DNA from: a virus
DNA: 47,250 bases
UHGV virus genome: UHGV-1363746
Strand: one strand, 5' to 3'
Shown: positions 1 through 47,250 of the stretch, one piece after another
How positions within the stretch are numbered: the stretch's first letter is position 1
Layout of the letters: every line of letters begins with the position of its first letter
Program-made: the position numbers and the translations under genes
Notes under the pieces: model-generated
Told to the model about the DNA's origin: nothing
The model's input: the letters and a program-made list of their open reading frames with translations, nothing else
Databases searched by the model: none

Positions 1-12
1 GGCATCTGCTTC

Positions 13-456
13 ATGCCTGATGGTCACATTGCATCAACTGATGGTCATCGCGCATTCATTGGTTGCAGTCATGACAATAAGCTGACAGAAAATGTGATTA
101 TCAAGATTGGCAAGTCTCCGACAAAACGCTATGACTACGCCATCATTGATACAAAGTCGAAAATTGCAACGTATCATGATGAAGCTGGCGTGATGGTTGG
201 CGCTGGCATCTGCGAAGAGATTGACGGTCGATTCCCTGATATTGATCGCGTGATACCAAAGGAAACGAAAGCAGCAGAGGAAATCGGCTTCAATGCTGGC
301 TATCTGGTTGATATTGAGAAAGTGGCGAAGCTGTTTAATCCTAAATTCAGTGGTGTCAAATTTGAACTTAATGGAAATACAAATGCCGCAGTTTGCTGTC
401 TTAGTGCGCCATCTGGCGAGACTGCGAAAATTGTTGTTATGCCAATGCGACTATAG
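13..456 (+). CDS. hypothetical protein; ORF is open to the window start and may be 5'-truncated
   Basis: 147-aa ORF with no in-frame stop upstream to position 1. Followed by a hairpin terminator at 461-490. Confidence 0.4.
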   Translation: MPDGHIASTDGHRAFIGCSHDNKLTENVIIKIGKSPTKRYDYAIIDTKSKIATYHDEAGVMVGAGICEEIDGRFPDIDRVIPKETKAAEEIGFNAGYLVDIEKVAKLFNPKFSGVKFELNGNTNAAVCCLSAPSGETAKIVVMPMRL

Positions 457-460
457 CAAT

Positions 461-490
461 CAAAAGCCCCATCACGGGGCTTTTCTTTTA
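461..490. terminator. bidirectional rho-independent terminator
   Basis: Hairpin aaagccccatcacggggctttt flanked by an A-run and a T-run. Lies between convergent genes. The same hairpin recurs at 8941-8968. Confidence 0.6.
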
Positions 491-1309
491 TCACGCCAGA
501 TAAGTATCATCCTCAAACCATGACACATACGCATTGATATTCTGCACCGAAGTATCCAGTGATGTTATGCGAAGCAAATACGTCGTATTTGGTGCCATGA
601 TAATCTGCTCGCCGAGTTTCGCCTGCGAGTTACCTTGACCCTGATTTGATGCGTTCCCTTCACTATAAGTCGCCGCCACCGTCAGCTGCCCAATACTTGT
701 GATCGTAGAGCCAGTCAGAAGCTGAGCCGTTGCAGTATGCGACGCTATGTCATTTGGGTTATTAATCTCCGCAGCAGTGCCGCCAGTGGCTACAGCTCCA
801 CGGTAGATTGACGCTACGACACCCTTGCCGGTGTAGCCGATGATGCGTTGATTAAAAACGACCTGTTTTGAGCCGGTAATAAAAATGCTGTCAAGGTTAG
901 CTCCGCCAGCGACGTCAGTCACGCGACGTGATGCGGTGAATAGCTTCCCTTGCTTGTTGGCAAGCTCTGCATAGGACTGCGCGACAACCTGACTTGATGG
1001 TACTGATGTCGCAGCTCGCCATACCAGGACTTTCAGGGATGCAATGCCAGCTGGTATTTGTGACTTAATCACCTTCAGTCGCAGCGCCACGCCATAATAA
1101 TTATTATTGTTGACGTCAATCCAGAAATCACCAGACGCGAACGGCGATACCATTACGGAAACGGAGCCGCTTGTTAATGGCTCATAGCCGCCGGAGGAAT
1201 TTAGCGGCACAATCTGTACCTGCAGTGCTGACCAGTCTGCTGACATGGTTTCGCTAAGCAAAACCTCTCCATCAGCCGGAGTTGTGTTTATTTCGTATCT
1301 TACAGCCAT
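491..1309 (-). CDS. putative virion structural protein (Ser/Thr/Gly-rich), downstream of the capsid genes
   Basis: Likely start is MAVRYEINTT, immediately after the terminator at 1322-1350. The composition is typical of beta-rich virion proteins. No recognised domain. Confidence 0.35.
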   Translation of the reverse strand: MAVRYEINTTPADGEVLLSETMSADWSALQVQIVPLNSSGGYEPLTSGSVSVMVSPFASGDFWIDVNNNNYYGVALRLKVIKSQIPAGIASLKVLVWRAATSVPSSQVVAQSYAELANKQGKLFTASRRVTDVAGGANLDSIFITGSKQVVFNQRIIGYTGKGVVASIYRGAVATGGTAAEINNPNDIASHTATAQLLTGSTITSIGQLTVAATYSEGNASNQGQGNSQAKLGEQIIMAPNTTYLLRITSLDTSVQNINAYVSWFEDDTYLA

Positions 1310-1321
1310 AGAACCCCCCCA

Positions 1322-1350
1322 ATAAAAAACCCGCATAATGCGGGTTCAGT
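1322..1350 (-). terminator. rho-independent terminator after the capsid gene pair
   Basis: Minus-strand stem acccgcattatgcgggt followed by TTTTTTAT. Confidence 0.6.
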
Positions 1351-1548
1351 TTACTCTGCTTTCTTTTTCTTTGTCGTCTTTTCTTGTGGGGTTGCGACTT
1401 CGAAAGACTTTTCCAGTTCTGGCATGACGCGCAGCTTTGACATCAGATGATCAGCAGGCTCCGTGATAACCTCGCCAAGCTGCAATTCACGAATCTTGCC
1501 TTTTTCTTTTACAAAGATTCCTCGCGCGATGACTTCGTATTTAGCCAT
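1351..1548 (-). CDS. small hypothetical protein downstream of the major capsid gene
   Basis: 65 aa. Strong RBS TTGAGGTGAATAATG. Confidence 0.45.
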   Translation of the reverse strand: MAKYEVIARGIFVKEKGKIRELQLGEVITEPADHLMSKLRVMPELEKSFEVATPQEKTTKKKKAE

Positions 1549-1560
1549 TATTCACCTCAA

Positions 1561-1592
1561 TTCATAAAGGGGCTTTCGCCCCTTTTTTTATT
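1561..1592. terminator. hairpin with T-run between the capsid gene and the 65-aa gene
   Basis: aaaggggctttcgcccctttttttat. Confidence 0.4.
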
Positions 1593-2661
1593 ACACCGGA
1601 GTTTGCGTGCCGTAGCCGTTGAATACTCTGGATTTGCCAGTGGCATCCTTGCGAATTTGCAGACCAAAAGCCGACCACACGAGGAAGTTAAAGTTATCGT
1701 GCGGGTTAGCACGGGCTGCCGCATAGGTGGAAACAGGCTGAGCAACGCGCGGACGGATGTACATGTCGTTGCGAACGTAGCCAACGAAATGGTTACCAGT
1801 CAGCAGGAAGTTGGTGCCAATCTTGCCGATGCGACCATTGCCGAACTGCGTGATGTACTGCTCAACTGTGCCGCCTTTGAAGCCAGCCGCATTAGAATAC
1901 GGACGCATGAAGCTACGGCGCACTGCCGGGGAAACCCACAGAGTCACCTGCTCAAATACGTTCTGCGCATCCAGAATAGCCTGGAAATCCTGATTGAAGA
2001 AGGTCACGATTTCGTCTGGCGTCGCGGTTTGCAGGTCGATATTCAGGCCTCCGGAAGCATTCAGGTTAACCTGAACGGTGTTCGGGTGGTTGGTGATACC
2101 GTAACCAGTGTAAACGCCGTTCACATTCAGAGTCTGGTCGCCAGTCAGCAGGTACTGCGCCATATCGGAACGCAGGTTAAAGGTGACGTTAGCCTGATCG
2201 TCAAGCAGTGGGTCGAAACCTTCAGACTGCATACCCAGCAGTTCGCGCCATTCGCGGCTGTAACCAGTCTTGAAGATTGGAATCACATCGCCAGTGTAAT
2301 CGTAGCGAGTTTTATCCAAATCTTCCGGCTCCTGACCAGACAGAGTGCGAACGACCTTGCCAGCATCGGAAGCAATGCGGCTGATTGCCGCAGTCTTGCC
2401 GATGTTGATGTTTGCCGCGATACCCATCAGGTCAGCCATCATGTCCTGACCAGCTTCGTTGCGGAAAACGCGGGTGGTGACATTATCCACGTCGCGCCAG
2501 TAATCTTTCGTTACCAGCGCGGTGGCGTTAACACCGTAAATTTTCGCCAGCTCAGCTTCTGCATTGCAGAACACCTTGCGGTCGATGGTCAGATGTTTCC
2601 ACTGGCCAGCCACCACTGCGGAGTTGGCTACCAGGTCTTTGGTAAAAATAATCTTTTCCAT
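1591..2661 (-). CDS. major capsid protein (putative)
   Basis: 356 aa. Position follows scaffold/protease and decoration-like genes, and size fits an HK97-fold MCP. No specific motif verified. Confidence 0.55.
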   Translation of the reverse strand: MEKIIFTKDLVANSAVVAGQWKHLTIDRKVFCNAEAELAKIYGVNATALVTKDYWRDVDNVTTRVFRNEAGQDMMADLMGIAANINIGKTAAISRIASDAGKVVRTLSGQEPEDLDKTRYDYTGDVIPIFKTGYSREWRELLGMQSEGFDPLLDDQANVTFNLRSDMAQYLLTGDQTLNVNGVYTGYGITNHPNTVQVNLNASGGLNIDLQTATPDEIVTFFNQDFQAILDAQNVFEQVTLWVSPAVRRSFMRPYSNAAGFKGGTVEQYITQFGNGRIGKIGTNFLLTGNHFVGYVRNDMYIRPRVAQPVSTYAAARANPHDNFNFLVWSAFGLQIRKDATGKSRVFNGYGTQTPV

Positions 2662-2663
2662 TA

Positions 2664-4543
<1,880 letters not shown>

Positions 4544-4553
4544 GGTTGACTCT

Positions 4554-4682
4554 CCACGGTTAGTTTGTGGTCGAATTATAACACAGGGAGATGTAGCACC
4601 ATGAGGCGGTAGCCAGTGCAAACAATGGTGAGTCTGTGAGCGCGTAAAGCGTGAGAAAGTAAGTGATAGGGATTATGTTCAT
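4554..4682 (-). CDS. 42-aa hydrophobic micro-protein
   Basis: Perfect AGGAGG RBS 7 nt upstream of the ATG. Product MNIIPITYFLTLYALTDSPLFALATASWCYISLCYNSTTN. Below the ORF-track cut-off. Confidence 0.3.
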
Positions 4683-4737
4683 GGGCTACCTCCTGATTAA
4701 ATGATAGCAGCCCATGATGAACAAAAGATATACGGTG

Positions 4738-4884
4738 TTAGTCTGAAATTACATCATCCATGAATGCGAGAGCAGCACCTGACAGGCAGAACAGAGCGCC
4801 ATAGCAAATCATCTGGTACAGCGTATCAGCCTCAAATACCCTTGCGAATGCGTATGCTGATAATATCCACAGTAATGGAATCAT
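4738..4884 (-). CDS. 48-aa predicted membrane micro-protein
   Basis: ATGA overlap with the stop of the upstream gene. Product MIPLLWILSAYAFARVFEADTLYQMICYGALFCLSGAALAFMDDVISD. Confidence 0.3.
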   Translation of the reverse strand: MIPLLWILSAYAFARVFEADTLYQMICYGALFCLSGAALAFMDDVISD

Positions 4885-5069
4885 GGTCTACCCCTGTTTT
4901 CTTTGTAGAGTGCGTCGCAGATTTTTTGATACTCCCTCTGAAACCAGTCTATGTTCCTGTTGTAATCACTTCCTATTGCCTCAATCTTCTTTGTCGCCAT
5001 TGCACTTGCTGCATTAATCAATGCAACCTGAACCTCCACTGGCAATTCTGGAAATTTTGGTTCGCTCAT
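4881..5069 (-). CDS. hypothetical protein
   Basis: 62-aa ORF in a leftward run of tightly packed or overlapping small genes. Confidence 0.4.
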   Translation of the reverse strand: MSEPKFPELPVEVQVALINAASAMATKKIEAIGSDYNRNIDWFQREYQKICDALYKENRGRP

Positions 5070-5392
5070 AACCCGGCCTCCTGTTTTGCGCGGTGAACGT
5101 ATGACATAAACTTGCCAATAGGCATTTCCTTGCGGATTTGCGCCAGTATAGCGCCATGTAACATTCGTTCTTCACCAAAATACAGCTTATCCAAACGAGT
5201 TTTAATAAGCGCTCGCGTGCGCTTCATGTGGTCGCGTGCCTTAAGTGCTTTTTCATGCCAGACACGATCATTCTTCTTATCTGCATATTGCAGTTGGCGT
5301 TCAACAGTTTCGATTTCAAACGCCAGTTGCATGTCATAGTCTTCAAGCTGAATGATGTCTGCTTTCATAATGTCGTTTAACTGGATAATCAT
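5066..5392 (-). CDS. hypothetical coiled-coil protein
   Basis: 108 aa, overlapping start/stop with its neighbours. Confidence 0.45.
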   Translation of the reverse strand: MIIQLNDIMKADIIQLEDYDMQLAFEIETVERQLQYADKKNDRVWHEKALKARDHMKRTRALIKTRLDKLYFGEERMLHGAILAQIRKEMPIGKFMSYVHRAKQEAGL

Positions 5393-5796
5393 TTTTTCAC
5401 CTCTAATCCTGCTTGCTCAATTGCCAGTTCATATGCATCCATTGCGTCACCAAATCCATTGGAGTAATCAACCGTGTAGCCTTTATTTAATGCCGCTCTT
5501 GAATCAAAGAAATCAGGAGGCTCAATCTCAATTGCTGCGCGCGATGCTTGCCATGCCATCCATGCAAGGTTTGTTTTGTGGCACTTGTACTGCTGGTCAT
5601 CCCATTCAGTCATTGGATATTCCGTGCGCCATAAATCAAATCCTGTTTCTTCCTTAATCCACTTTTCAAACTGCTCTCTACTCTTCATCTTCAATTCCTC
5701 CACTATCCATCCCATCTTTCTACGGTTATTGGCAATGAACTCATCCGATGTCACAAACAGAGTTCTGCCAGATTTATGCTTAATATCCCATCTCAT
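5389..5796 (-). CDS. hypothetical protein
   Basis: 135-aa ORF. The true start may be the internal MGWIVEEL. Confidence 0.4.
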   Translation of the reverse strand: MRWDIKHKSGRTLFVTSDEFIANNRRKMGWIVEELKMKSREQFEKWIKEETGFDLWRTEYPMTEWDDQQYKCHKTNLAWMAWQASRAAIEIEPPDFFDSRAALNKGYTVDYSNGFGDAMDAYELAIEQAGLEVKK

Positions 5797-5962
5797 TTAG
5801 TACATCCTCGGCAAGTCTGCGGAACATGATTTGCACTCTTGCCACCTTGCGCCACTCAGCCTCGGTGAGAATCACATCTTCCTGTTTCGGCATTCCTGAC
5901 ATTTCGCATGGCGGCAGTGGCTCATAATCTACTGCCTGTTTCTTGCGCTTCGCCTTTCCCAT
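5780..5962 (-). CDS. hypothetical protein
   Basis: 60 aa with a basic N-terminus. Confidence 0.3.
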   Translation of the reverse strand: MGKAKRKKQAVDYEPLPPCEMSGMPKQEDVILTEAEWRKVARVQIMFRRLAEDVLNEMGY

Positions 5963-6416
5963 GCTGACCTCTTACATTGCGAAGAAGTGAATTAAACAGG
6001 TTGCTCACATTTACTTCCTGCTCCTGCCATGAATAACGCCACAGCTTCTTGTGATGGTCATAGCTTCGCGTCACATCGCCATTATGAAACATGATGCGGA
6101 TGCGTCTTTTCACGATTTGGTAATCAATGCCAGTGGCGGTGCTGATTTCTTTCACCTCTGCGCCAGCGTTATCAAGTAAATGGCACTTAATCGCATCATC
6201 AATACCAGCTGCATCATCAGAGATGAAGTATTTATACTGCCATTTACTGCCACGAATCACTGACTTCTCGCGACGAATGAATCCAAGCGCGAGCATCTCA
6301 TGCAGGCGATGCGTTGTGGTGCTTGAATGCTTTCCGCCGCAATGCTTCTCAATATATGCGCGCGTTGCACCAGGATGCATCATAATCACGCGCATGATTT
6401 GTGACTTATAATCCAT
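5922..6416 (-). CDS. putative winged-helix DNA-binding protein
   Basis: 164 aa. The N-terminal ~70 aa have the pattern of a winged HTH (HEMLALGFIRREK...). Candidate transcription regulator. Confidence 0.35.
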   Translation of the reverse strand: MDYKSQIMRVIMMHPGATRAYIEKHCGGKHSSTTTHRLHEMLALGFIRREKSVIRGSKWQYKYFISDDAAGIDDAIKCHLLDNAGAEVKEISTATGIDYQIVKRRIRIMFHNGDVTRSYDHHKKLWRYSWQEQEVNVSNLFNSLLRNVRGQHGKGEAQETGSRL

Positions 6417-6663
6417 AATCGCGCTCCTCTGCTGCCTGATTGAAGTCGTCTGCGGTGTAGAGGTGTCCGTTGCGAGTATTCCATGACTTCACTGCTGATG
6501 CTTGATGAGGCCACTCATCAGTACCACACCCACACTGCGAGCAAGCAACGTAATGGCCATCGGTATTCTTATCACTGTATGCATCATTACTGTTGCAGAA
6601 TGGGCATTCCAGTAATCCCTCATCATTCATCATCGGCATATGTGGCGCGCTCATTTCAACCAC
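6406..6663 (-). CDS. Lar-like zinc-ribbon protein (restriction alleviation family, putative)
   Basis: CPFCNS...CSQCGCG with a downstream WNTR motif resembles the Lar_restr_allev family. Confidence 0.4.
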   Translation of the reverse strand: MVEMSAPHMPMMNDEGLLECPFCNSNDAYSDKNTDGHYVACSQCGCGTDEWPHQASAVKSWNTRNGHLYTADDFNQAAEERDYGL

Positions 6664-6845
6664 TCCCCAAGATTATTAAATTTAGGCGTATCGCCAGACC
6701 AGTCGATAACATCTTTCTGCTGTCTGCGTTTGCGTTGCAGGCGGTTTCGCACCTCACGCAGCTCGCACTCAAGCCAATCGCGCGTACGCTCAACTTCATT
6801 CATCCGCTGGATTAACGATTTTTCGTACAGTTCGTCATGCGCCAT
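6651..6845 (-). CDS. hypothetical coiled-coil protein
   Basis: 64-aa ORF. Confidence 0.35.
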   Translation of the reverse strand: MAHDELYEKSLIQRMNEVERTRDWLECELREVRNRLQRKRRQQKDVIDWSGDTPKFNNLGEWLK

Positions 6846-6905
6846 TTATAATTTCTCCCGTAGAATTTAATAACAACGTGCTCAACGCACAGATAACCTT
6901 CATCT

Positions 6906-7133
6906 TCAACCGTTACTGGTTGAACTATAAACCAACGCAGATATAAGTTCGTCAGCCTTTTCACGACCTGCAACCTCCGCTTCAAGCGCCAGTGAACACA
7001 TGGCGGTTTCCACATACTTAATGGTATCTTCGCGAACGTTAAGGATTTCCATAACCTCGCGAACTTCCTTCTGGTATCTCGCTGCTATTTCTTTGTATTG
7101 CATTTCCACATCACCTTTTCCGTTGTGGTACAA
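6906..7133 (-). CDS. hypothetical protein; first gene of the leftward small-gene operon
   Basis: Likely start at MQYKEIA (7103) with RBS AAAAGGTGA. Confidence 0.4.
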   Translation of the reverse strand: MYHNGKGDVEMQYKEIAARYQKEVREVMEILNVREDTIKYVETAMCSLALEAEVAGREKADELISALVYSSTSNG

Positions 7134-7172
7134 TCTACGTCAATAAGTATTGACTAAATGATGTAGATTGGT
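7131..7172. promoter_or_regulatory. divergent control region with nested inverted repeats
   Basis: caATCTACGTCAATAAGTATTGACtaaatgaTGTAGATTGg contains GTCAATA-AG-TATTGAC and ATCTAC...GTAGAT symmetry. TGTAGATTG is the -10 block of the phage early-promoter consensus. The gene 7203 follows. Confidence 0.45.
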
Positions 7173-7202
7173 CAACAATAATTTTCGAAAGGAGTAGTAA
7201 AT

Positions 7203-7403
7203 ATGCCAAGACCACGACGCGAGCCGATGGACATTATCACCAGCATTGTGGAGAAGCGTCAGCCGCTGACACTCCGTGATGTTCGCTACTTTGCCCGTTG
7301 CTATGTTGCGCTGGCTGATATGCCAAAGGATGAGATGTACCAGATGATTCGCGAGAATTTTAACGTTGACGAAAACAACAAGGTTACATTGAGAGGTGAG
7401 TGA
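7203..7403 (+). CDS. hypothetical protein
   Basis: 66 aa with RBS AAAGGAG. Confidence 0.5.
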   Translation: MPRPRREPMDIITSIVEKRQPLTLRDVRYFARCYVALADMPKDEMYQMIRENFNVDENNKVTLRGE

Positions 7404-8032
7404 TGAGTAAATGCAAGAAAGCATGGAAATACCTGAAAGGCAGCGAGAGGGATTTTGCAGGGGCGCATGCTGGAGCTACGCATAAGTATGTGCATAAGGA
7501 ATTAGGCCATCCTATCTATACCGCCAACCCAGAAATCATTAAAGAAGTGCTATTTAACCTGGTTGCAGTGCGCGAGCCAATCACCGAATGCACATTTCAA
7601 GATGGCGTAGTGTTTGACGCGCCAATTGGCATGCCTCTTAATGAATTTAAATGTCGCCAGCAATCACTGAATGCCAACGATTCCGATATGCGCCTCAACG
7701 GAATTCCTGTCGGCGAATTTTCAGCCAAAGCGGATGTCGAAGTGGTCAAATACGACCCGACGAAACTTGACATCGAATCGCTGGTCACTGAGCGTGGCAA
7801 TCGTTACGGTAAATTCGCTGATGGCGCTAAAATCATGCGCTCACTAAAAGCCGTGATGCACAACACTGACGGCTGGTCACGATTAACCGACAGCCAACGC
7901 GAAGCGCTGGATATGATTCAACACAAAATCGGTCGCATCCTGAATGGCGACCCGGCATACGATGATAACTGGAAAGATATCGCTGGTTACTCAAAACTTA
8001 TCGCAGATGAATTAAATGGAGAAATCAAATAA
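7400..8032 (+). CDS. hypothetical protein
   Basis: 210 aa. The conserved-looking C-terminal helical region begins ERGNRYGKFADGAKIMRSLKAV. Confidence 0.5.
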   Translation: MMSKCKKAWKYLKGSERDFAGAHAGATHKYVHKELGHPIYTANPEIIKEVLFNLVAVREPITECTFQDGVVFDAPIGMPLNEFKCRQQSLNANDSDMRLNGIPVGEFSAKADVEVVKYDPTKLDIESLVTERGNRYGKFADGAKIMRSLKAVMHNTDGWSRLTDSQREALDMIQHKIGRILNGDPAYDDNWKDIAGYSKLIADELNGEIK

Positions 8033-8247
8033 TGGCAGATTGCAAATTACATTTGTCTGGTCATTTTGAGTGCAACGGATTCGCATGCAAAATGTCGACA
8101 AAGCACATCTCAATCGAGATGGCTGGAGATGGCGTTAAAGTTGAATATTCTGCTGGGGTGTTTTCCCCATCAGAAATTCAGCAAGCAATCGAACTTATCA
8201 CCAAGGTAAATAAAATCGTCAGTAAAGGCGGAATGGAGAAATTTTAA
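8032..8247 (+). CDS. hypothetical protein
   Basis: 71 aa, ATGA-coupled to its neighbour. Confidence 0.45.
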   Translation: MADCKLHLSGHFECNGFACKMSTKHISIEMAGDGVKVEYSAGVFSPSEIQQAIELITKVNKIVSKGGMEKF

Positions 8248-8555
8248 TGGCATTCACAGATATTACCATCGCGCAACGAAACGCGAACTACACCAATATT
8301 GCTGACACATCCGCACAACTGGTATCACTGAATAGCGACGGCAGCGCAGTGCTGAAAATCGGCACAGAAACAGCGCAATTCATCGTGCAGAATCTGTCGC
8401 AGGCAAACGCAAAGCAGGTGCTGATTAGCACTGGTAGCGTTTTGTTTTTGGCTGGCAATTATAATGCGCCAAATCTTGAGTGTTCACTGGTGCGCATCGT
8501 TGAAGTTATGACCGAGGAACCAGCTGATGAACCAGCAACATCAACAGCAGAGTGA
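8247..8555 (+). CDS. hypothetical protein
   Basis: 102 aa, ATGA-coupled to its neighbour. Confidence 0.45.
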   Translation: MAFTDITIAQRNANYTNIADTSAQLVSLNSDGSAVLKIGTETAQFIVQNLSQANAKQVLISTGSVLFLAGNYNAPNLECSLVRIVEVMTEEPADEPATSTAE

Positions 8556-8676
8556 GCCGTCAGCCTACATCGTTACGGATAATCGTGGTCGCCGCTATCT
8601 GGTGTTTTCTGGTAGCGTTGAGCATCGGAATGCAATTATGTTTGGCTATGAAATGAAACCACTATACGAATGAGGT

Positions 8677-8937
8677 GTGAAAATGTCTTTAAGCTTTGGT
8701 GAGGCCTTGAAGGAGATGGAAATTGGATGCAAGGTCGCAAGGAGCGGGTGGAATGGAAAGGGCATGTTCCTGTTTATGATAGCAGGAGGGGCATGGGATT
8801 TTGAGTGCGACATTGATGGGGTTGACGGGCTTGATACGCTACCTTTTATCTGCATGAAAACGGCTGACGGTAAGCTGGTGCCATGGCTGGCAAGTCAAAC
8901 CGATATGAACGCAAGCGACTGGATGGTTATTGGTTGA
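8677..8937 (+). CDS. DUF2829-family protein (Tad2-like; candidate anti-Thoeris sponge)
   Basis: GWNGKGMFLF...FICMKTADGKLVPWLASQTDMNASDWMVIG matches the DUF2829 signature. RBS AATGAGGTG. Confidence 0.55.
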   Translation: MKMSLSFGEALKEMEIGCKVARSGWNGKGMFLFMIAGGAWDFECDIDGVDGLDTLPFICMKTADGKLVPWLASQTDMNASDWMVIG

Positions 8938-8939
8938 CA

Positions 8940-8968
8940 GTAAAGCCCCATCACGGGGCTTTTTTATT
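8940..8968. terminator. bidirectional rho-independent terminator
   Basis: aaagccccatcacggggcttttttat, the same stem as the terminator at 461-490. Confidence 0.6.
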
Positions 8969-9209
8969 GAAAGTTGTCCTGATACCATTCCTGCCAATCG
9001 TAAATAGTCATCTTCCTTTTGGTGGCGCACTCCGTATTCTGGTTTTCTATAACAATGCTCTCATCGCTGTTTTTCGGTGCCACTTTCGATAATTCGCACA
9101 CCTCCCCCAGCATTTCTGCTGACGGCTGAGTCTGCGTCGAGAGCTGACTGGCGCAACCAGATATAGTTATCATCAAAAGTGCAAAGGGTACGATTCGGGT
9201 CAGAGACAT
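8964..9209 (-). CDS. Rz1-like outer-membrane spanin lipoprotein, partly embedded in Rz
   Basis: Signal peptide with lipobox ITISGC. Starts inside the Rz gene in another frame. RBS GGTGA. Confidence 0.5.
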   Translation of the reverse strand: MSLTRIVPFALLMITISGCASQLSTQTQPSAEMLGEVCELSKVAPKNSDESIVIENQNTECATKRKMTIYDWQEWYQDNFQ

Positions 9210-9450
9210 ATTTCACCACGTCGCGATAAATAGTTTTATATTTAGTTTCGGTCACCACGCGCACCTGTTGGGATTGCGCTGTTGACTTTTCCTGTTTGTT
9301 CTCTGCGTTCTGTTTGCGCTTGGCGGCATCAAGATTGACCTTATCACTATGCGCATACCATCCCTTCAGGTAGCCAGCGCCAAATGATAGCGAGCCAATA
9401 GCAATACCGGTCAATAGCGGGATTATAATTAATTTAGCTTTTGCCATCAT
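9061..9450 (-). CDS. Rz-like inner-membrane spanin
   Basis: N-terminal transmembrane segment followed by a charged periplasmic coiled coil. Located downstream of the endolysin. Confidence 0.5.
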   Translation of the reverse strand: MMAKAKLIIIPLLTGIAIGSLSFGAGYLKGWYAHSDKVNLDAAKRKQNAENKQEKSTAQSQQVRVVTETKYKTIYRDVVKYVSDPNRTLCTFDDNYIWLRQSALDADSAVSRNAGGGVRIIESGTEKQR

Positions 9451-9670
9451 CGCGCAGCCTCCGGTTTTCCTTCCTCATGCCGTGCATTTTTCCGAGAATA
9501 CCAACCAGCATGATGGAGTAGCTCACACCTTTGACCACGATTGGCGGTAGCGCCGCTTTCAGGTCGTCCGGCATCATTACCCACACATGCATCATTGCGT
9601 CAGGCCACAGCTGCAACAGCGAGCAGAATGAAATCCACGCGCCGAGCAGCCAGTTGCTTAGCTTTTTCAT
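9434..9670 (-). CDS. putative holin/pinholin-like two-TM protein
   Basis: 78 aa with two hydrophobic segments and a basic C-terminus. Sits between the endolysin and the spanin. Confidence 0.35.
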   Translation of the reverse strand: MKKLSNWLLGAWISFCSLLQLWPDAMMHVWVMMPDDLKAALPPIVVKGVSYSIMLVGILGKMHGMRKENRRLRDDGKS

Positions 9671-10131
9671 GCCACAACTCCACCGGCATTCTTATATACC
9701 TGAATCAGCTTATCCAGTTTCTGCTCATGCTGACCATAACCAGCACCCGGCAATGAAGCCCAGCGGGAGCGGCATTTATGGATAGCATCAGCAATGCGAC
9801 CAGCCTCAATGTCTGCGGTGGCTTTGCATTCGCGGATTAGCTGCATTGCAATGGCGTCCTGCGATGCTGGGGAGAAGTCAGGTAAACGCAATTGTTTTTT
9901 GTATGCGTCATAAAACTTAGCCAGCACCTGATAGCGCCCGGCGGCGGTGGATTTGATGCCCAGCTTTTGCAGGCTAATCAGCTTGCGTGGGTGGTCTGAA
10001 TAGTCAGTAAATAGCGAGCCACCAACAATCACATCATAGCCATGGTCATTGGTTTTTTGCCGCCCGTTATCAGTCCCCTCGCTGTACGCCAGCATATCCA
10101 GAAATGCCTTCATGTTTTTGCTAATAGCCAT
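9667..10131 (-). CDS. endolysin, lambda R-type lytic transglycosylase
   Basis: KAFLDMLAYSEGTDNGRQKT..HGYDVIVGG.LFTDYSDHPRK...AGRYQ...WASLPGAGYGQ is near-colinear with lambda R. Start at MAISKNMKAF. Confidence 0.85.
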   Translation of the reverse strand: MAISKNMKAFLDMLAYSEGTDNGRQKTNDHGYDVIVGGSLFTDYSDHPRKLISLQKLGIKSTAAGRYQVLAKFYDAYKKQLRLPDFSPASQDAIAMQLIRECKATADIEAGRIADAIHKCRSRWASLPGAGYGQHEQKLDKLIQVYKNAGGVVA

Positions 10132-10399
10132 ACCAGTAAACCTCTTTTTCAGCTTTGCGTTTTGCTTTATTGTCGGTCTTCTCGCCCCACACGATGAAAT
10201 GCGCGACGACACATGAGAAGCAGCGAAGGTTGTGTTTCTTCAGAAGCGTTGATTTGCGGAACGAGTCAATGCCGATGTCGGCGGCAAGGCTTGTCAGCGC
10301 ATCAAACTGATTCTGTGTTGTCTCAGTGGTGATGTAAGGCGATATATCTACAGCATCGTTAATTCCAAACGTCTCCATGCCGCGTTGCGATAGTTTCAT
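10121..10399 (-). pseudogene. truncated GH24 (T4/P22-type) lysozyme remnant
   Basis: QNQFDALTSLAADIG..FRKSTLLKK.NL matches the C-terminal half of P22 gp19/T4 e-type lysozymes. The N-terminal catalytic region is missing. It keeps its own RBS (GGGAGG) and ATG. Confidence 0.5.
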
Positions 10400-10442
10400 T
10401 CTGCCTCCCGTTCAAATAATGATTAATTCTATCACAATGGTA

Positions 10443-10482
10443 TTGACGTAGATTGAGTGGTAGTGCATAGTATCTACATCAA
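10443..10482. promoter_or_regulatory. early promoter (TTGACG-N17/18-cATAGTAT) embedded in an inverted repeat
   Basis: The palindrome TTGACGTAGAT-N18-ATCTACATCAA lies immediately upstream of the GAGGTGA leader of gene 10504. Confidence 0.5.
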
Positions 10483-10503
10483 ACGGTGAATGAGGTGATG
10501 AAG

Positions 10504-10818
10504 ATGAAAACTAACAATAGAGAAGAGTTAATTAAACTACTGGAGTTAGCGAAAGAAAAAGGCGCATTGAAGTCAATTGATGATTTGAGCTTGCGCGATA
10601 TACGCATAGAGACCCCTGATGGCGCAAGATTTCGTATTGAGTGGTATTGCAATCTATGCACACTGAAGAACGCTGGTTTTTCAATGTGGTTTGACTGCAT
10701 TGAATTTACGCAGACTCACCCATGCTTCCTGAATGAGGTCAGGTTGTCATATCAAGGGGTGGTAACTGGCGTTATCGGTAAGCCACTCGGCAATTTAACA
10801 AAATCATTCGAGGTGTAA
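10504..10818 (+). CDS. hypothetical protein
   Basis: Leader AATGAGGTGATGAAGATG. 104 aa. Confidence 0.5.
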   Translation: MKTNNREELIKLLELAKEKGALKSIDDLSLRDIRIETPDGARFRIEWYCNLCTLKNAGFSMWFDCIEFTQTHPCFLNEVRLSYQGVVTGVIGKPLGNLTKSFEV

Positions 10819-10820
10819 TT

Positions 10821-10964
10821 ATGGTAATGGTCAAATTCAAAGAAAGCGGACGCTGCGGAGTGTTCGGCCTTGAGCAAATCAAAATCCGTCCGTGCGGTAA
10901 ATTGGTTGCACCATTTGGTCTGGTGCAGATGCGTGAAGTTAAGATTGTTGAATATATTAAATGA
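10821..10964 (+). CDS. 47-aa hypothetical protein
   Basis: RBS GAGGTG. Product MVMVKFKESGRCGVFGLEQIKIRPCGKL... Confidence 0.35.
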   Translation: MVMVKFKESGRCGVFGLEQIKIRPCGKLVAPFGLVQMREVKIVEYIK

Positions 10965-10972
10965 GGTTGGTG

Positions 10973-11314
10973 ATGAGCAAGAAAAGCGTATTGATTGAAA
11001 TTAGCGAAAACCAGTGCGGTGGCTACTCCCTTCTTATTGGTGATGAATCATCTGGACATCGACTATGTGGAGCTAAGGTCGGTGGGTGCGAAACGCTGGA
11101 ATCATTTGATGTTGATGTTTCTGAGTTAGTTAGTCAGATCGATATGTATTCTGGCTCTCGTTACTCATCACAACCAGAGCTACTATCAGCACTCCAGCAA
11201 CTACTGGAAATCTACGACGACCACTCCGGAAAAGTCTGGACAACATCAAGCAAGCGTCGCGCTCTTGATAATGCGCGCGAGGCGGTTAATAAAGCATTGG
11301 GAGAAGCGAAATGA
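10973..11314 (+). CDS. hypothetical protein
   Basis: RBS GAGGTTGGTG. 113 aa. Confidence 0.45.
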   Translation: MSKKSVLIEISENQCGGYSLLIGDESSGHRLCGAKVGGCETLESFDVDVSELVSQIDMYSGSRYSSQPELLSALQQLLEIYDDHSGKVWTTSSKRRALDNAREAVNKALGEAK

Positions 11315-11946
11315 AACTTATCGACCTGTTAGTTAAAGAATTACCTAAGCGTGGCGGGTGGCCTAAGGATGCGGAATACTGTCATCCAACACAATACGAT
11401 CGCCACTGCTTAACTATTGTTTTTTCCCACAGACAAGTTGGCACAGGAAATAATTTAATAACATCAAAGGAAGAGATGGTTTTTTCTGGTATTGGTTACC
11501 TTGGCGATACATTGTATGGGTGCATAGTTACAGCTAAAGAATACGAATCAGCGATATCGGCTTTGCAAAAGCCAGCATGGAACGGCGAAGGCCTGCCGCC
11601 AGTTGGTGCAAAAGTAGAATTCTTCATTAATCCAAAGTTAGGATACCGCAATGCCTGGATTCCTGATGCCGGCACTGAAATGGAAGTTGTGGCGCACAAG
11701 ACAACAACGGACGGAAACGATGTGGCTGTTTGCTATTGGGATGAAGGTGGTGCTGGTCGGTCATACTGCTTAGTACCGGAAAGCCTAAAACCACTTCGCA
11801 CAGAAGCAGAAAGGAAGCGCGATGCAGCAATAGAGGCAATGCAGAGGGAGTCTGATGAGGGTGACAACTGGATTTATAGTGAATACGAAATTATTTACGA
11901 CGCCATTGCGGCAGGCAAAATTCCCGGCGTGAAACTGGATGATTAA
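11311..11946 (+). CDS. hypothetical protein
   Basis: 211 aa, ATGA-coupled to its neighbour. No recognised domain. Confidence 0.5.
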   Translation: MKLIDLLVKELPKRGGWPKDAEYCHPTQYDRHCLTIVFSHRQVGTGNNLITSKEEMVFSGIGYLGDTLYGCIVTAKEYESAISALQKPAWNGEGLPPVGAKVEFFINPKLGYRNAWIPDAGTEMEVVAHKTTTDGNDVAVCYWDEGGAGRSYCLVPESLKPLRTEAERKRDAAIEAMQRESDEGDNWIYSEYEIIYDAIAAGKIPGVKLDD

Positions 11947-12022
11947 AACAATATTCAGCGTCGTAGAGATATTGTGCTATGCGATAATAATATTTGTTCT
12001 GTGTATGCTGATAAGATAAAAC

Positions 12023-12050
12023 AAAGCCCTCAGTTAGAGGGCTTTTTGTT
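12023..12050. terminator. rho-independent terminator closing the plus-strand island
   Basis: aaagccctcagttagagggctttttgtt. Confidence 0.55.
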
Positions 12051-12986
12051 AGCTGATTGCCATAATTCACGCTGCTTATCAAGTCTTTCCCGTGATGACT
12101 CAAGAATAACTGGTTTACCATCCATGAGTAATGCTGGTGTCTGGGCGCAGTGGCAATTATATCTATTGCCATTCTCGCTGTAGAACGTGTCAATCTCTTC
12201 TGGCGTATAAAACCGTCCGTGTCTGGCTGCGTGCGTCTGGCGAGTTGTGCGCATCAATGCCGACTGCCACAGCATCACCGTCTCAATGCCTAACTCCTCG
12301 CGCGCCTCAATGACTTCCCGCCTGTTAGCCTGCCGTAGCGTTCCGGTGATTTCAGTCTGCGCTAACTGTTTCGCGTAACTGTGAGACACATCAACGCGCT
12401 TGACAATGTCAGCTTCAACATCACGAGGATTAGCACCACGGGCAATGCCCTCCATGATGACGGATGCCAGTTGCTGCCGGGAATAATCACTCAATCCGCG
12501 CCAGTCTGAGTAACCTTGCGTGTACGCCAGTTGTAGTCGATTAAGATAAGGCTCACTGTAGAGTATCGCAGCAATCGGTCGCTGTTCAGCATAAACCGGA
12601 GACAGACTTGACAGTTCCGAGTTAGCCTTTTGTGTCCCAGCCTGATACGCATCGCCGATGAACACATTAGCCCACATTTTACCGTGACCGAAATCATCAC
12701 CTTCCAGAAGAATCTCGTCAATCAGTGCCTGCAACTCATCCATGAACGTAGCAGCACGTGCACTGCTGAAATCATAGAAGTACAGGCCGCTTGATTCTGC
12801 GTTAGCCTGACTGCTCGGAATAGTGCGGAACAACTCAAGAGCACGAGTCCTGAGCTGTTTGTATTTGCGCGTTATCACCTTATCCATTTTTGACAGGCGA
12901 GTCGCAGCGCCTAACGGGTCTGTCAGGCTCTGCGATATGCGCGGCTGTGGGAGTCTGGCGTTAAACCGGAGTATCTTCATTGTCAT
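12030..12986 (-). CDS. head morphogenesis protein (SPP1 gp7 / Mu F-like)
   Basis: C-terminal region [22 protein letters not shown]...NCHC is typical of the Mu F family. Starts at MTMKIL and overlaps the portal stop. Confidence 0.6.
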
Positions 12987-14373
12987 CTTCCGGTGGTGTG
13001 TCTTCGCGGTAGCTTTCATCAAGCTCAATCGGCTCCATGCCAACCATGCCGCGCGCTTCATCCACGGTAAGCAACGCAGATTGACCAGCATCAAAGAACG
13101 ACTTGTTCGCAGTGGCGAGCTTAGACAGCAACTCCGCTTTATCCAGTTCAGATGGGGCGAGCAGGTCATCCCACTTAACCTTGTATCCGTTTGCTGGGGC
13201 TTTATCGACAATGCCGAACTGAATCATGCGCTCAACGAACATTGAGATGACATAATCAACCCATGTTTCACGACGTTGTTTGGCGGTCATCGCCTCCTGC
13301 ATCTTGTCTTCGTCGCTTGCAAGGCGTCCAGTTTGCTGACCAAAGATGACGGTGAAAGGAAGCGCCATTGATGCGGCGAACTGGTTGGCAGCAACTTCCC
13401 AAGTGGGTTTAGGGTCAGCCGGAGTTACGGATAACACCTGAGTCTCGGCACCCATACTAAATAGTGCGGCGTCAATGCCAGAATTCAGCATCTCGATATT
13501 GTCATTCATGATGTCAATAAGCTCATCCTGAGATACACCCATCGACTGAGCGAGACTTGCTGGCGTTACGTTATCCTTCGTGTAGTTTACCGCCAGTTGG
13601 CGACTGGCATTTTTCAGGAATCCTTCTGCGGAACTACCGGAAACTTTTGCCATGTCGATAAGGCTGTTGTAGCCAGCACGCAGCATCGGGATGCCGCTGA
13701 ACATACTGCCATCAAAGCTACCCTCAGCCAGAATAATGATGCGGTCAGGGTGAATCTGCACTGAACGCTCAGGCTTGCCGTCACTGTCGAAGTCCTCAAC
13801 GGCGCTTTCCTGGTATTCGTACATCTCAGGCATACCGTAGTCTTCGCTGGTTTCGTCGTTATTCCACGCACTGACGCGGAGTTGCTCTTCCCATATGGGA
13901 ATGAAGCGAACAATGGATTTATCTTTAATGCGTCGGGTTTTGGTGATGTCTACCGGCTCACTCCATTGCTTTCCATCACGGATTTGCAGGATAACAGCGG
14001 AGTATCTGTTGATGGCGTTGCGCTTGTCAGCCTCTTTGATGAACGGATAGGCGCGCTTCATCATGTCGTTGATGGACAACTCCCACGGCGTTGAGTTCTT
14101 ATCATCCTCGCCATCTTCGACCACTTCAGGGTATTTCTGCCAGCATTTATTAATAATGCGGTTAATGCCAGCTGCGGCGGCTGGATGTCGCTCATAGGCA
14201 TAGCGGAACATCTCAGCGGTAATTTCCTGTGGGTATCCACATTCCGTCCAGAGACGATCGTGCTTCTGGTCAAGATTCTTCCCACCAGCACAAAGCCGCT
14301 GCTGCTGAATCGCCCGGTTATTGTTCGCCACGCGGTCGCGTATATAAGCGTTTAATGCATCAATTTTGGACAT
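12961..14373 (-). CDS. portal protein
   Basis: 470 aa, located between TerL and the Mu-F-like gene. Acidic C-terminus. Sequence is portal-like. Confidence 0.6.
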
Positions 14374-14388
14374 ATGTCACCAATAAAA

Positions 14389-14418
14389 AATCCCATCACG
14401 TTGGATGGGATTATAGCA
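14389..14418 (-). promoter_or_regulatory. terminator hairpin overlapped by an extended -10 promoter (TGcTATAAT) directly upstream of portal
   Basis: Minus strand reads TGCTATAAT then the stem cccatccaacgtgatggg then TTTTTT. The -10 overlaps the 3' arm of the stem. Confidence 0.4.
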
Positions 14419-14432
14419 TGGATGGTATATGG

Positions 14433-14630
14433 CTAAACCTTATACGGGTATCGCTTTCTGAACTTGCCAAGTCCGCAAACCACATTGTATGGCATACCGT
14501 AATTAAAATGAACCTGATAGCCACCACCGGCACCAACGACATTAACAACGGTTACCACTTCGTCTCTGTGGTTTTTATATTTACCACCAACCATCTCGCT
14601 CCTTATGGTATTTAGTGATTTGAAATGCAT
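14433..14630 (-). CDS. hypothetical protein
   Basis: 65-aa ORF, Gly-rich. Confidence 0.35.
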   Translation of the reverse strand: MHFKSLNTIRSEMVGGKYKNHRDEVVTVVNVVGAGGGYQVHFNYGMPYNVVCGLGKFRKRYPYKV

Positions 14631-14640
14631 CGCTCCACCT

Positions 14641-14802
14641 CTATTTCAAACATTGATACAACAGAAACGGCACGACGCCAGTTACCACAGCGAAACATGA
14701 ACCAACTATAAAGTGAATCCATCTCGGTTTATTCACTGCGGCAGCCATAGCCCACCAGAACATAAAGTTCAATGGAATCCAGAACGACCAGAATAGTGCC
14801 AT
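14641..14802 (-). CDS. 53-aa predicted membrane micro-protein
   Basis: RBS GAGGTGGAG. TGATG overlap with the upstream gene. Product MALFWSFWIPLNFMFWWAMAAAVNKPRWIHFIVG... Confidence 0.4.
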   Translation of the reverse strand: MALFWSFWIPLNFMFWWAMAAAVNKPRWIHFIVGSCFAVVTGVVPFLLYQCLK

Positions 14803-15023
14803 CACTCCACCTCGTCATCAACGAGCGTTCTGAACCATGCGGGGTATGACTTCGACCCGAGTTTATGGTCAATCTTCTGAATGTAACGCGCCGCGTCATC
14901 CAGTTTGTCGGAAATATAATAAAGCGACTTTCTTGCGCCAATAAGCATGGCAGCGAATATCAGCATCACAATCAGGTGCGGGTTGATGATGCAGAACAGT
15001 ATTGTTTTGACAGCTTTCATCAC
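14802..15023 (-). CDS. predicted membrane protein
   Basis: 73 aa with two hydrophobic segments. Confidence 0.45.
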   Translation of the reverse strand: MMKAVKTILFCIINPHLIVMLIFAAMLIGARKSLYYISDKLDDAARYIQKIDHKLGSKSYPAWFRTLVDDEVE

Positions 15024-15208
15024 TCCACCTTTTCGAATTTATCGATTACGACTTTGATGCCTTGAGATGTTAAAGACGACACCATATCATCACGCCAGAA
15101 ATTCTCTAGAGCATCAACTGCATTGGTGGCGACTATCACTCCACTTAACTTTTCTGCCGCGCAGTCATTATTAACAAAGACTTCAGCGTGAATAAAATAA
15201 ACGCTCAT
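15020..15208 (-). CDS. hypothetical protein
   Basis: ATG at 15208 gives MSVYFIH... Confidence 0.4.
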   Translation of the reverse strand: MSVYFIHAEVFVNNDCAAEKLSGVIVATNAVDALENFWRDDMVSSLTSQGIKVVIDKFEKVE

Positions 15209-15375
15209 CACTCAATCTCCTCACCATTTACCCAGCGTTGCAGGACTTCGATAAGCTGCGCGGCTTGGTGTTTGTCAATAATAATAGTGTCATGACCCTG
15301 AGTAATCATCGGGTCAGAATTGAAATCAACCGCTATTGCGCACATTGGAGTTTTGGTTTCGCCTTCAATAATCAT
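15208..15375 (-). CDS. 55-aa hypothetical protein
   Basis: ATGA and TGATG overlaps with its neighbours. Product MIIEGETKTPMCAIAVDFNSDPMITQGHDTIIIDKHQAAQLIEVLQRWVNGEEIE. Confidence 0.4.
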   Translation of the reverse strand: MIIEGETKTPMCAIAVDFNSDPMITQGHDTIIIDKHQAAQLIEVLQRWVNGEEIE

Positions 15376-15863
15376 TTCATCCCCTCACCATGCTTAAATT
15401 GATATGTTTTAACATTAGAGTCAGTAAACGCATCCAGTGCTGATGCGGTGATGACCGCCTGTTCTGCGGTCTGACCAAGGTACATTGCGGTCATGGCAAA
15501 ATCGCGACCGCAACCAGCGGCAAGCGGAGGCGTCACCGGATAAACTGCCGGATATTTATTATCGGGCATCTTCTGAATGGCGAAGCAGTTTCCTTTGGCT
15601 GTAAATACCCATTGCGTAAAACTTAACTCTTCTGGCATCTCCATGATGTCATTCACTGCCAGCCGCATAAACTGCTTTGCGTATCGCTCATCACCTGCCG
15701 TACCACTACCAACAATCAATACTGCCAGCTCACCGCAAATGAAAAATGCGTCGCTGGCATCCAGCACAAAAGATTTCTGTTGGTTAGCCATAACAAGGCT
15801 TCCAGCAGTGGCCTGGCTATCATGCGCAATAGTAATCCCGTCCCATGCAATTGTGGTCATCAC
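15372..15863 (-). CDS. HslV/proteasome-beta-like Ntn-hydrolase homolog
   Basis: N-terminus MMTTIAWDG..IAHDSQAT.G (Thr nucleophile after Met removal) and GSGTAGDERYAKQF align with HslV TTIVSVRR..GDGQAT and GFAGGTADAF. Confidence 0.5.
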   Translation of the reverse strand: MMTTIAWDGITIAHDSQATAGSLVMANQQKSFVLDASDAFFICGELAVLIVGSGTAGDERYAKQFMRLAVNDIMEMPEELSFTQWVFTAKGNCFAIQKMPDNKYPAVYPVTPPLAAGCGRDFAMTAMYLGQTAEQAVITASALDAFTDSNVKTYQFKHGEGMK

Positions 15864-16070
15864 TCACCCTCTCAAAAAATCATTCTTGCAGCAGATACCC
15901 TTATATCCACGCTTCTCTTGCAGGTTAACGAAAACATCATCCAGAACGCGCAGCAGGAAATCCTCGTCGATGTCATACCGACGACAAATCACCTCATCAG
16001 GCACGCCAGCCCGCGCCAGCGAATAAACCTGCTCTTTTTCCTCCTGTGTGAATCCTGCATAGCTGCGCAT
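15864..16070 (-). CDS. small HTH-like putative regulator
   Basis: 68 aa. EQVYSLARAGVPDEVICRRYDID is helix-turn-helix-like. First gene after the divergent promoters. Confidence 0.35.
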   Translation of the reverse strand: MRSYAGFTQEEKEQVYSLARAGVPDEVICRRYDIDEDFLLRVLDDVFVNLQEKRGYKGICCKNDFLRG

Positions 16071-16100
16071 AGTGATATCTCCGTTAAACCTGATGTAGAT

Positions 16101-16129
16101 ATACTATGCGCTCGATGTAGATTGGTCAA
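16101..16129 (-). promoter_or_regulatory. leftward early promoter TTGACC-N17-TAGTAT
   Basis: Minus strand reads TTGACCaatctacatcgagcgcaTAGTAT, upstream of the 68-aa gene. Confidence 0.5.
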
Positions 16130-16164
16130 GTGTGGTGGTGCAGATTTATCAACAATAATAAATG

Positions 16165-16193
16165 TTGACGTAGATATGGTGGTGGTGTAGATT
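16165..16193 (+). promoter_or_regulatory. rightward early promoter TTGACG-N17-TAGATT
   Basis: TTGACGtagatatggtggtggtgTAGATT. Extra GTAGAT copies occur at 16091-16125. Confidence 0.6.
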
Positions 16194-16228
16194 GGACTCA
16201 GTTGGAAATGCTTATGCGAGGTGATGGG

Positions 16229-16405
16229 ATGTTTGAAGCATACAAATCAAAAATGACTGGCAGCACATATCTCTTTGCACCAGCTAATGGGCTGATTTTT
16301 GTTCATCGTGATAAAGATAACATTGAAGCCACGAGAATGACAAAAGACGACATAGATATGTATGTCAGAAATGGAGTTATGGAAGAAGCGGAGTGTCCAG
16401 CATGA
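16229..16405 (+). CDS. hypothetical protein
   Basis: RBS GAGGTGA. Start at MFEAYKS. Confidence 0.45.
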   Translation: MFEAYKSKMTGSTYLFAPANGLIFVHRDKDNIEATRMTKDDIDMYVRNGVMEEAECPA

Positions 16406-16584
16406 GCCATACAAGACCAAGAGTTAACAAAAAAGTAAGAGAAGAGGCAATAGAGCACTTTAAAAGCCACCATGGAAATCACTCACACGAGGTGATTGTT
16501 GGTATAGATGTAGAGAAGATGAAAGAAACCGCAAAACACTACAAAGGAAGGGTTAATCTTGCGGATTATGGAATAGCGGAATAA
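16402..16584 (+). CDS. hypothetical His-rich small protein
   Basis: Overlaps the upstream gene. Confidence 0.4.
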   Translation: MSHTRPRVNKKVREEAIEHFKSHHGNHSHEVIVGIDVEKMKETAKHYKGRVNLADYGIAE

Positions 16585-16588
16585 GCAT

Positions 16589-16618
16589 AAGCCCTCGAAT
16601 GAGGGCTTTATTTTTATC
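16589..16618. terminator. rho-independent terminator
   Basis: aagccctcgaatgagggctttatttttat. Overlaps the TerL stop codon. Confidence 0.55.
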
Positions 16619-18038
16619 GTCGGCGACGGATTAGCATTCCGCTACCGCGCTGAACGATATGGTCATTGAGTGCGTAACGAACCGCATCCCAGTAGTGGTT
16701 GAATGCATCAACAATATCAGTCAGCACGTTCCCAGTCAGCTTGTCAACTTTGTAGCTGTACATTGCCGCTTCATTCTGCATTTCCTTGCATCGCTCGTGG
16801 ATGATGATGCTGTCGCAGCCGCGAAGCCACGTTACTCCATCCTCGACACTACCGGGCCATTTTGTGCATGGATGAATATCAAAACCAGAACGCTTGATGT
16901 GGCTGATGGTTTCCGGTCGAGCGCAGTCGGCATACCATCGTGCACGCTTAGCCATCGGGAATGATTGCTCCATCGCAGCTGGTGTATCGGTAATCTCAAG
17001 GCCAACCTTACCATATTCGCGATTAATATAAATGTTGCGCCGTCCACCTGGTAGTTCTTCGATGTAAACTTCAACCATTGCGGTAGGATCAGTGGAAAAC
17101 CCGAAGTCCATCCCGAAGTATGGGCCGTGCCATTCAGGTTTAACCTCAAAGTTATCAATGCGCCATTTGCCGCCAAAGACCTGCTCGTCACTGCGTTTGT
17201 TAAATTTCCCTTCCCATATCCACATATAGCGGTCGAAGTCGACGCGCTTCATTTGTTCCATCGCGGATGGCAGCGGTGTATCCCAGAACCACGGGTTGTC
17301 TGAATAGTTACATTCGATAATCAGAATTTCATCATTTTCGAATATGCCATCAACCATCTGCGAGTGATAGGGGGTAATCCAGTTCTTCCACGTCGGGTCC
17401 GTTTCCTTATTTGGGTTGAATGAGCACCACAATTCGGAATTGGCAGCACGGATGGTAGGTACAAGAATATCCCAGCTCGTCTGACTGACGTTCTCCGCCT
17501 CCTCTACCCAGCCGACAGTAATGCCAGCAAAACCTTTAACCGTAGTCTGGTTGCGATACAGACCCTTGAAGCGAAACTTCGCTTTGGTCTTCTTATGGGT
17601 TATTTCATTATTGATAACGCGAAACTCGGCTGACTCACCCTTGCGGGCTATCTCATCCACCAGTTCCTGATAGCTTGAGTCCTCAATGGACTGCTGAATC
17701 TCACGAAAGCAGGCGAAGCGGTCAGGTCGAAACCTTGCGCGTTCAGTAAGGATAGCGGTAATAGTTCTCGTCTTACCTGACCCGCGGCCACCGTAGATAA
17801 ACTTGAATCGCTTGGGGTAAAGCAGGCGCTCCAGTTTCGCCGGAATCAGGTGGTCAGCATGAGTGGTTACATTGGTCACATCATCAACGCCAGTAGCGGT
17901 CATCCTTAACCGTTTAATGACGTTCTTCTGCATATCGCAGATGCCAAAGATGGCTGACTCTGCGACATCTGTCATTGCATCATCAATCTGCGCTTCCAGC
18001 TTTTCTATTGCCAGCGCGGAGAGGCGTTTACGAGCCAT
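16614..18038 (-). CDS. terminase large subunit
   Basis: Walker A FIYGGRGSGKT, with an ATPase N-domain and nuclease C-domain. Start is probably MARKRLS at 18038. Confidence 0.85.
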   Translation of the reverse strand: MARKRLSALAIEKLEAQIDDAMTDVAESAIFGICDMQKNVIKRLRMTATGVDDVTNVTTHADHLIPAKLERLLYPKRFKFIYGGRGSGKTRTITAILTERARFRPDRFACFREIQQSIEDSSYQELVDEIARKGESAEFRVINNEITHKKTKAKFRFKGLYRNQTTVKGFAGITVGWVEEAENVSQTSWDILVPTIRAANSELWCSFNPNKETDPTWKNWITPYHSQMVDGIFENDEILIIECNYSDNPWFWDTPLPSAMEQMKRVDFDRYMWIWEGKFNKRSDEQVFGGKWRIDNFEVKPEWHGPYFGMDFGFSTDPTAMVEVYIEELPGGRRNIYINREYGKVGLEITDTPAAMEQSFPMAKRARWYADCARPETISHIKRSGFDIHPCTKWPGSVEDGVTWLRGCDSIIIHERCKEMQNEAAMYSYKVDKLTGNVLTDIVDAFNHYWDAVRYALNDHIVQRGSGMLIRRRR

Positions 18039-18178
18039 ATCGCGTGCGTCCCCATGCAATAATCCATCCTGATATCCAGAACATAAATGCGAATATGCTA
18101 CCAGCAAAATCTCCCGATGGCATAAAGGCGCTAATCATGCTCATGGCTATAGATGCCACAAAGCACCACGTAACAACA

Positions 18179-18625
18179 TCACGCATTCTGCTGCTCCAGT
18201 AATTTCTCCAGTCGCTCAAGGCGCGCGGCTAGTTCGGTTAATTCTTTCACGTCAAGACCAACCTTAATCATAGACACAACCTGAGACGCAACATCAATTG
18301 GAAGTTCACCACTTGAAACAGATTGAATAACGTCCTCTATCTGCTCAACTGGAGTAGCATCTTTGCGGTATTTAAAATTAACCGGAGGTGCCATACTCTT
18401 TTGCACGGGGCTGATGCGCAGGAATATTTCCTTCAGCATTTGCACGCCCTGAGTAGGATTTTCCTCAGTCATCTTGATTGATGTCCTGATGAATGCGTCA
18501 AGAAACTCCTCCTCTCCAAGCCCGCAACGCTTTAATGCTTCAATAAGCCTGTTTCTGTAGCTTAATCCTCTGCCAGCAGGCTGGTACTCAGAGGAAAATT
18601 TCATGACAGGGTTTGGGTTAGCCAT
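18179..18625 (-). CDS. terminase small subunit (putative)
   Basis: 148 aa immediately upstream of TerL. Helical DNA-binding-like N-terminus and a C-terminal coiled coil. Confidence 0.5.
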   Translation of the reverse strand: MANPNPVMKFSSEYQPAGRGLSYRNRLIEALKRCGLGEEEFLDAFIRTSIKMTEENPTQGVQMLKEIFLRISPVQKSMAPPVNFKYRKDATPVEQIEDVIQSVSSGELPIDVASQVVSMIKVGLDVKELTELAARLERLEKLLEQQNA

Positions 18626-18671
18626 TCTGTTTTCGTCTTTTCGTATTTCGATATCGTTAGTTTAACACAGA

Positions 18672-18706
18672 TAAAAAAGAACCCGCACAAGGCGGGTCAA
18701 AGGTTG
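18672..18706 (-). terminator. rho-independent terminator ending the leftward early operon before the terminase genes
   Basis: Minus stem acccgccttgtgcgggt followed by TCTTTTTTAT. Confidence 0.55.
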
Positions 18707-18743
18707 GGTGATGATATGAGTGAAAGCAATGGTGGTTATGCGT

Positions 18744-18917
18744 TTATTGTACACCATCATTATCACGCTTGCCAGCATGGCACCATGCATTTTCATTTCG
18801 AGTCTGCACATGAACGATTTCAAGCGCATCAGGGAATGTCTTTGCGACCTTCGCTATGAAATCGTCCAATTCGTGTTGCTTTGCGAGTTGCCAGACTTTT
18901 TGTTTAGTTGTTTGCAT
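18744..18917 (-). CDS. hypothetical protein
   Basis: Start at MQTTKQKVWQLAKQHELDDFIAKV. Confidence 0.35.
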   Translation of the reverse strand: MQTTKQKVWQLAKQHELDDFIAKVAKTFPDALEIVHVQTRNENAWCHAGKRDNDGVQ

Positions 18918-19083
18918 TAGCAAAAGCCCTCGTTGAGCACATGCACTTAATGTCATGCATACCATTGTCAGGCACAACCTCAATGCGATTGCCGAGCTGC
19001 ACCATCATGTAGTGACATGTCTTCATGCTATTCCAGTAGCGTTCCAACATGTTTTGCATTGCGTCGCTTATATCGTTAAACAT
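18904..19083 (-). CDS. 59-aa Cys/Met-rich hypothetical protein
   Basis: Start MFNDISDAMQNMLERYW. Overlaps its neighbours. Below the ORF-track cut-off. Confidence 0.3.
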   Translation of the reverse strand: MFNDISDAMQNMLERYWNSMKTCHYMMVQLGNRIEVVPDNGMHDIKCMCSTRAFANANN

Positions 19084-19396
19084 AATGCTGCCACTCCCTT
19101 TTAACCCACGCTATGCGATTCTTGTTGGTGTGAATTGCCCCGTTAATACATTCCAAACAGTATGAGTTATCTGCGTTATTAAACGGGTAATCACGGCTTA
19201 GTCCGGCCTTAATGAATTGCGATTTCATTAACTGCAACGTCATATCCCTTACCGGGAATATGCAACCTTTACTTGTAAGGTACGAGCATGAAGAACCGCA
19301 AAGCCCGCTGCGACGACTAAATGGCTCACCTTCTGGTGCGCCAGCATCAATCCAGTCGGAATATGCTTTATAAAACTCAGCTAATTGATTAAACAT
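19076..19396 (-). CDS. hypothetical Cys-rich protein
   Basis: Start MFNQLAEFYKAY. Contains a CLEC motif. Confidence 0.4.
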   Translation of the reverse strand: MFNQLAEFYKAYSDWIDAGAPEGEPFSRRSGLCGSSCSYLTSKGCIFPVRDMTLQLMKSQFIKAGLSRDYPFNNADNSYCLECINGAIHTNKNRIAWVKREWQHYV

Positions 19397-19496
19397 AATG
19401 CACAACTCCTGCGATAGCAGCCACCAGTGCCAGAGTATAAACAGCAAGAAAGATTTTAGCGCCAGTGGTGTATCGGCGTCGTTGGTGTTTGGTCAT
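19389..19496 (-). CDS. 35-aa single-TM peptide
   Basis: RBS GTGGAG. Product MTKHQRRRYTTGAKIFLAVYTLALVAAIAGVVHYV. Confidence 0.3.
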   Translation of the reverse strand: MTKHQRRRYTTGAKIFLAVYTLALVAAIAGVVHYV

Positions 19497-19559
19497 CTCA
19501 ATATCTCCACTAAAGCGTGCGCCACATAGAGCGCACTGATAATTAATATGAACGGGTAG

Positions 19560-19760
19560 CTATTCACTTTTAGCCAGGCTTTCGAATTGCTGGTTGGTGT
19601 TATCCGTTTCCGGTTCTGAGCCATGAAGTTTGGCTGCGCGGCATGCGTTCACATCACCGTAAATCTGACCGATTAGATTAAATCCTTTCATGGGCCAGCC
19701 AGCAGGAGAATAAGCAACCGCGCCATCATCGGACACGAATAAAAAGCCAACTGGTTTCAA
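19560..19760 (-). CDS. hypothetical protein
   Basis: 66-aa ORF. Confidence 0.35.
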   Translation of the reverse strand: MKPVGFLFVSDDGAVAYSPAGWPMKGFNLIGQIYGDVNACRAAKLHGSEPETDNTNQQFESLAKSE

Positions 19761-19808
19761 ATCATGAACAGATACCGGAGTTGACTGGGCGGTGTAAAGC
19801 GGCTTAAT

Positions 19809-20042
19809 TTACAAGGCTGTATCCGCTTTGTACGCAATCGCCTGTGTCATGTTTTCCAGAAGTTGCGTGCCAACCATATACGCCACAGGCTCTGCTTCGA
19901 GCGATGCCAGCGCGATACGCGCATTATTAATCAGGAGGCTATCAGCAGGAGATAAAACAACATGAGCGTTACCCTCCGCATCAATTTCAGAATTCGTAAT
20001 TTTTCTGAACAGCTTTGCCAGTTCTCTGGTAATAGTGCTCAT
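19809..20042 (-). CDS. hypothetical protein
   Basis: 77-aa ORF. Confidence 0.4.
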   Translation of the reverse strand: MSTITRELAKLFRKITNSEIDAEGNAHVVLSPADSLLINNARIALASLEAEPVAYMVGTQLLENMTQAIAYKADTAL

Positions 20043-20317
20043 GGGCGAATCTCCGTCCTGCCACCAAGTAAGCGGATTGCCACTCGTTCCCGGAAGGTAA
20101 GCGGTCGATGGTGTCCGCGGGCATTAACAATTTCAGGCTTTCCATTAGGCGGATAATTGACCCTGACCGATTGACCATCTAGCGCGTGAGAAGCCTCGAG
20201 TAGTGCTGACTTTAAGTGCGCAGGGCATTCTTTCTGCACCAGCTCGCCGTCTGAAATGACACCTGCAATCCCCTGAAGCATGCTGGCTAAATTGCTGAGA
20301 TAATTTTTCACATTCAC
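20039..20317 (-). CDS. hypothetical protein
   Basis: 92-aa ORF, ATGA-coupled. Confidence 0.4.
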   Translation of the reverse strand: MNVKNYLSNLASMLQGIAGVISDGELVQKECPAHLKSALLEASHALDGQSVRVNYPPNGKPEIVNARGHHRPLTFRERVAIRLLGGRTEIRP

Positions 20318-20820
20318 TCTCCTTTACCGGTGCCAGCGGCTGGCATATCGCACATGTTAGTTGGATGCGGGTTCTCGCGAATAATCCGCGCCATTCGAGC
20401 CGCAGGGGTTTCTGTTTCTTCGTTGAACTCGCGAATTACAGCAGCCAACTTGTCAGCGTCAGCAGGCGATATATCGCCATCAATAAACATCACTGGCTTA
20501 CACTTATTCGCTTCCAGTTCAGCGATTCGCTTCTCTGCGGCTTCCAGCTCATCCAGCAGCGCCACTGAGCGCAGAGCCAATTTCGCAAGCATGTTTGTAT
20601 CCTTCAAGCTCATCAGCCAATGCCCATGATTGCTTTTGCAATACTCCATATCAGCTAATTTATTGAGCCATTCAATTTTTTCTTGATTTAACGCCTGTTT
20701 GTCGATATCACTACACTCATCCATAGACATGCCACCAAATGCAGAAATGTCATAACGCTTAACTTCACTCATACCATAACCCCATAATTTCTTCGTGATA
20801 ACCATCTTCTTCAAACTCAA
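20314..20820 (-). CDS. hypothetical coiled-coil protein
   Basis: 168-aa ORF. Alternative start at MSEVKRYD. Confidence 0.45.
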   Translation of the reverse strand: MSLKKMVITKKLWGYGMSEVKRYDISAFGGMSMDECSDIDKQALNQEKIEWLNKLADMEYCKSNHGHWLMSLKDTNMLAKLALRSVALLDELEAAEKRIAELEANKCKPVMFIDGDISPADADKLAAVIREFNEETETPAARMARIIRENPHPTNMCDMPAAGTGKGE

Positions 20821-21001
20821 TCTTTGCGATTTTTAGCGCATCATCATCGGTGATGTCAATCGCTTTGAATTTGCACTTTGCAAGCACAATGCAGCCGGAC
20901 AGGATTAGCCACTTATTCCACCAGTGCACTCGATTGATTGTCCTGCTTGCATACATTCTGTTCATCGTAAACCAGAACTCGTATGTTTTTACTTTTGCCA
21001 T
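20765..21001 (-). CDS. hypothetical protein
   Basis: 78-aa ORF. Confidence 0.35.
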   Translation of the reverse strand: MAKVKTYEFWFTMNRMYASRTINRVHWWNKWLILSGCIVLAKCKFKAIDITDDDALKIAKIEFEEDGYHEEIMGLWYE

Positions 21002-21037
21002 ATCACCACCATTAAAAATAAGATAGCTGAATCGTGT

Positions 21038-21220
21038 TCAGAACACAATAATCAGCTCATCCATTACTCTACGCTTGCCTTCACCATTAAACACGCGCAC
21101 AACTCGATTCACGCGGATAGATTCCATTGCATTGCGTGCCTGCTTGCTCATAAAGTTTTGCGCACCAACGTGGCCGAGTTCTTGTTCCAGCTTTTCTCGG
21201 CGATATATAGTTTTTGCCAT
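21038..21220 (-). CDS. hypothetical basic protein
   Basis: 60-aa ORF. Confidence 0.35.
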   Translation of the reverse strand: MAKTIYRREKLEQELGHVGAQNFMSKQARNAMESIRVNRVVRVFNGEGKRRVMDELIIVF

Positions 21221-21221
21221 T

Positions 21222-21305
21222 TTATTGCGCCTCGTAAGAGTTAGTGATTGCCTTAATGCGACGACGATACCATTGCATGATGTGCTCGTTATGCCAGTTG
21301 CTCAT
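21222..21305 (-). CDS. 27-aa peptide
   Basis: Strong RBS AAGGAG. Product MSNWHNEHIMQWYRRRIKAITNSYEAQ. Confidence 0.25.
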   Translation of the reverse strand: MSNWHNEHIMQWYRRRIKAITNSYEAQ

Positions 21306-21309
21306 TCTG

Positions 21310-21405
21310 TTACTCCTTATAACCTGATTTAGAAACTGCCACTGCGATAATGACGAACGCCACGATAACCAGACTGGCGATAAGTTCGAATGCTGCGCCT
21401 GTCAT
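21310..21405 (-). CDS. 31-aa single-TM peptide
   Basis: ATGA overlap with the upstream gene. Product MTGAAFELIASLVIVAFVIIAVAVSKSGYKE. Confidence 0.25.
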   Translation of the reverse strand: MTGAAFELIASLVIVAFVIIAVAVSKSGYKE

Positions 21406-21548
21406 TTGCTTAACCCATACACTGAGATTAAAGCCTGCATTGCTGCGCTCCAGAATGCTTCTGCTGGAATGATGTTGTTTGTGCGCTCAACTGCAATGCG
21501 CACCATAGCCTGTGCATCTTCAAATTCTTCACGGTCTTTGATTTTCAT
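21402..21548 (-). CDS. 48-aa hypothetical protein, first gene of the leftward early operon
   Basis: Product MKIKDREEFEDAQAMVRIAVERTNNIIPAEAFWSAAMQALISVYGLSK, downstream of the promoter at 21579-21607. Confidence 0.35.
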   Translation of the reverse strand: MKIKDREEFEDAQAMVRIAVERTNNIIPAEAFWSAAMQALISVYGLSK

Positions 21549-21578
21549 ATCTTCACCATCGTTTGTTTCGATGATTTC

Positions 21579-21607
21579 AATCTACATCAGTTGCAATTCT
21601 ACGTCAA
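21579..21607 (-). promoter_or_regulatory. leftward early promoter TTGACG-N17-TAGATT
   Basis: Minus strand reads TTGACGtagaattgcaactgatgTAGATT. Confidence 0.55.
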
Positions 21608-21619
21608 CAGTGGCGCGTT

Positions 21620-21990
21620 AAAAACGTGCTCGTGGGGTAAATTTTTGCTCGTGGGGCAGGTCGTGGGGAAGGTCGGTTGCCCCACGATTTTCATCGCAAA
21701 TAATTGATTTTAATGTTTTTATTTTTCGTGGGTAAAAAGGGGCAGATTTCACACCCATCCCCTTATAAATATATTCAAATAATCCATTTGTTAATATTAT
21801 GTTAATTACTATCTATAATATGAATAATAATATTACCCATTAACCCAAATAATAATAATTTTATTATATTACATATACTTAGAGTAAGGTTTCGTGGGGA
21901 AGGTTGGTTGCCCCACGCCTTACCCACGTTACCCACGCGAGTCGTATTTGATGTTGCATGATTCAATACTTATGATATGATTCAATCATA
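21620..21990. other. putative origin of replication: iterons and hairpins flanking an AT-rich core
   Basis: At least 9 copies of CGTGGG(G) or its complement. Two 27-nt hairpins, cgtggggaaggtYggttgccccacg, at 21660-21687 and 21892-21918 bracket a core of about 130 bp with more than 80% AT (21760-21890). Two direct ATGATTCAAT repeats at 21958-21986. Confidence 0.5.
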
Positions 21991-22014
21991 ATTTGTTGCT
22001 ACTGGAGGATTTTG

Positions 22015-22232
22015 TGAAACTTGATAAGTACGGCAAAAAGAATGCAGCTCTTTCTGGGTTATCGGTGGTTTCAGTAGGGGAGACTGTGATGATTGACTCG
22101 AAGAGGTTTGGAGGCATTGCAAACCTGAGGAACGCATTAAACTACTTCATGCGCAGGAATGAAGGCATGAAATTCTCAACAAAGGTTGGATACCCTGATA
22201 AAGACATGGTTTACGTAAAAAGGATTTCATGA
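22015..22232 (+). CDS. hypothetical small protein (GTG start)
   Basis: GGAGG RBS 5 nt before the GTG. 72 aa. Confidence 0.35.
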
Positions 22233-23785
22233 TGATCACAGCGCAAGATATCTTCAATGAAGCAAGGGAATTAAAAGTATCTCCTGCTCGCGTCGCCTTC
22301 CATCATGGCATGACACCAAGCTCAAATATGTGGCTTGACATCAAGGAAGGTAAGGAGCGTGATGTAACGTACTCAGAAACAGAACTCACCAGTGAGAACC
22401 GGACTGATTTGCTGTCTCGTTATGCAATCGCTGCAGCTCGTGCCGTTCAGTTCCCAATAAATACATCGTTCATGCATTTGCTTGGTTGCGTAGCAAGCGC
22501 AATGACGAGAAACTTTAGCGTTGAGTATTACCATTCAGAACTTCCAGTTTCTCTTTACGTGGTTACTTCTCAGCCCCCATCGGCAGGGAAAACCGCTATC
22601 AACTCAATGCATATGAATCCGGTGAAGATTGAATATGACAACCTTTCCAAAAAGATGGAAAAGCAAATCATAAAAATAAATCTTCGCATCGAAGAGCTGA
22701 TGAAGGCATACAAAGAGGCCAGTAATCAGAATGCAAAGGCACTAATCGGAGATGATATTGCTCGTGAAAAGGAGAAGCTGGAAGAGCTTTATACGATTAC
22801 ATATCCACTTACTGACGCAACTCCAGAGGCTGTCCAGCATCAGGCAATCCATGAGGGTGGTTTTTTTAATCTGATAAGTGACGAGGCCAGCGTTCTTAAC
22901 ACATGTCTTGGCCTCTCTTACGGAAAGGAAGGTGGAAAGGCAAACGCCGAAGTCATCCTGAAGGGATGGGATGGTGGATTTATTGGTTCTGCCCGTGTTG
23001 GTCGTGGCGTTTCATCTGGTTACGTACTTGGAAACATAAGTGTGATTGCTCAGGATGAAAGTATTGATGCCATTCTTGCTGCTGGCGACAGGGGGAACGG
23101 TCTTTCTGAACGTTTCCTGATGTTGCGAGAGCAATCAATGCTTGGCTATCGCGAACACTGGGACATGGTTAATGACTGCCCTGTAAGCAAGCCAATGCCA
23201 GACAGCTTGAGGTCGGAATATGCAAGATTTATACATAATGTTGTGTCAGCAGAAAAAACAAGACTCACGCTTCACAACGATTCAGCAAGAATGATTGGCC
23301 TGTTACGAAATCAATGGGAGAAAAACTTCCTTCCCGGCGGTAAGTGGGATCACGTCCTTCTTCGTGGTGCGATGGGTAAAGCTGATAAGCAAATAATCCG
23401 TCTGGCAGCAATATTTCACGCTGCTGAAAACTGGTGCGATGGAGGGAAACGTTCAAAAATTATCGGTGAAAATGAAATTAGTCGCGCCATCAGTGTTTAT
23501 GACGCACTGACAAAAACATTCACCGACGCCGTTGAATCAAATGGGTATGCCGGTGAACGATCGGAGTTTGATGTTGTTGCCGAAAAGCTACGCTCTGCCG
23601 CTCAGAAAGGAAAAACAAACGTAACGGTGAAGTGGCTTTATGATTCACTTAAAAACGTGCGACCATTCAAGGGGATACCTAAAATTTATGACCGTCTCAG
23701 ATCAAGTGTATTGCCATCACTTGAAGAGGATGGTTACTGCGTATTTATCGGAAACACTGTTCACATAAATCCGAGGTTGAAATGA
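22229..23785 (+). CDS. putative replication initiation / primase-associated protein
   Basis: 518 aa, first large gene next to the ori-like region. The degenerate P-loop-like YVVTSQPPSAGKT was not verified. Confidence 0.3.
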   Translation: MMITAQDIFNEARELKVSPARVAFHHGMTPSSNMWLDIKEGKERDVTYSETELTSENRTDLLSRYAIAAARAVQFPINTSFMHLLGCVASAMTRNFSVEYYHSELPVSLYVVTSQPPSAGKTAINSMHMNPVKIEYDNLSKKMEKQIIKINLRIEELMKAYKEASNQNAKALIGDDIAREKEKLEELYTITYPLTDATPEAVQHQAIHEGGFFNLISDEASVLNTCLGLSYGKEGGKANAEVILKGWDGGFIGSARVGRGVSSGYVLGNISVIAQDESIDAILAAGDRGNGLSERFLMLREQSMLGYREHWDMVNDCPVSKPMPDSLRSEYARFIHNVVSAEKTRLTLHNDSARMIGLLRNQWEKNFLPGGKWDHVLLRGAMGKADKQIIRLAAIFHAAENWCDGGKRSKIIGENEISRAISVYDALTKTFTDAVESNGYAGERSEFDVVAEKLRSAAQKGKTNVTVKWLYDSLKNVRPFKGIPKIYDRLRSSVLPSLEEDGYCVFIGNTVHINPRLK

Positions 23786-23979
23786 TTCCAGAAGATGATT
23801 GGTATGATGTTGAATGGTTTGATTGCTATCTGTGGAGGCCGCAAATAGGAAGAAATGTTGTGGCATTAACTGTTGATGGTGAAAGAATTCACGCAATTTA
23901 TGATGGTAATAAATTTTTATCATCAAATGATTTGGTTGAAATAATTCGCGTTGTATATTGGTGTTATGAGGATGTTTGA
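23782..23979 (+). CDS. hypothetical protein
   Basis: 65-aa ORF. Confidence 0.4.
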   Translation: MIPEDDWYDVEWFDCYLWRPQIGRNVVALTVDGERIHAIYDGNKFLSSNDLVEIIRVVYWCYEDV

Positions 23980-24397
23980 AGTGAGCAAAACGCACGAACT
24001 AAAAATCTTACCTGAACACTTCTGGCCTGTAGTTACCGGACACAAGAAGGCGGAACTAAGAAAGAACGATCGTGATTTTAAGGTTGGAGACACGATTATT
24101 CTTTATGAGTGGAATGGAGACTACACGGGAGAGAGAACGGAGCGAACCATAGTTCACATTGCTGATGTCGGCGCTTACCTTCCTGGCTATGTTCTTCTTT
24201 CCCTTAATGAGATTGCTAACTGGAAGGATGCGCGTCTTTTCGACCCTAAAGATGGACAGGAGGTTGTTATTATTGATGCTGATCGCGTCAAGGTTACTGC
24301 CAAGTATGATGACTCAGGAATATACTGGTGTAATCACACTGGTAAGTCGCTGCGAAATGTAGCCTTCTGGACTGAAGCGCCAGAGTTCAAGGAATAA
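23966..24397 (+). CDS. ASCH-like DUF3850 protein
   Basis: HELKILPEHFWPVVTGHKKAELRKNDRDFKVGDTIILYEW matches the DUF3850/ASCH signature. Confidence 0.55.
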   Translation: MRMFEVSKTHELKILPEHFWPVVTGHKKAELRKNDRDFKVGDTIILYEWNGDYTGERTERTIVHIADVGAYLPGYVLLSLNEIANWKDARLFDPKDGQEVVIIDADRVKVTAKYDDSGIYWCNHTGKSLRNVAFWTEAPEFKE

Positions 24398-24427
24398 CAA
24401 AAACCCTCCGATTGGAGGGTTTCTTTT
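24398..24427. terminator. bidirectional rho-independent terminator
   Basis: aaaaaccctccgattggagggtttctttt, between convergent genes. Confidence 0.6.
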
Positions 24428-25379
24428 ATCTGATGACTGACATTTTCTCTATCAACTCGCCAGCGTCATAAATCTTTCTCCTGATTCTCTTCGCCATCCT
24501 GATTGTGTCAGCATCATCAGGCAGCATTACCGGAAGTCCTGCATTTTCTGCAGCGCAAAGTTCGTCAAATTTATAATTAACTATGCAGCGCAACCGTGCT
24601 TTCACATCATCGCTAACCGAGCGCACAACCTCCCACATGTTTTCTGGCGACCAGCAGCACCAGACATGAGCGCCAGTGAAGTAATGGCACTTCCACGCAT
24701 CGGCATAATCAGATACCAGGTAAATGAACTTTCCGTTATCTTCTCCGATAGGGCTTATCGCGCCGCGCGTGAGCTTTCCGTTGATAGCTGAGTCTTTGTT
24801 GTATCCTGCGCGGAAAAAAGCTCTGAATGAATCACCATCCATGCCAATGAATGCCACGTTGCACGGCTTCATTGTGTCAGCGCGCATCAACTCAACGGCA
24901 ATAAGCTCACCAGATTTCCCTCTGACGACGTTAACGTCGCAACCAATACCATTTATCAAACTCCACTCATTCATCGCGACACGCGTCGTTTTAGCTATGA
25001 TCGCGGCGACTTCCTGCTCGGTGATGAAGTCATCATTGTAATTTATCTTCGGCAGTTCCTTCCTGATTGCCTCCAGTTTTTCGCGCGGGTGCATGTTCAG
25101 GAATCCTCCCAGCGCCTCCAGTGCTTCGGGAAAACTCATGCCTGAGAGTTTCATCAGCCAGTTCATGCCGCTACCGGAACCGCACTGATTGCAGATTGCG
25201 CCGCCATCGCCTTTTGTTTCGAAGTTATCATCAAAACGATACCTGTCTTTGCCTGAGCATGACGGGCATGGCTGGTGCTTGCCATTGAAAACTCTGCTAT
25301 CCACATTGACGATAGACATGATGGCAGCTTGCCAATTTCCGAGCATTTTTGGCTCAATGTCTTTCCAGTCGTATCTCAT
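24426..25379 (-). CDS. DNA primase (zinc-ribbon plus Toprim-like)
   Basis: CPSCSGKDRYRF...CNQCGSGSG zinc ribbon, with an acidic Toprim-like YLVSDYADAW. Start at MRYDWKD. Confidence 0.5.
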   Translation of the reverse strand: MRYDWKDIEPKMLGNWQAAIMSIVNVDSRVFNGKHQPCPSCSGKDRYRFDDNFETKGDGGAICNQCGSGSGMNWLMKLSGMSFPEALEALGGFLNMHPREKLEAIRKELPKINYNDDFITEQEVAAIIAKTTRVAMNEWSLINGIGCDVNVVRGKSGELIAVELMRADTMKPCNVAFIGMDGDSFRAFFRAGYNKDSAINGKLTRGAISPIGEDNGKFIYLVSDYADAWKCHYFTGAHVWCCWSPENMWEVVRSVSDDVKARLRCIVNYKFDELCAAENAGLPVMLPDDADTIRMAKRIRRKIYDAGELIEKMSVIR

Positions 25380-25382
25380 AAA

Positions 25383-25417
25383 TTGACCCTTGATTGTTGG
25401 TGTAGATTGAGTATAAG
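25383..25417 (+). promoter_or_regulatory. rightward early promoter upstream of the helicase
   Basis: TTGACCcTTGATTgttggTGTAGATTgagTATAAG. Downstream leader TGACGTAGAAACATCAACAAAGG. Confidence 0.45.
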
Positions 25418-25454
25418 CTAACTGACGTAGAAACATCAACAAAGGTTAGTTGCT

Positions 25455-27368
25455 ATGACGCATAAAATAGACAAGATGATTTCAGAGATTGATATTAACT
25501 TGCTGAAATCCTATCTGGATACTGGTGATATCGAGCCAAGACCCTATCAGTGGTTGATATATAAGTTAACTGGTGATGTGATTCGTCATTATGTTGGCCC
25601 GAGTTATGTAACAGCAAGCGTCGGTAGCGGAAAGTCACTGATGATTGCCATGATAGCAAAGCGTTTTCAGGAAATGGGCTATTCAGGGATGATTTTATCA
25701 AGACAGGGCGAAATAGTGGAGCAAGATGCGGAAGAGCTATGGGCGCTTGGTGTTAGAAACTCACTATTCAGTGCTTCGTTGGGCAGGAAAAGTTCTACGT
25801 ACCCAATAATCTGTGGCTCCGAGGGTACCGTTGTAAATGCTTTGTTTGATAAAAAGGATGAGTCAGGGAATGTTATTGCAAAAGGTGCTCTTTCTGACTT
25901 TTGCCCGAGATTTCTGCTGATAGATGAAAATCATATGGTTAATGACATTGATGTTGTTAATGATGGTGATACGCAGTATGCAGTGATAATTAATGAGCTA
26001 ATGAAAAGGTGCAAAGATAAGCACGGCCATGAGTTGAGAATAATAGGTTATACAGGTTCACCGTTTCGCGGAACTACATCAATAAAAGGCGCTTTCTGGA
26101 AGAAAGAGATTATCAACATAGACACCAAGTACATGGTTGAAAACGGTTTTCTTGTGCCAACAATTTTTGGTCTTCATGATGTTGATAGTCTGCATTATGA
26201 CCTTTCAGATTTTCATGGTTCAGATGTTGATGGTACTCAGGACTTTACCGCCGAGCAGCTCAAGCAGATGCAGAAAGAAATTCTTGAGCAAGGTACGTTG
26301 ACGCAGAAAATCATGCTCAAGGTTATGGAATTGACTAAAAACAGGAACGGAGTGCTGATTACATGTGCTGGTAAAAAGCATTGTCAGGAGGCGGCAAAGT
26401 ATTTGCCTGAAGGAAGTTATTCAATAGTTACAGAAGATATGGGGTCAAAAGCCAGAAGGAAGGCTCTAAAAGATGCATACACCGGGCGCAAAAAATTCAC
26501 ATTCCAGATAGCCGCCCTTACCACTGGCGTAAATATACCGTTATGGGATACGAGCTGCATATTACGAAAAATAATGTCACTCACTCTTCTTGTCCAGTTG
26601 CTTGGTCGCGGAATGCGCCTGCTGAAGAAGGAGCAAATTGATGCCGGGTATCATAAAGAGGACCATCTGGTTCTTGATTTCTCAGGAACGATGTTTGAGC
26701 TTGGTCAGCTATATGAAGACCCAATCCTTGAAGAGGCTGAAGCGCAACGTTCAAAACGCAGTGGCGAACAGGTTCCGTGTCCTAAGTGCGGGACAATGAA
26801 CAGCCCATATGCGCGCCGTTGCATTGGCAAAGATGCACTATCTCCAGATGGTCGTTGCGAAGAGTTTTTCAGTTACATCCGTTGCGGTTTTGATAAGCAC
26901 GGAATCCGTATTTTTGATGATGGATGCGGCACTAAAAACGACCCGACTGCGCGCTATTGCCGACATTGCGATCATGTTTTGCGCGACCCGAATGCGACAC
27001 TGAATGAGCGCGCGTATACGGATAATGAGTGGGCTGAAGTTAAAGACTTCAAGATTGAATTAACGAAAGATGAAAAAGGTGTTGTTTATCGTTATTTCAT
27101 TATGAAGGAAAACGGGAGGGAAGGATGGGCTAATGAGGTCTTTTATCCTTTTGGGAGACAAGAGAAGTATCTGAAAAATCAGTTCAAGATTAAAGGTTTG
27201 TTAAATCATGTGTCAGACAGGAATCTAATTGATAACCTTATGAATTGCCACAACGCAAAAGCATTCATGGCGTTTACTGGCCTTATCCGCGCACCAAAGC
27301 GCATCACGCACCGGTTTAACGATAAAGGCCGAGACATAATCCACAGAAAAGATTTTACAGGAGAGTAG
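25455..27368 (+). CDS. SF2 DEXH-box helicase with C-terminal zinc ribbons
   Basis: Walker A VGSGKS, motif II LLIDENH, and CPKCG/CRHC zinc ribbons. Confidence 0.75.
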   Translation: MTHKIDKMISEIDINLLKSYLDTGDIEPRPYQWLIYKLTGDVIRHYVGPSYVTASVGSGKSLMIAMIAKRFQEMGYSGMILSRQGEIVEQDAEELWALGVRNSLFSASLGRKSSTYPIICGSEGTVVNALFDKKDESGNVIAKGALSDFCPRFLLIDENHMVNDIDVVNDGDTQYAVIINELMKRCKDKHGHELRIIGYTGSPFRGTTSIKGAFWKKEIINIDTKYMVENGFLVPTIFGLHDVDSLHYDLSDFHGSDVDGTQDFTAEQLKQMQKEILEQGTLTQKIMLKVMELTKNRNGVLITCAGKKHCQEAAKYLPEGSYSIVTEDMGSKARRKALKDAYTGRKKFTFQIAALTTGVNIPLWDTSCILRKIMSLTLLVQLLGRGMRLLKKEQIDAGYHKEDHLVLDFSGTMFELGQLYEDPILEEAEAQRSKRSGEQVPCPKCGTMNSPYARRCIGKDALSPDGRCEEFFSYIRCGFDKHGIRIFDDGCGTKNDPTARYCRHCDHVLRDPNATLNERAYTDNEWAEVKDFKIELTKDEKGVVYRYFIMKENGREGWANEVFYPFGRQEKYLKNQFKIKGLLNHVSDRNLIDNLMNCHNAKAFMAFTGLIRAPKRITHRFNDKGRDIIHRKDFTGE

Positions 27369-27369
27369 A

Positions 27370-27810
27370 GTGAAAAAGCGATTCAAGCAGCATGAGCTGA
27401 GTGACAAGGTATTAATTTTTGATGATGGTTACCGTGGCGAGTGTCCGCATGAGGATTCAGACTTGATAGCGTTTAAGTGGTGGATGGATTACCGGTTTCC
27501 TGATGTTCTGTGGTTCCATCCGTCTCAGGAGACTAAAAGCAACTCAGTGCAGCATCTGGCATCGCGCGCAAGGAAAGGTGTCAGGTCAGGGGTATCTGAT
27601 GTGATAATCCTGACTCCTGGTGGTGCGTGGCATAAAGCGACGATAGAGTTGAAGCGACACGATTCAACGCTTAGCAAATGGCAACCAGGACAGATACCGT
27701 TTCTCAACGATAGCGCCAGCGCTGGTGCATTCTCTGCGGTGGCGTGTGGACTCGACCAGATAAAGATTGCAGTGTTGACGTATTTCGGCTTGCCTTTTGA
27801 TGTGGATTGA
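27370..27810 (+). CDS. VRR-NUC domain nuclease
   Basis: PD-(D/E)XK core: SDVIIL...ATIELK. Commonly partnered with phage SF2 helicases. Confidence 0.6.
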   Translation: MKKRFKQHELSDKVLIFDDGYRGECPHEDSDLIAFKWWMDYRFPDVLWFHPSQETKSNSVQHLASRARKGVRSGVSDVIILTPGGAWHKATIELKRHDSTLSKWQPGQIPFLNDSASAGAFSAVACGLDQIKIAVLTYFGLPFDVD

Positions 27811-27818
27811 TGTAGATT
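27790..27818 (+). promoter_or_regulatory. rightward promoter TTGCCT-N17-TAGATT
   Basis: TTGCCTtttgatgtggattgatgTAGATT followed by the GAGGTGATGAAGATG leader. Confidence 0.45.
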
Positions 27819-27849
27819 CAATTGTACAATAACTAGTGAGGTGATGAAG

Positions 27850-28293
27850 ATGGGTCAGGGTGCGGAATCATGCGGTGGTTATGATTTGGAATATGACGAA
27901 TACGCAGAAAATTTGTGTTCTGGTTTCTGGGTTCAGCGCGACGGAAGTAGCATTGAAGTGTCAAAAATGGGAACTAGCCATATTAAAAACACGTTGCGCA
28001 TGGTGCGCGGACTGGCTGAGTCAGCCAACTTTACCAGCGATTCTGATAAGTGGGAGGCGTGGGCTGATATATTCGAGGCGGAGTTAGCCAGACGAATTGA
28101 CGTACCAGATAAAACCAAAACAGCACGAAATCCGAACCCAGTGCGCGGCGCTAAAGCTCAAATGGTTTGCCATTGCGGTAAGCATTATGAGGCTCGAGAG
28201 GCTGATTTGAAACGCGGGTGGGGATTGTCATGCTCCAAAAGCTGCGCAGCATTGCGTAAAACATTTAGCTTGAAAGCCGCAAAAAGGATTTAG
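27850..28293 (+). CDS. hypothetical zinc-binding protein
   Basis: The C-terminal CHCG...SCSKSC cluster suggests a zinc ribbon. 147 aa. Confidence 0.45.
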   Translation: MGQGAESCGGYDLEYDEYAENLCSGFWVQRDGSSIEVSKMGTSHIKNTLRMVRGLAESANFTSDSDKWEAWADIFEAELARRIDVPDKTKTARNPNPVRGAKAQMVCHCGKHYEAREADLKRGWGLSCSKSCAALRKTFSLKAAKRI

Positions 28294-28295
28294 TC

Positions 28296-29252
28296 ATGAA
28301 AGTCTATTTCAATAATGAGTTAACTAATGAGCAATACCACGCTGACACCGAACACATCAACGGCTCTGGTTTGTGGAACATTTACGACAGATGTCCCGCG
28401 GCTTGGCGCTACAAAGACGAAGAAGATGAGCAGTCAAAAGCACTTATCTTCGGTACAGGTAGCCATACTGCATTGCTTGAACCAGAGCGCTTCGATGCAG
28501 AATATGCACGTATGCCGGTTGTAGATGATTTTCCAAAAGACAAAGATGGAAAACCCACGGTGCTGGTAACTACTGCTGATATGAACTCATGGGCAAAAGA
28601 GCGCGGCATTAAAGGACTATCAGGGAAGTCGAAAGCTGAGGTGATAAAAATCATTCGTGCAACTGGCGAACCAGTGAAGATTTACGACGAAGAGCGTCTT
28701 ATCGCTGAAATTAACGCTAATGGTCGCATTCTGTTAGAAGGTAATGATTATGATGCAATTCAGCAAATGCGTGCTGTAATCCACGCAAACAGCTATTACA
28801 GCAGCATTCTTGCTGGTGCTTATGCTGAAGTGTCAATCCTCGGTGAGCTTAACGGAGAAAAAGCAAAGGTTCGTTTTGACTGCCTGACAAAAGGTGGTGA
28901 CATCATAGACTACAAAACGGCAGTGAGCGCCAAGCCTGATGAGTTTTTCCGTCATGCTGCGCGACTTGGCTACTTTATGAAAATGGCGATGCAGCACGAC
29001 ATGTTTGTTGCGGCATATGGCCATGCTCCACGCTCTGTGAATCTTCTCGTGCAGGAAAAGAAAGCGCCGTTTATTCCTGCTTTAATTCGCTTGACTGAAG
29101 AACAATTACGCATCGGTCGAATTCAGTTGCATGGCGCTATGGAGATTTACAAGGCGTGCAAAAAAGCCAATTCATGGCCGGGATATTCAATGGGCAATCC
29201 TGTCATAGAAATGGAAACGCCTGAATGGTTCAAGAAACAGTTTAATTTATAA
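28296..29252 (+). CDS. PD-(D/E)XK exonuclease (Cas4/RecB-like nuclease domain)
   Basis: GTGSHTALLEP and RFDCLTKGGDIIDYKT are motifs I-III of PDDEXK_1 nucleases. Partner of Sak4. Confidence 0.6.
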   Translation: MKVYFNNELTNEQYHADTEHINGSGLWNIYDRCPAAWRYKDEEDEQSKALIFGTGSHTALLEPERFDAEYARMPVVDDFPKDKDGKPTVLVTTADMNSWAKERGIKGLSGKSKAEVIKIIRATGEPVKIYDEERLIAEINANGRILLEGNDYDAIQQMRAVIHANSYYSSILAGAYAEVSILGELNGEKAKVRFDCLTKGGDIIDYKTAVSAKPDEFFRHAARLGYFMKMAMQHDMFVAAYGHAPRSVNLLVQEKKAPFIPALIRLTEEQLRIGRIQLHGAMEIYKACKKANSWPGYSMGNPVIEMETPEWFKKQFNL

Positions 29253-29269
29253 TTAATGAGGTGATGCAA

Positions 29270-30310
29270 ATGGGTATTCTCAATATTAAACCAGCAGAAC
29301 GTTCCGGGTCTCGCGTGGTCATCGGTATTTCCGGTCAGTCTGGTAGCGGAAAAACATATAGCGCACTTAAGCTGGCGCGAGGCATGGTGGATTCACCAGA
29401 AGAAATCGGATTTCTTGACACTGAGAATGGTCGCGGTCGCCTGTACTCAAACATCCTTGATGGTAAATTCCTGCATGCTGATATGTATGCTCCATTCAGC
29501 CCGGCTCGCTACCGTCAGGCCATTGAAGAATTTCAAGCTGCTGGCGTTAAGGTTCTTGTTATTGATTCTGGCTCGCACGAATGGGAAGGTGAAGGAAGTT
29601 GCACGGAGATTGCTGAAAAGCCGCTGCTTAACGGAAAAAAGATGGCTGACTGGAAGCGCGCCAAAGCTGAACACAAGAAGTTCATGAACGCCATGCTGCA
29701 AAGCAATATGCATATCATTGTATGCCTTCGCGCCCGTCAGAAAACTGATTTCGCAAACCCGAAGGAACCTGTATCACTTGGGTTGCAGCCAGTTTGCGAA
29801 AAAGATTTCATGTTCGAGATGACCGTGAGCATGATGATGCACGATGGGGGCAAAATTCAGGAGTTCACCAAATTACCAGAAGAACTACGCCCAATCTTCT
29901 TTGAGTCTGGTCGTGAAAGCGTTCGACATGGATATATTGGCGAGGCACATGGTCGCGGACTCATAAAATGGGTGGACTCTGGCGTTAAAGTTGACGAAGA
30001 GTTTGAGTCATGGCGCTCACGACTTCAGCTTTCCGCTGCAAAAGGCATGGAAGGCTTGAAGGAAGAAGCAAAATCAATACCTGATAACCTGAAAGATAAG
30101 ATTCGTGCAATCTGGCCTTCTCTCGCTGCTTCTGCTGCAGAATACGATCGCATTGAGTCTTTCATCAATGATGAGCAATTATCTCCTGTGGTAATAACTC
30201 CGCAGGATAATTTCAACCCTGCGAAATTGGCTAAACCGCAACCACAACAGCCAGAACAGCAGGAAGAAACAAAAACCGAACATAAACCAACTCCAATTGA
30301 AGGATTTTAA
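29270..30310 (+). CDS. Sak4-like ssDNA annealing / RecA-like recombination protein
   Basis: VVIGISGQSGSGKTY Walker A at the N-terminus (AAA_24/Sak4 pattern). Q/P-rich tail. Confidence 0.65.
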   Translation: MGILNIKPAERSGSRVVIGISGQSGSGKTYSALKLARGMVDSPEEIGFLDTENGRGRLYSNILDGKFLHADMYAPFSPARYRQAIEEFQAAGVKVLVIDSGSHEWEGEGSCTEIAEKPLLNGKKMADWKRAKAEHKKFMNAMLQSNMHIIVCLRARQKTDFANPKEPVSLGLQPVCEKDFMFEMTVSMMMHDGGKIQEFTKLPEELRPIFFESGRESVRHGYIGEAHGRGLIKWVDSGVKVDEEFESWRSRLQLSAAKGMEGLKEEAKSIPDNLKDKIRAIWPSLAASAAEYDRIESFINDEQLSPVVITPQDNFNPAKLAKPQPQQPEQQEETKTEHKPTPIEGF

Positions 30311-30313
30311 TAA

Positions 30314-30802
30314 ATGGCACGCGGCGTAAATAAGGTAATTATTGTCGGCACTCTCGGTAACGACCCGGAAGTTAAATATTCCGCATCAGGTTCTGCAATT
30401 GCCAACCTTTCCGTTGCAACATCGGAGCAGTGGAAGGACAAGCAAACAGGAGAAAAGAAAGAACAGACCGAGTGGCATCGCGTTGTCATCTTCGGGAAAC
30501 TTGCGGAAGTTGCAGGAGAATACCTTCGCAAAGGATCGCAGGTTTATATCGAAGGCCAGCTTCGCACTCGTAAATGGACTGACAGCAACGGCGTAGACCG
30601 ATATACCACGGAGATTGTCATTCCGCAGATGGGCGGCGCCATGCAGATGCTTGGAGGTAAACGCGATGATTCTGGTCAGCAACAACCGCGCCAACAATCA
30701 GGCCAGCAACCACAAAGACAACAACAGCAGCCACAAAAACAACAAAGCCCACAAGGAGGCAATGAGCCGCCGATGGACTTCGACGACGACATTCCGTTCT
30801 GA
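30314..30802 (+). CDS. ssb: single-stranded DNA-binding protein
   Basis: OB-fold N-terminus, Q/P-rich linker and C-terminal DFDDDIPF tail. Confidence 0.9.
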
Positions 30803-30810
30803 TGATAAAA

Positions 30811-30836
30811 TAAACCCCGCCGAAGCGGGGTTTTAC
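30811..30836. terminator. bidirectional rho-independent terminator
   Basis: aaaccccgccgaagcggggtttt. Confidence 0.6.
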
Positions 30837-32825
30837 TTAAGGTGTCAATCTTGATGCTTTCCATGCAACGGAACGGGTTCCACTTATCCCTCCAGAAGAA
30901 TCTCTGATTACGATGGTGAACGTCGTATCTGTTACTGATGAGTACGAGATGGCGACTGGAGTTCCAGAGTCTATAAGTGTAAATTCTATAAACTCAGGAG
31001 GTCTTGACATACCATGTTGTATCACTGCTCCGTTTGAGTAAGTACCACTACCAATTGCTTCGGTAATAACCCCGGAGTTATTGTTGCTTCTGCTTCCTGA
31101 GTGGTTAGCCCCAAGAGCAATCACTTTCCGCCCGGTAATCCCGAATCCGAAAGTATTTCCAGTAACCAAGGTGTCATATATGGTCCGTGAATCAGGAAGA
31201 GAACCAGATACCGAATTTATCACAACCCCGTACTGCATCTGCCGGTCTGTTCTGCGATTGAACATGCTGTTGCCGGTTATAACAGTTCCTGTTATTGTCC
31301 CGGCCACTGCACCAGAATTGCTTACCACTACTCCTGCTCGGAATGTATTAGCCGTATCAGACGAATCCCCAATCCCCGTAATCAGGTTTCCTGATATTAA
31401 ATTATTATCTGGCAGGACAGAGGAATCATTGCAGTTTATGAGGATCCCAATATCGGTAAAAGCGTCAAAAACGTTATTTGCCACCACATTACCCGGCCCC
31501 CATATCTCCACTCCTTTTGGGGTATTTGCCCCGTCGCCAAAGAATTTATTCTCAGTAACGATGTTGCCAGCACTTCTGATAAGAATAGCAGGTCTGAACT
31601 GTGCAGAAGTACGTAGGCTGTCATTATACCCGTGGTTATTGGTGATATGTGACTCACTTCCAGCGGCATCAATGCAGCAGTTGCAGGAGTTAATATTATT
31701 TCTGTGGATTTGTACGTAGGCGCTTCCCCCATCGTATTTAACGCCGTTCCAGAAATTTAAAATCCCGCAATCCATCAACTGACCAGCCTTGGTCAATTTT
31801 ACTGCGTTAAGGTTATCCTTGGAGTCATTTACCGCACGGAGGTATACATACTGAATACGCCCTGAGTCTTCGGTGCCAGGACTTTCTCCGTTATCAATAG
31901 CGAATTTATCCTTACCAAACGGTCCATCAAACGTGAAAGTAGTAAATGGAAGATTGTTACCTAGTTGCGCACCTACGTACCCGGATGCACCTACAATACT
32001 CACTCCTACGGGTTTGATAAGCGTAGATGTGACAATTCTTGCGTCACCAACATGTGTTACATGACTTTTAGTGTGGTACAGCGCCAACTGATAGGGGTAG
32101 TAATCATCAGTTACCCCATCACATTTAGCGCCGTAATTTTTAGCGTTTGTCTCCTTGTATCCGTTAAGTAACCCTACACACCTCCAATTAGTAGACGTGT
32201 ATCTTGCTAACGGTTGGGCTGGAGGAATAGTGCCAGCTGGAACGGTTAACGGCGACGAAATCGCGCCTTCATATACCCAAAACAAACCAGTGGAATGGTC
32301 ACGTATGGCTTCGGTATTTGATGTTATGACAACATCTTCTGTCGAGTCTCCTGCGTAGCTGTACCCTGATGCCAACCTCTGAATAGTGACACCATCCTGC
32401 GCAGTTAACACGAGCGAAGAACCAAACTTAGAAGCAAGATTACTTCTCAATGAAGCATCACCAACACTAACCCACGCTCCTAATTTAACCTCACCTGTGC
32501 TATCTGGAGTTGAACCAGCTGGAACGATTTTTGGAAACTCCCCATCCCATCTATAATATTCTCCATTTGCTTCATAACGCAGTGTCTGATTGGGAAGCGT
32601 CAGTGTTGCACCATCCTCGAAACTGCCCATCGTAATGTAGCCATACTTGCGAATGGCTTCTTCTGCGGTGTATTGGAAACCAGCAATTGTAAATCGGAGC
32701 TTACCGAAACGATCGGTATAGTAATGCGAGTCAGATGTCACTACCTCATCAATTTTCCCGGCATTAAATTTCAGGTCGCGCGGGTCTTCGCTTGGGATTG
32801 GATTATTTGTTGGTACGGTAGCCAT
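30837..32825 (-). CDS. tailspike/tail fibre with pectate-lyase-like beta-helix
   Basis: KYGAKCDGVTDD... motif and Gly/Asn-rich repeats typical of right-handed beta-helix depolymerases. 662 aa. Confidence 0.55.
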   Translation of the reverse strand: MATVPTNNPIPSEDPRDLKFNAGKIDEVVTSDSHYYTDRFGKLRFTIAGFQYTAEEAIRKYGYITMGSFEDGATLTLPNQTLRYEANGEYYRWDGEFPKIVPAGSTPDSTGEVKLGAWVSVGDASLRSNLASKFGSSLVLTAQDGVTIQRLASGYSYAGDSTEDVVITSNTEAIRDHSTGLFWVYEGAISSPLTVPAGTIPPAQPLARYTSTNWRCVGLLNGYKETNAKNYGAKCDGVTDDYYPYQLALYHTKSHVTHVGDARIVTSTLIKPVGVSIVGASGYVGAQLGNNLPFTTFTFDGPFGKDKFAIDNGESPGTEDSGRIQYVYLRAVNDSKDNLNAVKLTKAGQLMDCGILNFWNGVKYDGGSAYVQIHRNNINSCNCCIDAAGSESHITNNHGYNDSLRTSAQFRPAILIRSAGNIVTENKFFGDGANTPKGVEIWGPGNVVANNVFDAFTDIGILINCNDSSVLPDNNLISGNLITGIGDSSDTANTFRAGVVVSNSGAVAGTITGTVITGNSMFNRRTDRQMQYGVVINSVSGSLPDSRTIYDTLVTGNTFGFGITGRKVIALGANHSGSRSNNNSGVITEAIGSGTYSNGAVIQHGMSRPPEFIEFTLIDSGTPVAISYSSVTDTTFTIVIRDSSGGISGTRSVAWKASRLTP

Positions 32826-35250
32826 TATAATAAATGCTCCTTTGTGAATTTGATGTATATTGTATCACGATGACTGGATGGCATATTCGTACATATCATC
32901 GCTGTACTCACTCATGGTCAGCGTGGTAGTTCCATCGCTTCCCGGATTCTTTTGACTTACAACCCACAACGTTGTATCCAGTTCTTTCTCCGTGCTCAGA
33001 ACGTAACGAGATTCAGATTGCACATTAGTGCCATCCCAGATATTTAGCTGAAAATCAGATGGCAGGTTGCAGGTGAATGTATGCAATCCGGTTACTGTTG
33101 CTGGCAATCTGTCTGACACGCTGCCGTCAGAACTGGTAATCACAACGTAGAGATTATCATCTGCCGTGAGTTGCTCGCTGGTTGTGAATACGTTTCCGTT
33201 GCGCGCTTCAATCACGCCAGTCTGTTGAACGTCATCATACATATCGACGACCTGAATCATGTCACCTACGTTAACCCATTCGCCATCTGCCAGCGCTTTA
33301 ATCTCCATGCTTCGGCGGGAATAAATCAAACGACGACACTCAAGGATTGCACGATCAACAGCCTGGTAGCGATTGCGAACATAAAGCATGTCGAATTTCT
33401 TCGCTTTAGTTGGCTCGCCTTCTACAATTCCGCTGTCGGTAATTCGATAGTAAACGTTGGCCTGCTTATTCGTTGTTGGGTCGCGATATTCGACGTTAAC
33501 GCCATCGTAAGTACCTGGAAGACTGATGTCATAACTCAGCTTATAACCGTCGTTCTGCGTATTTCTGGTGTTGAATACAGTTGCCGGATATTCTCTCTTT
33601 TCATCACGAGAGAAGCTCATCACGCCATCATCCCAGAATGCAGTAACACGGGCTGCATCGCAGATTGTTTGCAGACGCTCTCCGATGCTCTTATCTTCAT
33701 CGTCAAAAGTGTAATCGAAATAACCAAGACGCTCATCAGGAAGACTGTCTGCAATTTCATACAGCTTCACGATATCAATCGTGTTTTCTGGATTGCCAGC
33801 GGTAATCAGCCAGTTATGCAGAACAGCATCAGCAAAGCTACGGGAAGGTGCAAGTGTGTAGCGCACCGTGCCAGTATCGCGGTTGTATCCGATGGTGTGG
33901 CGCGTGATTAACGCATTATATTTCCTGTCACGGCTTCCAGTTGCGTTTTCTGTTGCGCGAACGACAACCTTAACCACGGTGTCATCTGGATATGAAACGT
34001 TAGTGCGCGTGACTATTGAATGGACTTCATCAAGCTGAATTATTGATTGTTGGGTGCTGTTATTGGTCCTTGTAAACTGGACTGCGTATCTGGCATTCCC
34101 ATATGATGGCGTTATTTTCCTTGTGTAATAGTAGGTATCTGCTCCGCCAGCTACAAAAGTATATGTGGTTGATTGGTATGAACCTGCAATCTGCACGTTA
34201 TCATCATCCACCGCCCACCACTCAGCTTTAACAATAGCACCCTGATCTTCACCAAATTGAGCAACGAAATGGAACCACAGCTGATCACCTTCTATCGGTG
34301 AGAAATACGGCCCTGAAACAAGAGGTTGGTTATCAGTAAGGTTGAAGTAAGTGTTATTGATGGTTACGCCATTCAAGGATGATATCGGTGCACCTGAGTA
34401 GTTGATGTTATTAATTATAAATGTGTACCAGTAATCAACAGGTGGAATATTCCCATCATCTGTTTCTGATGCTGATACAAGACTACCTGATAAGGTGACG
34501 TTTTCAGTGACCGACGCGCCACCTCCAAGCGCGTAAGTGATGTTTAGTTTGAAAACCACATCATGAGGCACAACCAGATCAACGAAGTAATCGAAAGCGG
34601 AATTTTTTGGTATTTTTACAGCTATCTGTCCACCAGCAAAGTCAGTGCTGGTCACCGATGTTGTTGTGGCTGACTCAATGACAACAGAATTAGTGTCGTT
34701 TGGCCCATACAGTTCCTGACCATCAACGTCATCAAATGCGTAAGGCTCAAGAACAACCGGGATAACTTCTCCCGGCTGATAAATGGTGTAACTCGCGCCA
34801 GCCAGAGAGCCGAGGTTTGATTCTGAATACCGCACTGAAGACACGTCATATTTTCCGAGGCCAAAGTTCATGAGCTCGGTGACATATTTAATATTGTTGA
34901 TGCATTCGAATAATGATTCCTGAAGCAAGTCAGGGAATGCGCGAATCTGCCCGAAATTATCAGGTCGCGCCTCGCCATTGCGCGCAATGTTTGTCTGTGC
35001 TTTCAGGCTGGTGTTAGGTGATGTTTTCGAGCTGGTATCCGTTTTTGGCGTTGATACTTTCGGTGTAAGGAAAGAGAAAATCTTCGTTACTGGTTTCAGT
35101 ATCGCACCGATAAGGTCGCCGATTGCGCCGGATGGCTGGCAATAAACGTTGACCACATCGCCATCTCGCAGGCAGAAGGAAAGTTCATCATCTTCACCGA
35201 GCACTCTGCCATTTACCGCAATTGAAATGCTGGCAGGAAGATTTGATTTA

Positions 35251-36653
<1,403 letters not shown>

Positions 36654-36654
<1 letters not shown>

Positions 36655-39032
36655 TATTCTGTTGCTCTCCTGTTGGTATTGTAATTTCTAGAAATGGCCT
36701 GCCCTATCGGGCCATTTTCCGAAATGTCACTAACAATAGTCTCAATTGTCACGCTGCCGTCACCATTATCTCTTGCGGTTGATGAGGTTGTTGCCCCGCT
36801 GCTGGTATTGATGACGTTATTATAAATAACGATACCACTACCACCTCCAGTCAGGTCTTTGTTGCTGATAACTGAGCCATCGTTACCGGGAATCATATAC
36901 TGGCGACCGTTGGAAGCCTGGAATATTTCAGGCAAGCCATTTTCGCCCACTTCGTACATACTTCCGGCACTAACAGGGCCACCATTTTTACGCTTGCCAG
37001 CAATACCCATCGCCAGTGCTCCGAGAACGGCACCTACCCCAATTGCAGCTGCCCCGCCGAATGATCCGATTGATGCTACGATTGCCGCAGGAGTCCATGC
37101 TGCGGTAGTGGTGGCTGCCGCCGCCGTCGATGCTGCTGTTGTGGTTGCTAATCCTGCCGTTTGCGCCGCCGTTGTGGTTGCCGTAGCAGCAACCTGCGCA
37201 GTTTGCCCCATAACAGCAGATTTAACCCACTGAACGCCCATTTCAACAAAGCTGTTTACCAGAGAGTTAAGTACCGTAGAGCCGAGGCTGCGCATAGCAT
37301 CCTGAACGCTCATTGTGCCTGTCAGTAATCCAGTGATGCTGTTTGATGCTGTGCTCATCGCTGAATCAAGCGCCGTGCCGAACAGTTGCGCGCCGAGGCT
37401 TTGTTGCTGCCACTCAGCCCACATGGCGTCCATTCGCTGCTGGCGATATTGTGCTTCTATTGCCGCGCGAGTCTGCTCAATCTCTGTGATTTTTTGCGGA
37501 TATGCTGCGGCGTAGGCGTCAAGGTCAGCCATACGTTGCTGGTATTCGCTATCAATGCCAGTCGTTGGCGACGCAATGGCGCGCAATCCCTGATATGATT
37601 TTTCTACGCGCTGCTTTTCCTTCTCCGCCGCTGCCTGTTCCTTCAGTGCATTCTTCTGGTCCCAAATCTGCGCAGCATACTCACCAGCCAGTTTTATCTG
37701 CTCCTGAGTGGCGGCCTTGCCAAGCGATTGCTGCGCGTTGAGGATTGCTTGCTCGCGGGAGAGTTCACTGGTGGATGTGGCATTGAGCATGGTTTGCTGG
37801 CGTAGTTTCTCCAGCTTTTCAGCTACTGACTCAGCTTGCCGCTCTTCGGCGCTTTTGCCCTTTCCTTTTCCTTTTTTGTCTTTTGTTGGTGCTTGTGCAA
37901 TCTTCAGGTGTTTTGTTGCTTCAGCCTGTTTTTTTGTCTGTTCGTAGCCTTCCGCCGATGCTTTAACGAATCGCTCAACCTGATCGTTATATTGCTTTTG
38001 CTTTTCAATATCGTCATCACCGAAAAGTGCGTCCACTCCCATTTGTGCCCATGCACCCGGATTTAACTTCGAGATAACTGTGGCGAGAGATAAAATCTTA
38101 TCGCTTGTGCTGGTTGATTTATCCCCGAGGAAATCAATGTATTTTGCCAGCTGGTCGATAATCTCTACTGCTGTTTTTGATGCACCAGTGGCATCGTTAA
38201 CGGCAACCACAAGTTTGGAGAATGAAACTTCAAGAGAACCAACTGCCTGATCCATTGTGCGAGGAAGTTTTTCGAATTCAGCATTAACGATGCTTGTCCT
38301 GTCCTGAATGGCATTCAGTGCATCTTCTGCTGTCAGTTTGCCATCGAGCATTCTGGCGCGAAGTTCACCCATTGAAATGCCAAGACCCGCCGCAATCTGG
38401 CGAGCAAGCTCAGGCATCTGCTCAAGGATTGAGTTAAATTCTTCTGCACGGATTGTGCCAGATGCGATTGACTGACCGAACTGGCGAAGTGCGTTAGCCA
38501 TTTCCTCAGTTGATGACCCGCCGATTCTACCTATTTTTTGCAGGGTATCTGTAAGGTTAAGAACCTGCGCATTTGTCGCGCCAGCCTCTTTCAGTGATGA
38601 CGTCAATGTTTCCCACAGCTTCGTGGTATCACTCAGGCTTGCGCCAGTTGTTGAGGCGATATTTGCCAGTGTGCTGAATGTTTCGTTTGCGGTTTTCGCG
38701 TCAGTTGACAGGCGAGCAATCCTTGCCTGAAGCTGAGTCATGTTATCGGCAACCTCAAGGAATCGCTTGCCCCATTCGATAATCAGTGACACGGATATTG
38801 CGCCAGCCAACATAGACATGCTGGTTTTAAGCCCTGAAGCTGCGCCGCCAGCATTCTTCATTCCGCTGCCAGCATTTCTGGCATTTTTATCCAGCTTGCC
38901 AAGCGCGCTTGTGGTTTTGTTGGTTGATGATTCAAGGTCATCTAAAGTCTTATTGGCTGTTGTCGCGCCAGCTTTCAGGCCTTTAACATCCATCCCGACT
39001 TCATAGACAATTCCGCCGACTTCTTCAGCCAT
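36654..39032 (-). CDS. tail tape measure protein
   Basis: 792 aa, extended coiled coil, C-terminal Gly/Ala-rich hydrophobic stretch. Confidence 0.8.
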
Positions 39033-39747
39033 TATGTATTCCTCGCTTTTTCGATTTGCGTTCAGCCAGTTCCTTCATGCGCTCGCGGTCTGCTTTAGCC
39101 TGATCGTACTCTGCCGCACGCTCTTCTTTCGTTAATCCTTTCGGCTCTGGATATTTATTCTTAATCATCATCTGAAACTCTGTCATGGACAGGTTTTCGG
39201 CCTCATCACGAGTCATATCGAAATGCGTGCGTGCTGAGATGATGTATTGCGATGCATGAAACTCGTTTGTGGTTTTCTTGCCATGCTCTTCCAGACGCTC
39301 AGGCACTTTTAGTGGTGATTTGCCAATGATGCCATGCTGCATCAGGTTGCGCGCAATAATAATAATGTCGCTCACTGGCATTATGCCCGGTACGTATCGC
39401 ACACCACGCGGAGTTGGCTTCCATCCACCAATCAGCACTGAAATATCATCTTCACAGCATGACTGCATGACGATATATGCTGCGCTCAGCACATGGCGAC
39501 CATACACTGGCTTGCTGATAGTCTTCATGACCTGCATCTGCGCGCCAAATGGCAGGTATTCGACGTGCTGCAACGGCGCAATATAATCAATGCCATTGAG
39601 CTTAGCGTATACCTCGACGATTTCTTTTGGTGTGCCAATTTCATTCATGGCGCGGAATGATGGCTTGAAGAAAAAACTCCTGTCAGAAAGCGAGATGCGC
39701 ATCTCCCCGATTTCTGTTAGTGGCGTGCGATTGCTCATGTTTTGCAT
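39025..39747 (-). CDS. putative tail assembly chaperone
   Basis: 240 aa directly upstream of the tape measure gene. Confidence 0.35.
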   Translation of the reverse strand: MQNMSNRTPLTEIGEMRISLSDRSFFFKPSFRAMNEIGTPKEIVEVYAKLNGIDYIAPLQHVEYLPFGAQMQVMKTISKPVYGRHVLSAAYIVMQSCCEDDISVLIGGWKPTPRGVRYVPGIMPVSDIIIIARNLMQHGIIGKSPLKVPERLEEHGKKTTNEFHASQYIISARTHFDMTRDEAENLSMTEFQMMIKNKYPEPKGLTKEERAAEYDQAKADRERMKELAERKSKKRGIHNG

Positions 39748-39764
39748 CCTGAATTTGACTGATG

Positions 39765-39773
39765 TTGATTATA
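39765..39773 (-). promoter_or_regulatory. extended -10 promoter TGATATAAT for the tail operon
   Basis: Minus strand reads TGATATAAT about 20 nt upstream of the chaperone-like ORF. Confidence 0.45.
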
Positions 39774-39787
39774 TCATCTCGGTGATG

Positions 39788-39816
39788 TTGACACCTGCCG
39801 GGCTGTGATGTAGATT
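39788..39816 (+). promoter_or_regulatory. rightward promoter TTGACA-N17-TAGATT
   Basis: TTGACAcctgccgggctgtgatgTAGATT followed by the AATGAGGTGAG leader. Confidence 0.55.
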
Positions 39817-39851
39817 CAAGTCATCGAAACGAGATATGAATGAGGTGAGTT

Positions 39852-40046
39852 ATGGACGTTGTTATTTTGTTGTTTTTCGTTGGTTTGGTGATATTTGCGT
39901 ACCTTCTACCATCTTTTGTAGCCCTGCAACGCAAGCACGCAAACACGACTGCAATCTGCGTACTGAATATTCTTGTCGGATGGAGTTTTATTGGCTGGGT
40001 TGCGGCGCTTGTTTGGGCATTAGTTAAGAGTGACGATAAAAAATGA
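39852..40046 (+). CDS. superinfection immunity protein (Imm_superinfect family)
   Basis: LPSFVALQRKHANTTAICVLNILVGWSFIGWVAALVWAL. Two TM helices. Confidence 0.55.
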   Translation: MDVVILLFFVGLVIFAYLLPSFVALQRKHANTTAICVLNILVGWSFIGWVAALVWALVKSDDKK

Positions 40047-40186
40047 ACGAACAAACAAAAGCTGACCTGATTTTCTACACTGATTTGTATGTCGATGCAG
40101 GTTACGACTACGAAGAAGCGGAACGCATGGCGAAAGACCTGCTTCGTGTGATTGGTGTGATTTTTGATGAGGATAAGGTGATATGA
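40043..40186 (+). CDS. 47-aa acidic hypothetical protein
   Basis: ATGA-coupled on both sides. Product MNEQTKADLIFYTDLYVDAGYDYEEAERMAKDLLRVIGVIFDEDKVI. Confidence 0.3.
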   Translation: MNEQTKADLIFYTDLYVDAGYDYEEAERMAKDLLRVIGVIFDEDKVI

Positions 40187-40539
40187 AAAATTATGAAGAA
40201 ATGAGTGATTCACAAATAGCGCAAAAGGTTTTCTTTTTTGTGAGTGGTAGTCTTTGCCCCAAAGGAGGGTTGGCTCATATCAGTTCAGATGGCTTTTTCT
40301 TTTTTGATGACAAGAACATTAAACGAAAGTTTGACCCATGCAACAACCCAGCTGATGCGTGGCCTATCATTGACGAAAACAACATCACAATTATTAACGA
40401 CCATCCGTCGATGCGATTGGCTGTTAACGACGCAGCGGGTTACTACAATGGATTTAGTGGCATCATTGCCAGTTTTGATGAAAACGGATTTCGCGCCGCC
40501 ATGATCGTCTTCCTTAAAATGAATGAGGATAAATTATGA
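40183..40539 (+). CDS. DUF2591-like phage protein
   Basis: FDPCNNPADAWPIIDENNI and RAAMIVFL resemble enterobacterial prophage DUF2591 proteins. Confidence 0.4.
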   Translation: MKNYEEMSDSQIAQKVFFFVSGSLCPKGGLAHISSDGFFFFDDKNIKRKFDPCNNPADAWPIIDENNITIINDHPSMRLAVNDAAGYYNGFSGIIASFDENGFRAAMIVFLKMNEDKL

Positions 40540-40739
40540 GCCAGTGGATTAAATGCAGTGAGCGAATGCCTGAAGAAGGCAAGCCAGTTTTGGTTGTCAG
40601 TAGCATTGGTGGCGCGGTACAGAACAATGTGTACGAGTGGGATGGCAGAACTTGGTGTGATTTCAGGGATGACTACAACGAACTCAGTATGGATGTTTTT
40701 ACTCACTGGATGCCACTACCAGAACCACCACAAGAATAA
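40536..40739 (+). CDS. DUF551 phage protein
   Basis: MSQWIKCSERMPEEGKPVLV...FTHWMPLPEPP. Confidence 0.65.
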   Translation: MSQWIKCSERMPEEGKPVLVVSSIGGAVQNNVYEWDGRTWCDFRDDYNELSMDVFTHWMPLPEPPQE

Positions 40740-40742
40740 AAC

Positions 40743-40770
40743 AAAGCCCCTTTCGGGGCTTTTCTTTATC
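40743..40770. terminator. bidirectional rho-independent terminator
   Basis: aaagcccctttcggggcttttctttat. Confidence 0.6.
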
Positions 40771-41485
40771 AGGATACGGTGCACGCCGTGCTGATAATAA
40801 TTTCCGGGTCAGTGGACGAATCCGTGACCGTAACGGTATATACACCAGCAGTAGGGCTTGCCAGAGATGCGCCTGATTCGCCGCCAACAACTACGCCATC
40901 TTTGCGCCACACGTAGGTGTAAGGAGAGACACCACCTTCAACAGCAACAGTTAACGGGCTGCCAGTGCTACCAGTTGATTGCAGGTCGGTAGTGAACGAC
41001 AGAGGTTCAAGGCTTTCTACGGTAACGCTGTCAGAATCATAAACCTTGAATTCAAGGCTGCCAGTCACAATGTCGTTCGTGCCACCTTCGTAGCTGATGC
41101 TGGTGATGTTGCAGTACGCGGTAACGATAGTTGCACCAGTCACCTGACGCACCCACAAGGAAGGCTGGCGACGCGATTTCAGTTCAGTGGCGTAAATCTC
41201 AACCAGACGATGGAAGCCAAACTCATCGCTCGGGTCATTCTTGCGGATTTCAACCTCTGCACTGATGGTCATATCAGAGCTGGTAACGAGAGTGGAAACA
41301 AAGCCGCCAGCGGTATCCGCTTCCGACGTAGTGGTCTGCGGCGAGTAGTCAACACCCTTACTGGTGGTTGAGCCTAAATACTTCCAGTCTCCCGCCTCCG
41401 GAACTGCGTCACCGCACCCTTCAGCAAGGAACAGTCGGGTCATGCGACCGACCAGAACGCCTTTATCATTTGCACAAATAGCCAT
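40769..41485 (-). CDS. major tail protein with C-terminal Ig-like (Big_2-like) domain
   Basis: 238 aa. The C-terminus VSPYTYVWRKDG...GVYTVTVTD is Ig-like. Strong terminator downstream. Confidence 0.55.
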   Translation of the reverse strand: MAICANDKGVLVGRMTRLFLAEGCGDAVPEAGDWKYLGSTTSKGVDYSPQTTTSEADTAGGFVSTLVTSSDMTISAEVEIRKNDPSDEFGFHRLVEIYATELKSRRQPSLWVRQVTGATIVTAYCNITSISYEGGTNDIVTGSLEFKVYDSDSVTVESLEPLSFTTDLQSTGSTGSPLTVAVEGGVSPYTYVWRKDGVVVGGESGASLASPTAGVYTVTVTDSSTDPEIIISTACTVS

Positions 41486-41520
41486 TTCGATCTCCGAATT
41501 GTGTTAGCTGCTAACGTGGT

Positions 41521-41529
41521 GATTATATC
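41521..41529 (-). promoter_or_regulatory. extended -10 promoter TGATATAAT for the major tail gene
   Basis: Minus strand reads TGATATAAT about 35 nt upstream of the major tail protein ATG. Same geometry as at 39765. Confidence 0.45.
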
Positions 41530-41536
41530 ACAGGTG

Positions 41537-41565
41537 TTGACAGTGATTATTTTGTGGTGTAGATT
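41537..41565 (+). promoter_or_regulatory. rightward promoter TTGACA-N17-TAGATT driving a non-coding transcript
   Basis: TTGACAgtgattattttgtggtgTAGATT. Confidence 0.55.
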
Positions 41566-41571
41566 GTATTT

Positions 41572-42218
41572 CAGATGGTTTTCGTGAGCGACTTTGCGGA
41601 CTTTTTAGAAACTGACCACAAAGATAAATGCAAACGATGATGTTGTTCTGATGGCGGCGTAATAGCCTGTAAGTCAGCAAGGTCTTCCGATTCCTTGTAA
41701 ACAAATTCGGCGCAGTGGCCCGCTGTGATTAATAATGGGCACCTACCAATGAGAGCATTGTGATTGATCGTCGTTCTTGCGCGCAAAGTCTGTTCGAAGA
41801 TAGTGCTCTCTTTAGTGGGTAACAACGGGCATGCCGCCTTAGTAAATCCCGCACAGGTGCAGCGAATAATCCGGTAATGTCGTTGCCGTAAGCCACACGA
41901 AACGTGGCACGCAACAGGTAAGAGCATTGAATGTTGACTGGCTTAGCATACCAAATCCAACATTGTTGCAGCAGTGCTCTTTCCGTTGTGGTAATGCGGC
42001 TATGCGCACGCGGCAAGATGAAACGCACTCCATTTGAATGTTGCCTGCTGGAGTCATCGACCAGCAATCTGGAGGCACCAGAGCCACAACACTTAATATC
42101 CAGCATTATCGCAATCATATGTAGGGGTATGTATGGGTTACGGGGCTGGATATTAAGAAAGCACGCTGGCAATGCTTAAACCAGCAATAAGGCCGCCAAG
42201 TGCGGCTTTATTTATTTC
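41572..42218 (+). ncRNA. candidate ~650-nt structured non-coding RNA (novel, unnamed)
   Basis: Bounded by a consensus promoter and an intrinsic terminator. No ORF with an RBS and no protein-like ORF on either strand. Two tandem ~170-nt modules (41746-41915 and 41916-42085) share AGAGCATTG...AGTGCTCT stems and GGTAA..CGG..ATGC blocks, with compensatory internal hairpins. Confidence 0.4.
42188..42218 (+). terminator. rho-independent terminator
   Basis: ggccgccaagtgcggc followed by tttatttattt. Confidence 0.55.
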
Positions 42219-42586
42219 ACAACCCGCAAAAGCAACTCATGCACTGGTCTTTTTTCTTCCGTCAGCATTGGTCTTCCCAGTGGAGCCTGCAACTGGATGT
42301 AGTTAACGCATGAATCAATCGGGTGAGTTTTGATGTATTCGATAATCTCATTGGCCTTCGCATCAACATCAGACACGTTGCATTGACCACGTTTACCAAC
42401 AACGTACAGCGAGAAATAGAAGTCACCGCCGAGGCCATCCATCACCTGCGTGCCTCCATTGGATTGCAGGACAATAAATTGCTCGTTGCCATCTCCGGTG
42501 TCATTCCAGAACTGTAACTGCGAAGTCCAGCCATCATATAATCCGGCATCCTGAAGGTAAGCATCAACCAGCTCAAGCATATTCAT
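42212..42586 (-). CDS. tail completion/terminator-like connector protein (putative)
   Basis: 124 aa, last of four small coupled neck genes. Confidence 0.35.
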   Translation of the reverse strand: MNMLELVDAYLQDAGLYDGWTSQLQFWNDTGDGNEQFIVLQSNGGTQVMDGLGGDFYFSLYVVGKRGQCNVSDVDAKANEIIEYIKTHPIDSCVNYIQLQAPLGRPMLTEEKRPVHELLLRVVK

Positions 42587-42984
42587 TAGAGCGTCATCTC
42601 CTTCTTAATTACACTATCAACCAGGTCTTTTGTGCGCTGCGCCGCCTTGGTCAGGAATTGCGGCTCACCACCGGGACTCCAGTATGTACCGTTACCATTG
42701 CTGCGCGGCTTACCTGTGAGTTTGCCACTGGCGTTATGAACGTAAAGCGCATATTTTGCAGAGTAGCCAACCTTGCCAGTGATCCGCGTTCCGCTGACTT
42801 CCACAGTATCAAACTGACTGTTAATCAGTGTCGATGTATCAATTGGCGTCAACGTGGCTGATTCGGTGCGGATGATGTATGTCGCAGATTTCAGAGCGCG
42901 CACGGCTTTCGTGGCGATTATCTCATCCACAATCTGCGATGTTCTTTCTACGGCCTGCCGGACGCCTCTTAATTTCGCTGGCAT
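42586..42984 (-). CDS. neck/tail component (HK97 gp10-like position, putative)
   Basis: 132 aa, ATGA-coupled. Confidence 0.35.
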   Translation of the reverse strand: MPAKLRGVRQAVERTSQIVDEIIATKAVRALKSATYIIRTESATLTPIDTSTLINSQFDTVEVSGTRITGKVGYSAKYALYVHNASGKLTGKPRSNGNGTYWSPGGEPQFLTKAAQRTKDLVDSVIKKEMTL

Positions 42985-43331
42985 TACGTCACCAGTGCAA
43001 AGTCAGGAGGCTCAGCTCTATTGAACGTATTGCCATAATTAATCACATTCAGAATCTGGTTTGCGCCAGCCGCCAGCGGGTCAACTTCTGCCACCGTGCC
43101 AATCATGATGTAATCACCTACCTTAGCGCCAGTGTATTCTGTCCAGAAGGTATTTTTCTGCACAATCTCATTACCTTTCGCGTCTGTCGATACGTCATCG
43201 TTAAAGCCATAGTCGCACATGATGCTTACTGGCGCGTCAAAAGTCGGCTTTCCGTACTTGTCATTGCCGCTTTTGTGCCAGATTGTGCATGGTTGCGTGT
43301 AGGAAAAACGAGCCAGTGAAGTCATTTGCAC
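42984..43331 (-). CDS. head closure / head-tail joining protein (putative)
   Basis: 115 aa, ATGA-coupled. Confidence 0.35.
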   Translation of the reverse strand: MQMTSLARFSYTQPCTIWHKSGNDKYGKPTFDAPVSIMCDYGFNDDVSTDAKGNEIVQKNTFWTEYTGAKVGDYIMIGTVAEVDPLAAGANQILNVINYGNTFNRAEPPDFALVT

Positions 43332-43750
43332 TTACCCCCACGCACAACCGCAAACCACGGTTTACCGCTTCCGTCAGGGTCTTCCACCAAATCGCCAGTG
43401 CATCCGGCTGTATCCAGCAGTTTCATCTGATTGTACAGCGCCACCCACGGTTTGCTGCCATACGCGAATGATTGTGATGCTCCAGACGGTGCGCTCTGAC
43501 TGGTAACGTAGCGACCGGCGGTATTAGCGCCAATCAGGATGGAAGCCCACAGCATGATCGCATTTTGTCGGCATTCATCATTTGGGTAGCTCAGTTCAAG
43601 GCATTCACTGATTGACGCCACAAGACACAGAATACCAGACGCATCTGTTGTGGTGATAGTCATTCCACGGGATGCCATCTGGTTTACTAATTCTTCAGGT
43701 GTTGGTGCTGCCATTTCTCTTTGACTCCCGTACTTTCCACCACATCTCAA
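43322..43750 (-). CDS. head-tail adaptor-like protein (putative)
   Basis: 142 aa. The real start may be MAAPTPEEL. Confidence 0.35.
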   Translation of the reverse strand: MRCGGKYGSQREMAAPTPEELVNQMASRGMTITTTDASGILCLVASISECLELSYPNDECRQNAIMLWASILIGANTAGRYVTSQSAPSGASQSFAYGSKPWVALYNQMKLLDTAGCTGDLVEDPDGSGKPWFAVVRGGKCK

Positions 43751-43979
43751 AAAGGTTTTTTATCACCAGAGACAATGCGCCAAGGATTGACGCCACTGCC
43801 GCCCATTCAGTTAATGATTGTGGAATCATGGCTTCAAAATAAGACTGCGCGACAGGTGTTTGCTCTGCAACTTTCAGGCCAATGCCAGTGCCAATAGAAG
43901 CATACCCAGCCTTATCAATCACCTGCCCCGTCGTCCCGCTTATAACTTGCTCTGCGGCCTGTCTTAGTGTTTCGTTCAT
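43695..43979 (-). CDS. hypothetical protein with C-terminal TM helix
   Basis: 94-aa ORF. Confidence 0.35.
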   Translation of the reverse strand: MNETLRQAAEQVISGTTGQVIDKAGYASIGTGIGLKVAEQTPVAQSYFEAMIPQSLTEWAAVASILGALSLVIKNLFEMWWKVRESKRNGSTNT

Positions 43980-44011
43980 TGCGAGTCTCGCTGATAATAT
44001 GTTTCCAGCAC

Positions 44012-44452
44012 TTATAGATTTGAATCAGCGAAAAAACAATGGCGACCACGCCAAGAATAATGTCCAATTTCGCCGCCCCATTTAAAAGTGATGGAAAGGA
44101 TGAACAGATGGATGCCGATAATAATAAATGCGTACTGCGCATGAAGCGGCGTTTCTACAGGCGTGATAAATTCCCATACGAATGACTCTATCGCTACCAG
44201 CCATTCGTAAAGGCTCATCGTCAGCACGCAGAGCGCCATCTTTGTACTTTTGCGCAGCGCAATAGCCGGAAACAACCAGACCATAGACTGTGCAAGGTAA
44301 TACAGATATTCGGCGGGAAATGAATCAACAAGCACCCATCCAAGATACACAGACATCACCATTGCCGGAATGAACACCAGAAACGCAACCATGCCTGTGC
44401 AGGCAAAACCCAGCACATACATGATCATGATGGCAATATCTGCGCCGAACAT
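44012..44452 (-). CDS. predicted 4-TM membrane protein
   Basis: 146 aa, strongly hydrophobic. Confidence 0.45.
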   Translation of the reverse strand: MFGADIAIMIMYVLGFACTGMVAFLVFIPAMVMSVYLGWVLVDSFPAEYLYYLAQSMVWLFPAIALRKSTKMALCVLTMSLYEWLVAIESFVWEFITPVETPLHAQYAFIIIGIHLFILSITFKWGGEIGHYSWRGRHCFFADSNL

Positions 44453-44571
44453 TATTTCTTACCGCGCGATGGTGAACGAGTGGAACCGTTTGGCTTCACT
44501 GTGCCAGTTTTGCCGCCAGTTTTGGTATTGCCAGTGGCGCGTGAGCGAGACGGCGAATTGGTTGAACCCAT
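44452..44571 (-). CDS. 39-aa highly basic Ser/Thr/Gly-rich peptide
   Basis: AGGAG RBS 6 nt upstream. Product MGSTNSPSRSRATGNTKTGGKTGTVKPNGSTRSPSRGKK. TAATG overlap with the next gene. Confidence 0.4.
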   Translation of the reverse strand: MGSTNSPSRSRATGNTKTGGKTGTVKPNGSTRSPSRGKK

Positions 44572-44601
44572 GTTTAAATCTCCTGTTGTTTGATTAGCAT
44601 G

Positions 44602-44610
44602 ATTTTAGCA
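44602..44610 (-). promoter_or_regulatory. extended -10 promoter TGCTAAAAT for the connector block
   Basis: Minus strand reads TGCTAAAAT about 30 nt upstream of the 39-aa ORF. Confidence 0.35.
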
Positions 44611-44618
44611 TATTCCTG

Positions 44619-44647
44619 TTGACGTAGATTGATGCTGCGTTTATAGT
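44619..44647 (+). promoter_or_regulatory. rightward promoter TTGACG-N17-TATAGT
   Basis: TTGACGtagattgatgctgcgttTATAGT followed by the leader TGATGTAGAAACAACAATAAATG and a GAGGTGA RBS. Confidence 0.55.
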
Positions 44648-44687
44648 TAGTGATGTAGAAACAACAATAAATGTTAGAGGTGATGAA

Positions 44688-45311
44688 ATGAGTAGTAACG
44701 CAAAACATTATGATTATTACATGGTTGAAGGTGTTGATGTTAAGAAGGTTATTGACGCATATGATGACATCCAAAAGCGCCGCAATGAAATTCTCGGCGA
44801 CGCAATGAAAAAGGTTGGAGCCATCGCATTTACCACAACGCGCAGTTGGGGTGCTGTTGGTGGAGGTCTGCTTGAGAGCTTTGTGTGGAGTAAGCAGTTT
44901 GAATTTCCGTGCTCCGTGACAATAAAGCGTGAAGATTTTTGGGATGGTCAGCGCGTAGTTGTGGCTCGCGGGAAAGGAAACACAAAGGATGGTCGTGAAT
45001 ACAATAAAAAACTTGACGCTGTGATGCGCGAAGCAAATGAGCAATTAAAGTCATTGCCAGAATGGAAGGACTACATCGTTAATCATTATGGCATTGCGCG
45101 CACAGGCATTGGTGAGCAATCTGCTCGCGGATTTGGTTTTGCAATGCTGTCTACTTATGGCGGAAAACACCCGCAAAAGAATGATTGCCTGATTTTTGCC
45201 GTGCCAAATACAAAAGATGAAGGTCATGGGCAGGTAACAATACCTGATAACTTTAAGCAGATAACCTACGGTCAGTTTTATGATATCGCTAATTCAGGTG
45301 ATGAGGAATAA
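44688..45311 (+). CDS. hypothetical protein
   Basis: 207 aa, first gene of the right-end plus-strand island. Confidence 0.5.
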   Translation: MSSNAKHYDYYMVEGVDVKKVIDAYDDIQKRRNEILGDAMKKVGAIAFTTTRSWGAVGGGLLESFVWSKQFEFPCSVTIKREDFWDGQRVVVARGKGNTKDGREYNKKLDAVMREANEQLKSLPEWKDYIVNHYGIARTGIGEQSARGFGFAMLSTYGGKHPQKNDCLIFAVPNTKDEGHGQVTIPDNFKQITYGQFYDIANSGDEE

Positions 45312-45313
45312 TC

Positions 45314-45505
45314 ATGGCAAACATGTCCTACTGTAGATTCCGTAACACGGAGCAAGATTTCAACGATTGTGTTGATGCAATTGGCAACATTGAGTCTATT
45401 GGTGACTTAAGCAATGCAGAACGCAAGTCTGCTGAGCGCCTGTACCATCTGGCTAATGAGTACGTCGCATATTACGAGCAATTATTAGAAGAAAGTGGTG
45501 AATGA
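45314..45505 (+). CDS. hypothetical acidic protein
   Basis: 63-aa ORF. Confidence 0.4.
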   Translation: MANMSYCRFRNTEQDFNDCVDAIGNIESIGDLSNAERKSAERLYHLANEYVAYYEQLLEESGE

Positions 45506-45506
45506 C

Positions 45507-45878
45507 ATGAAAGATGAATTCAAGGGTACGAAAGGTGAGTGGAAGTGCGTTAAGCGCCATGAAGTTTATACTGATGTAGTTGATGATAATGGTTTTGGGA
45601 TCATTAGGGTGATTAATTCTATAGCAATTATCCCTGGCTGGGAGAAGGCTGGGTTTGAACACTGGAGCGATGAAGGCGCTCATAGGGATGTATCACGCAT
45701 TGAGCATTTGTCGAATACAAAGTTAGTAGCCGCAGCGCCAGAATTACTTGAAGCGCTTCGCCAGCTTCGCGATTACGTTGAGGATGTTTACGCAGTATCT
45801 TCTGATGATTGTCATGAGGACCATCCATTAAATATGGCTAACAAAGCGATCAAGAAAGCATTAGGAAAGAAACAATGA
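45507..45878 (+). CDS. hypothetical protein
   Basis: RBS AAGTGGTGA. Start at MKDEFKG. Confidence 0.45.
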   Translation: MKDEFKGTKGEWKCVKRHEVYTDVVDDNGFGIIRVINSIAIIPGWEKAGFEHWSDEGAHRDVSRIEHLSNTKLVAAAPELLEALRQLRDYVEDVYAVSSDDCHEDHPLNMANKAIKKALGKKQ

Positions 45879-46684
45879 AAACACTAAGCAAAATCTATTC
45901 AGACAAAGAAACGCGCAACGGCATCGCTGTTAACAAAACCTATCTCGTGCCAGTGGAGCAAATCTATCTTGAGCCGGGATACAACATCCGAGAAGCAGAT
46001 GAACAGCATGTGGAGTATTTCGCACAGTGCTGGGAGTCAGGTCAGCCATTACCAGCGTTAACAGTTATTCCTGACGAGAAGGGAATCCGAATTCTTGATG
46101 GTCAGCATCGTTATCTCGGAGCATTGCGCGCCATTGAGCGTGGCGCACCAATCGTTCGCATTGAGTGTAAGGATTTCACTGGTGATGAGGCGGACAAAAT
46201 TGCCTTCATGGTGTCATCCAGTCAGGGAAAGCAACTTGACCCGTTTGAACGTGCAAAGGCTTACACGAGACTGAAAGGTTTTGGCTGGACGAATGAAGAA
46301 ATCGCCAAGAAGGTAGGGCGCTCAGTATCTGACGTTCAAATGCATCTGTCGTTGGGTGATGTGCCAGCCGAAGTAAAAGCTCGTATCAGTGCCGGGCAAA
46401 TCAGCTATGCAAATGCCGTAGCGGTAACGCGTGAGCATGGCGATGATGCAGTTAAAGTTATCGACGAAGCGGTCGAAGAAGCCAAAGCACAAGGCAAGGA
46501 CAAGGTAACAGCGAAGGTGCTGAAGTCCAAAAAGATTAAGCCAGTAGACCGCCTGATTGAGTTATTGAAGCCAGCAGACCACGTAATTCTCCCTGCTGGT
46601 CATGTGGTGGCAGAGGATGAGGAATTTATCCAGATTCCTGTTGCTGATATTCACGAGGTTATGGCAATTCTGGAGAAGATGTGA
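45875..46684 (+). CDS. ParB/Srx N-terminal domain protein (ParB-like nuclease/partition family)
   Basis: ILDGQHRYLGA motif with a downstream HTH-like segment. Confidence 0.55.
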   Translation: MKTLSKIYSDKETRNGIAVNKTYLVPVEQIYLEPGYNIREADEQHVEYFAQCWESGQPLPALTVIPDEKGIRILDGQHRYLGALRAIERGAPIVRIECKDFTGDEADKIAFMVSSSQGKQLDPFERAKAYTRLKGFGWTNEEIAKKVGRSVSDVQMHLSLGDVPAEVKARISAGQISYANAVAVTREHGDDAVKVIDEAVEEAKAQGKDKVTAKVLKSKKIKPVDRLIELLKPADHVILPAGHVVAEDEEFIQIPVADIHEVMAILEKM

Positions 46685-46914
46685 TGACAATGAAAACAAT
46701 AAATATCTATCAGTGCGACCGTTGTGGATATGAGACGCAAAATCCAGATGAATGGGTTAATCATGAAAGCGGCAAACTTAATATTTCATATTCAGGAAGC
46801 CTAGGCTCATCTTCGTACAATGGTGATTGCGGAGGCATTAACATCGGAGAGAATAAGTGGCTATGCCTGCAATGTACCAAAAAATTCATTGAATTTATGG
46901 CTGGTGATAAATGA
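46681..46914 (+). CDS. zinc-ribbon small protein
   Basis: CDRCG...CLQC. 77 aa. Confidence 0.4.
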   Translation: MMTMKTINIYQCDRCGYETQNPDEWVNHESGKLNISYSGSLGSSSYNGDCGGINIGENKWLCLQCTKKFIEFMAGDK

Positions 46915-46996
46915 CACCAATAGAGAAAATATGTTGCCCACTACATGGTGGTAGTGGAACTAAATCAACGTGCCCATACTGCAAATAGGTTGGAAA

Positions 46997-47170
46997 ATGA
47001 ACGCAGAACAATTCATCGAAAAACAACTTCGCAACAAGCTGCCTGACATAGACCAGATGGCAATTGACGCGGCAATCCAGTATTACAATCGCAACCAGAG
47101 CGCAAAGAAAGGTGGCATTTTTGATGAGTGCCTGAAAGTAGCAAAACAACACATGATAAAGGTGAAGTGA
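46997..47170 (+). CDS. hypothetical protein
   Basis: Start at MNAEQFIEK. Confidence 0.3.
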   Translation: MNAEQFIEKQLRNKLPDIDQMAIDAAIQYYNRNQSAKKGGIFDECLKVAKQHMIKVK

Positions 47171-47250
47171 TGAAACTAAAAATCAGCAAATTATTACTTG
47201 AATCAGCATTAATATTTCAGGCTCGCAATGATGTGCGATATTACCTGAAC
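47170..47250 (+). CDS. hypothetical protein, 3'-truncated by the window end
   Basis: ORF MKLKISKLLLES... runs off the window. Confidence 0.3.
   Translation, partial: MKLKISKLLLESALIFQARNDVRYYLN

Follow-up and report, generated by a model that had tools for sequence, protein, structure and literature searches.

Each of the predicted early sigma-70-type promoters of phage UHGV-1363746, about a dozen in number, was found to bear one to three copies of an asymmetric element of 11-13 bp, TGAYGTAGATTG(A), lying over the -35, the spacer, the -10 or the start. The earlier note had described the repeat as a fixed -35/N17/-10 cassette; the repeated unit is instead this 12-mer, which varies in position and orientation. 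Judging from the sequence, we see about an even chance that these are sigma-70 early promoters bearing a putative operator for a regulator.

The window studied, 47,250 nucleotides long, is the complete 47 kb genome of a virulent, Skate-like (Deseoctovirus-related) siphophage and consists of about 20 transcription units. Early, replication and accessory units start with a host sigma-70-type promoter (-35 TTGAC) and end in an intrinsic terminator, in most cases bidirectional, whereas the virion and lysis (late) blocks have a separate promoter class, a -35-less extended -10 (TGnTAnAAT). We infer the early (E) and late (L) labels from gene content alone.

Early promoters and the shared element

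The exact 10-mer TGRYGTAGAW matched 16 times against 0.56 expected, a count reached in 0 of 100 shuffles, and 15 of the 16 matches were fully intergenic (P about 3e-17), although intergenic DNA makes up just 6.6% of the window. All eight divergent junctions and one internal promoter have the element, with at least two copies, spaced 17-31 bp, in seven of nine promoter regions. The signal comes from this shared word and not from generic sigma-70 matches, which were not enriched in the window (30 vs 30.6 expected; 34 vs 32.4); strict TTGACG/A-N17-TAGATT gave 4 matches against 0.55 expected (16165+, 39788+, 41537+ and 21607-). The element contains a -35-like TTGAC and a -10-like TAGATT, and these are the actual hexamers in five and five cases, respectively, so that part of its conservation is just promoter function.

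Copies occur in both orientations: over the -35 (10444, 16166, 21597-, 44620), over the -10 (16183, 21580-, 27808, 39806, 41555), within the spacer (7159, 25398, 16113), at +1 (25423, 44651, 7133-) and, inverted, immediately 3′ of the -10 (10472-, 16091). The minus-strand units at 7175-, 16129- and 21607- and the primase promoter are also headed by it. The early promoter regions are as follows.

7105-7179, both strands: divergent junction, two plus promoters overlapping one minus promoter; element at 7133-7142 (-) and 7159-7168 (+)
10443-10484, plus: E promoter TTGACG-N17-CATAGT; element at the -35 (10444-10453, +) and inverted after the -10 (10472-10481, -)
16088-16129, minus: E promoter TTGACC-N17-TAGTAT of the small-gene unit 16070 to 14433; both element copies inverted, one within the spacer and one immediately past the -10 (16113-16122 and 16091-16100 on the plus strand)
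16165-16608, plus: indel island; its E promoter, TTGACG-N17-TAGATT, has the element twice in direct repeat at a 17-bp spacing; a pair of small ORFs (16229-16584) precedes the bidirectional terminator 16589-16608
21579-21607, minus: E promoter TTGACG-N17-TAGATT of the small-gene unit 21532 to 18744; element present twice as direct repeats with a 17-bp spacing
25390-25439, both strands: face-to-face promoters with overlapping -10s; the shared -10 lies between element copies 25398-25407 and 25423-25432
27790-27818, plus: internal E promoter TTGCCT-N17-TAGATT; tandem element at 27798-27806 (degenerate) and 27808-27817; Shine-Dalgarno (SD) GAGGTGATG at 27838
39788-39816, plus: E promoter TTGACA-N17-TAGATT, element at the -10; drives the Imm/NinX/DUF551 island 39852-40739
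41537-41565, plus: E promoter TTGACA-N17-TAGATT, element at the -10
44619-44687, plus: E promoter TTGACG-N17-TATAGT; element at the -35 (44620-44629) and +1 (44651-44660); conserved leader; SD GAGGTGATG at 44677; promoter of the ParB-like/RusA unit, which runs over the sequence end to position 456

Nine of the ten promoter sites listed in the earlier note are present as described, including the -10-only site at 7162 (TGTAGATT). The tenth, 25383, had been mis-registered, its TAGATT lying just 14 nt past TTGACC; a better promoter is TTGATT (25390)-N16-TATAAG (25417), which leads to the DEAD helicase operon. Three promoters had been missed, namely the TG-extended plus promoter TCCACA-N18-TG-TACAAT (7105-7134), which accompanies the plus promoter TTGACT-N18-AACAAT (7150-7179), and the minus promoters TTGACC-N18-AATACT (7175-7146) and TTGATG-N18-TATACT (25439-25410), the latter leading to primase. 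The claim of a conserved leader after each promoter was overstated, TGAYGTAGAAACAnCAAyAA occurring only at 25423 and 44651. An extended SD was likewise said to follow each promoter; GAGGTGATG (5 matches vs 0.32 expected) follows four promoters, that of 10443 being at 10492, but not the others, and its fifth match is at gene 29270. Paralogous promoter and leader sub-families could be recognized in the leaders of 25423/44651 and of 39788/21607 and in the SD regions of 10443/27790.

Late promoters, terminators and unit layout

The late blocks have a second promoter class, missed when a single family was proposed. An extended -10 TGnTAnAAT with no -35 lies 26-36 nt upstream of the first gene in seven of eight late blocks; a count over the 120 nt 5′ of each late block and of the primase gene gave 7 such sites against 0.098 expected. 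At four junctions these promoters stand back to back with element-bearing E promoters, with 9-14 bp between.

4575-4583, minus: L promoter TGTTATAAT, extended -10, 31 nt 5′ of the capsid block
10426-10434, minus: L promoter TGATAGAAT, 5′ of the lysis block; back to back with E 10443, 11 bp between hexamers
14389-14418, minus: L promoter TGCTATAAT (14418-14410), located after the early small genes and before the portal gene, adjoining terminator hairpin 14412-14389
18659-18698, minus: terminator 18698-18680, then weaker extended -10 TGTTAAACT (18667-18659), 5′ of a small terminase candidate and TerL
32859-32867, minus: L promoter TGATACAAT, 5′ of the tailspike gene, then degenerate inverted element ATACATCAAAT
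39768-39776, minus: L promoter TGATATAAT, 5′ of the tail block; back to back with E 39788
41522-41530, minus: L promoter TGATATAAT, 5′ of the major tail gene; back to back with E 41537
44602-44610, minus: L promoter TGCTAAAAT, 5′ of the head-tail block; back to back with E 44619

The eight hairpin terminators listed previously were all found, most of them bidirectional.

462-484: terminator closing the unit begun at 44619; hairpin identical to 8942-8962
8942-8962: terminator at a convergent junction
12023-12045: bidirectional terminator
16589-16608: bidirectional terminator, end of the indel island
24399-24424: bidirectional terminator
30812-30833: terminator at a convergent junction
40743-40762: bidirectional terminator
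42192-42206: terminator at a convergent junction

The early promoters that head these terminator-bounded units are plausible sigma-70 promoters, and the gene layout bears out the reported alternation of islands with minus-strand virion and lysis blocks. The islands contain core genes of replication and recombination, encoding two helicases, exonuclease VIII, a recombinase, SSB, a ParB-like protein and RusA; accessory genes include Tad2-like (8683-8937), Imm (39852-40046), NinX and DUF551.

It was also noticed that an unannotated RNA, driven by promoter 41537, contains a tmRNA-like tag ORF common to more than 700 phage records.

41572-42100, plus: conserved non-coding RNA, the payload of promoter 41537

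The transcript contains no convincing ORF; the tag ORF (41630-41665) reads ANDDVVLMAA followed by two stops, segments 41648-41677 and 41678-41697 form hairpins, and the acceptor strands of a 3′ tRNA-like remnant are 41985-41991 and 42084-42090.

Conservation and gene flux among relatives

Gene order, strand switches and the junction element are shared by DS8, STGO-35-1, IME207, Segz_1 and the distant Roufvirus pYD38-A. In both UHGV-1363746 and pYD38-A, a Vibrio phage, GACGTAGA from the element is the top-enriched 8-mer, at orthologous sites, so that the alternating architecture is ancestral; layout and element go back to the ancestor of the whole Skate/Rouf phage family and not to recent insertions. 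The logo built from 159 distinct sites gives a length of 11-13 bp. From UHGV-1363746 to pYD38-A, GTAGAT 3′ of TTGAC is invariant while the remaining spacer is variable, and the L promoters are conserved as far as pYD38-A. Across 6 genomes, TTGACGTAGATTGA at promoter 10443 shows no variation, and the 7105-7179 junction keeps its -10 AATACT and both element copies. Orthologous promoters can retain two copies with one flipped, as in Segz_1 (the 7150 junction) and pYD38-A (the 10443 homologue). The promoter pair 25390-25439 is kept in STGO-35-1 and IME207; the 44619 cassette is near-identical in pYD38-A and occurs once per record in 205 phage records, with a varying first gene. The element also persists at most orthologous promoter regions of seszw, a relative with a reduced genome of 36,991 bp that is still viable.

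It is the element-driven units that make up the hyperplastic part of the genome; they are hot spots of gene flux, which bears out part of the earlier interpretation. Gene conservation over the five relatives is 0-0.8 in these units vs 0.73-1.0 in the late units. Homology between phages stops precisely at the 3′ boundary of the promoter/SD cassette, with breakpoints at the start codon just 3′ of cassettes 10443, 27790 and 44619. DS8 and IME207 lack the whole island 16165-16608, and in STGO-35-1 and Segz_1 it has different genes.

Possible role of the element

The earlier note attributed the alternation to plus-strand islands inserted singly as morons, each with its own promoter copy. This origin is very unlikely and largely refuted by synteny, the junctions, strands and element being the same in five relatives including pYD38-A; essential replication genes are among the island contents, and minus-strand units are also element-driven. 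What stands is that 16165-16608, which has a promoter and a terminator of its own, is a true indel unit and that accessory genes (Tad2-like, Imm, NinX, DUF551) reside in islands. Like morons as defined by Juhala and Hendrix for lambdoid and HK97-like phages, the units are autonomous promoter-gene-terminator sets among virion blocks, one of them present or absent among relatives, but most are ancestral and syntenic family-wide and several are essential; since the phage is virulent, the moron trait of expression from a prophage is inapplicable. It is also quite unlikely that the cassettes are kept chiefly as exchange substrates of the T4 type, with regulation secondary, their identical short promoter, SD and terminator stretches letting phages of the family swap the intervening genes. 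The start-codon breakpoints, the low gene conservation in element-driven units and the identical hairpins 462 and 8942 speak for such exchange, as does the mosaicism for which the family is known (PMC11769527). T4-type promoter-early stem-loop (PeSL) cassettes (PMC2839356, PMC4122927) similarly place near-identical sigma-70-like early promoters and efficient stem-loop terminators around small, variable genes of mostly unknown function, in hyperplastic regions with indel or replacement junctions between related phages at the cassettes. In PeSLs, however, terminator and promoter form a single composite motif of about 50-70 bp (PMC2839356), whereas in UHGV-1363746 they stand at opposite unit ends, with terminators at convergent junctions, the units include core replication genes, and the conserved core is a multi-copy, multi-orientation 12-mer. 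A core of 11-13 bp is rather short to support homologous exchange, which would also leave the multiple copies per promoter and their overlap with polymerase contacts unexplained.

Alternatively, no dedicated factor need be involved: the element would be the family's favoured strong sigma-70 sequence (TTGAC as -35, TAGATT as -10), with the copy at +1 to +12, which resembles a -10, serving as a sigma-70-dependent pause site and uniformity kept by duplication and gene conversion among promoter copies. Ten copies do place TTGAC or TAGATT in exact -35 or -10 register with a 17-bp spacer, the sub-families are clearly paralogous, and conversion could be driven by the phage's own exonuclease VIII, recombinase and RusA. 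We nevertheless consider this rather unlikely, because inverted and spacer copies cannot serve as hexamers at their own promoter, non-hexamer bases are invariant across phages whose core proteins are just 50-90% identical, and conversion within a genome leaves identity across subfamilies and hosts unexplained. A conserved host transcription factor, exploited by the phage to sense, for example, host physiology, might bind the element, which is identical in phages of Salmonella, Escherichia, Klebsiella, Vibrio and Aeromonas, as would fit a factor found throughout the gamma-proteobacteria. This is scarcely probable; to our knowledge the element matches no E. coli regulator consensus, and a phage-encoded factor conserved in all members accounts equally for the host range.

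The preferred reading, a putative operator, has parallels in global operator networks such as KorB/KorA of IncP plasmids and the gp71 "stoperators" of mycobacteriophage L5, in which a short site at many promoters of a small replicon gives coordinate control. The gp71 sites are asymmetric 13-mers, as the 12-mer here is asymmetric; L5, however, is temperate, and its sites, in a single orientation, also lie within operons. UHGV-1363746 encodes a ParB/KorB-type helix-turn-helix (HTH) protein, but KorB sites are palindromic. At the E/L junctions, a site over the early -35 beside a -35-less promoter on the opposite strand recalls phi29 p4, lambda CI at divergent promoters and the MotA middle promoters of T4, and one bound protein could thus repress one promoter and activate the other. 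The element centre lies at about -30 from the late start at 10443 and 44619, like a MotA box, but at about -45 and -50 at two other junctions, a variation that sets this geometry apart from those three systems; no MotA/AsiA domain was found among about 50 proteins scanned against Pfam. Candidate binders are the following.

45875-46684, plus: ParB/KorB-like HTH protein with HTH_ParB and KorB matches, aligning to Spo0J
15864-16070, minus: 68-aa three-helix protein, first gene of promoter 16129(-)

The ParB-like protein is 80% identical in pYD38-A. The seszw mutant retains both candidates and has no homologue of a MarR-like gene. Against the ParB-like candidate, ParB/KorB proteins usually bind palindromes, and phage ep3 has a ParB homologue 50% identical, yet its genome is not enriched in the element. 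The 68-aa protein gave no significant fold match, only weak HTH folds (best E 0.58).

Under the operator reading, a DNA-binding protein, most likely phage-encoded and early, would sit on the sites and occlude RNA polymerase, and their occupancy would switch off or autoregulate all early units jointly. At the four E/L junctions, binding could in addition relieve competition or replace the missing -35 contact, and the outcome would be a genome-wide early-to-late switch.

Promoter classes and the shared element of a Skate-like genome

By sequence similarity the window belongs with the virulent, Skate-like siphophages that infect enterobacteria; its nearest relatives by megablast, Shigella phage DS8 (Deseoctovirus), Salmonella phages PJN025 and STGO-35-1, IME207 and Segz_1, align to 47-64% of a 20 kb query at about 88-91% identity. 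Since the entire 44.6 kb DS8 genome can be matched to the window gene by gene in the same order, and the window opens inside the RusA gene, the 47,250 bases represent a complete genome. The Skate-like genera have no assigned family; 'Skateroufviridae' was proposed in one paper, which emphasises mosaicism and in which Roufvirus (Vibrio phage pYD38-A and Aeromonas phage pIS4-A) forms the distant branch (PMC11769527). E. coli members of the group are now present in the BASEL collection. No phage RNA polymerase gene was evident among the window genes.

Twelve sigma-70-type sites were identified, each having 9-10 of the 12 hexamer positions, a spacing of 16-18 bp and a location 25-80 nt ahead of a first gene with a Shine-Dalgarno (SD) sequence. 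Nine of the ten promoter-like sites listed in the earlier note were as described there; the one at 25383 had been mis-registered, with TAGATT only 14 nt past TTGACC, and qualifies only when moved to the better fitting TTGATT(25390)-N16-TATAAG(25417). The strict form TTGACR-N17-TAGATT had 4 matches versus 0.55 expected, and generic sigma-70 matches were not commoner in the window than in shuffled sequence, so that the hexamers by themselves are no proof. The conserved leader said to follow each promoter was present at two promoters only (25423 and 44651). The extended SD GAGGTGATG, which corresponds over eight bases to the 16S 3′ end, was indeed enriched (5 matches versus 0.32 expected), with four of the five downstream of listed promoters, and does not follow each of them as had been proposed. 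TGTAGATT was considered as an extended -10 and rejected, its TG being one base out of register.

Listing of all YGTAGA contexts revealed, instead of the fixed cassette described earlier, an asymmetric element, TTGAYGTAGATTG. Its 10-mer form, TGRYGTAGAW, had 16 matches versus 0.56 expected, of which 15 were wholly intergenic in a genome with an intergenic share of 6.6% (P about 3e-17). In a logo of 159 distinct sites from the window and related genomes, constraint was strong at 11 positions, T-G-A/g-Y-G-T-A-G-A-T-T, and weaker at the S-A after them; these sites included loci from an exact 14-mer scan of IMG/VR, which gave mostly chance matches mixed with family contigs and is not informative alone. 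The element was present at all eight divergent junctions and at one internal promoter, and seven of these nine regions had two or more copies at distances of 17-31 bp. It is thus a short site found at many promoters and over RNA polymerase contact points, as in an operator network, and its placement relative to the promoter varied as follows.

Placement of element copies at the early-type promoters (minus-strand copies marked)
10444, 16166, 21597 (minus), 44620: TTGAC of the element serving as -35
16183, 21580 (minus), 27808, 39806, 41555: TAGATT of the element serving as -10
7159, 16113, 25398: element within the spacer
7133 (minus), 25423, 44651: element covering the start site
10472 (minus), 16091: element inverted directly past the -10

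Two promoter pairs were interlocked: 7150(+) and 7175(-) overlap such that the -35 of each lies over the -10 of the other and the element copies are common to both, and 25390(+) and 25439(-) stand face to face with overlapping -10s and one element copy on either side.

Promoters of the second class consist of an extended -10, TGnTAnAAT, located on the minus strand 26-36 nt ahead of the first start codon in the capsid, lysis, portal, tailspike, tail, major-tail and head-tail blocks (7 sites in the upstream windows scanned, where 0.098 would be expected); the terminase block has a weaker one, TGTTAAACT, and a -35 was absent from all these late-type promoters. Four of them lie back to back with element-bearing promoters, with 9-14 bp between. 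It was also noticed that an 18-mer, ATTTGATGTATATTGTAT (32848-32867, between the tail and tailspike genes), identical in five genomes (the window and four relatives), is composed of the late-type tailspike promoter and an inverted element copy with one mismatch. Three minus-strand units have the order element promoter, small genes without known function, late genes, and in units 16129(-) and 21607(-) a terminator (14412-14389 and 18698-18680, respectively) abuts or precedes the late-type promoter:

14389-14418, minus strand: terminator and late-type extended -10, between early small genes and the portal gene
18659-18698, minus strand: terminator, then late-type extended -10, between early small genes and the terminase genes

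As the -10 at 14418 continues into the terminator stem, late transcripts would begin within the hairpin and escape it. The eight intrinsic terminators claimed previously were all found, at convergent junctions, each a 5-11 bp hairpin followed by a T tract, and five of the eight scored on both strands. Two of the hairpins, 462-484 and 8942-8962, are identical, loop included. The terminators form sequence families, AAAGCCCC...GGGGCTTT and AAGCCCTC...GAGGGCTT, with further hairpins at 1566-1585, 40743-40762, 12023-12045 and 16589-16608, and GGGGCTTT ranks among the most enriched 8-mers.

Conservation of the layout and location of gene flux

Scanning with a position weight matrix derived from the window copies located the element at orthologous junctions in DS8, STGO-35-1, IME207, Segz_1 and pYD38-A. 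The most over-represented 8-mer found de novo, GACGTAGA, was the same in the window and in pYD38-A, two phages whose core proteins have only 40-92% identity. In aligned promoters the bases past the -35 (GTAGATTG) were invariant and the remaining spacer variable. Promoter 44619 with its leader and SD is near-identical in pYD38-A, the first gene downstream varying between phages, and its 73-bp cassette occurred as one copy per record in 205 phage records, all of the Skate/Rouf family. Two element copies are kept at orthologous promoters, one of them sometimes flipped, as in Segz_1 (7150 junction) and pYD38-A (10443 homologue). Late-type promoters are likewise kept as far as pYD38-A, some by altered yet matching sequence (TGCTAAAAT in the window versus TGATAAAAT in pYD38-A). 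Since gene order and strand switches of pYD38-A are the same as those of the window, the alternating architecture is ancestral; the proposal that recent insertion of islands had created it does not hold, because the junctions and the element are already at orthologous sites as far as this phage. Read from sequence, these results establish two sequence classes of promoter, an element on one of them, terminator-bounded units and conservation throughout the family.

Among the five relatives, genes of element-driven units were conserved in 0-80% of comparisons (typically 30-50%) versus 73-100% for genes of late units. Element-driven units carry accessory genes, including those for a Tad2-like anti-Thoeris protein, Imm, NinX and DUF551, together with core genes, those for both helicases, exonuclease VIII, recombinase, SSB, the ParB-like protein and RusA. 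The Tad2-like protein (8683-8937, plus strand, 84 aa) has a strong Thoeris anti-defence 2 domain (E 8e-25) and had no homologue in the five relatives compared. In the large gap ahead of the helicase operon (21630-21925), iteron-like repeats TCGTGGGG/CCCCACGA border an AT-rich stretch, an arrangement that makes this region a likely replication origin; a 26-nt palindromic unit, TCGTGGGGAAGGTYGGTTGCCCCACG, has two copies there, at 21661 and 21892.

A tmRNA-like RNA downstream of promoter 41537

Approximately 620 nt downstream of promoter 41537 had no credible ORF. A protein-coding reading of 41571-42179 was rejected, as similarity to pYD38-A was interrupted by repeated frame shifts and the ORF translations were not protein-like. 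The region had instead the following features.

41572-42100, plus strand: tmRNA-like RNA, with tag ORF 41630-41665 (ANDDVVLMAA and two stops)
41648-41677 and 41678-41697, plus strand: covarying hairpins
41985-41991 and 42084-42090, plus strand: acceptor-like strands

The tag has a GCA start, a hydrophobic AA-type C-terminus and its stop in the helix-5 hairpin. An invariant block, ATAAATGCAAACGA, begins the 10-codon frame, and this frame is kept in all eight aligned sequences, in which six tags, each ending in a stop, were found: ANDDVVLMAA (window), ANDDVVLMSA, ANEEMYLAVA, ANDNTFLAVA, ANDNVFLAVA and ANDDLMMVAA. The SsrA tag of E. coli is ANDENYALAA. Compensatory changes were observed in the stop-codon hairpin and the next one; hairpin cells were paired in 93% versus 29-44% with partners slid, and there were 15 double changes versus 7.3 in shuffles.

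ARAGORN called no tmRNA, the Rfam tmRNA models remained sub-threshold (13-28 bits versus cut-offs of 47-84), and direct similarity to E. coli ssrA was insignificant (score 24 versus 21 +/- 3 for shuffles). A full tRNA-like domain, formed by the 5′ and 3′ ends and with G3:U70 and T-arm, was not found in the window; relatives possess a self-contained tRNA-like domain (acceptor stem and T-arm) 3′ of the tag, which lacks G3:U70 and is degenerate in the window, and only AYO145A has G3:U70 and A73. In the latter phage, the tmRNA-like tag element is followed directly on its 3′ side by a tRNA-like unit at 1365-1443, which encodes its CCA, has G3:U70 and A73, scores 31.7 bits with the Rfam tRNA model, lacks a normal D-arm and is uncalled by ARAGORN.

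The 5′ 130-200 nt of the RNA had matches of 70-98% identity in 731 phage records of unrelated groups, including Ackermannviridae, Felixounavirus (Felix O1-like), Vi01-like phages, a Schitoviridae member and P1, and was present in 656 of 5,426 E. coli genomes, within prophages and on plasmids; the region is hardly ever annotated. In the phages examined the RNA lies inside or adjoining tRNA clusters in the same orientation; it is located between Q and the holin gene in the lambdoid prophage of E. coli 55989, and in the ban operon, past the 'dicF-like region', in P1. In the tmRNA surveys consulted, the phages listed are only mycobacteriophages, Bacillus phage G and DS6A (PMC4131195), and a form whose tag region precedes the tRNA-like domain on the 5′ side is not mentioned in the 2025 update of the tmRNA database (PMC11915505). 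Being widely shared yet unannotated, this RNA with its tmRNA-like tag merits separate study, and it may be relevant to the way in which phages handle host ribosome rescue.

Candidate regulators and a possible early-to-late switch

When about 50 small proteins were scanned against Pfam and PHROGs, only two recognisable DNA-binding candidates emerged, and the proteins scanned had no MotA or AsiA domain. A ParB/KorB-type protein (45875-46684, plus strand; HTH_ParB E 2.5e-11, KorB E 7e-6) shares 80% identity with its pYD38-A counterpart and can be aligned with Spo0J over both the N-terminal and the HTH domain. Its N-terminal domain has GQHRY in place of the arginine motif GERRY of chromosomal ParB; the protein is 99-100% identical in many Skate-like phages and kept by all genome-reduced seszw mutants listed. 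A 68-aa protein, encoded by the first gene downstream of promoter 16129(-), was modelled by AlphaFold as a three-helix bundle (pLDDT 81), with weak matches to HTH-type folds, none significant. The viable genome-reduced relative seszw_300S (36,991 bp; PMC9825161) keeps both proteins and the element at most orthologous promoter regions, and lacks a homologue of the MarR-like gene. Looking for a separate palindrome of the parS type yielded only terminators.

The variable register and orientation of the element, its multiple copies and its conservation beyond the hexamers suggest a protein-binding site, and we give about an even chance to the proposal that the element-bearing early promoters carry an operator for a candidate regulator. 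Against this stand the facts that ParB-type proteins usually bind palindromes and that Jilinvirus ep3, with a 50%-identical ParB, has no enrichment of the element, so that linking the element to the ParB-like protein through this distant homologue failed; the enriched word of ep3 itself is TGACTAC, mostly in coding sequence. KorB/KorA networks and L5 stoperators resemble the present case in having one operator at many promoters, the operator here being putative. A middle promoter of the T4 MotA/AsiA type was not matched, as just two of the eight late promoters have the element near -30 relative to their start. That the element is merely an optimal promoter whose uniformity is maintained by gene conversion would suit the copies serving as -35 or -10 and not those within spacers or past the -10, and is considerably less probable; binding of a host factor to the same sites is improbable.

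It is also rather unlikely that the cassettes are conserved chiefly as recombination substrates like the T4-type PeSL, the closest described system, with which they share hyperplastic regions and indel/replacement junctions at the motif (PMC2839356, PMC4122927). The composite terminator-promoter motif of PeSL is missing here, promoters being at divergent junctions and terminators at convergent ones, with 0.4-5 kb between them, and the only close terminator-promoter pairs (14389-14418 and 18659-18698) involve late-type promoters, unlike the early promoter of PeSL; a recombination role and regulation could nevertheless be compatible. Serial insertion of morons, as the earlier note had it, is largely refuted by synteny and is equally improbable as host-factor binding: the unit 16165-16608, wholly absent from DS8 and IME207 and replaced by other genes in STGO-35-1 and Segz_1, fits the moron definition, whereas the seven other islands are syntenic up to pYD38-A and do not.

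Returning to the operator reading, repression is the simplest action because the element overlaps polymerase contact points, and its occupancy would repress the early promoters, as early shut-off or autoregulation. An element over an early -35 beside a -35-less late promoter could permit a combined off/on switch, such as those known from phi29 p4 and lambda CI. Tentatively, the 12-mer may be the operator of a global regulator specific to the family, perhaps the ParB/KorB-type protein, which would then act on a site that is asymmetric; this regulator would effect the early-to-late switch at every strand-switch junction at once by silencing the element promoters and releasing or activating the abutting -35-less ones, with one such promoter dedicated to the tmRNA-like RNA that is also found in unrelated enterobacterial phages.

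Skate-like phages are common biocontrol and therapy candidates against Salmonella, E. coli and Klebsiella. Literature searches gave no relevant paper on their promoters or on the motif string and no start-site or RNA-seq data for the family, and on the timing of their transcription apparently nothing has been published. The promoter-class map explains the location of gene flux in Skate-like genomes, and the cassettes offer compact, portable promoter, SD and terminator parts. Together, the two-class promoter map and the single shared cis element form a directly testable regulatory model, the main interest of which is that regulation in an unstudied phage family is made into a concrete, testable map.

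Follow-up and report, generated by a model that had tools for sequence, protein, structure and literature searches.

Does the last small gene of an operon in the virus genome UHGV-1363746 encode a sponge that soaks up a Thoeris alarm molecule, and, if so, which one? The window, meaning the whole 47,250-nucleotide stretch of DNA analyzed here, represents a virulent siphovirus of ~47 kb that belongs to the Skate/STGO-35-1/Bas77-81 type. Such phages infect Salmonella, E. coli, and Klebsiella, and the closest database genomes are ~91% identical over ~78% of a 24-kb stretch. Thoeris is reported from many E. coli strains (PMC12922286), making it a relevant target for a phage with this host range. 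A first-pass annotation of the sequence had read the open reading frame at 8677 to 8937 (+ strand) as a DUF2829/Tad2-like protein and hence as a candidate Thoeris signal sponge. Pfam, phmmer, the predicted fold, and the conservation of contacts to gcADPR all agree with that reading. We consider it probable that the gene encodes a Tad2-type homo-oligomeric sponge for an ADP-ribose (ADPR) signal made by a TIR protein, with 3'cADPR as the likeliest ligand, which would block ThsA and which travels as accessory cargo of a Skate-like siphovirus.

Gene boundaries and operon organization

The open reading frame at 8677 to 8937 exists as it was first described, with 86 aa counted from a GTG codon, but its start most likely lies elsewhere. 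The GTG at 8677 is in frame and 6 nt (two codons) 5' of an ATG at 8683. Direct reading of the + strand reveals a Shine-Dalgarno-like GAGGTG at 8672 to 8677, overlapping the TGA stop (8671 to 8673) of the upstream 48-aa gene and conserved in the alignment with phages vB_AbaM_AB4P2 and Flyfo siphovirus Tbat1_6. Its GAGG core lies 7 nt before ATG 8683, and GAGGTG itself overlaps GTG 8677; moreover, the orthologues in Tbat1_6 and AB4P2 are annotated from the equivalent ATG. Because ribosome-binding-site spacing and orthologue annotation both point to ATG 8683, GTG 8677 was rejected, and the true start is almost certainly this ATG. The Tad2-family (PF11195/DUF2829) coding sequence is thus placed at 8683 to 8937 (+), with a predicted product of 84 aa plus stop (MSLSFGEAL...; MSLSFGEALKEMEIGCKVARSGWNGKGMFLFMIAGGAWDFECDIDGVDGLDTLPFICMKTADGKLVPWLASQTDMNASDWMVIG), on the combined grounds of Pfam, phmmer, AlphaFold2 (AF2), Foldseek, orthologue annotation, and pN/pS. 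The strong ribosome-binding site of its own that the gene had been credited with is correctly described (GAGGTG, 8672 to 8677), and the motifs GWNGKGM and MKTADGKLVPWLASQTDM..DW are both found in the translation. Pairwise pN/pS against the two orthologues is ~0.11, indicating purifying selection on the + frame. Since homology and pN/pS both support this frame, two antisense open reading frames at 8646 to 8855 and 8839 to 9030 are regarded as spurious.

The gene had been placed at the end of a four-gene early island. It is instead the last of six co-oriented genes on the + strand (7203 to 8937). The five upstream genes (7203 to 8673) abut or overlap and keep the same order in contigs L006 and L007; they encode proteins of 66 aa (7203 to 7403), 210 aa (7400 to 8032), 71 aa (8032 to 8247), 102 aa (8247 to 8555), and 48 aa (8527 to 8673), the last with the motif …RGRRYL.F.GSVEH.NA.MFGY.M..LYE, and the 84-aa Tad2-like gene follows at 8683 to 8937. 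Pfam and PHROG scans of these five genes, and of the alternative genes found at the position of the Tad2-like gene in other phages, returned only families of unknown function. In the 210-aa protein, the C-terminal 80 residues give a subthreshold match to DUF6378 (24.9 bits; threshold, 27.1), along with phrog_17775/16943. This gene is mosaic: relatives have a different N-terminal half, and the match to the counterpart in L007 is only ~30% identical over 91 aa.

As for the early label, it is plausible but unsupported, because promoter candidates are not enriched. Two weak sigma-70-like candidates (TCCACA-18-TACAAT with TG and TTGACT-18-AACAAT) lie at 7105 to 7179 (+), in the divergent intergenic region 5' of 7203, and the count of sigma-70-like sites upstream of 7203 is 8, versus 4.6 ± 1.9 in shuffled sequence. 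At the other end, a terminator scan places an intrinsic terminator at 8942 to 8970 (+), which closes the six-gene operon and adjoins the convergent spanin genes. Its hairpin (8942 to 8962) starts 4 nt after the stop of the Tad2-like gene, has an 8-bp stem (AAAGCCCC/GGGGCTTT) and a 5-nt loop (ATCAC), and is followed by a T-run; the folding energy is -14.4 kcal/mol (z = -2.6). Skate, Bas81, AB4P2, and Tbat1_6 have all kept the terminator sequence, which anchors 17 viral contigs in IMG/VR. Since the stop of an 81-aa spanin open reading frame abuts it, the one hairpin probably terminates both convergent units.

Two blocks on the − strand flank the operon. The one on the 5' side consists of small genes; the one on the 3' side is the lysis cassette, which converges on the operon and comprises spanins, a holin-like gene, and an endolysin in two parts. 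Among the small genes, a Lar-like restriction alleviation gene (6406 to 6663, −) encodes an 85-aa zinc-ribbon protein (PF14354; E = 2.3e-10). Judged by this match, it is a second putative counter-defense gene, less than 2 kb away from the Tad2-like one. In the spanin pair (8964 to 9450, −), the 81-aa open reading frame at 8964 to 9209 has a lipoprotein-like signal (…LLMITISGC…) and overlaps, in another frame, the 3' part of a 129-aa i-spanin-like open reading frame at 9061 to 9450. The endolysin (9667 to 10399, −) is apparently split over two overlapping open reading frames, a 92-aa Phage_lysozyme fragment (10121 to 10399; PF00959, E = 1e-9) and a downstream one of ~154 to 181 aa with no Pfam match; the split endolysin of relatives is annotated likewise, as a glycosidase and a transglycosylase.

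Assignment to the Tad2 family

An HMM search with DUF2829 had been named at the outset as a test that could refute the Tad2 reading, and its outcome speaks for it: the protein matches Pfam PF11195 (Tad2-like, formerly DUF2829) with a score of 87.5 bits (gathering cutoff, 25 bits) and E = 8.4e-25 over profile positions 2 to 73 of 73. In a phmmer search against PDB sequences, all solved Tad2 proteins were matched in approximately full-length alignments, with E values from 3e-17 to 9e-15. HgmTad2/AcrIIA7 came first (8kbi, 3.2e-17), followed by ModTad2 (8v3e/9eib, 2e-16), SptTad2 (8wjd, 3e-16), and SPO1 Tad2 (8sme, 7.3e-15; 8wje, 9.2e-15). Identity to the characterized Tad2 proteins is 36 to 46%.

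The predicted structure points the same way. A Tad2 monomer combines an N-terminal helix, an antiparallel five-stranded sheet, a variable insertion after beta2, and a short helix between the last two strands, and by AF2 and Foldseek the predicted monomer has this fold. The AF2 monomer model, built on 88 homologues, has a mean pLDDT of 94.9 and a pTM of 0.82. Its elements (H5-13, E17-20, E29-33, E55-59, E65-67, H72-76, and E80-83) run as alpha1, two strands, the insertion, two strands, a short helix, and a last strand, which is the topology published for SPO1 Tad2. Foldseek searches against the PDB gave 24 significant matches, all of them Tad2 chains, with E values from 1.2e-8 to 2.2e-6 and TM values reaching 0.82, and the 25th match had E = 0.32. 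By sequence and predicted fold, the protein clearly belongs to the Tad2 family. What is new here is a further member of a known family, and knowledge of the mechanism is unchanged; our literature search found no experiment on this protein or on any homologue more than 50% identical to it.

The best match in the PDB also carries a different label, which raises the question of whether the protein might instead be an AcrIIA7-type anti-CRISPR that inhibits Cas9. The entries 8kbi and 9kzr bear the deposited name "Inhibitor of Type II CRISPR-Cas system / AcrIIA7," and Escherichia phage Louie has a gene, 69% identical, with the annotation "anti-CRISPR protein." To our knowledge, E. coli and Salmonella have type I CRISPR systems, not type II-A, and we count this against such a role. 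Li et al. observed no inhibition of SpyCas9 by HgmTad2 (= AcrIIA7) or other Tad2 homologues, either in vitro or in vivo, and Yirmiya et al. make the case for an anti-Thoeris role of the DUF2829 family. On the published negative Cas9 assays the anti-CRISPR reading was rejected, and we give it next to no weight.

Conservation of the putative gcADPR pocket

Does the protein retain the residues with which Tad2 proteins hold their ligand? In SPO1 Tad2, contacts to 1''-3' gcADPR are made by W25, N26, W73, D79, T78, I63, T65, D67, H71, and S76 (Yirmiya et al., bioRxiv 10.1101/2023.05.01.538930). In HgmTad2, they are made by W21, N22, G23, M76, A78, T82, V84, W87, L88, S90, T92, and D93, and binding is abolished in the W21A/N22A and S90A/T92A/D93A mutants (Li et al., PMC10680739). 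By alignment, these contacts map onto W23, N24, G25, M58, T60, D62, K64, V66, W68, L69, S71, T73, and D74 of the window protein, so that, with the exception of K64, the canonical residues of a pocket for ADPR signals are present (W23, N24, G25, M58, T60, D62, V66, W68, L69, S71, T73, and D74).

Eight of the 10 SPO1 contacts (W25, N26, T65, D67, W73, S76, T78, and D79) are identical. The other two are conservative changes, I63 to M58 and H71 to V66, and these are the contact residues M76 and V84 of HgmTad2, common also to SptTad2. K64 corresponds to T82 of HgmTad2, whose contact is water mediated and which is the sole HgmTad2 pocket position that differs. Across the 88 homologues (51 to 94% identity), W23, N24, G25, M58, T60, W68, and D74 are invariant, and S71 and Q72 are kept in 87 of 88. 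None of the five to seven amino acid differences between the window protein and its orthologues in Tbat1_6 and AB4P2 falls on a contact position.

Side-by-side comparison with the solved proteins refines this picture. SPO1 Tad2 (gp34.65; PDB 8SME/8SMF/8SMG/8WJE) belongs to the same Pfam family, is 42% identical (89 aa, versus 84 aa here), and has the same predicted fold (TM, 0.72 to 0.79) with a similarly short insertion after beta2 (24 aa, versus 21 aa here). It differs in that the window insertion is acidic, with conserved W38/F40, and in that its stacking residue F44 is C42 in the window protein; SPO1 Tad2 also comes from a Bacillus myovirus, whereas the window protein comes from a siphovirus of Gram-negative hosts. 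The best matches are HgmTad2 (= AcrIIA7; 8KBI-8KBM, 8WJC), by E value, and SptTad2 (8WJD), by structure, with a TM of 0.82 to 8wjd. Both share the identical gcADPR-pocket segment GWNGKGMF ... CMK.ADG..V..WLASQTDM, but they possess a 35- to 41-aa insertion domain and the residues R31, S47, F70, and N85, all of which the window protein lacks. ModTad2/MoTad2 (8V3E, 9EIB) are of similar size, fold, and E value and share both the GWNGKGM loop and, in the pocket, the W/S/D residues. They differ in having SVSD where the window protein has SQTD, in binding His-ADPR and cUMP (the latter predicted for MoTad2), and in giving no type I inhibition.

Candidate ligands and proposed mechanism

By analogy with the solved family members, we infer that four copies of the 84-aa protein would come together as a dimer of V-shaped dimers, giving a homotetramer. 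Between protomers there would be two pockets, related by symmetry, each formed by the GWNG loop (W23, N24, and G25), by the strand residues M58/T60/D62/V66, and by the segment W68-L-A-S71-Q-T73-D74. Such pockets would bind an ADP-ribose-derived alarm molecule made by the host TIR protein ThsB and sequester it without degrading it, the likeliest ligand being 1''-3' gcADPR (3'cADPR) of type I Thoeris. With the signal soaked up, the NADase effector ThsA would stay inactive, and the infection would run its course.

How far does the sequence specify that ligand? The first-pass annotation had proposed gcADPR. It stands as the likeliest candidate rather than a proven one, because the Tad2 family is functionally diverse: a screen of 18 homologues found specificities spread over types I, II, and IV Thoeris, CBASS, and Pycsar, and one of them, Tad2_71, is a pan-Thoeris inhibitor that blocks types I, II, and IV (Hadary et al., PMC12393519). 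In the literature, four of five diverse Tad2 homologues inhibited type I Thoeris, and only ~1% of Tad2 proteins are predicted to be unable to bind gcADPR.

The main rival is therefore a Tad2 sponge whose principal ligand is another TIR product, namely His-ADPR (type II) or N7-cADPR (type IV), or whose range is pan-Thoeris like that of Tad2_71. Matches to ModTad2 are as good in sequence and fold as those to SPO1 Tad2, with an E value (2e-16) comparable to those of the gcADPR binders. ModTad2, a His-ADPR binder that fails to inhibit type I Thoeris, nevertheless retains most of the same canonical contact residues in the alignment, so pocket conservation cannot fix the ligand subtype. The homologues of Hadary et al. 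further include inhibitors of type IV Thoeris and one of all three types. On the other side, at the positions where ModTad2 diverges (Q to V and T to S), the window protein has Q72 and T73 as in gcADPR binders, and most tested homologues inhibit type I. Its SQTD motif is that of the gcADPR binders SPO1 Tad2 and HgmTad2, and also of SptTad2, whereas ModTad2 has SVSD; the preference for one ligand subtype relies on this comparison, and a literature search for residue determinants separating gcADPR, His-ADPR, and N7-cADPR specificity in Tad2 found no published rule against which to score it. Hence, the SQTD motif favors 3'cADPR without proving it, and a different or broader Thoeris specificity seems rather unlikely, although it deserves attention before any other alternative.

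The short insertion and cyclic nucleotides

Another question is whether the protein might work on two fronts, additionally sequestering the cyclic dinucleotides of CBASS or the cUMP/cCMP of Pycsar where the beta2-beta3 insertion builds the interface of the V-shaped dimer. HgmTad2, SptTad2, and SaTad2 bind cGG/cGAMP at this interface through insertions of 35 to 41 aa (PMC10680739), with R31, S47, F70, and N85 forming the pocket in HgmTad2, and for MoTad2 the predicted ligand at this site is cUMP. SPO1 Tad2, with its 24-aa insertion, bound no cyclic nucleotide.

In the window protein the insertion comprises 21 aa (residues 34 to 54), close to the SPO1 nonbinder and short of the 35 to 41 residues of the subclass that binds cyclic dinucleotides; among the 88 homologues its median length is 21 aa (range, 16 to 27). 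In the alignment, R31 of HgmTad2 is replaced by I33 and F70 by T52, N85 falls in a one-residue gap, and S47/K46 have no equivalent. The insertion has six Asp/Glu and not a single Lys/Arg, a composition unfavorable for an anionic ligand. Judging from its length, the R31-to-I33 replacement, the gap at N85, and the acidic composition, an HgmTad2-type cyclic-dinucleotide pocket is absent from the predicted protein, and inhibition of CBASS by the HgmTad2 route is not expected, since the insertion domain and R31, S47, F70, and N85 are missing. The insertion is nevertheless well conserved in the clade (W38 in 82 of 88 homologues and F40 in 68 of 88, plus D43, G46, T52, and P54), which may speak for a function of its own but could simply reflect the dimer interface. 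Taken together, we regard a two-pronged sponge as improbable and retain the Tad2 sponge for a TIR-made signal, most likely 3'cADPR, as the preferred reading.

A variable slot at the end of the operon

Where does such a gene come from, and is it kept? It occupies a slot at 8674 to 8941 of the window, between the end of the 48-aa gene (8673) and the start of the terminator (8942), and while both flanks are conserved, the content varies. We surveyed this slot by using the terminator as an anchor in IMG/VR and reading the open reading frames upstream of it (relatives include L004, 3574 to 3580, and L005, 3179 to 3385). The slot is empty in Skate and in six IMG/VR contigs (L011, L012, L014, L017, L019, and L026). 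A Tad2-like gene is found in the window, Tbat1_6, AB4P2, L015, and L021. Elsewhere, the slot holds a 68-aa crAss001_48-related protein (PF21825; Bas81_0025 of Bas81), a 58-aa phrog_5649 protein (L010 and L024), a 71-aa phrog_38236 protein (L016 and L023), or an acidic 86-aa orphan (L018). By location, these alternative occupants are candidate anti-defense genes.

The wider distribution of the gene is equally patchy. About 166 database phages share the operon, and a copy at least 90% identical occurs only in Tbat1_6 (UIW10255.1) and vB_AbaM_AB4P2 (WPJ20685.1), whose orthologues are ~93 to 94% identical, lie in the same operon slot before the same terminator, and are deposited only as DUF2829 or hypothetical protein. 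A 77%-identical allele sits in the same slot of a 47.5-kb metagenomic contig, a 78%-identical allele is a lone moron amid the morphogenesis genes of a different phage, and unrelated phages of Klebsiella, E. coli, and Proteus carry copies with 65 to 78% identity. A DNA-level search of 5,426 complete E. coli genomes did not find the gene, indicating that it is not a resident prophage gene in those genomes. Compared with the neighboring genes of the operon, the Tad2 allele is not unusually divergent (77%, versus 30 to 90% in this generally mosaic region). A horizontally mobile, dispensable, and patchily distributed gene is typical of anti-defense cargo.

One of the carriers has an odd record of its own. 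Over most of its genome, AB4P2 (L003; OR544125.1), deposited as "Acinetobacter phage vB_AbaM_AB4P2," is ~90 to 92% identical to the Salmonella/E. coli siphovirus group, and the host or morphotype label of this entry looks doubtful.

The absence of the gene from most relatives means that it is dispensable, and the same fact could be taken to suggest a DUF2829-fold protein with a role outside defense signaling, or a passenger gene in decay. The low pN/pS and the invariant ligand-contact residues argue instead for a maintained, predicted ligand-binding function, and dispensability with patchy spread is itself typical of anti-defense genes; a nondefense role or decay is thus very improbable, and the anti-Thoeris sponge again accounts better for the gene.

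A more speculative extension concerns both the insertion and the slot. The conserved and strongly acidic insertion of the enterobacterial-phage clade (A-G-G-A-W38-D-F40-E-C-D-I-D-G-V-D-G-L-D-T-L-P) is unlike the insertions of all solved Tad2 proteins, and because the insertion is the site where new Tad2 specificities arise, it could confer an undescribed short-insertion specificity, for example pan-Thoeris binding (including N7-cADPR or His-ADPR) or recognition of something other than a nucleotide, for instance a host protein. The swappable slot, in turn, could be a general cargo site for anti-defense genes, with the 58-, 68-, 71-, and 86-aa occupants as new ones. We hold this combined proposal to be rather unlikely.

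Implications

If the gene works as we infer, this phage and the few other carriers would be able to infect Thoeris-bearing Enterobacteriaceae, and Thoeris should block sister phages whose slot is empty or differently filled, Skate and Bas81 among them. Such knowledge would be useful for picking therapeutic or biocontrol phages. The series of presence and absence among near-identical phages provides a natural near-isogenic comparison for Tad2 in Gram-negative hosts. The variable slot is the more useful by-product of the analysis, since it offers four other small proteins as candidates for anti-defense screens.

Follow-up and report, generated by a model that had tools for sequence, protein, structure and literature searches.

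The locus described here raises the question of where, and by means of which protein, a siphovirus of the Macdonaldcampvirus/Skatevirus type, a relative of Salmonella phage Vi II-E1, begins to replicate its genome. Phages of this group are widely used for the biocontrol and typing of Salmonella, E. coli, and Klebsiella; in the literature that we searched, no replication origin has been described for the group, and none for any DUF3987 helicase, the family of the 518-aa protein encoded beside the locus. An initial annotation, made from the nucleotide sequence, had placed a putative origin at positions 21620–21990 of the window (the whole 47,250-nt stretch of DNA that was analysed). The element is real, but its functional unit is better taken as 21608–21937, with mosaic junctions as its limits: the left one (21607/21608) is seen in the comparison with phage Skate and the right one (21934/21935) in the comparison with two other loci, L004 and L005. 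Features are listed in Table 1.

Table 1. Features of the candidate origin element, its surroundings, and similar layouts in other phages (window positions unless a locus is named).
Feature	Position	Strand	Remarks
Leftward promoter-like site, TTGACG, 17-nt spacer, TAGATT	21579–21607	−	just outside the element; serves the 48-aa gene starting at 21548
Complete candidate origin element (both repeat clusters and the AT core)	21608–21937		330 bp, non-coding
Iteron L1, CGTGGGG	21631–21637	+	position kept in 23 related loci
Iteron L2, CGTGGGG	21650–21656	+	conserved in related loci
Left inverted iteron pair, TCGTGGGG-N11-CCCCACGA	21661–21687	L3 +, L4 −	sequence TCGTGGGGAAGGTCGGTTGCCCCACGA
IHF consensus match, WATCAANNNNTTR	21697–21709	−	exact; only one in the window
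Inner degenerate repeats	21727–21762	CGTGGGT, AGGGGCA on +; CACCCA, TCCCC on −	overlap the promoter-like site at 21748–21775
Promoter-like site	21748–21775		CACCCATCCCC repeat copies in its spacer
Degenerate copy, CACCCATCCCC	21752–21762		
AT-rich core, candidate DNA-unwinding element	21764–21888		125 bp, 84.8% AT
Promoter-like site in the core, TTAATA, 17-nt spacer, TATAAT	21791–21819	+	10/12 positions match; toward right cluster and helicase gene
Two degenerate iteron-like copies within the core	21833–21847	−	TTACCCA 21833–21839; TTAACCCA 21840–21847
Right inverted iteron pair, CGTGGGG-N11-CCCCACG	21892–21918	R1 +, R2 −	
Iteron R3, CCCACG on + strand	21923–21928	−	
Iteron R4, CCCACG on + strand	21932–21937	−	final base group ahead of the right-hand junction
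Promoter-like site (TTGATG/TTGCAT then TATGAT) with two ATGATTCAAT repeats	21948–21986	+	part of the 72-aa gene cassette
72-aa ORF, exchangeable small-gene cassette	22014–22232	+	
518-aa DUF3987 (SF6, MCM-like) helicase, candidate initiator	22229–23785	+	
DnaG-type primase	24426–25442	−	separate gene
SNF2-type helicase	25455–27368		
Layout in L036	240–570		beside a 62% identical helicase
Layout in Pectobacterium phage Ymer (L035)	120–240		beside a 49% identical helicase
Layout in L037	5090–5450		42% identical helicase; downstream of the primase–helicase pair, after a terminator
Layout in Aeromonas phage Avpd1 (L034)	790–1100		beside a 36% identical helicase

A mirror-image repeat array around an AT-rich core

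The CGTGGG motif is found 18 times in the window, and 9 of these 18 copies lie within 307 bp (21631–21937), where some 0.1–0.3 would be expected; they are located at 21631, 21650, 21662, 21727, and 21893 on the + strand and at 21681, 21912, 21923, and 21932 on the − strand. The initial annotation had counted at least nine CGTGGG(G)/CCCCACG repeats, and nine is the exact number of CGTGGG motifs in the region. The enrichment is also seen with shorter words: GTGGG is present nine times in 21608–21950 vs. 0.31 expected from its rate in the rest of the window, and matches of the TGGGG/GTGGG type reach 15 per 350-bp sliding window at the element, with 4 at most anywhere else. The repeats are oriented as two mirror-image clusters, [> > > <] on the left (21631–21686) and [> < < <] on the right (21893–21937). 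Two features by which an origin of the SaPI Rep-ori kind is recognised are found here, namely at least six short repeats far above chance and an AT core flanked by at least two repeats per side in opposed orientations.

Across related loci, the repeat flanks drift from CGTGGGG to TTGGGG or CTGGGG, and what is conserved of the repeat is the core TGGGG(N)A / T(N)CCCCA, not CGTGGG. Degenerate copies are conserved as well: ATCCCCTT, among the inner repeats, is kept across related loci, and those lying within the core read TACCC(C)ATTA(A/C)CCCAA in relatives and in L037. The repeat sequence was not found in a full-text literature search.

No other 130-bp stretch of the window is as rich in AT as the AT core, the runner-up reaching 70%; the core of about 130 bp with more than 80% AT proposed initially is borne out by these values and by those of Table 1. 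Its right-hand part (21848–21888, 41 bp) is 88% AT. The core, with its promoter-like sites, is also the most conserved part of the element: relatives with an 87% identical helicase show hardly any change in its sequence, and one block, TACATATACTTAG, is common even to Skate. Judged by its sequence conservation, the AT core is more than AT-rich filler. The element contains no conserved ORF when compared across relatives; a 46-aa ORF on the − strand (21618–21758) is intact in the closest relatives only, being absent or different in others. Current annotations put spurious small ORFs in the element, and the Vi II-E1 GenBank record labels both inverted repeats merely “repeat”.

Sigma-70-like promoter matches are more numerous than expected around the element, with 8 found in 21300–22300 vs. 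3.4 expected. The −10 block of the rightward site in the core, CTATAATATGAATAATAATAT, is almost invariant in 24 sequences; the leftward site that borders the element is kept in all relatives and is common to more than 100 phages with an alternative cassette. On the right, the two direct ATGATTCAAT repeats (21958 and 21977) that had been included in the proposed origin are both present, but they lie outside the element, beyond the junction at 21934/21935, and overlap a sigma-70-like promoter. This promoter-like region is found only in loci with the 72-aa type of gene; from this distribution, we assign the ATGATTCAAT repeats to the promoter cassette of the adjacent small gene and leave them out of the origin.

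As for host factors, the IHF consensus match is kept in the closest relatives and absent from the Klebsiella-phage group, and is therefore an optional accessory site at best. No exact DnaA box (TTWTNCACA) is found in the element, and the one-mismatch matches at 21729 and 21819 are within chance (90 in the window vs. 107 expected); a DnaA-dependent, oriC-like origin was thus rejected. The cumulative GC skew of the window has its minimum at 21–22 kb, which coincides with a switch in gene orientation and is, for that reason, weak evidence for an origin.

Inverted iteron pairs and the question of structure

Each inverted pair is made of a 7–8-bp inverted repeat with an 11-nt spacer. The two had been described at first as 27-nt perfect hairpins, with iterons embedded in stem-loops as an unusual feature of the locus; the two inverted repeats are indeed there, but, with arms of 7–8 bp around 11 nt, they are not perfect palindromes, and the stem-loop part of the description does not hold, as pairing beyond TGGGG/CCCCA is not strictly kept. 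Indeed, an A/G mismatch is found beyond these bases in both window copies and in 9 of 43 unique copies, and the position just inside GGGG/CCCC is complementary in 29 of the 43 vs. 16 expected.

One could suppose that the inverted repeats work as structures, either DNA cruciforms/hairpins or RNA stem-loops (terminator, attenuator, processing site), the single copies being incidental. Folded as single-stranded DNA, both pairs do better than shuffled controls (−8.6 kcal/mol, z = −3.3 for the left pair; −7.5 kcal/mol, z = −2.1 for the right pair), complementarity just inside GGGG/CCCC is above chance as given above, and a T run follows the left repeat in many relatives. Several relatives are nevertheless without this T run, the stem is just 7–8 bp long for a loop of 11 nt, and outside TGGGG/CCCCA the arms frequently fail to pair, the two window copies included. 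Moreover, the same motif is present many times as unpaired single copies in a fixed arrangement, a terminator scan calls neither repeat as an intrinsic terminator (loops of 11 nt), an Rfam search of the element gives 0 matches at E ≤ 1, and there is no upstream + strand transcription unit that would need a terminator at 21687. We consider such a structural role very unlikely. Strict base-pair co-variation was rejected, with a partial symmetry bias only and mismatches in the window itself; the structure-based reading was, therefore, not adopted, and, from their sequence, inverted iteron pairs are the better description of the “hairpins”.

The adjacent helicase and its changing neighbourhood

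The initial annotation had placed the element immediately upstream of a replication module, and the genes for the 518-aa protein, the primase, and the helicase are as it described them, with the 72-aa ORF in between; the latter is without a match in Pfam, PHROG, or NCBIfam. The 518-aa protein matches Pfam family PF13148 (DUF3987) over profile positions 6–356 of 364 (E = 7e-35; 121 bits for a cut-off of 27), as well as phrog_2373, “DNA helicase”, and its Walker A (G120-K121(-S122)) and Walker B (E219) residues are invariant in 46 homologues. An AlphaFold model (pLDDT 90) predicts a C-terminal winged helix at residues 443–518 with the order H-S-H-H-S-S. When this model was compared with the PDB using Foldseek, the 12 best matches were MCM subunits (E 7e-5 to 9e-3, probability 0.97–1.00), with TM-scores of only about 0.35 owing to the multi-domain arrangement; SaPI5 PriRep came at rank 46 (E = 0.1). 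This model confidently predicts the 518-aa protein to be an AAA+ ATPase of the MCM-like type carrying a winged helix at its C-terminus, and a hexameric-type ATPase/helicase gene with a (predicted) winged helix adjoins the repeats, as at origins of the SaPI Rep-ori kind. DUF3987 proteins have been described as SF6 replicative helicases with a C-terminal wHTH (PMC4889955). A distant member, the PriCT-DUF3987 protein AgaPH, is an active helicase whose Walker motifs are needed for activity and which moves 5′→3′ (PMC11724360).

Repeat positions, orientations, and the GGGG-N11-CCCC geometry are kept in most of the 23 related loci, N9–N10 spacers being found in some Klebsiella-group and more distant copies. 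The [>>><]-AT-[><<<] layout with a (T)GGGG core adjoins DUF3987 helicases that are 87, 62, 49, 42, and 36% identical, in differing gene contexts (Table 1). The small ORF lying between the element and the helicase gene is of at least three unrelated types in loci that have the same repeats and a 99% identical helicase; the repeats thus track the helicase, and the small ORF was rejected as their reader. In evolution, the element travels with the DUF3987 helicase gene. No GGGG cluster was found beside the gene in T1-like phages (Drexlerviridae, helicases 35–39% identical), and no GGGG architecture anywhere in the aalborv genome, the divergent spacer of which has CACCAC-type repeats beside an AT stretch. 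Between groups with differing repeat flanks, the winged helix has diverged to no greater extent than the other parts of the protein, so that no fine-scale co-variation of specificity is seen within the DUF3987 group.

The neighbourhood changes more abruptly in Skate and more than 100 Salmonella phages, in which window positions 21608–24392 are replaced and the slot is occupied by a gene for a 495-aa helicase-like protein. This protein has no BLAST match to the 518-aa protein (hhalign probability 2%) and none in sequence searches of Pfam, NCBIfam, and the PDB; its only matches are to PHROGs of primase–helicases, over their helicase half. The repeats of the Skate cassette are TTATCCC in the same layout, with 10 of the 19 TATCC motifs of the locus within the 458-bp spacer. 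Repeats and candidate initiator have changed together, another feature by which the SaPI Rep-ori kind is recognised.

The position of the element, between divergent gene blocks, could also suit an early-transcription control region and nothing more, with strong host-polymerase promoters in the core, GGGG operators for a phage regulator (possibly the winged helix of the helicase acting as a repressor only), DNA looping from one cluster to the other as a way of silencing early genes, and replication starting elsewhere. The excess of promoter-like sites (8 vs. 3.4), one of them with a perfect TATAAT in an almost invariant block, the CACCCATCCCC repeat copies in the spacer of the site at 21748–21775, the presence of genes to the right of the element in all relatives, and a core kept in sequence and not in composition alone all speak for it. 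What speaks against it is that the repeats are swapped together with a helicase-type protein and with no recognisable transcription factor. No regulator-like gene is constantly linked to the element, since the small ORFs vary and the downstream genes of L036 and L037 differ too; neither of the outer promoters (P_L, P_R) is enclosed by the repeat clusters. Furthermore, at least eight mirror-image sites around the most AT-rich 125 bp are a textbook origin layout that matches SaPI origins. An exclusively transcriptional element appears rather unlikely to us.

Packaging had to be considered too, as several records open or close in the AT core, such as those of phage Akira, Klebsiella phages ZC2, ZCKP8, and ZCKp20p, and the IMG/VR contigs L013 and L024; the element would then be a genome end or packaging site with small-terminase sites or, given the mosaic junctions found exactly at both of its edges, a mere recombination hotspot at module boundaries. 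A close relative, STGO-35-1, uses headful packaging with partial circular permutation according to PhageTerm (PMC8954984), and its record starts elsewhere. The start and end of the ZCKP8 record map to adjacent window positions, about 21867 and 21872, with no evident terminal repeat, so that the break looks arbitrary or assembly-driven in a low-complexity AT stretch. Across distant phages, the element is linked to the helicase gene and not to terminase genes. A genome terminus or pac site was rejected on account of headful packaging in the close relative and of a record break without the sign of a terminal repeat, and we hold this whole explanation to be extremely improbable.

A candidate origin compared with known systems

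Repeat enrichment, the AT core, the conserved layout, the Skate swap, independence from the small ORF, the MCM-like fold, and the SaPI precedent lead us to propose that the 330-bp element is probably the replication origin of the phage, of the self-loading initiator-helicase kind known from SaPI Rep and P4 alpha. The central idea of the initial annotation, i.e., an iteron and unwinding-element origin that the 518-aa protein would serve, is in this way backed by every comparative test that we ran; its stem-loop and ATGATTCAAT parts are not retained. One has to keep in mind that the element sits between divergent transcription units with sigma-70-like matches in its core, and that this core is more conserved than a pure unwinding element requires; a mainly transcriptional role has, for these reasons, some probability left. 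Genes are found to the right of the element in all relatives that were looked at, L037 among them, and a promoter function would explain part of this synteny.

The closest known systems are the SaPI origins, in which 6–12 iterons are set around an AT-rich centre, two or more of them on each side and in opposed directions, and in which Rep helicases bind these 5–6-nt iterons via a C-terminal winged helix (PMC9371898). The candidate origin shares with them iterons of 5–7 nt in two groups around an AT-rich region, the adjoining helicase gene, and an AAA+ hexamer whose C-terminal winged helix (here predicted) would read the iterons; SaPI origins and helicases are also swapped as matched pairs (PMC9371898, PMC7581432). 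It differs from them in its helicase family, DUF3987 with MCM as the best structural match; in the position of the element, upstream of the gene between divergent promoters (downstream in L037); in its host genome, that of a virulent enterobacterial siphovirus and not of a satellite; and in a core that is strongly sequence-conserved with promoter-like sites. In addition, binding and melting have been demonstrated for SaPIs and are predicted here.

In P4, the alpha protein combines a primase, an SF3 helicase, and a C-terminal winged-helix origin-binding domain, which binds short TGTTCACC repeats in both orientations; a second, distant repeat region (crr) is also required. The likeness resides in a single phage protein for helicase function and origin recognition through a C-terminal winged helix (predicted here). 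The two systems differ in that the SF3 helicase of P4 alpha is fused to the primase, which is a separate DnaG-type gene here, and in that P4 is without mirror-image clusters around one AT core.

Dyad-symmetric, short, G-rich elements around an AT-rich region are also shared with archaeal and SV40/papillomavirus core origins, the arrays of which are believed to seat a pair of hexameric AAA+ helicases facing opposite ways. Archaeal origins have inverted ORB elements around an AT-rich unwinding element, and a separate Orc1/Cdc6 protein reads the ORBs and loads MCM; the best structural matches of the 518-aa helicase are precisely MCM, but no separate initiator is evident here, the winged helix of the helicase itself being the candidate reader. 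SV40 T antigen and papillomavirus E1 recognise their origins through another kind of domain. The DUF3987 helicase that has been characterised translocates 5′→3′, the reverse of MCM and unlike SaPI Rep, so that loading geometry is not simply transferable. With lambda-type and plasmid iteron origins (O protein, RepA, pi), the element shares clustered iterons beside an AT-rich unwinding region and the exchange of origin and initiator as a module. In those origins, the iterons measure about 19–22 bp and form a direct-repeat array to one side of the AT region, a non-helicase initiator recruits host DnaB, and lambda ori lies within the O gene; here, in contrast, the repeats are about 7 bp long, mirror-symmetric, intergenic, and paired with a phage helicase, with no DnaA boxes.

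If the element is an origin, we infer that the 518-aa protein attaches to the TGGGG(N)A repeats through its winged helix, and that the four sites on each side would nucleate one helicase ring each, in opposite orientations. The AT core would melt between the rings, most likely in its right-hand part; the rings would then move apart, and the DnaG-type primase would start synthesis both ways. More speculatively, host RNA polymerase could transcribe through the unwinding element from the promoter-like sites of the core (21748–21775 and 21791–21819), which might aid opening or give the first primer, and the same repeats might also let the helicase dampen the core promoters. Transcription helps opening or supplies the primer at the origins of T7 and T4 and at lambda ori.

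A more far-reaching proposal, which we put forward tentatively and consider open to real doubt, is that, with this element, an origin architecture becomes recognisable for the first time for the DUF3987 (MCM-like) helicases that bacterial viruses encode. Their own C-terminal winged helix would read a mirror-symmetric TGGGG array and would let two opposed rings of the helicase load themselves, without a separate initiator or loader, around an AT core that is conserved in sequence and bears promoters; unrelated helicase cassettes, for example, the Skate type with TTATCCC, would all fit this core (TACATATACTTAG and the blocks around it) as a common “socket”. A shared core of this type would point to a common factor acting on it, for instance host RNA polymerase or the DnaG-type primase that the phages share, and, in bacterial viruses, the whole would correspond to the loading of MCM double hexamers, but without ORC.

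From its sequence, the element would be the first origin layout proposed for the DUF3987 helicase family, and its defined 330 bp, together with the candidate initiator, make a directly testable pair. If confirmed, the pair would provide a simple E. coli-based model for an MCM-like helicase that recognises and opens an origin without a separate initiator. The element also marks a region to leave intact when engineering these phages, and the two unrelated helicase/repeat cassettes found on one AT core constitute a natural specificity experiment.

Repeat clusters, AT core and limits of the element

Half of the CGTGGG copies of the window (9 of 18) lie between 21631 and 21937. GTGGG has 9 copies in 343 bp, where its frequency in the rest of the window predicts 0.31, and a 350-bp sliding window, which nowhere else exceeds 4 TGGGG/GTGGG-type motifs, collects 15 at this place; the observation is genuine and well beyond chance. 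The nine repeats, the AT core and the two copies of ATGATTCAAT described in the initial annotation are all seen in the sequence (see the table). As the repeats are oriented + + + − on the left and then + − − − on the right, the right cluster mirrors the left one. The two perfect hairpins reported earlier do exist as inverted repeats, although with stems of just 7–8 bp around an 11-nt spacer; folded as single strands, they reach −8.6 and −7.5 kcal/mol, modestly better than shuffled sequences.

Features of the candidate origin, its neighborhood and the loci of distant relatives (percentages at the loci are helicase identities to the 518-aa protein)
Feature	Position	Strand	Details
48-aa ORF, first leftward small gene	start 21548	−	
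Sigma-70-like promoter of the 48-aa ORF	TTGACG 21607-21602; TAGATT 21584-21579	−	17-nt spacer
Left cluster repeats	21631, 21650, 21662, 21681	+ + + −	
Left inverted repeat	21661-21687		
IHF consensus WATCAANNNNTTR	21697-21709	−	adjoins left inverted pair
Inner repeat	21727	+	
Conserved promoter-like sites in core	21748-21775; 21791-21819		second with perfect TATAAT
AT core	21764-21888		84.8% AT; most AT-rich 130 bp of window
Right inverted repeat	21892-21917		
Right cluster repeats	21893, 21912, 21923, 21932	+ − − −	
Promoter-like site right of element	21948-21981		
ATGATTCAAT repeats	21958, 21977		two copies
72-aa ORF	22014		GTG start
518-aa protein gene	22229-23785	+	
Distant locus L036	L036:240-570		62%; TGGGGT repeats; AT core with inner repeat pairs
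Pectobacterium phage Ymer	L035:120-240		49%; AT stretch, then GTGGGGAAC...CCCCAC, then GTTCCCCAC twice
Distant locus L037	L037:5090-5450		42%; same layout 3' of primase-helicase gene pair
Aeromonas phage Avpd1	L034:790-1100		36%; TTGGGG-type repeats, AT core, GGGGAAGTTGGTTCCCC, then two CCCC copies

The limits of the element can be read from mosaic junctions. Over 100 Salmonella phages, Skate and seszw among them, are homologous to the window up to 21607 and diverge beyond; direct comparison with Skate shows that 21608-24392 is replaced, homology coming back at the terminator that separates the ASCH-domain ORF from the primase gene. Two loci (L004 and L005) keep 21543-21935 and the helicase gene, while 21935-22228, holding the small ORF and its promoter, is replaced. 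The element is therefore a discrete unit, 21608-21937, instead of the 21620-21990 first proposed. The ATGATTCAAT repeats, initially counted as part of the origin, lie outside this unit, are present only in loci with the 72-aa gene type, and belong to the neighboring promoter cassette.

Genes to the left of the element are small and run leftward; past the 518-aa protein gene come a 65-aa ORF, the ASCH-domain ORF, a DnaG-type primase (−) and an SNF2-type helicase. Comparison among relatives revealed no conserved ORF inside the element, and an Rfam search of it gave no match. The small minus-strand ORFs 21618-21758 and 21802-21966, hypothetical proteins in some records (e.g., Bas79_0081 and Bas79_0082), are not conserved from one relative to another and probably represent artefacts of annotation. 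Cumulative GC skew is lowest at 21–22 kb, where gene orientation also switches.

Conservation among close relatives

The 2.8 kb around the element is 92–94% identical in a group of siphoviruses of about 45–48 kb infecting Salmonella, E. coli, Shigella and Klebsiella, among them Salmonella phage Vi II-E1 (genus Macdonaldcampvirus), STGO-35-1, Escherichia phage C1, IME207 and the BASEL phages Bas78/79. The GenBank record of Vi II-E1 labels both inverted repeats merely “repeat of sequence GTGGGGCAACCAACCTGCCCCACGA”, and a full-text literature search with the repeat sequence gave no match. The closest database match to the region, OR544125.1 (93.8% identity, 100% of the query covered), goes under the name “Acinetobacter phage vB_AbaM_AB4P2” and gives A. 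baumannii as its host; this host label looks doubtful, because all other relatives infect Enterobacteriaceae.

An alignment of 24 distinct sequences of this region comprised the window itself, 9 loci with helicases 99–100% identical and 14 loci of Klebsiella-type phages (87–88%). Positions and orientations of the repeats are unchanged throughout, and the GGGG-N11-CCCC geometry is fixed in most copies, with N10 in some left-hand copies of the Klebsiella group. The flanks drift, CGTGGGG becoming TTGGGG or CTGGGG, which leaves TGGGG(N)A as the conserved repeat core. Within the element, conservation is highest in the AT core (e.g., CTATAATATGAATAATAATAT, TACCCATTAACCCAA and TTATTATATTACATATACTTAG). 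The IHF site, the sole exact match in the 47-kb window where about 3 are expected, is kept in the closest relatives and absent from the Klebsiella-type ones; no DnaA boxes were found above chance.

Inverted repeats could also act as structure, in the form of a cruciform or an RNA hairpin. Of 43 unique inverted pairs, 29 show complementary bases at the position just inside GGGG/CCCC, against 16 expected, and 9, both window copies included, have an A/G mismatch there, a pattern that suggests symmetric protein sites rather than an obligatory stem; the stem mismatches, the long loop and the many single copies of the repeat weaken the structural explanation. The “stem-loop iterons” that had been singled out as unusual are better described as inverted iteron pairs, a kind already known from the origins of Staphylococcus aureus pathogenicity islands (SaPI).

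The helicase and its repeats

The 518-aa protein matches Pfam DUF3987 (E = 7e-35), and 46 homologues keep its Walker A (G120-K121) and Walker B (E219) residues without exception. An AlphaFold model built on the alignment of these homologues (pLDDT 90, pTM 0.85) ends in a predicted H-S-H-H-S-S domain (residues 443-518), the winged-helix pattern; in a Foldseek search against the PDB, MCM subunits take ranks 1–12 and most later ranks (E from 7e-5), and SaPI5 PriRep appears as a weak match at rank 46. Model and matches agree with published work: Kazlauskas et al. 2016 assign DUF3987 to the SF6 (MCM-like) replicative helicases that have a C-terminal wHTH (PMC4889955), and ATP-dependent 5'->3' helicase activity has been demonstrated for a PriCT-DUF3987 protein (PMC11724360).

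In Skate, a 495-aa protein occupies the slot of the 518-aa protein, with no similarity to it by BLAST, an hhalign probability of 2%, and no match in Pfam, NCBIfam or PDB; its PHROG matches are to the helicase half of primase-helicases. The 458-bp Skate spacer follows the same plan as the window element with other repeats: 10 of the 19 TATCC motifs of the 7.2-kb locus lie inside it as TTATCC(C), with four copies to the left and, to the right, three followed by three in inverted orientation, around a core of 83% AT, part of which, TACATATACTTAG included, is common to Skate and the window. Helicase and repeats are replaced as a matched pair. Between the element and the helicase gene, at least three unrelated types of small ORF are found where the repeats are the same and the DUF3987 helicases 99% identical; as the small ORF is swapped without a change of repeats, and helicase-type protein and repeats are swapped together, the repeats track the helicase-type protein and not the small ORF.

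DUF3987 homologues were found by protein search down to about 30% identity and their genomic contexts inspected. L036:240-570 carries an inverted pair TTGGGG-N10-CCCCAA and then two further inverted copies; at L037, the element lies after a terminator, between co-oriented genes; in Avpd1, four small ORFs separate it from the helicase gene. The element thus stays with the helicase gene even where the gene order differs. No such GGGG cluster was found in T1-like phages with 35–39% identical helicases. The T1-like Escherichia phage aalborv (L038; helicase identity 35%) has several ATCACCAC/CCACCAC copies adjoining a 100-bp AT stretch at 37040-37240, in a large divergent spacer that precedes the helicase gene by about 4 kb; this might be an equivalent element with a different repeat, in a layout lacking clear mirror symmetry.

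Further observations concern the exchanged segments and their surroundings. The slot 21935-22228 is a hot-swap cassette in otherwise near-identical phages (L004, L005, L012 and L018 as well), filled by at least the 72-aa, 91-aa AP2-like and 67–78-aa types; at least the 72-aa type carries its own promoter region, and similar hydrophobic-basic C-terminal tails (...VKRIS, ...IIKRIS, ...ILRVQ) are seen in several of the ORFs. The ORF 23951-24397, after the helicase and the 65-aa ORF, encodes a DUF3850/ASCH domain (RNA-binding-like); it belongs to the exchangeable cassette, and neither L036 nor Skate has it. The right edge of this cassette is a 36-bp palindromic stretch (24394-24429) between the convergent ASCH-domain and primase genes; it aligns to Skate in either orientation, and the Skate annotation gives it as a bidirectional terminator. 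At the exact point where the primase gene gives way to the SNF2-type helicase gene (window 25459), about 1.1 kb is inserted in Vi II-E1-type phages and in Skate (L005:6111-7195, L001:6864-7868, L031:6299 onward). The records of Vi II-E1 and Skate list an HNH homing endonuclease there; with no counterpart in the window, the insertion is a presence/absence polymorphism as is typical for homing. The block TACATATACTTAG, at the right end of the AT core (window 21868-21882, identical to L031:2528-2543 in Skate), stands beside unrelated flanking repeats and an unrelated helicase-type protein, and a related ...TTATTATATAT...ACTTGAG is present in L037; it may be read by a common factor, with the shared DnaG-type primase, host RNA polymerase and other host factors as examples.

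A candidate origin of the SaPI kind

The element is delimited, conserved and non-coding, its mirror-image repeat clusters surround the AT extreme of the genome, and it is linked to a helicase with a predicted winged helix. In SaPI, the C-terminal winged helix of Rep reads iterons of 5–6 nt, 6–12 of which surround a central AT region with opposed orientations on its two sides, presumably for the self-loading of two hexamers (PMC9371898; PMC7581432). By analogy with these origins, the 518-aa protein would bind the TGGGG(N)A repeats, assemble one ring per side, melt the core and recruit the separate primase. An iteron and unwinding origin served by the 518-aa protein, the main interpretation of the initial annotation, is the best-supported reading: we consider the element to be probably the replication origin of the phage, and its layout would place it among the known self-loading winged-helix helicase origins. 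If so, this would be the first proposal of such an origin for the DUF3987 family as well as for the Macdonaldcampvirus/Skatevirus-type phage group.

A purely transcriptional control region would account for the promoter-like sites in the core and for genes always lying to the right of the element, but leaves unexplained why the repeats are exchanged with the helicase and not with a regulator; we hold it to be unlikely. At an origin, the same sites could add transcriptional activation or priming, and the element may, as the least certain part of our proposal, double as an early control region.

Several genome records of independent origin open inside the AT core, at about 21734-21872: Akira (MK599416), ZC2, ZCKP8, ZCKp20p and two IMG/VR contigs (L013 and L024). 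A genome terminus or pac site at this place is an explanation weakened by the headful packaging reported for STGO-35-1 (PMC8954984) and by the breaks mapping to adjacent positions: the two ends of the ZCKP8 record fall at adjacent window positions, so that no terminal repeat is evident. The most likely cause of such openings is an assembly break in AT sequence of low complexity, not a physical end.

Follow-up and report, generated by a model that had tools for sequence, protein, structure and literature searches.

Within its minus-strand tail-gene cluster, the 47,250-nt phage genome UHGV-1363746, the whole of which is referred to here as the window, contains a gap of 726 bp (41486-42211), and the question raised by this locus is what the gap encodes, if not protein. 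A first-pass annotation had read it as a plus-strand unit running from promoter to terminator and giving one large structured RNA of about 650 nt, built of two tandem modules of about 170 nt each, with antisense regulation of the tail genes or an anti-defence activity as candidate roles. Much of that description stands, in that the locus does run from a promoter to a terminator and is non-coding, structured and covarying. The single novel RNA of two tandem repeats does not, as the gap is a modular array of separate elements, which are collected in Table 1.

Boundaries and coding status of the gap

The gap is real and holds no credible ORF. Its ORFs have no PHROG or Pfam match, and no reading frame is kept open among 34 diverse homologues of its conserved part. 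On the plus strand, the promoter proposed earlier is the top promoter-like site of the region in a promoter scan and is a member of a local motif family, TTGAC[AG]..[AG]TGTAGATT, of which other members are found at 16165, 21579, 27790 and 39788 of the window. It would place the start of transcription at about 41572. The same promoter stands immediately 5' of the corresponding element, the T unit described below, in the Klebsiella siphophage VLCpiS13c; in a Felix O1-like phage, this position is taken by TTGACA-N17-TATAGT.

The proposed intrinsic terminator is likewise confirmed, with a GC hairpin at 42192-42206 that is followed by TTTATTTATTT and that becomes an 11-bp hairpin on folding. Its U-tract overlaps the opposite-strand stop codon of the tail terminator gene, and in the close relatives Bas81 and L075, tRNA genes on the plus strand are inserted right before it. 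We infer that the gap is a plus-strand non-coding RNA operon of about 645 nt (~41572-42217), which would be transcribed from an early-type promoter and then processed. The most conserved and most informative part of the gap, the T unit, lies 5' of the modules drawn in the first-pass annotation and was overlooked there.

Table 1. Features of the gap and of the genes that border it, with positions in the window.
Feature	Position	Strand	Remarks
Major tail gene	40769-41485	minus	Borders the gap
Sigma-70-type promoter, TTGACA-N17-TAGATT	41537-41565	+	Promoter scan, 10/12 matches
T unit	41573-41745 (~173 nt)	+	Antisense arm, tmRNA-like template and two H-type pseudoknots
Anti-tmRNA arm (~36 nt), conserved, unstructured	41575-41610	+	Reverse complement of E. 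coli tmRNA nt ~64-107
A-rich linker	41611-41629	+	U(-5) at 41625 and A(-4) at 41626, equivalents of tmRNA U85 and A86
Tag frame, GCA AAC GAT GAT GTT GTT CTG ATG GCG GCG	41630-41665	+	ANDDVVLMAA, then TAA TAG
Hairpin equivalent to tmRNA helix 5	41648-41677	+	Stop codons in apical loop
Pseudoknot PKa, H-type	41678-41710	+	S1 41678-41682/41693-41697; S2 41687-41690/41707-41710
Pseudoknot PKb, H-type	41711-41740	+	S1 41711-41715/41723-41727; S2 41718-41721/41737-41740
Cassette A1	41741-41820	+	Long conserved stem ACCTACCAATGAGAGCATTG / TAGTGCTCTCTTTAGTGGGT with 40-nt variable insert
Conserved block C	41821-41909	+	GTAACAACGGGCATGxCGCCTTAGTAAATCCC...CCACGAAACGTGGCAC
Cassette A2	41910-41991	+	Stem CGCAACAGGTAAGAGCATTG / CAGTGCTCTTTCCGTTGTGG, insert unlike that of A1
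Module B, tRNA-derived	41985-42090	+	Closing helix GTTGTGG/CCACAAC
13-bp perfect hairpin, CTTAATATCCAGC / GCTGGATATTAAG	42092-42157	+	Inverted repeat I3, fold z=-4.9
Intrinsic terminator, GCCGC-CAAGT-GCGGC then TTTATTTATTT	42186-42217	+	Scan and folding
Tail terminator gene	42212-42586		Borders the gap; product matches Phage_tail_terminator_3 (PF23842, E=1.4e-40)

A tmRNA-like template without a tRNA-like domain

The central part of the T unit resembles the tag-encoding part of tmRNA (SsrA; RF00023 and the permuted forms RF04321 and RF01849-51). Both have U(-5)A(-4) ahead of a GCA resume codon, a tag of 10 codons that begins with AND and ends in a hydrophobic residue, Ala or Val, and Ala, a stop codon in the loop of helix 5 or its equivalent, and H-type pseudoknots thereafter, and in both cases phage copies lie beside tRNA genes. 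A86 is the main determinant of frame on tmRNA, with an upstream requirement for A86/U85 (PMC2481249), and among 34 diverse T units the equivalent A(-4) never varies and U(-5) hardly ever does. The GCA resume codon, nine more codons and then a stop are present in 174 of 174 T-unit instances. The tags fit the pattern AND/ANE..[LMRK]x[AV]A and resemble ssrA degrons, and their final Ala codon is drawn from all four synonyms. When a covariance model of the T unit is used for searching, its best non-self match is the E. coli ssrA tag frame together with helix 5, in register. Constraint from the helix-5 hairpin may account for part of the conservation of the tag frame.

The view that covariation in the gap reflects RNA structure is borne out by compensatory changes among homologues. 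The helix-5-like hairpin, which aligns with helix 5 of E. coli, shows them at 6 of its 8 pairs. In PKa, whose helices (helices 3-5) have 97-99% of cells paired, S1 interchanges CAAGG/CCTTG, TGAGG/CCTCA and CGGGG/CCCCG, while S2 interchanges CCGA/TCGG, CCAG/CTGG and CCAA/TTGG. In PKb, the pair between alignment columns 174 and 192 is C-G in 18 sequences, G-C in 8 and U-A in 7, and S2 is longer, again with compensation, in Ag3 and L031. S1 of each pseudoknot is recovered independently by RNAalifold. Taken over helix 5 and both pseudoknots, 92% of cells are paired and 18 of 26 pairs are changed on both sides; none of 500 shuffles matches the observed score, and slid controls reach at most 46% paired.

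Unlike tmRNA, the T unit has no acceptor stem, T-arm or CCA. PK1 is also absent, the region upstream of the frame being unpaired, and only the two well-supported pseudoknots downstream are present. An Rfam search, as the first-pass annotation had advised, gives nothing in the window at gathering thresholds and only tRNAs in 22 related loci. The sub-threshold matches at the T unit are all to tmRNA families, with 27.9 bits for tmRNA_permuted (threshold 47) and 13-18 bits for beta_tmRNA (threshold 84). In the window, ARAGORN calls neither tRNA nor tmRNA, and tmRNA calls are likewise absent from the surroundings of all T units. A custom scan of the whole 47 kb window for a T-arm, acceptor and NCCA finds no credible tRNA-like domain, T-arm and NCCA scans around T units find only the ordinary tRNAs of other phages, and the T units of P1 and HK620 are likewise without such a domain. 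Two motifs, TTACGGGGCTGG (42137) and GGAGGCACCA (42070), and a G·U pair in the stem of the A cassettes were considered as acceptor remnants and were rejected because the position of the G·U and the CCA are not conserved. The T unit is best explained as a tmRNA-derived RNA that has no tRNA-like domain, and it is described neither in Rfam nor in the literature that we searched.

An arm complementary to host tmRNA

Where tmRNA has the 5' half of its tRNA-like domain, the T unit has an arm that is antisense to tmRNA itself. The stretch of tmRNA that it matches includes A86, the -1 triplet, the resume codon G90-C91 and codons 1 to 5. RNAduplex gives the duplex of the arm with E. coli tmRNA an energy of -34.8 kcal/mol, compared with -15.6±3.3 for shuffles (z about -5.9), and places the pairing site as the best in the entire tmRNA; for arms of five subfamilies the energies are -27 to -39 kcal/mol. 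By Smith-Waterman alignment, the arm of the window has 28/38 identities to the reverse complement of ssrA (p=0/200), and the arms have 28-32 identities to the reverse complement of ssrA 68-106, with a score of 35 versus 16 for shuffles. Against the template of its own unit, the arm scores 16, which is background. This holds widely, as 93 of 105 distinct T units score at least 29 against host tmRNA and none of the 105 does so against its own template. The arm is the gap's only significantly antisense segment. It is highly conserved in sequence and is unpaired in the RNAalifold prediction (alignment columns 1-117). The complementarity is strong and host-specific, and it suggests that a duplex of arm and tmRNA would form in vivo.

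Two other readings of the 5' region were set aside. The motif GGTTTTCGT was considered as an analogue of the tmRNA D-loop, and this was dropped because the whole arm is the reverse complement of ssrA 68-106. A helix-2-like partner was sought for the region (CGCAAAGTC at 41782), and no consistent intramolecular partner is found across subfamilies.

Possible modes of action

The arm and the template explain each other, since a template that lacks a tRNA-like domain must reach one elsewhere, and a pure inhibitor would have no use for a conserved tag frame. Our tentative reading, to which we give somewhat less than an even chance, is that the T-unit RNA docks on host tmRNA, masks the tag template of the host and offers its own. 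The single-stranded 5' arm would pair with host tmRNA nt ~64-107 in a duplex that hides host A86, the resume codon and the first five codons. About 20 nt past this duplex, the T unit would show U-5, A-4, GCA and the 10-codon frame for ANDDVVLMAA, followed by the helix-5-like hairpin and the two pseudoknots, at a spacing that corresponds to host nt 68-89. The host would give the alanyl-tRNA-like domain, SmpB and EF-Tu, the phage would give the template, and rescued ribosomes would add the phage-specified tag in place of ANDENYALAA. That a phage RNA reprograms ribosome rescue in trans in this way, by means of a ~35-bp docking duplex, its own template and a tag of the phage's choosing, we hold to be a shade more doubtful again, and translation of the phage tag and any benefit to the phage are likewise putative.

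Several points count against docking. We know of no ribosome that resumes on a template held to tmRNA by base pairing alone. The ~35-bp side duplex, which would unfold part of PK1, may not be compatible with ribosome entry, or the duplex may simply be cleaved by RNase III. The spacing from arm to resume codon is inconstant, varying from ~15 to 22 nt across subfamilies. With regard to the tag swap, the phage tags resemble that of the host, and the selective benefit is not evident.

Chief among the alternatives is simple inhibition of tmRNA: the arm would stop trans-translation or bring about the cleavage of tmRNA by RNase III, and the tmRNA-like 3' part, untranslated, would serve as a decoy (for tmRNA-binding factors such as S1, SmpB or RNase R) or only as a stabilising body. 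The antisense complementarity of the arm speaks for this too, and unprecedented behaviour of the ribosome is not needed. The classic anti-ssrA oligonucleotide (…GTAGTTTTCGTCGTTTGCGACTA) presumably spans the same stretch as the arm. Synthetic antisense oligonucleotides of this kind, directed like the arm to the template region, suppress tmRNA action, as in cell-free translation and ribosome display they stop tmRNA from releasing stalled ribosomes (PMC3384345); unlike the T unit, they are man-made DNA, are complementary to tmRNA without interruption and carry no template. A natural parallel is the partial tmRNA of mycobacteriophage DS6A, which consists of the tRNA-like domain only and is the mirror image of the T unit; it resembles a proven tmRNA inhibitor and is thought to disturb trans-translation in the host (PMC4131195, PMC11915505). 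However, inhibition leaves unexplained the invariant U(-5)A(-4)-GCA and the fixed 10 codons across very divergent subfamilies, as well as the degron-like C-termini, the synonymous last Ala codon and the stop in a hairpin loop, and we consider it possible but rather unlikely.

Alternatively, the T unit may be the coding piece of a split tmRNA that takes its acceptor from a neighbouring tRNA-like module or from the phage, the complementarity to the host being what is left of an inverted duplication. Natural tmRNAs made of two pieces are known (PMC11915505), from alpha- and beta-proteobacteria and from cyanobacteria, and as is proposed for the T unit, their template is joined to an aminoacylated partner by base pairing and not covalently. 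The surroundings of the resume codon in T units (aUAAaUGCaAACGAuAA) are closest to the consensus of these permuted tmRNAs. In these, a single gene gives rise to both pieces, and the tRNA-like domain is restored when they pair, whereas the partner proposed for the T unit is a complete host tmRNA and the pairing covers the host template. A split tmRNA would agree with one Felix O1-like locus (L007), in which a tRNA-like unit lacking a D-arm (1664-1746; C1-G72, G3·U70, A73, CCA encoded; Rfam tRNA model, 31.7 bits) comes after the T unit, and with the tRNA-derived nature of the B modules and of some A inserts. We judge it improbable, as the 47 kb of the window contain no chargeable tRNA-like domain (G3·U70 acceptor, canonical T-arm and CCA), the units of P1 and HK620 are also without an acceptor piece, and the 5' region has no partner within the RNA that is kept across subfamilies. 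In addition, the arm is still complementary to the host while the template of its own unit has diverged, which argues for selection and not for a relic.

Distribution and genomic context

T units are present in hundreds of unrelated enterobacterial phage genomes, including P1, HK620, Felix O1-like phages and Ackermannviridae as well as P22-like phages, Vi1-like phages and several siphophage groups. They also occur in 656 of 5426 complete E. coli genomes (~12%), where they belong to prophages and P1-like plasmids, and they are almost never annotated as RNA. In P1 they lie beside tRNA genes, in Felix O1-like phages they lie in tRNA clusters, and in HK620 and E. coli prophages they are part of the pR'-tQ late leader. 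Among the tRNAs that ARAGORN finds around T units, within 600 nt on the upstream side and 1500 nt on the downstream side, 148 of 148 are on the strand of the T unit. The modules of the gap as a whole are 70-96% identical in unrelated phages, in other contexts, and their function is therefore independent of a position opposite virion genes.

This bears on the earlier proposal that the RNA is a cis antisense regulator of minus-strand read-through into the tail genes, and on the idea that the locus is a decayed protein gene or junk. The unit does lie opposite the tail operon, its terminator hairpin is common to both strands, and hypothetical proteins are annotated here in some records. We find no evidence for such regulation, however, and the recurrence of the same modules in quite different places, co-stranded with neighbouring tRNAs, the want of any conserved frame or protein-family match, and compensatory changes that demand RNA structure together make either explanation very improbable. 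An RNA-based anti-defence role is possible, although the concrete lead from our analysis is a different one, namely a template with an anti-tmRNA arm.

Nearly all bacteria carry out trans-translation, which is also a target for antibiotics. The spread of T units suggests that many enterobacterial phages may tamper with ribosome rescue. Should the T unit prove to act on tmRNA, phages and prophages would commonly manipulate rescue as a strategy, and this may bear on old reports of tmRNA-dependent phages. The pR' leader of lambdoid prophages is constitutively transcribed, so that lysogens carrying a T unit there might, again should it act on tmRNA, have altered tagging.

Other phage and prophage non-coding RNAs that act on host RNA are the small, stable RNAs of phage tRNA clusters, such as T4 species 1 and 2 (rnaC/rnaD), and the prophage anti-sRNAs AgvB and AsxR, which like T units are co-transcribed with tRNAs or from late leaders. 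To our knowledge, these are unrelated to the T unit in sequence or structure, none resembles tmRNA, and tmRNA is not a known target of any. The phage tmRNAs in the literature searched are mostly complete, chiefly from mycobacteriophages, together with one form reduced to its tRNA-like domain. The T unit departs from both in that it has just the template half of a tmRNA, fused to an arm against host tmRNA. It has gone unannotated in such classic model phages as P1, HK620 and members of the Felix O1-like and Vi1-like groups, and the same is true of hundreds of E. coli prophages and P1-like plasmids. At present, annotators put spurious "hypothetical proteins" over RNAs of this kind.

Modules downstream of the T unit

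The two stems AGAGCATTG...AGTGCTCT noted in the first-pass annotation are real and correspond to inverted repeats I1, in cassette A1 (hairpin -28.6 kcal/mol, z=-3.9), and I5, in cassette A2 (-28.9 kcal/mol, z=-2.9). That this repeated stem is structured is also sustained, as in other phages it encloses unrelated inserts, 89 different ones across 127 fetched loci, and its variants are compensatory. The two tandem modules into which the stems had been placed could not be recovered. The gap has no long direct or tandem repeat, its units here being A1, block C, A2 and module B, and the supposed repeated block GGTAA..CGG..ATGC is a weak resemblance only.

Block C is common to L001, L002, L008, L012, L014, L074, L090 and E. 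coli prophages. It was considered as a second antisense segment (ssrA 21-30 and 256-268), for which the match is not significant. The perfect hairpin that precedes the terminator is limited to Buchananvirus-like phages and is common to L063, L075 and L080. When modules A, B and C were searched by BLAST against the 5426 E. coli genomes for host genes that they might target, only unannotated prophage DNA was returned. One A insert (L061) has a hammerhead-like core, CTGACGAG...CGAAAC, which Rfam does not confirm. The cassettes, block C, module B and the hairpin are probably processing or stability elements, similar to the tRNAs that accompany T units. Stem cassettes with hypervariable inserts and tRNA-derived modules add a second layer to the RNA biology of phages.

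Module B keeps only the layout of an acceptor-like helix and a T-like hairpin. An anticodon loop and a CCA end are both missing, and neither ARAGORN nor Rfam gives a tRNA match in the gap. Its internal hairpin, GCTGG-AGTCATCGA-CCAGC (42047-42065), lies 18 nt upstream of the 3' strand of the closing helix, the position usual for B modules being directly against that strand. Perfect 9-bp closing helices with compensatory variants are found in 79 B modules. Several copies have a true T-loop (TTCGACT/TTCGATT) in the 5-bp hairpin, and the B-type module of L067 has canonical D- and T-arms.

A tmRNA-like element in the tail-gene gap

The non-coding gap between the tail and neck genes of the minus-strand virion cluster is real and spans 726 bp, against 725 in the first-pass annotation. 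As had been claimed, it is without a credible ORF: PHROG and Pfam searches of the ORFs inside it gave zero matches, and no reading frame is open throughout the homologues. The proposed plus-strand promoter outranks all other promoter-like sites in the region, and the intrinsic terminator is also present (see table). The promoter is a member of a motif family, TTGAC[AG]-N13-[AG]TGTAGATT, whose copies in the window, a perfect one at 39788 among them, probably serve as the early or middle promoters of the phage.

Features of the gap, its flanking genes and the promoter motif family
Feature	Position	Strand	Remarks
Major tail gene	40769-41485	minus	flanks gap
Gap	41486-42211		
Promoter TTGACA-N17-TAGATT	41537-41565	plus	start of gap
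T unit	41573-41745	plus	tmRNA-like
A cassettes (two)	41741-41820, 41910-41991	plus	long conserved stem around variable insert
Block C	41821-41909	plus	conserved; common to several other loci
Module B	41985-42090	plus	tRNA-derived
13-bp hairpin	42092-42157	plus	lineage-specific; followed by terminator
Terminator	42192-42206	plus	GC hairpin, then TTTATTTATTT; end of gap
Tail-terminator family gene	42212-42586		product matches PF23842; flanks gap on other side
Other promoter motif copies	16165-16193, 27790-27818, 39788-39816	plus	
Other promoter motif copy	21579-21607	minus	

A sensitive BLAST search with the gap as query, as the first-pass annotation had proposed, matched 907 phage records with a shared core. 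Most matches cover only query ~89-275 (window ~41574-41760) at 71-96% identity, and we call the ~173-nt element at 41573-41745 the T unit. An alignment of diverse T units contains an invariant block, TAAATGCAAACGA, from whose GCA exactly 10 codons run to a stop in all 174 instances. The window encodes ANDDVVLMAA, compared with ANDENYALAA for the tag of E. coli tmRNA; other T units encode ANEEMYLAVA, ANDDLMMVAA, ANDEQFLAVA and ANDNVFLAVA. Ala ends the tag in 173 of the 174 (Pro in the other), and all four of its synonymous codons are used. Upstream of the resume codon, position -4 is an invariant A and -5 a nearly invariant U, the positions of tmRNA A86 and U85, which are the chief determinants of frame choice (PMC2481249).

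The structure is likewise tmRNA-like. The stop codon lies within a hairpin loop, as in tmRNA helix 5, and two H-type pseudoknots follow on the 3' side, the first stem of each being found independently by RNAalifold. Across the alignment 92% of cells are paired, and the covariation that had been sought in homologues is seen in 18 of 26 pairs, in which both partners change (109 cells); no shuffle out of 500 attains the observed covariation and slid controls reach at most 46% paired. The Rfam search that had been suggested matches the core to tmRNA families alone, every match falling below threshold. Outside its own family, a covariance model of the T unit matches E. coli ssrA best (13.1 bits), with tag frame and helix 5 both in register.

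The tRNA-like domain is absent from the T unit, which therefore lacks one defining feature of a tmRNA. ARAGORN called neither a tmRNA nor a tRNA in the window, and around the T units of the fetched loci it called no tmRNA; scans for a T-arm, acceptor stem and NCCA gave nothing credible in the 47-kb window and only ordinary tRNAs in other phages. The Felix O1-like phage humlepung carries a D-arm-less tRNA-like unit (L007 1664-1746) immediately after its T unit, with acceptor CGGGGCG/CGCCTCG (C1-G72, G3·U70), A73 and an encoded CCA. ARAGORN does not call this unit, whose score with the Rfam tRNA model is 31.7 bits. This could be an alanine-accepting partner of the T unit in that lineage. A split tmRNA, with a tRNA-like module as the acceptor piece, would fit such a pair; the arrangement is not general among T units, and for the present phage we consider a split molecule improbable.

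Phage tmRNAs are listed in the tmRNA database papers, the 2014 paper naming them from mycobacteriophages and Bacillus phage G only and the 2025 paper counting 79 phage sequences; the form in DS6A retains the tRNA-like domain alone (PMC4131195, PMC11915505). Those pipelines are built on ARAGORN, BLAST and Rfam models (PMC4131195, PMC11915505), and the T unit escapes ARAGORN and the Rfam models. Full-text literature searches on tag peptides, phage tmRNA-like RNAs and natural antisense RNAs to tmRNA yielded nothing relevant. We conclude that the T unit represents a previously undescribed RNA family derived from tmRNA rather than a tmRNA proper.

An arm antisense to host tmRNA

The conserved 5' motif GGTTTTCGT was considered as a tmRNA D-loop analogue, a reading dropped when comparison with E. 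coli ssrA showed the 5' region in its entirety to be reverse-complementary to ssrA nt ~68-106. The ssrA complement AGTTTTCGTC--GTTTGCGACTATTTTTTGCGGC-TTTTTA aligns with AGTTTTCGTCACGTTAGCGAC-----TTTGCGGACTTTTTA of prophage-type T units. Mean alignment scores of this arm are 35 against the ssrA complement, ~16 for shuffles and 16, or background, against the unit's own template; with the host sequence, 93 of 105 distinct T units score above a null threshold of 99.9%, and with their own template none of the 105 does. RNAduplex pairs the window arm (41575-41610) with ssrA 64-107, its best site in the whole tmRNA, at -34.8 kcal/mol (shuffles -15.6±3.3), and other subfamilies reach -27 to -39 kcal/mol. 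No other part of the gap has significant antisense similarity to ssrA.

The predicted duplex covers host A86, the -1 triplet, G90-C91 and codons 3-5. The arm is predicted by RNAalifold to be unpaired inside the T unit, whose codons 3-6 diverge from the host's exactly at the arm-binding positions, which rules out pairing of the arm with the unit's own template. Taking U68 as the duplex end leaves 22 nt to the T unit resume codon, the same as from host G67 to G90.

Each of the two features accounts for the other: the template has no tRNA-like domain of its own, and the arm would grip host tmRNA where the host's template lies. We therefore tentatively favor docking with template substitution, in which the docked template would replace the host's and the tag would be swapped in trans; beyond the features read from the sequence, all steps are inferred. 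The main alternative, a natural anti-tmRNA inhibitor or decoy, would require no new ribosome behavior and has a precedent in synthetic anti-tmRNA oligonucleotides (PMC3384345), but it does not account for the conserved tag frame, and we regard it as only somewhat less likely.

Distribution and genomic setting

Matches to the core include unrelated phages: HK620 (P22-like), P1, Ackermannviridae, Felix O1-like phages, 7-11, Nonanavirus, Pollock and Klebsiella siphophages (e.g., VLCpiS13c). The core lies within the tRNA cluster in Felix O1-like phages and upstream of tRNA genes in P1 and Ag3. IMG/VR and GenBank supplied 127 instances (120 of them from the former), and all 148 tRNAs that ARAGORN found near these are on the element's strand. 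Among complete E. coli genomes, 656 of 5426 carry the core, at 150 chromosomal places and 554 on plasmids; no RNA annotation overlies the copies listed, and a "hypothetical protein" call covers 2 of the 30 listed.

In HK620 the core sits in the late leader, between pR'/qut and the tQ terminator, and in the one lambdoid prophage examined it likewise lies between the Q antiterminator and holin genes. The T-A-B array fills the leader from pR' to terminator in both HK620 (L004 1238-1945) and an E. coli prophage (L178 3645-4718). In lambda this leader is constitutively transcribed as 6S RNA, and lysogens may therefore express the T unit continuously.

The nearest relatives are Buchananvirus-like siphophages (Sa179lw, Sf11, BASEL Bas77-81), in which the gap is without annotation or covered by "hypothetical proteins". 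Such genes overlie the T unit and stem cassettes on the opposite strand in Bas81 (Bas81_0063 and Bas81_0062; L001 2586-2942, 3076-3417) and at L002 2417-2854 (PJ16_048), and are probably annotation artefacts.

Modules downstream of the T unit

The two stems AGAGCATTG...AGTGCTCT described in the first-pass annotation are present, with folds more stable than those of shuffled sequences (z=-3.9 and -2.9). A long tandem repeat was not found, so the division into two ~170-nt modules was wrong. The A stem, GGTAAGAGCATT...AGTGCTCTTTCC, shows compensatory sequence variants and encloses 89 different inserts of 20-190 nt over 127 fetched loci, resembling a cassette holder (e.g., L014, L020, L061 and both window copies). 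Some inserts place a canonical T-arm (GGTTCGAATCC) directly against the 3' strand of the stem. In the insert that comes after the L061 T unit there is a core resembling a hammerhead, GCGCGC-CTGACGAG-TCCATGAGGGA-CGAAAC-GC...GTC, where a search of Rfam at gathering thresholds reports none.

Among module B copies, 79 are closed by a perfect 9-bp helix, and variants of this helix are compensatory. Their hairpin usually abuts the 3' strand, with a true T-loop in several copies; in the window it is 18 nt upstream. Modules A, B, C and the 13-bp hairpin have no match in Rfam or among E. coli core genes, and probably serve in processing or stability.

Bas81 has tRNA-Ser and tRNA-Arg on the plus strand at the end of the corresponding gap. 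In the same transcript, one or two tRNA genes separate the 13-bp hairpin from the terminator at L001 3442-3611 and, downstream of T units, at L075 and L048. This insertion is present in close relatives and absent from the window phage, and the locus thus gains and loses tRNAs. Upstream of tRNA-Ser in Ag3 lie 1.85 kb free of genes (L005 850-2706), which contain the T unit and a number of degenerate tRNA-like structures, for example at 1300-1375 (acceptor GGCGAGG/CCTCGCC, T-arm GTGTGGTTCGATTCCACAC), where ARAGORN makes no call. Matches to the Salmonella sRNA family STnc100, below its gathering score of 47, lie on the T unit's strand within the tRNA-linked non-coding regions of P1 (L006 2683-2803, 37.8 bits) and Ag3 (L005 2219-2328, 33.7 bits).
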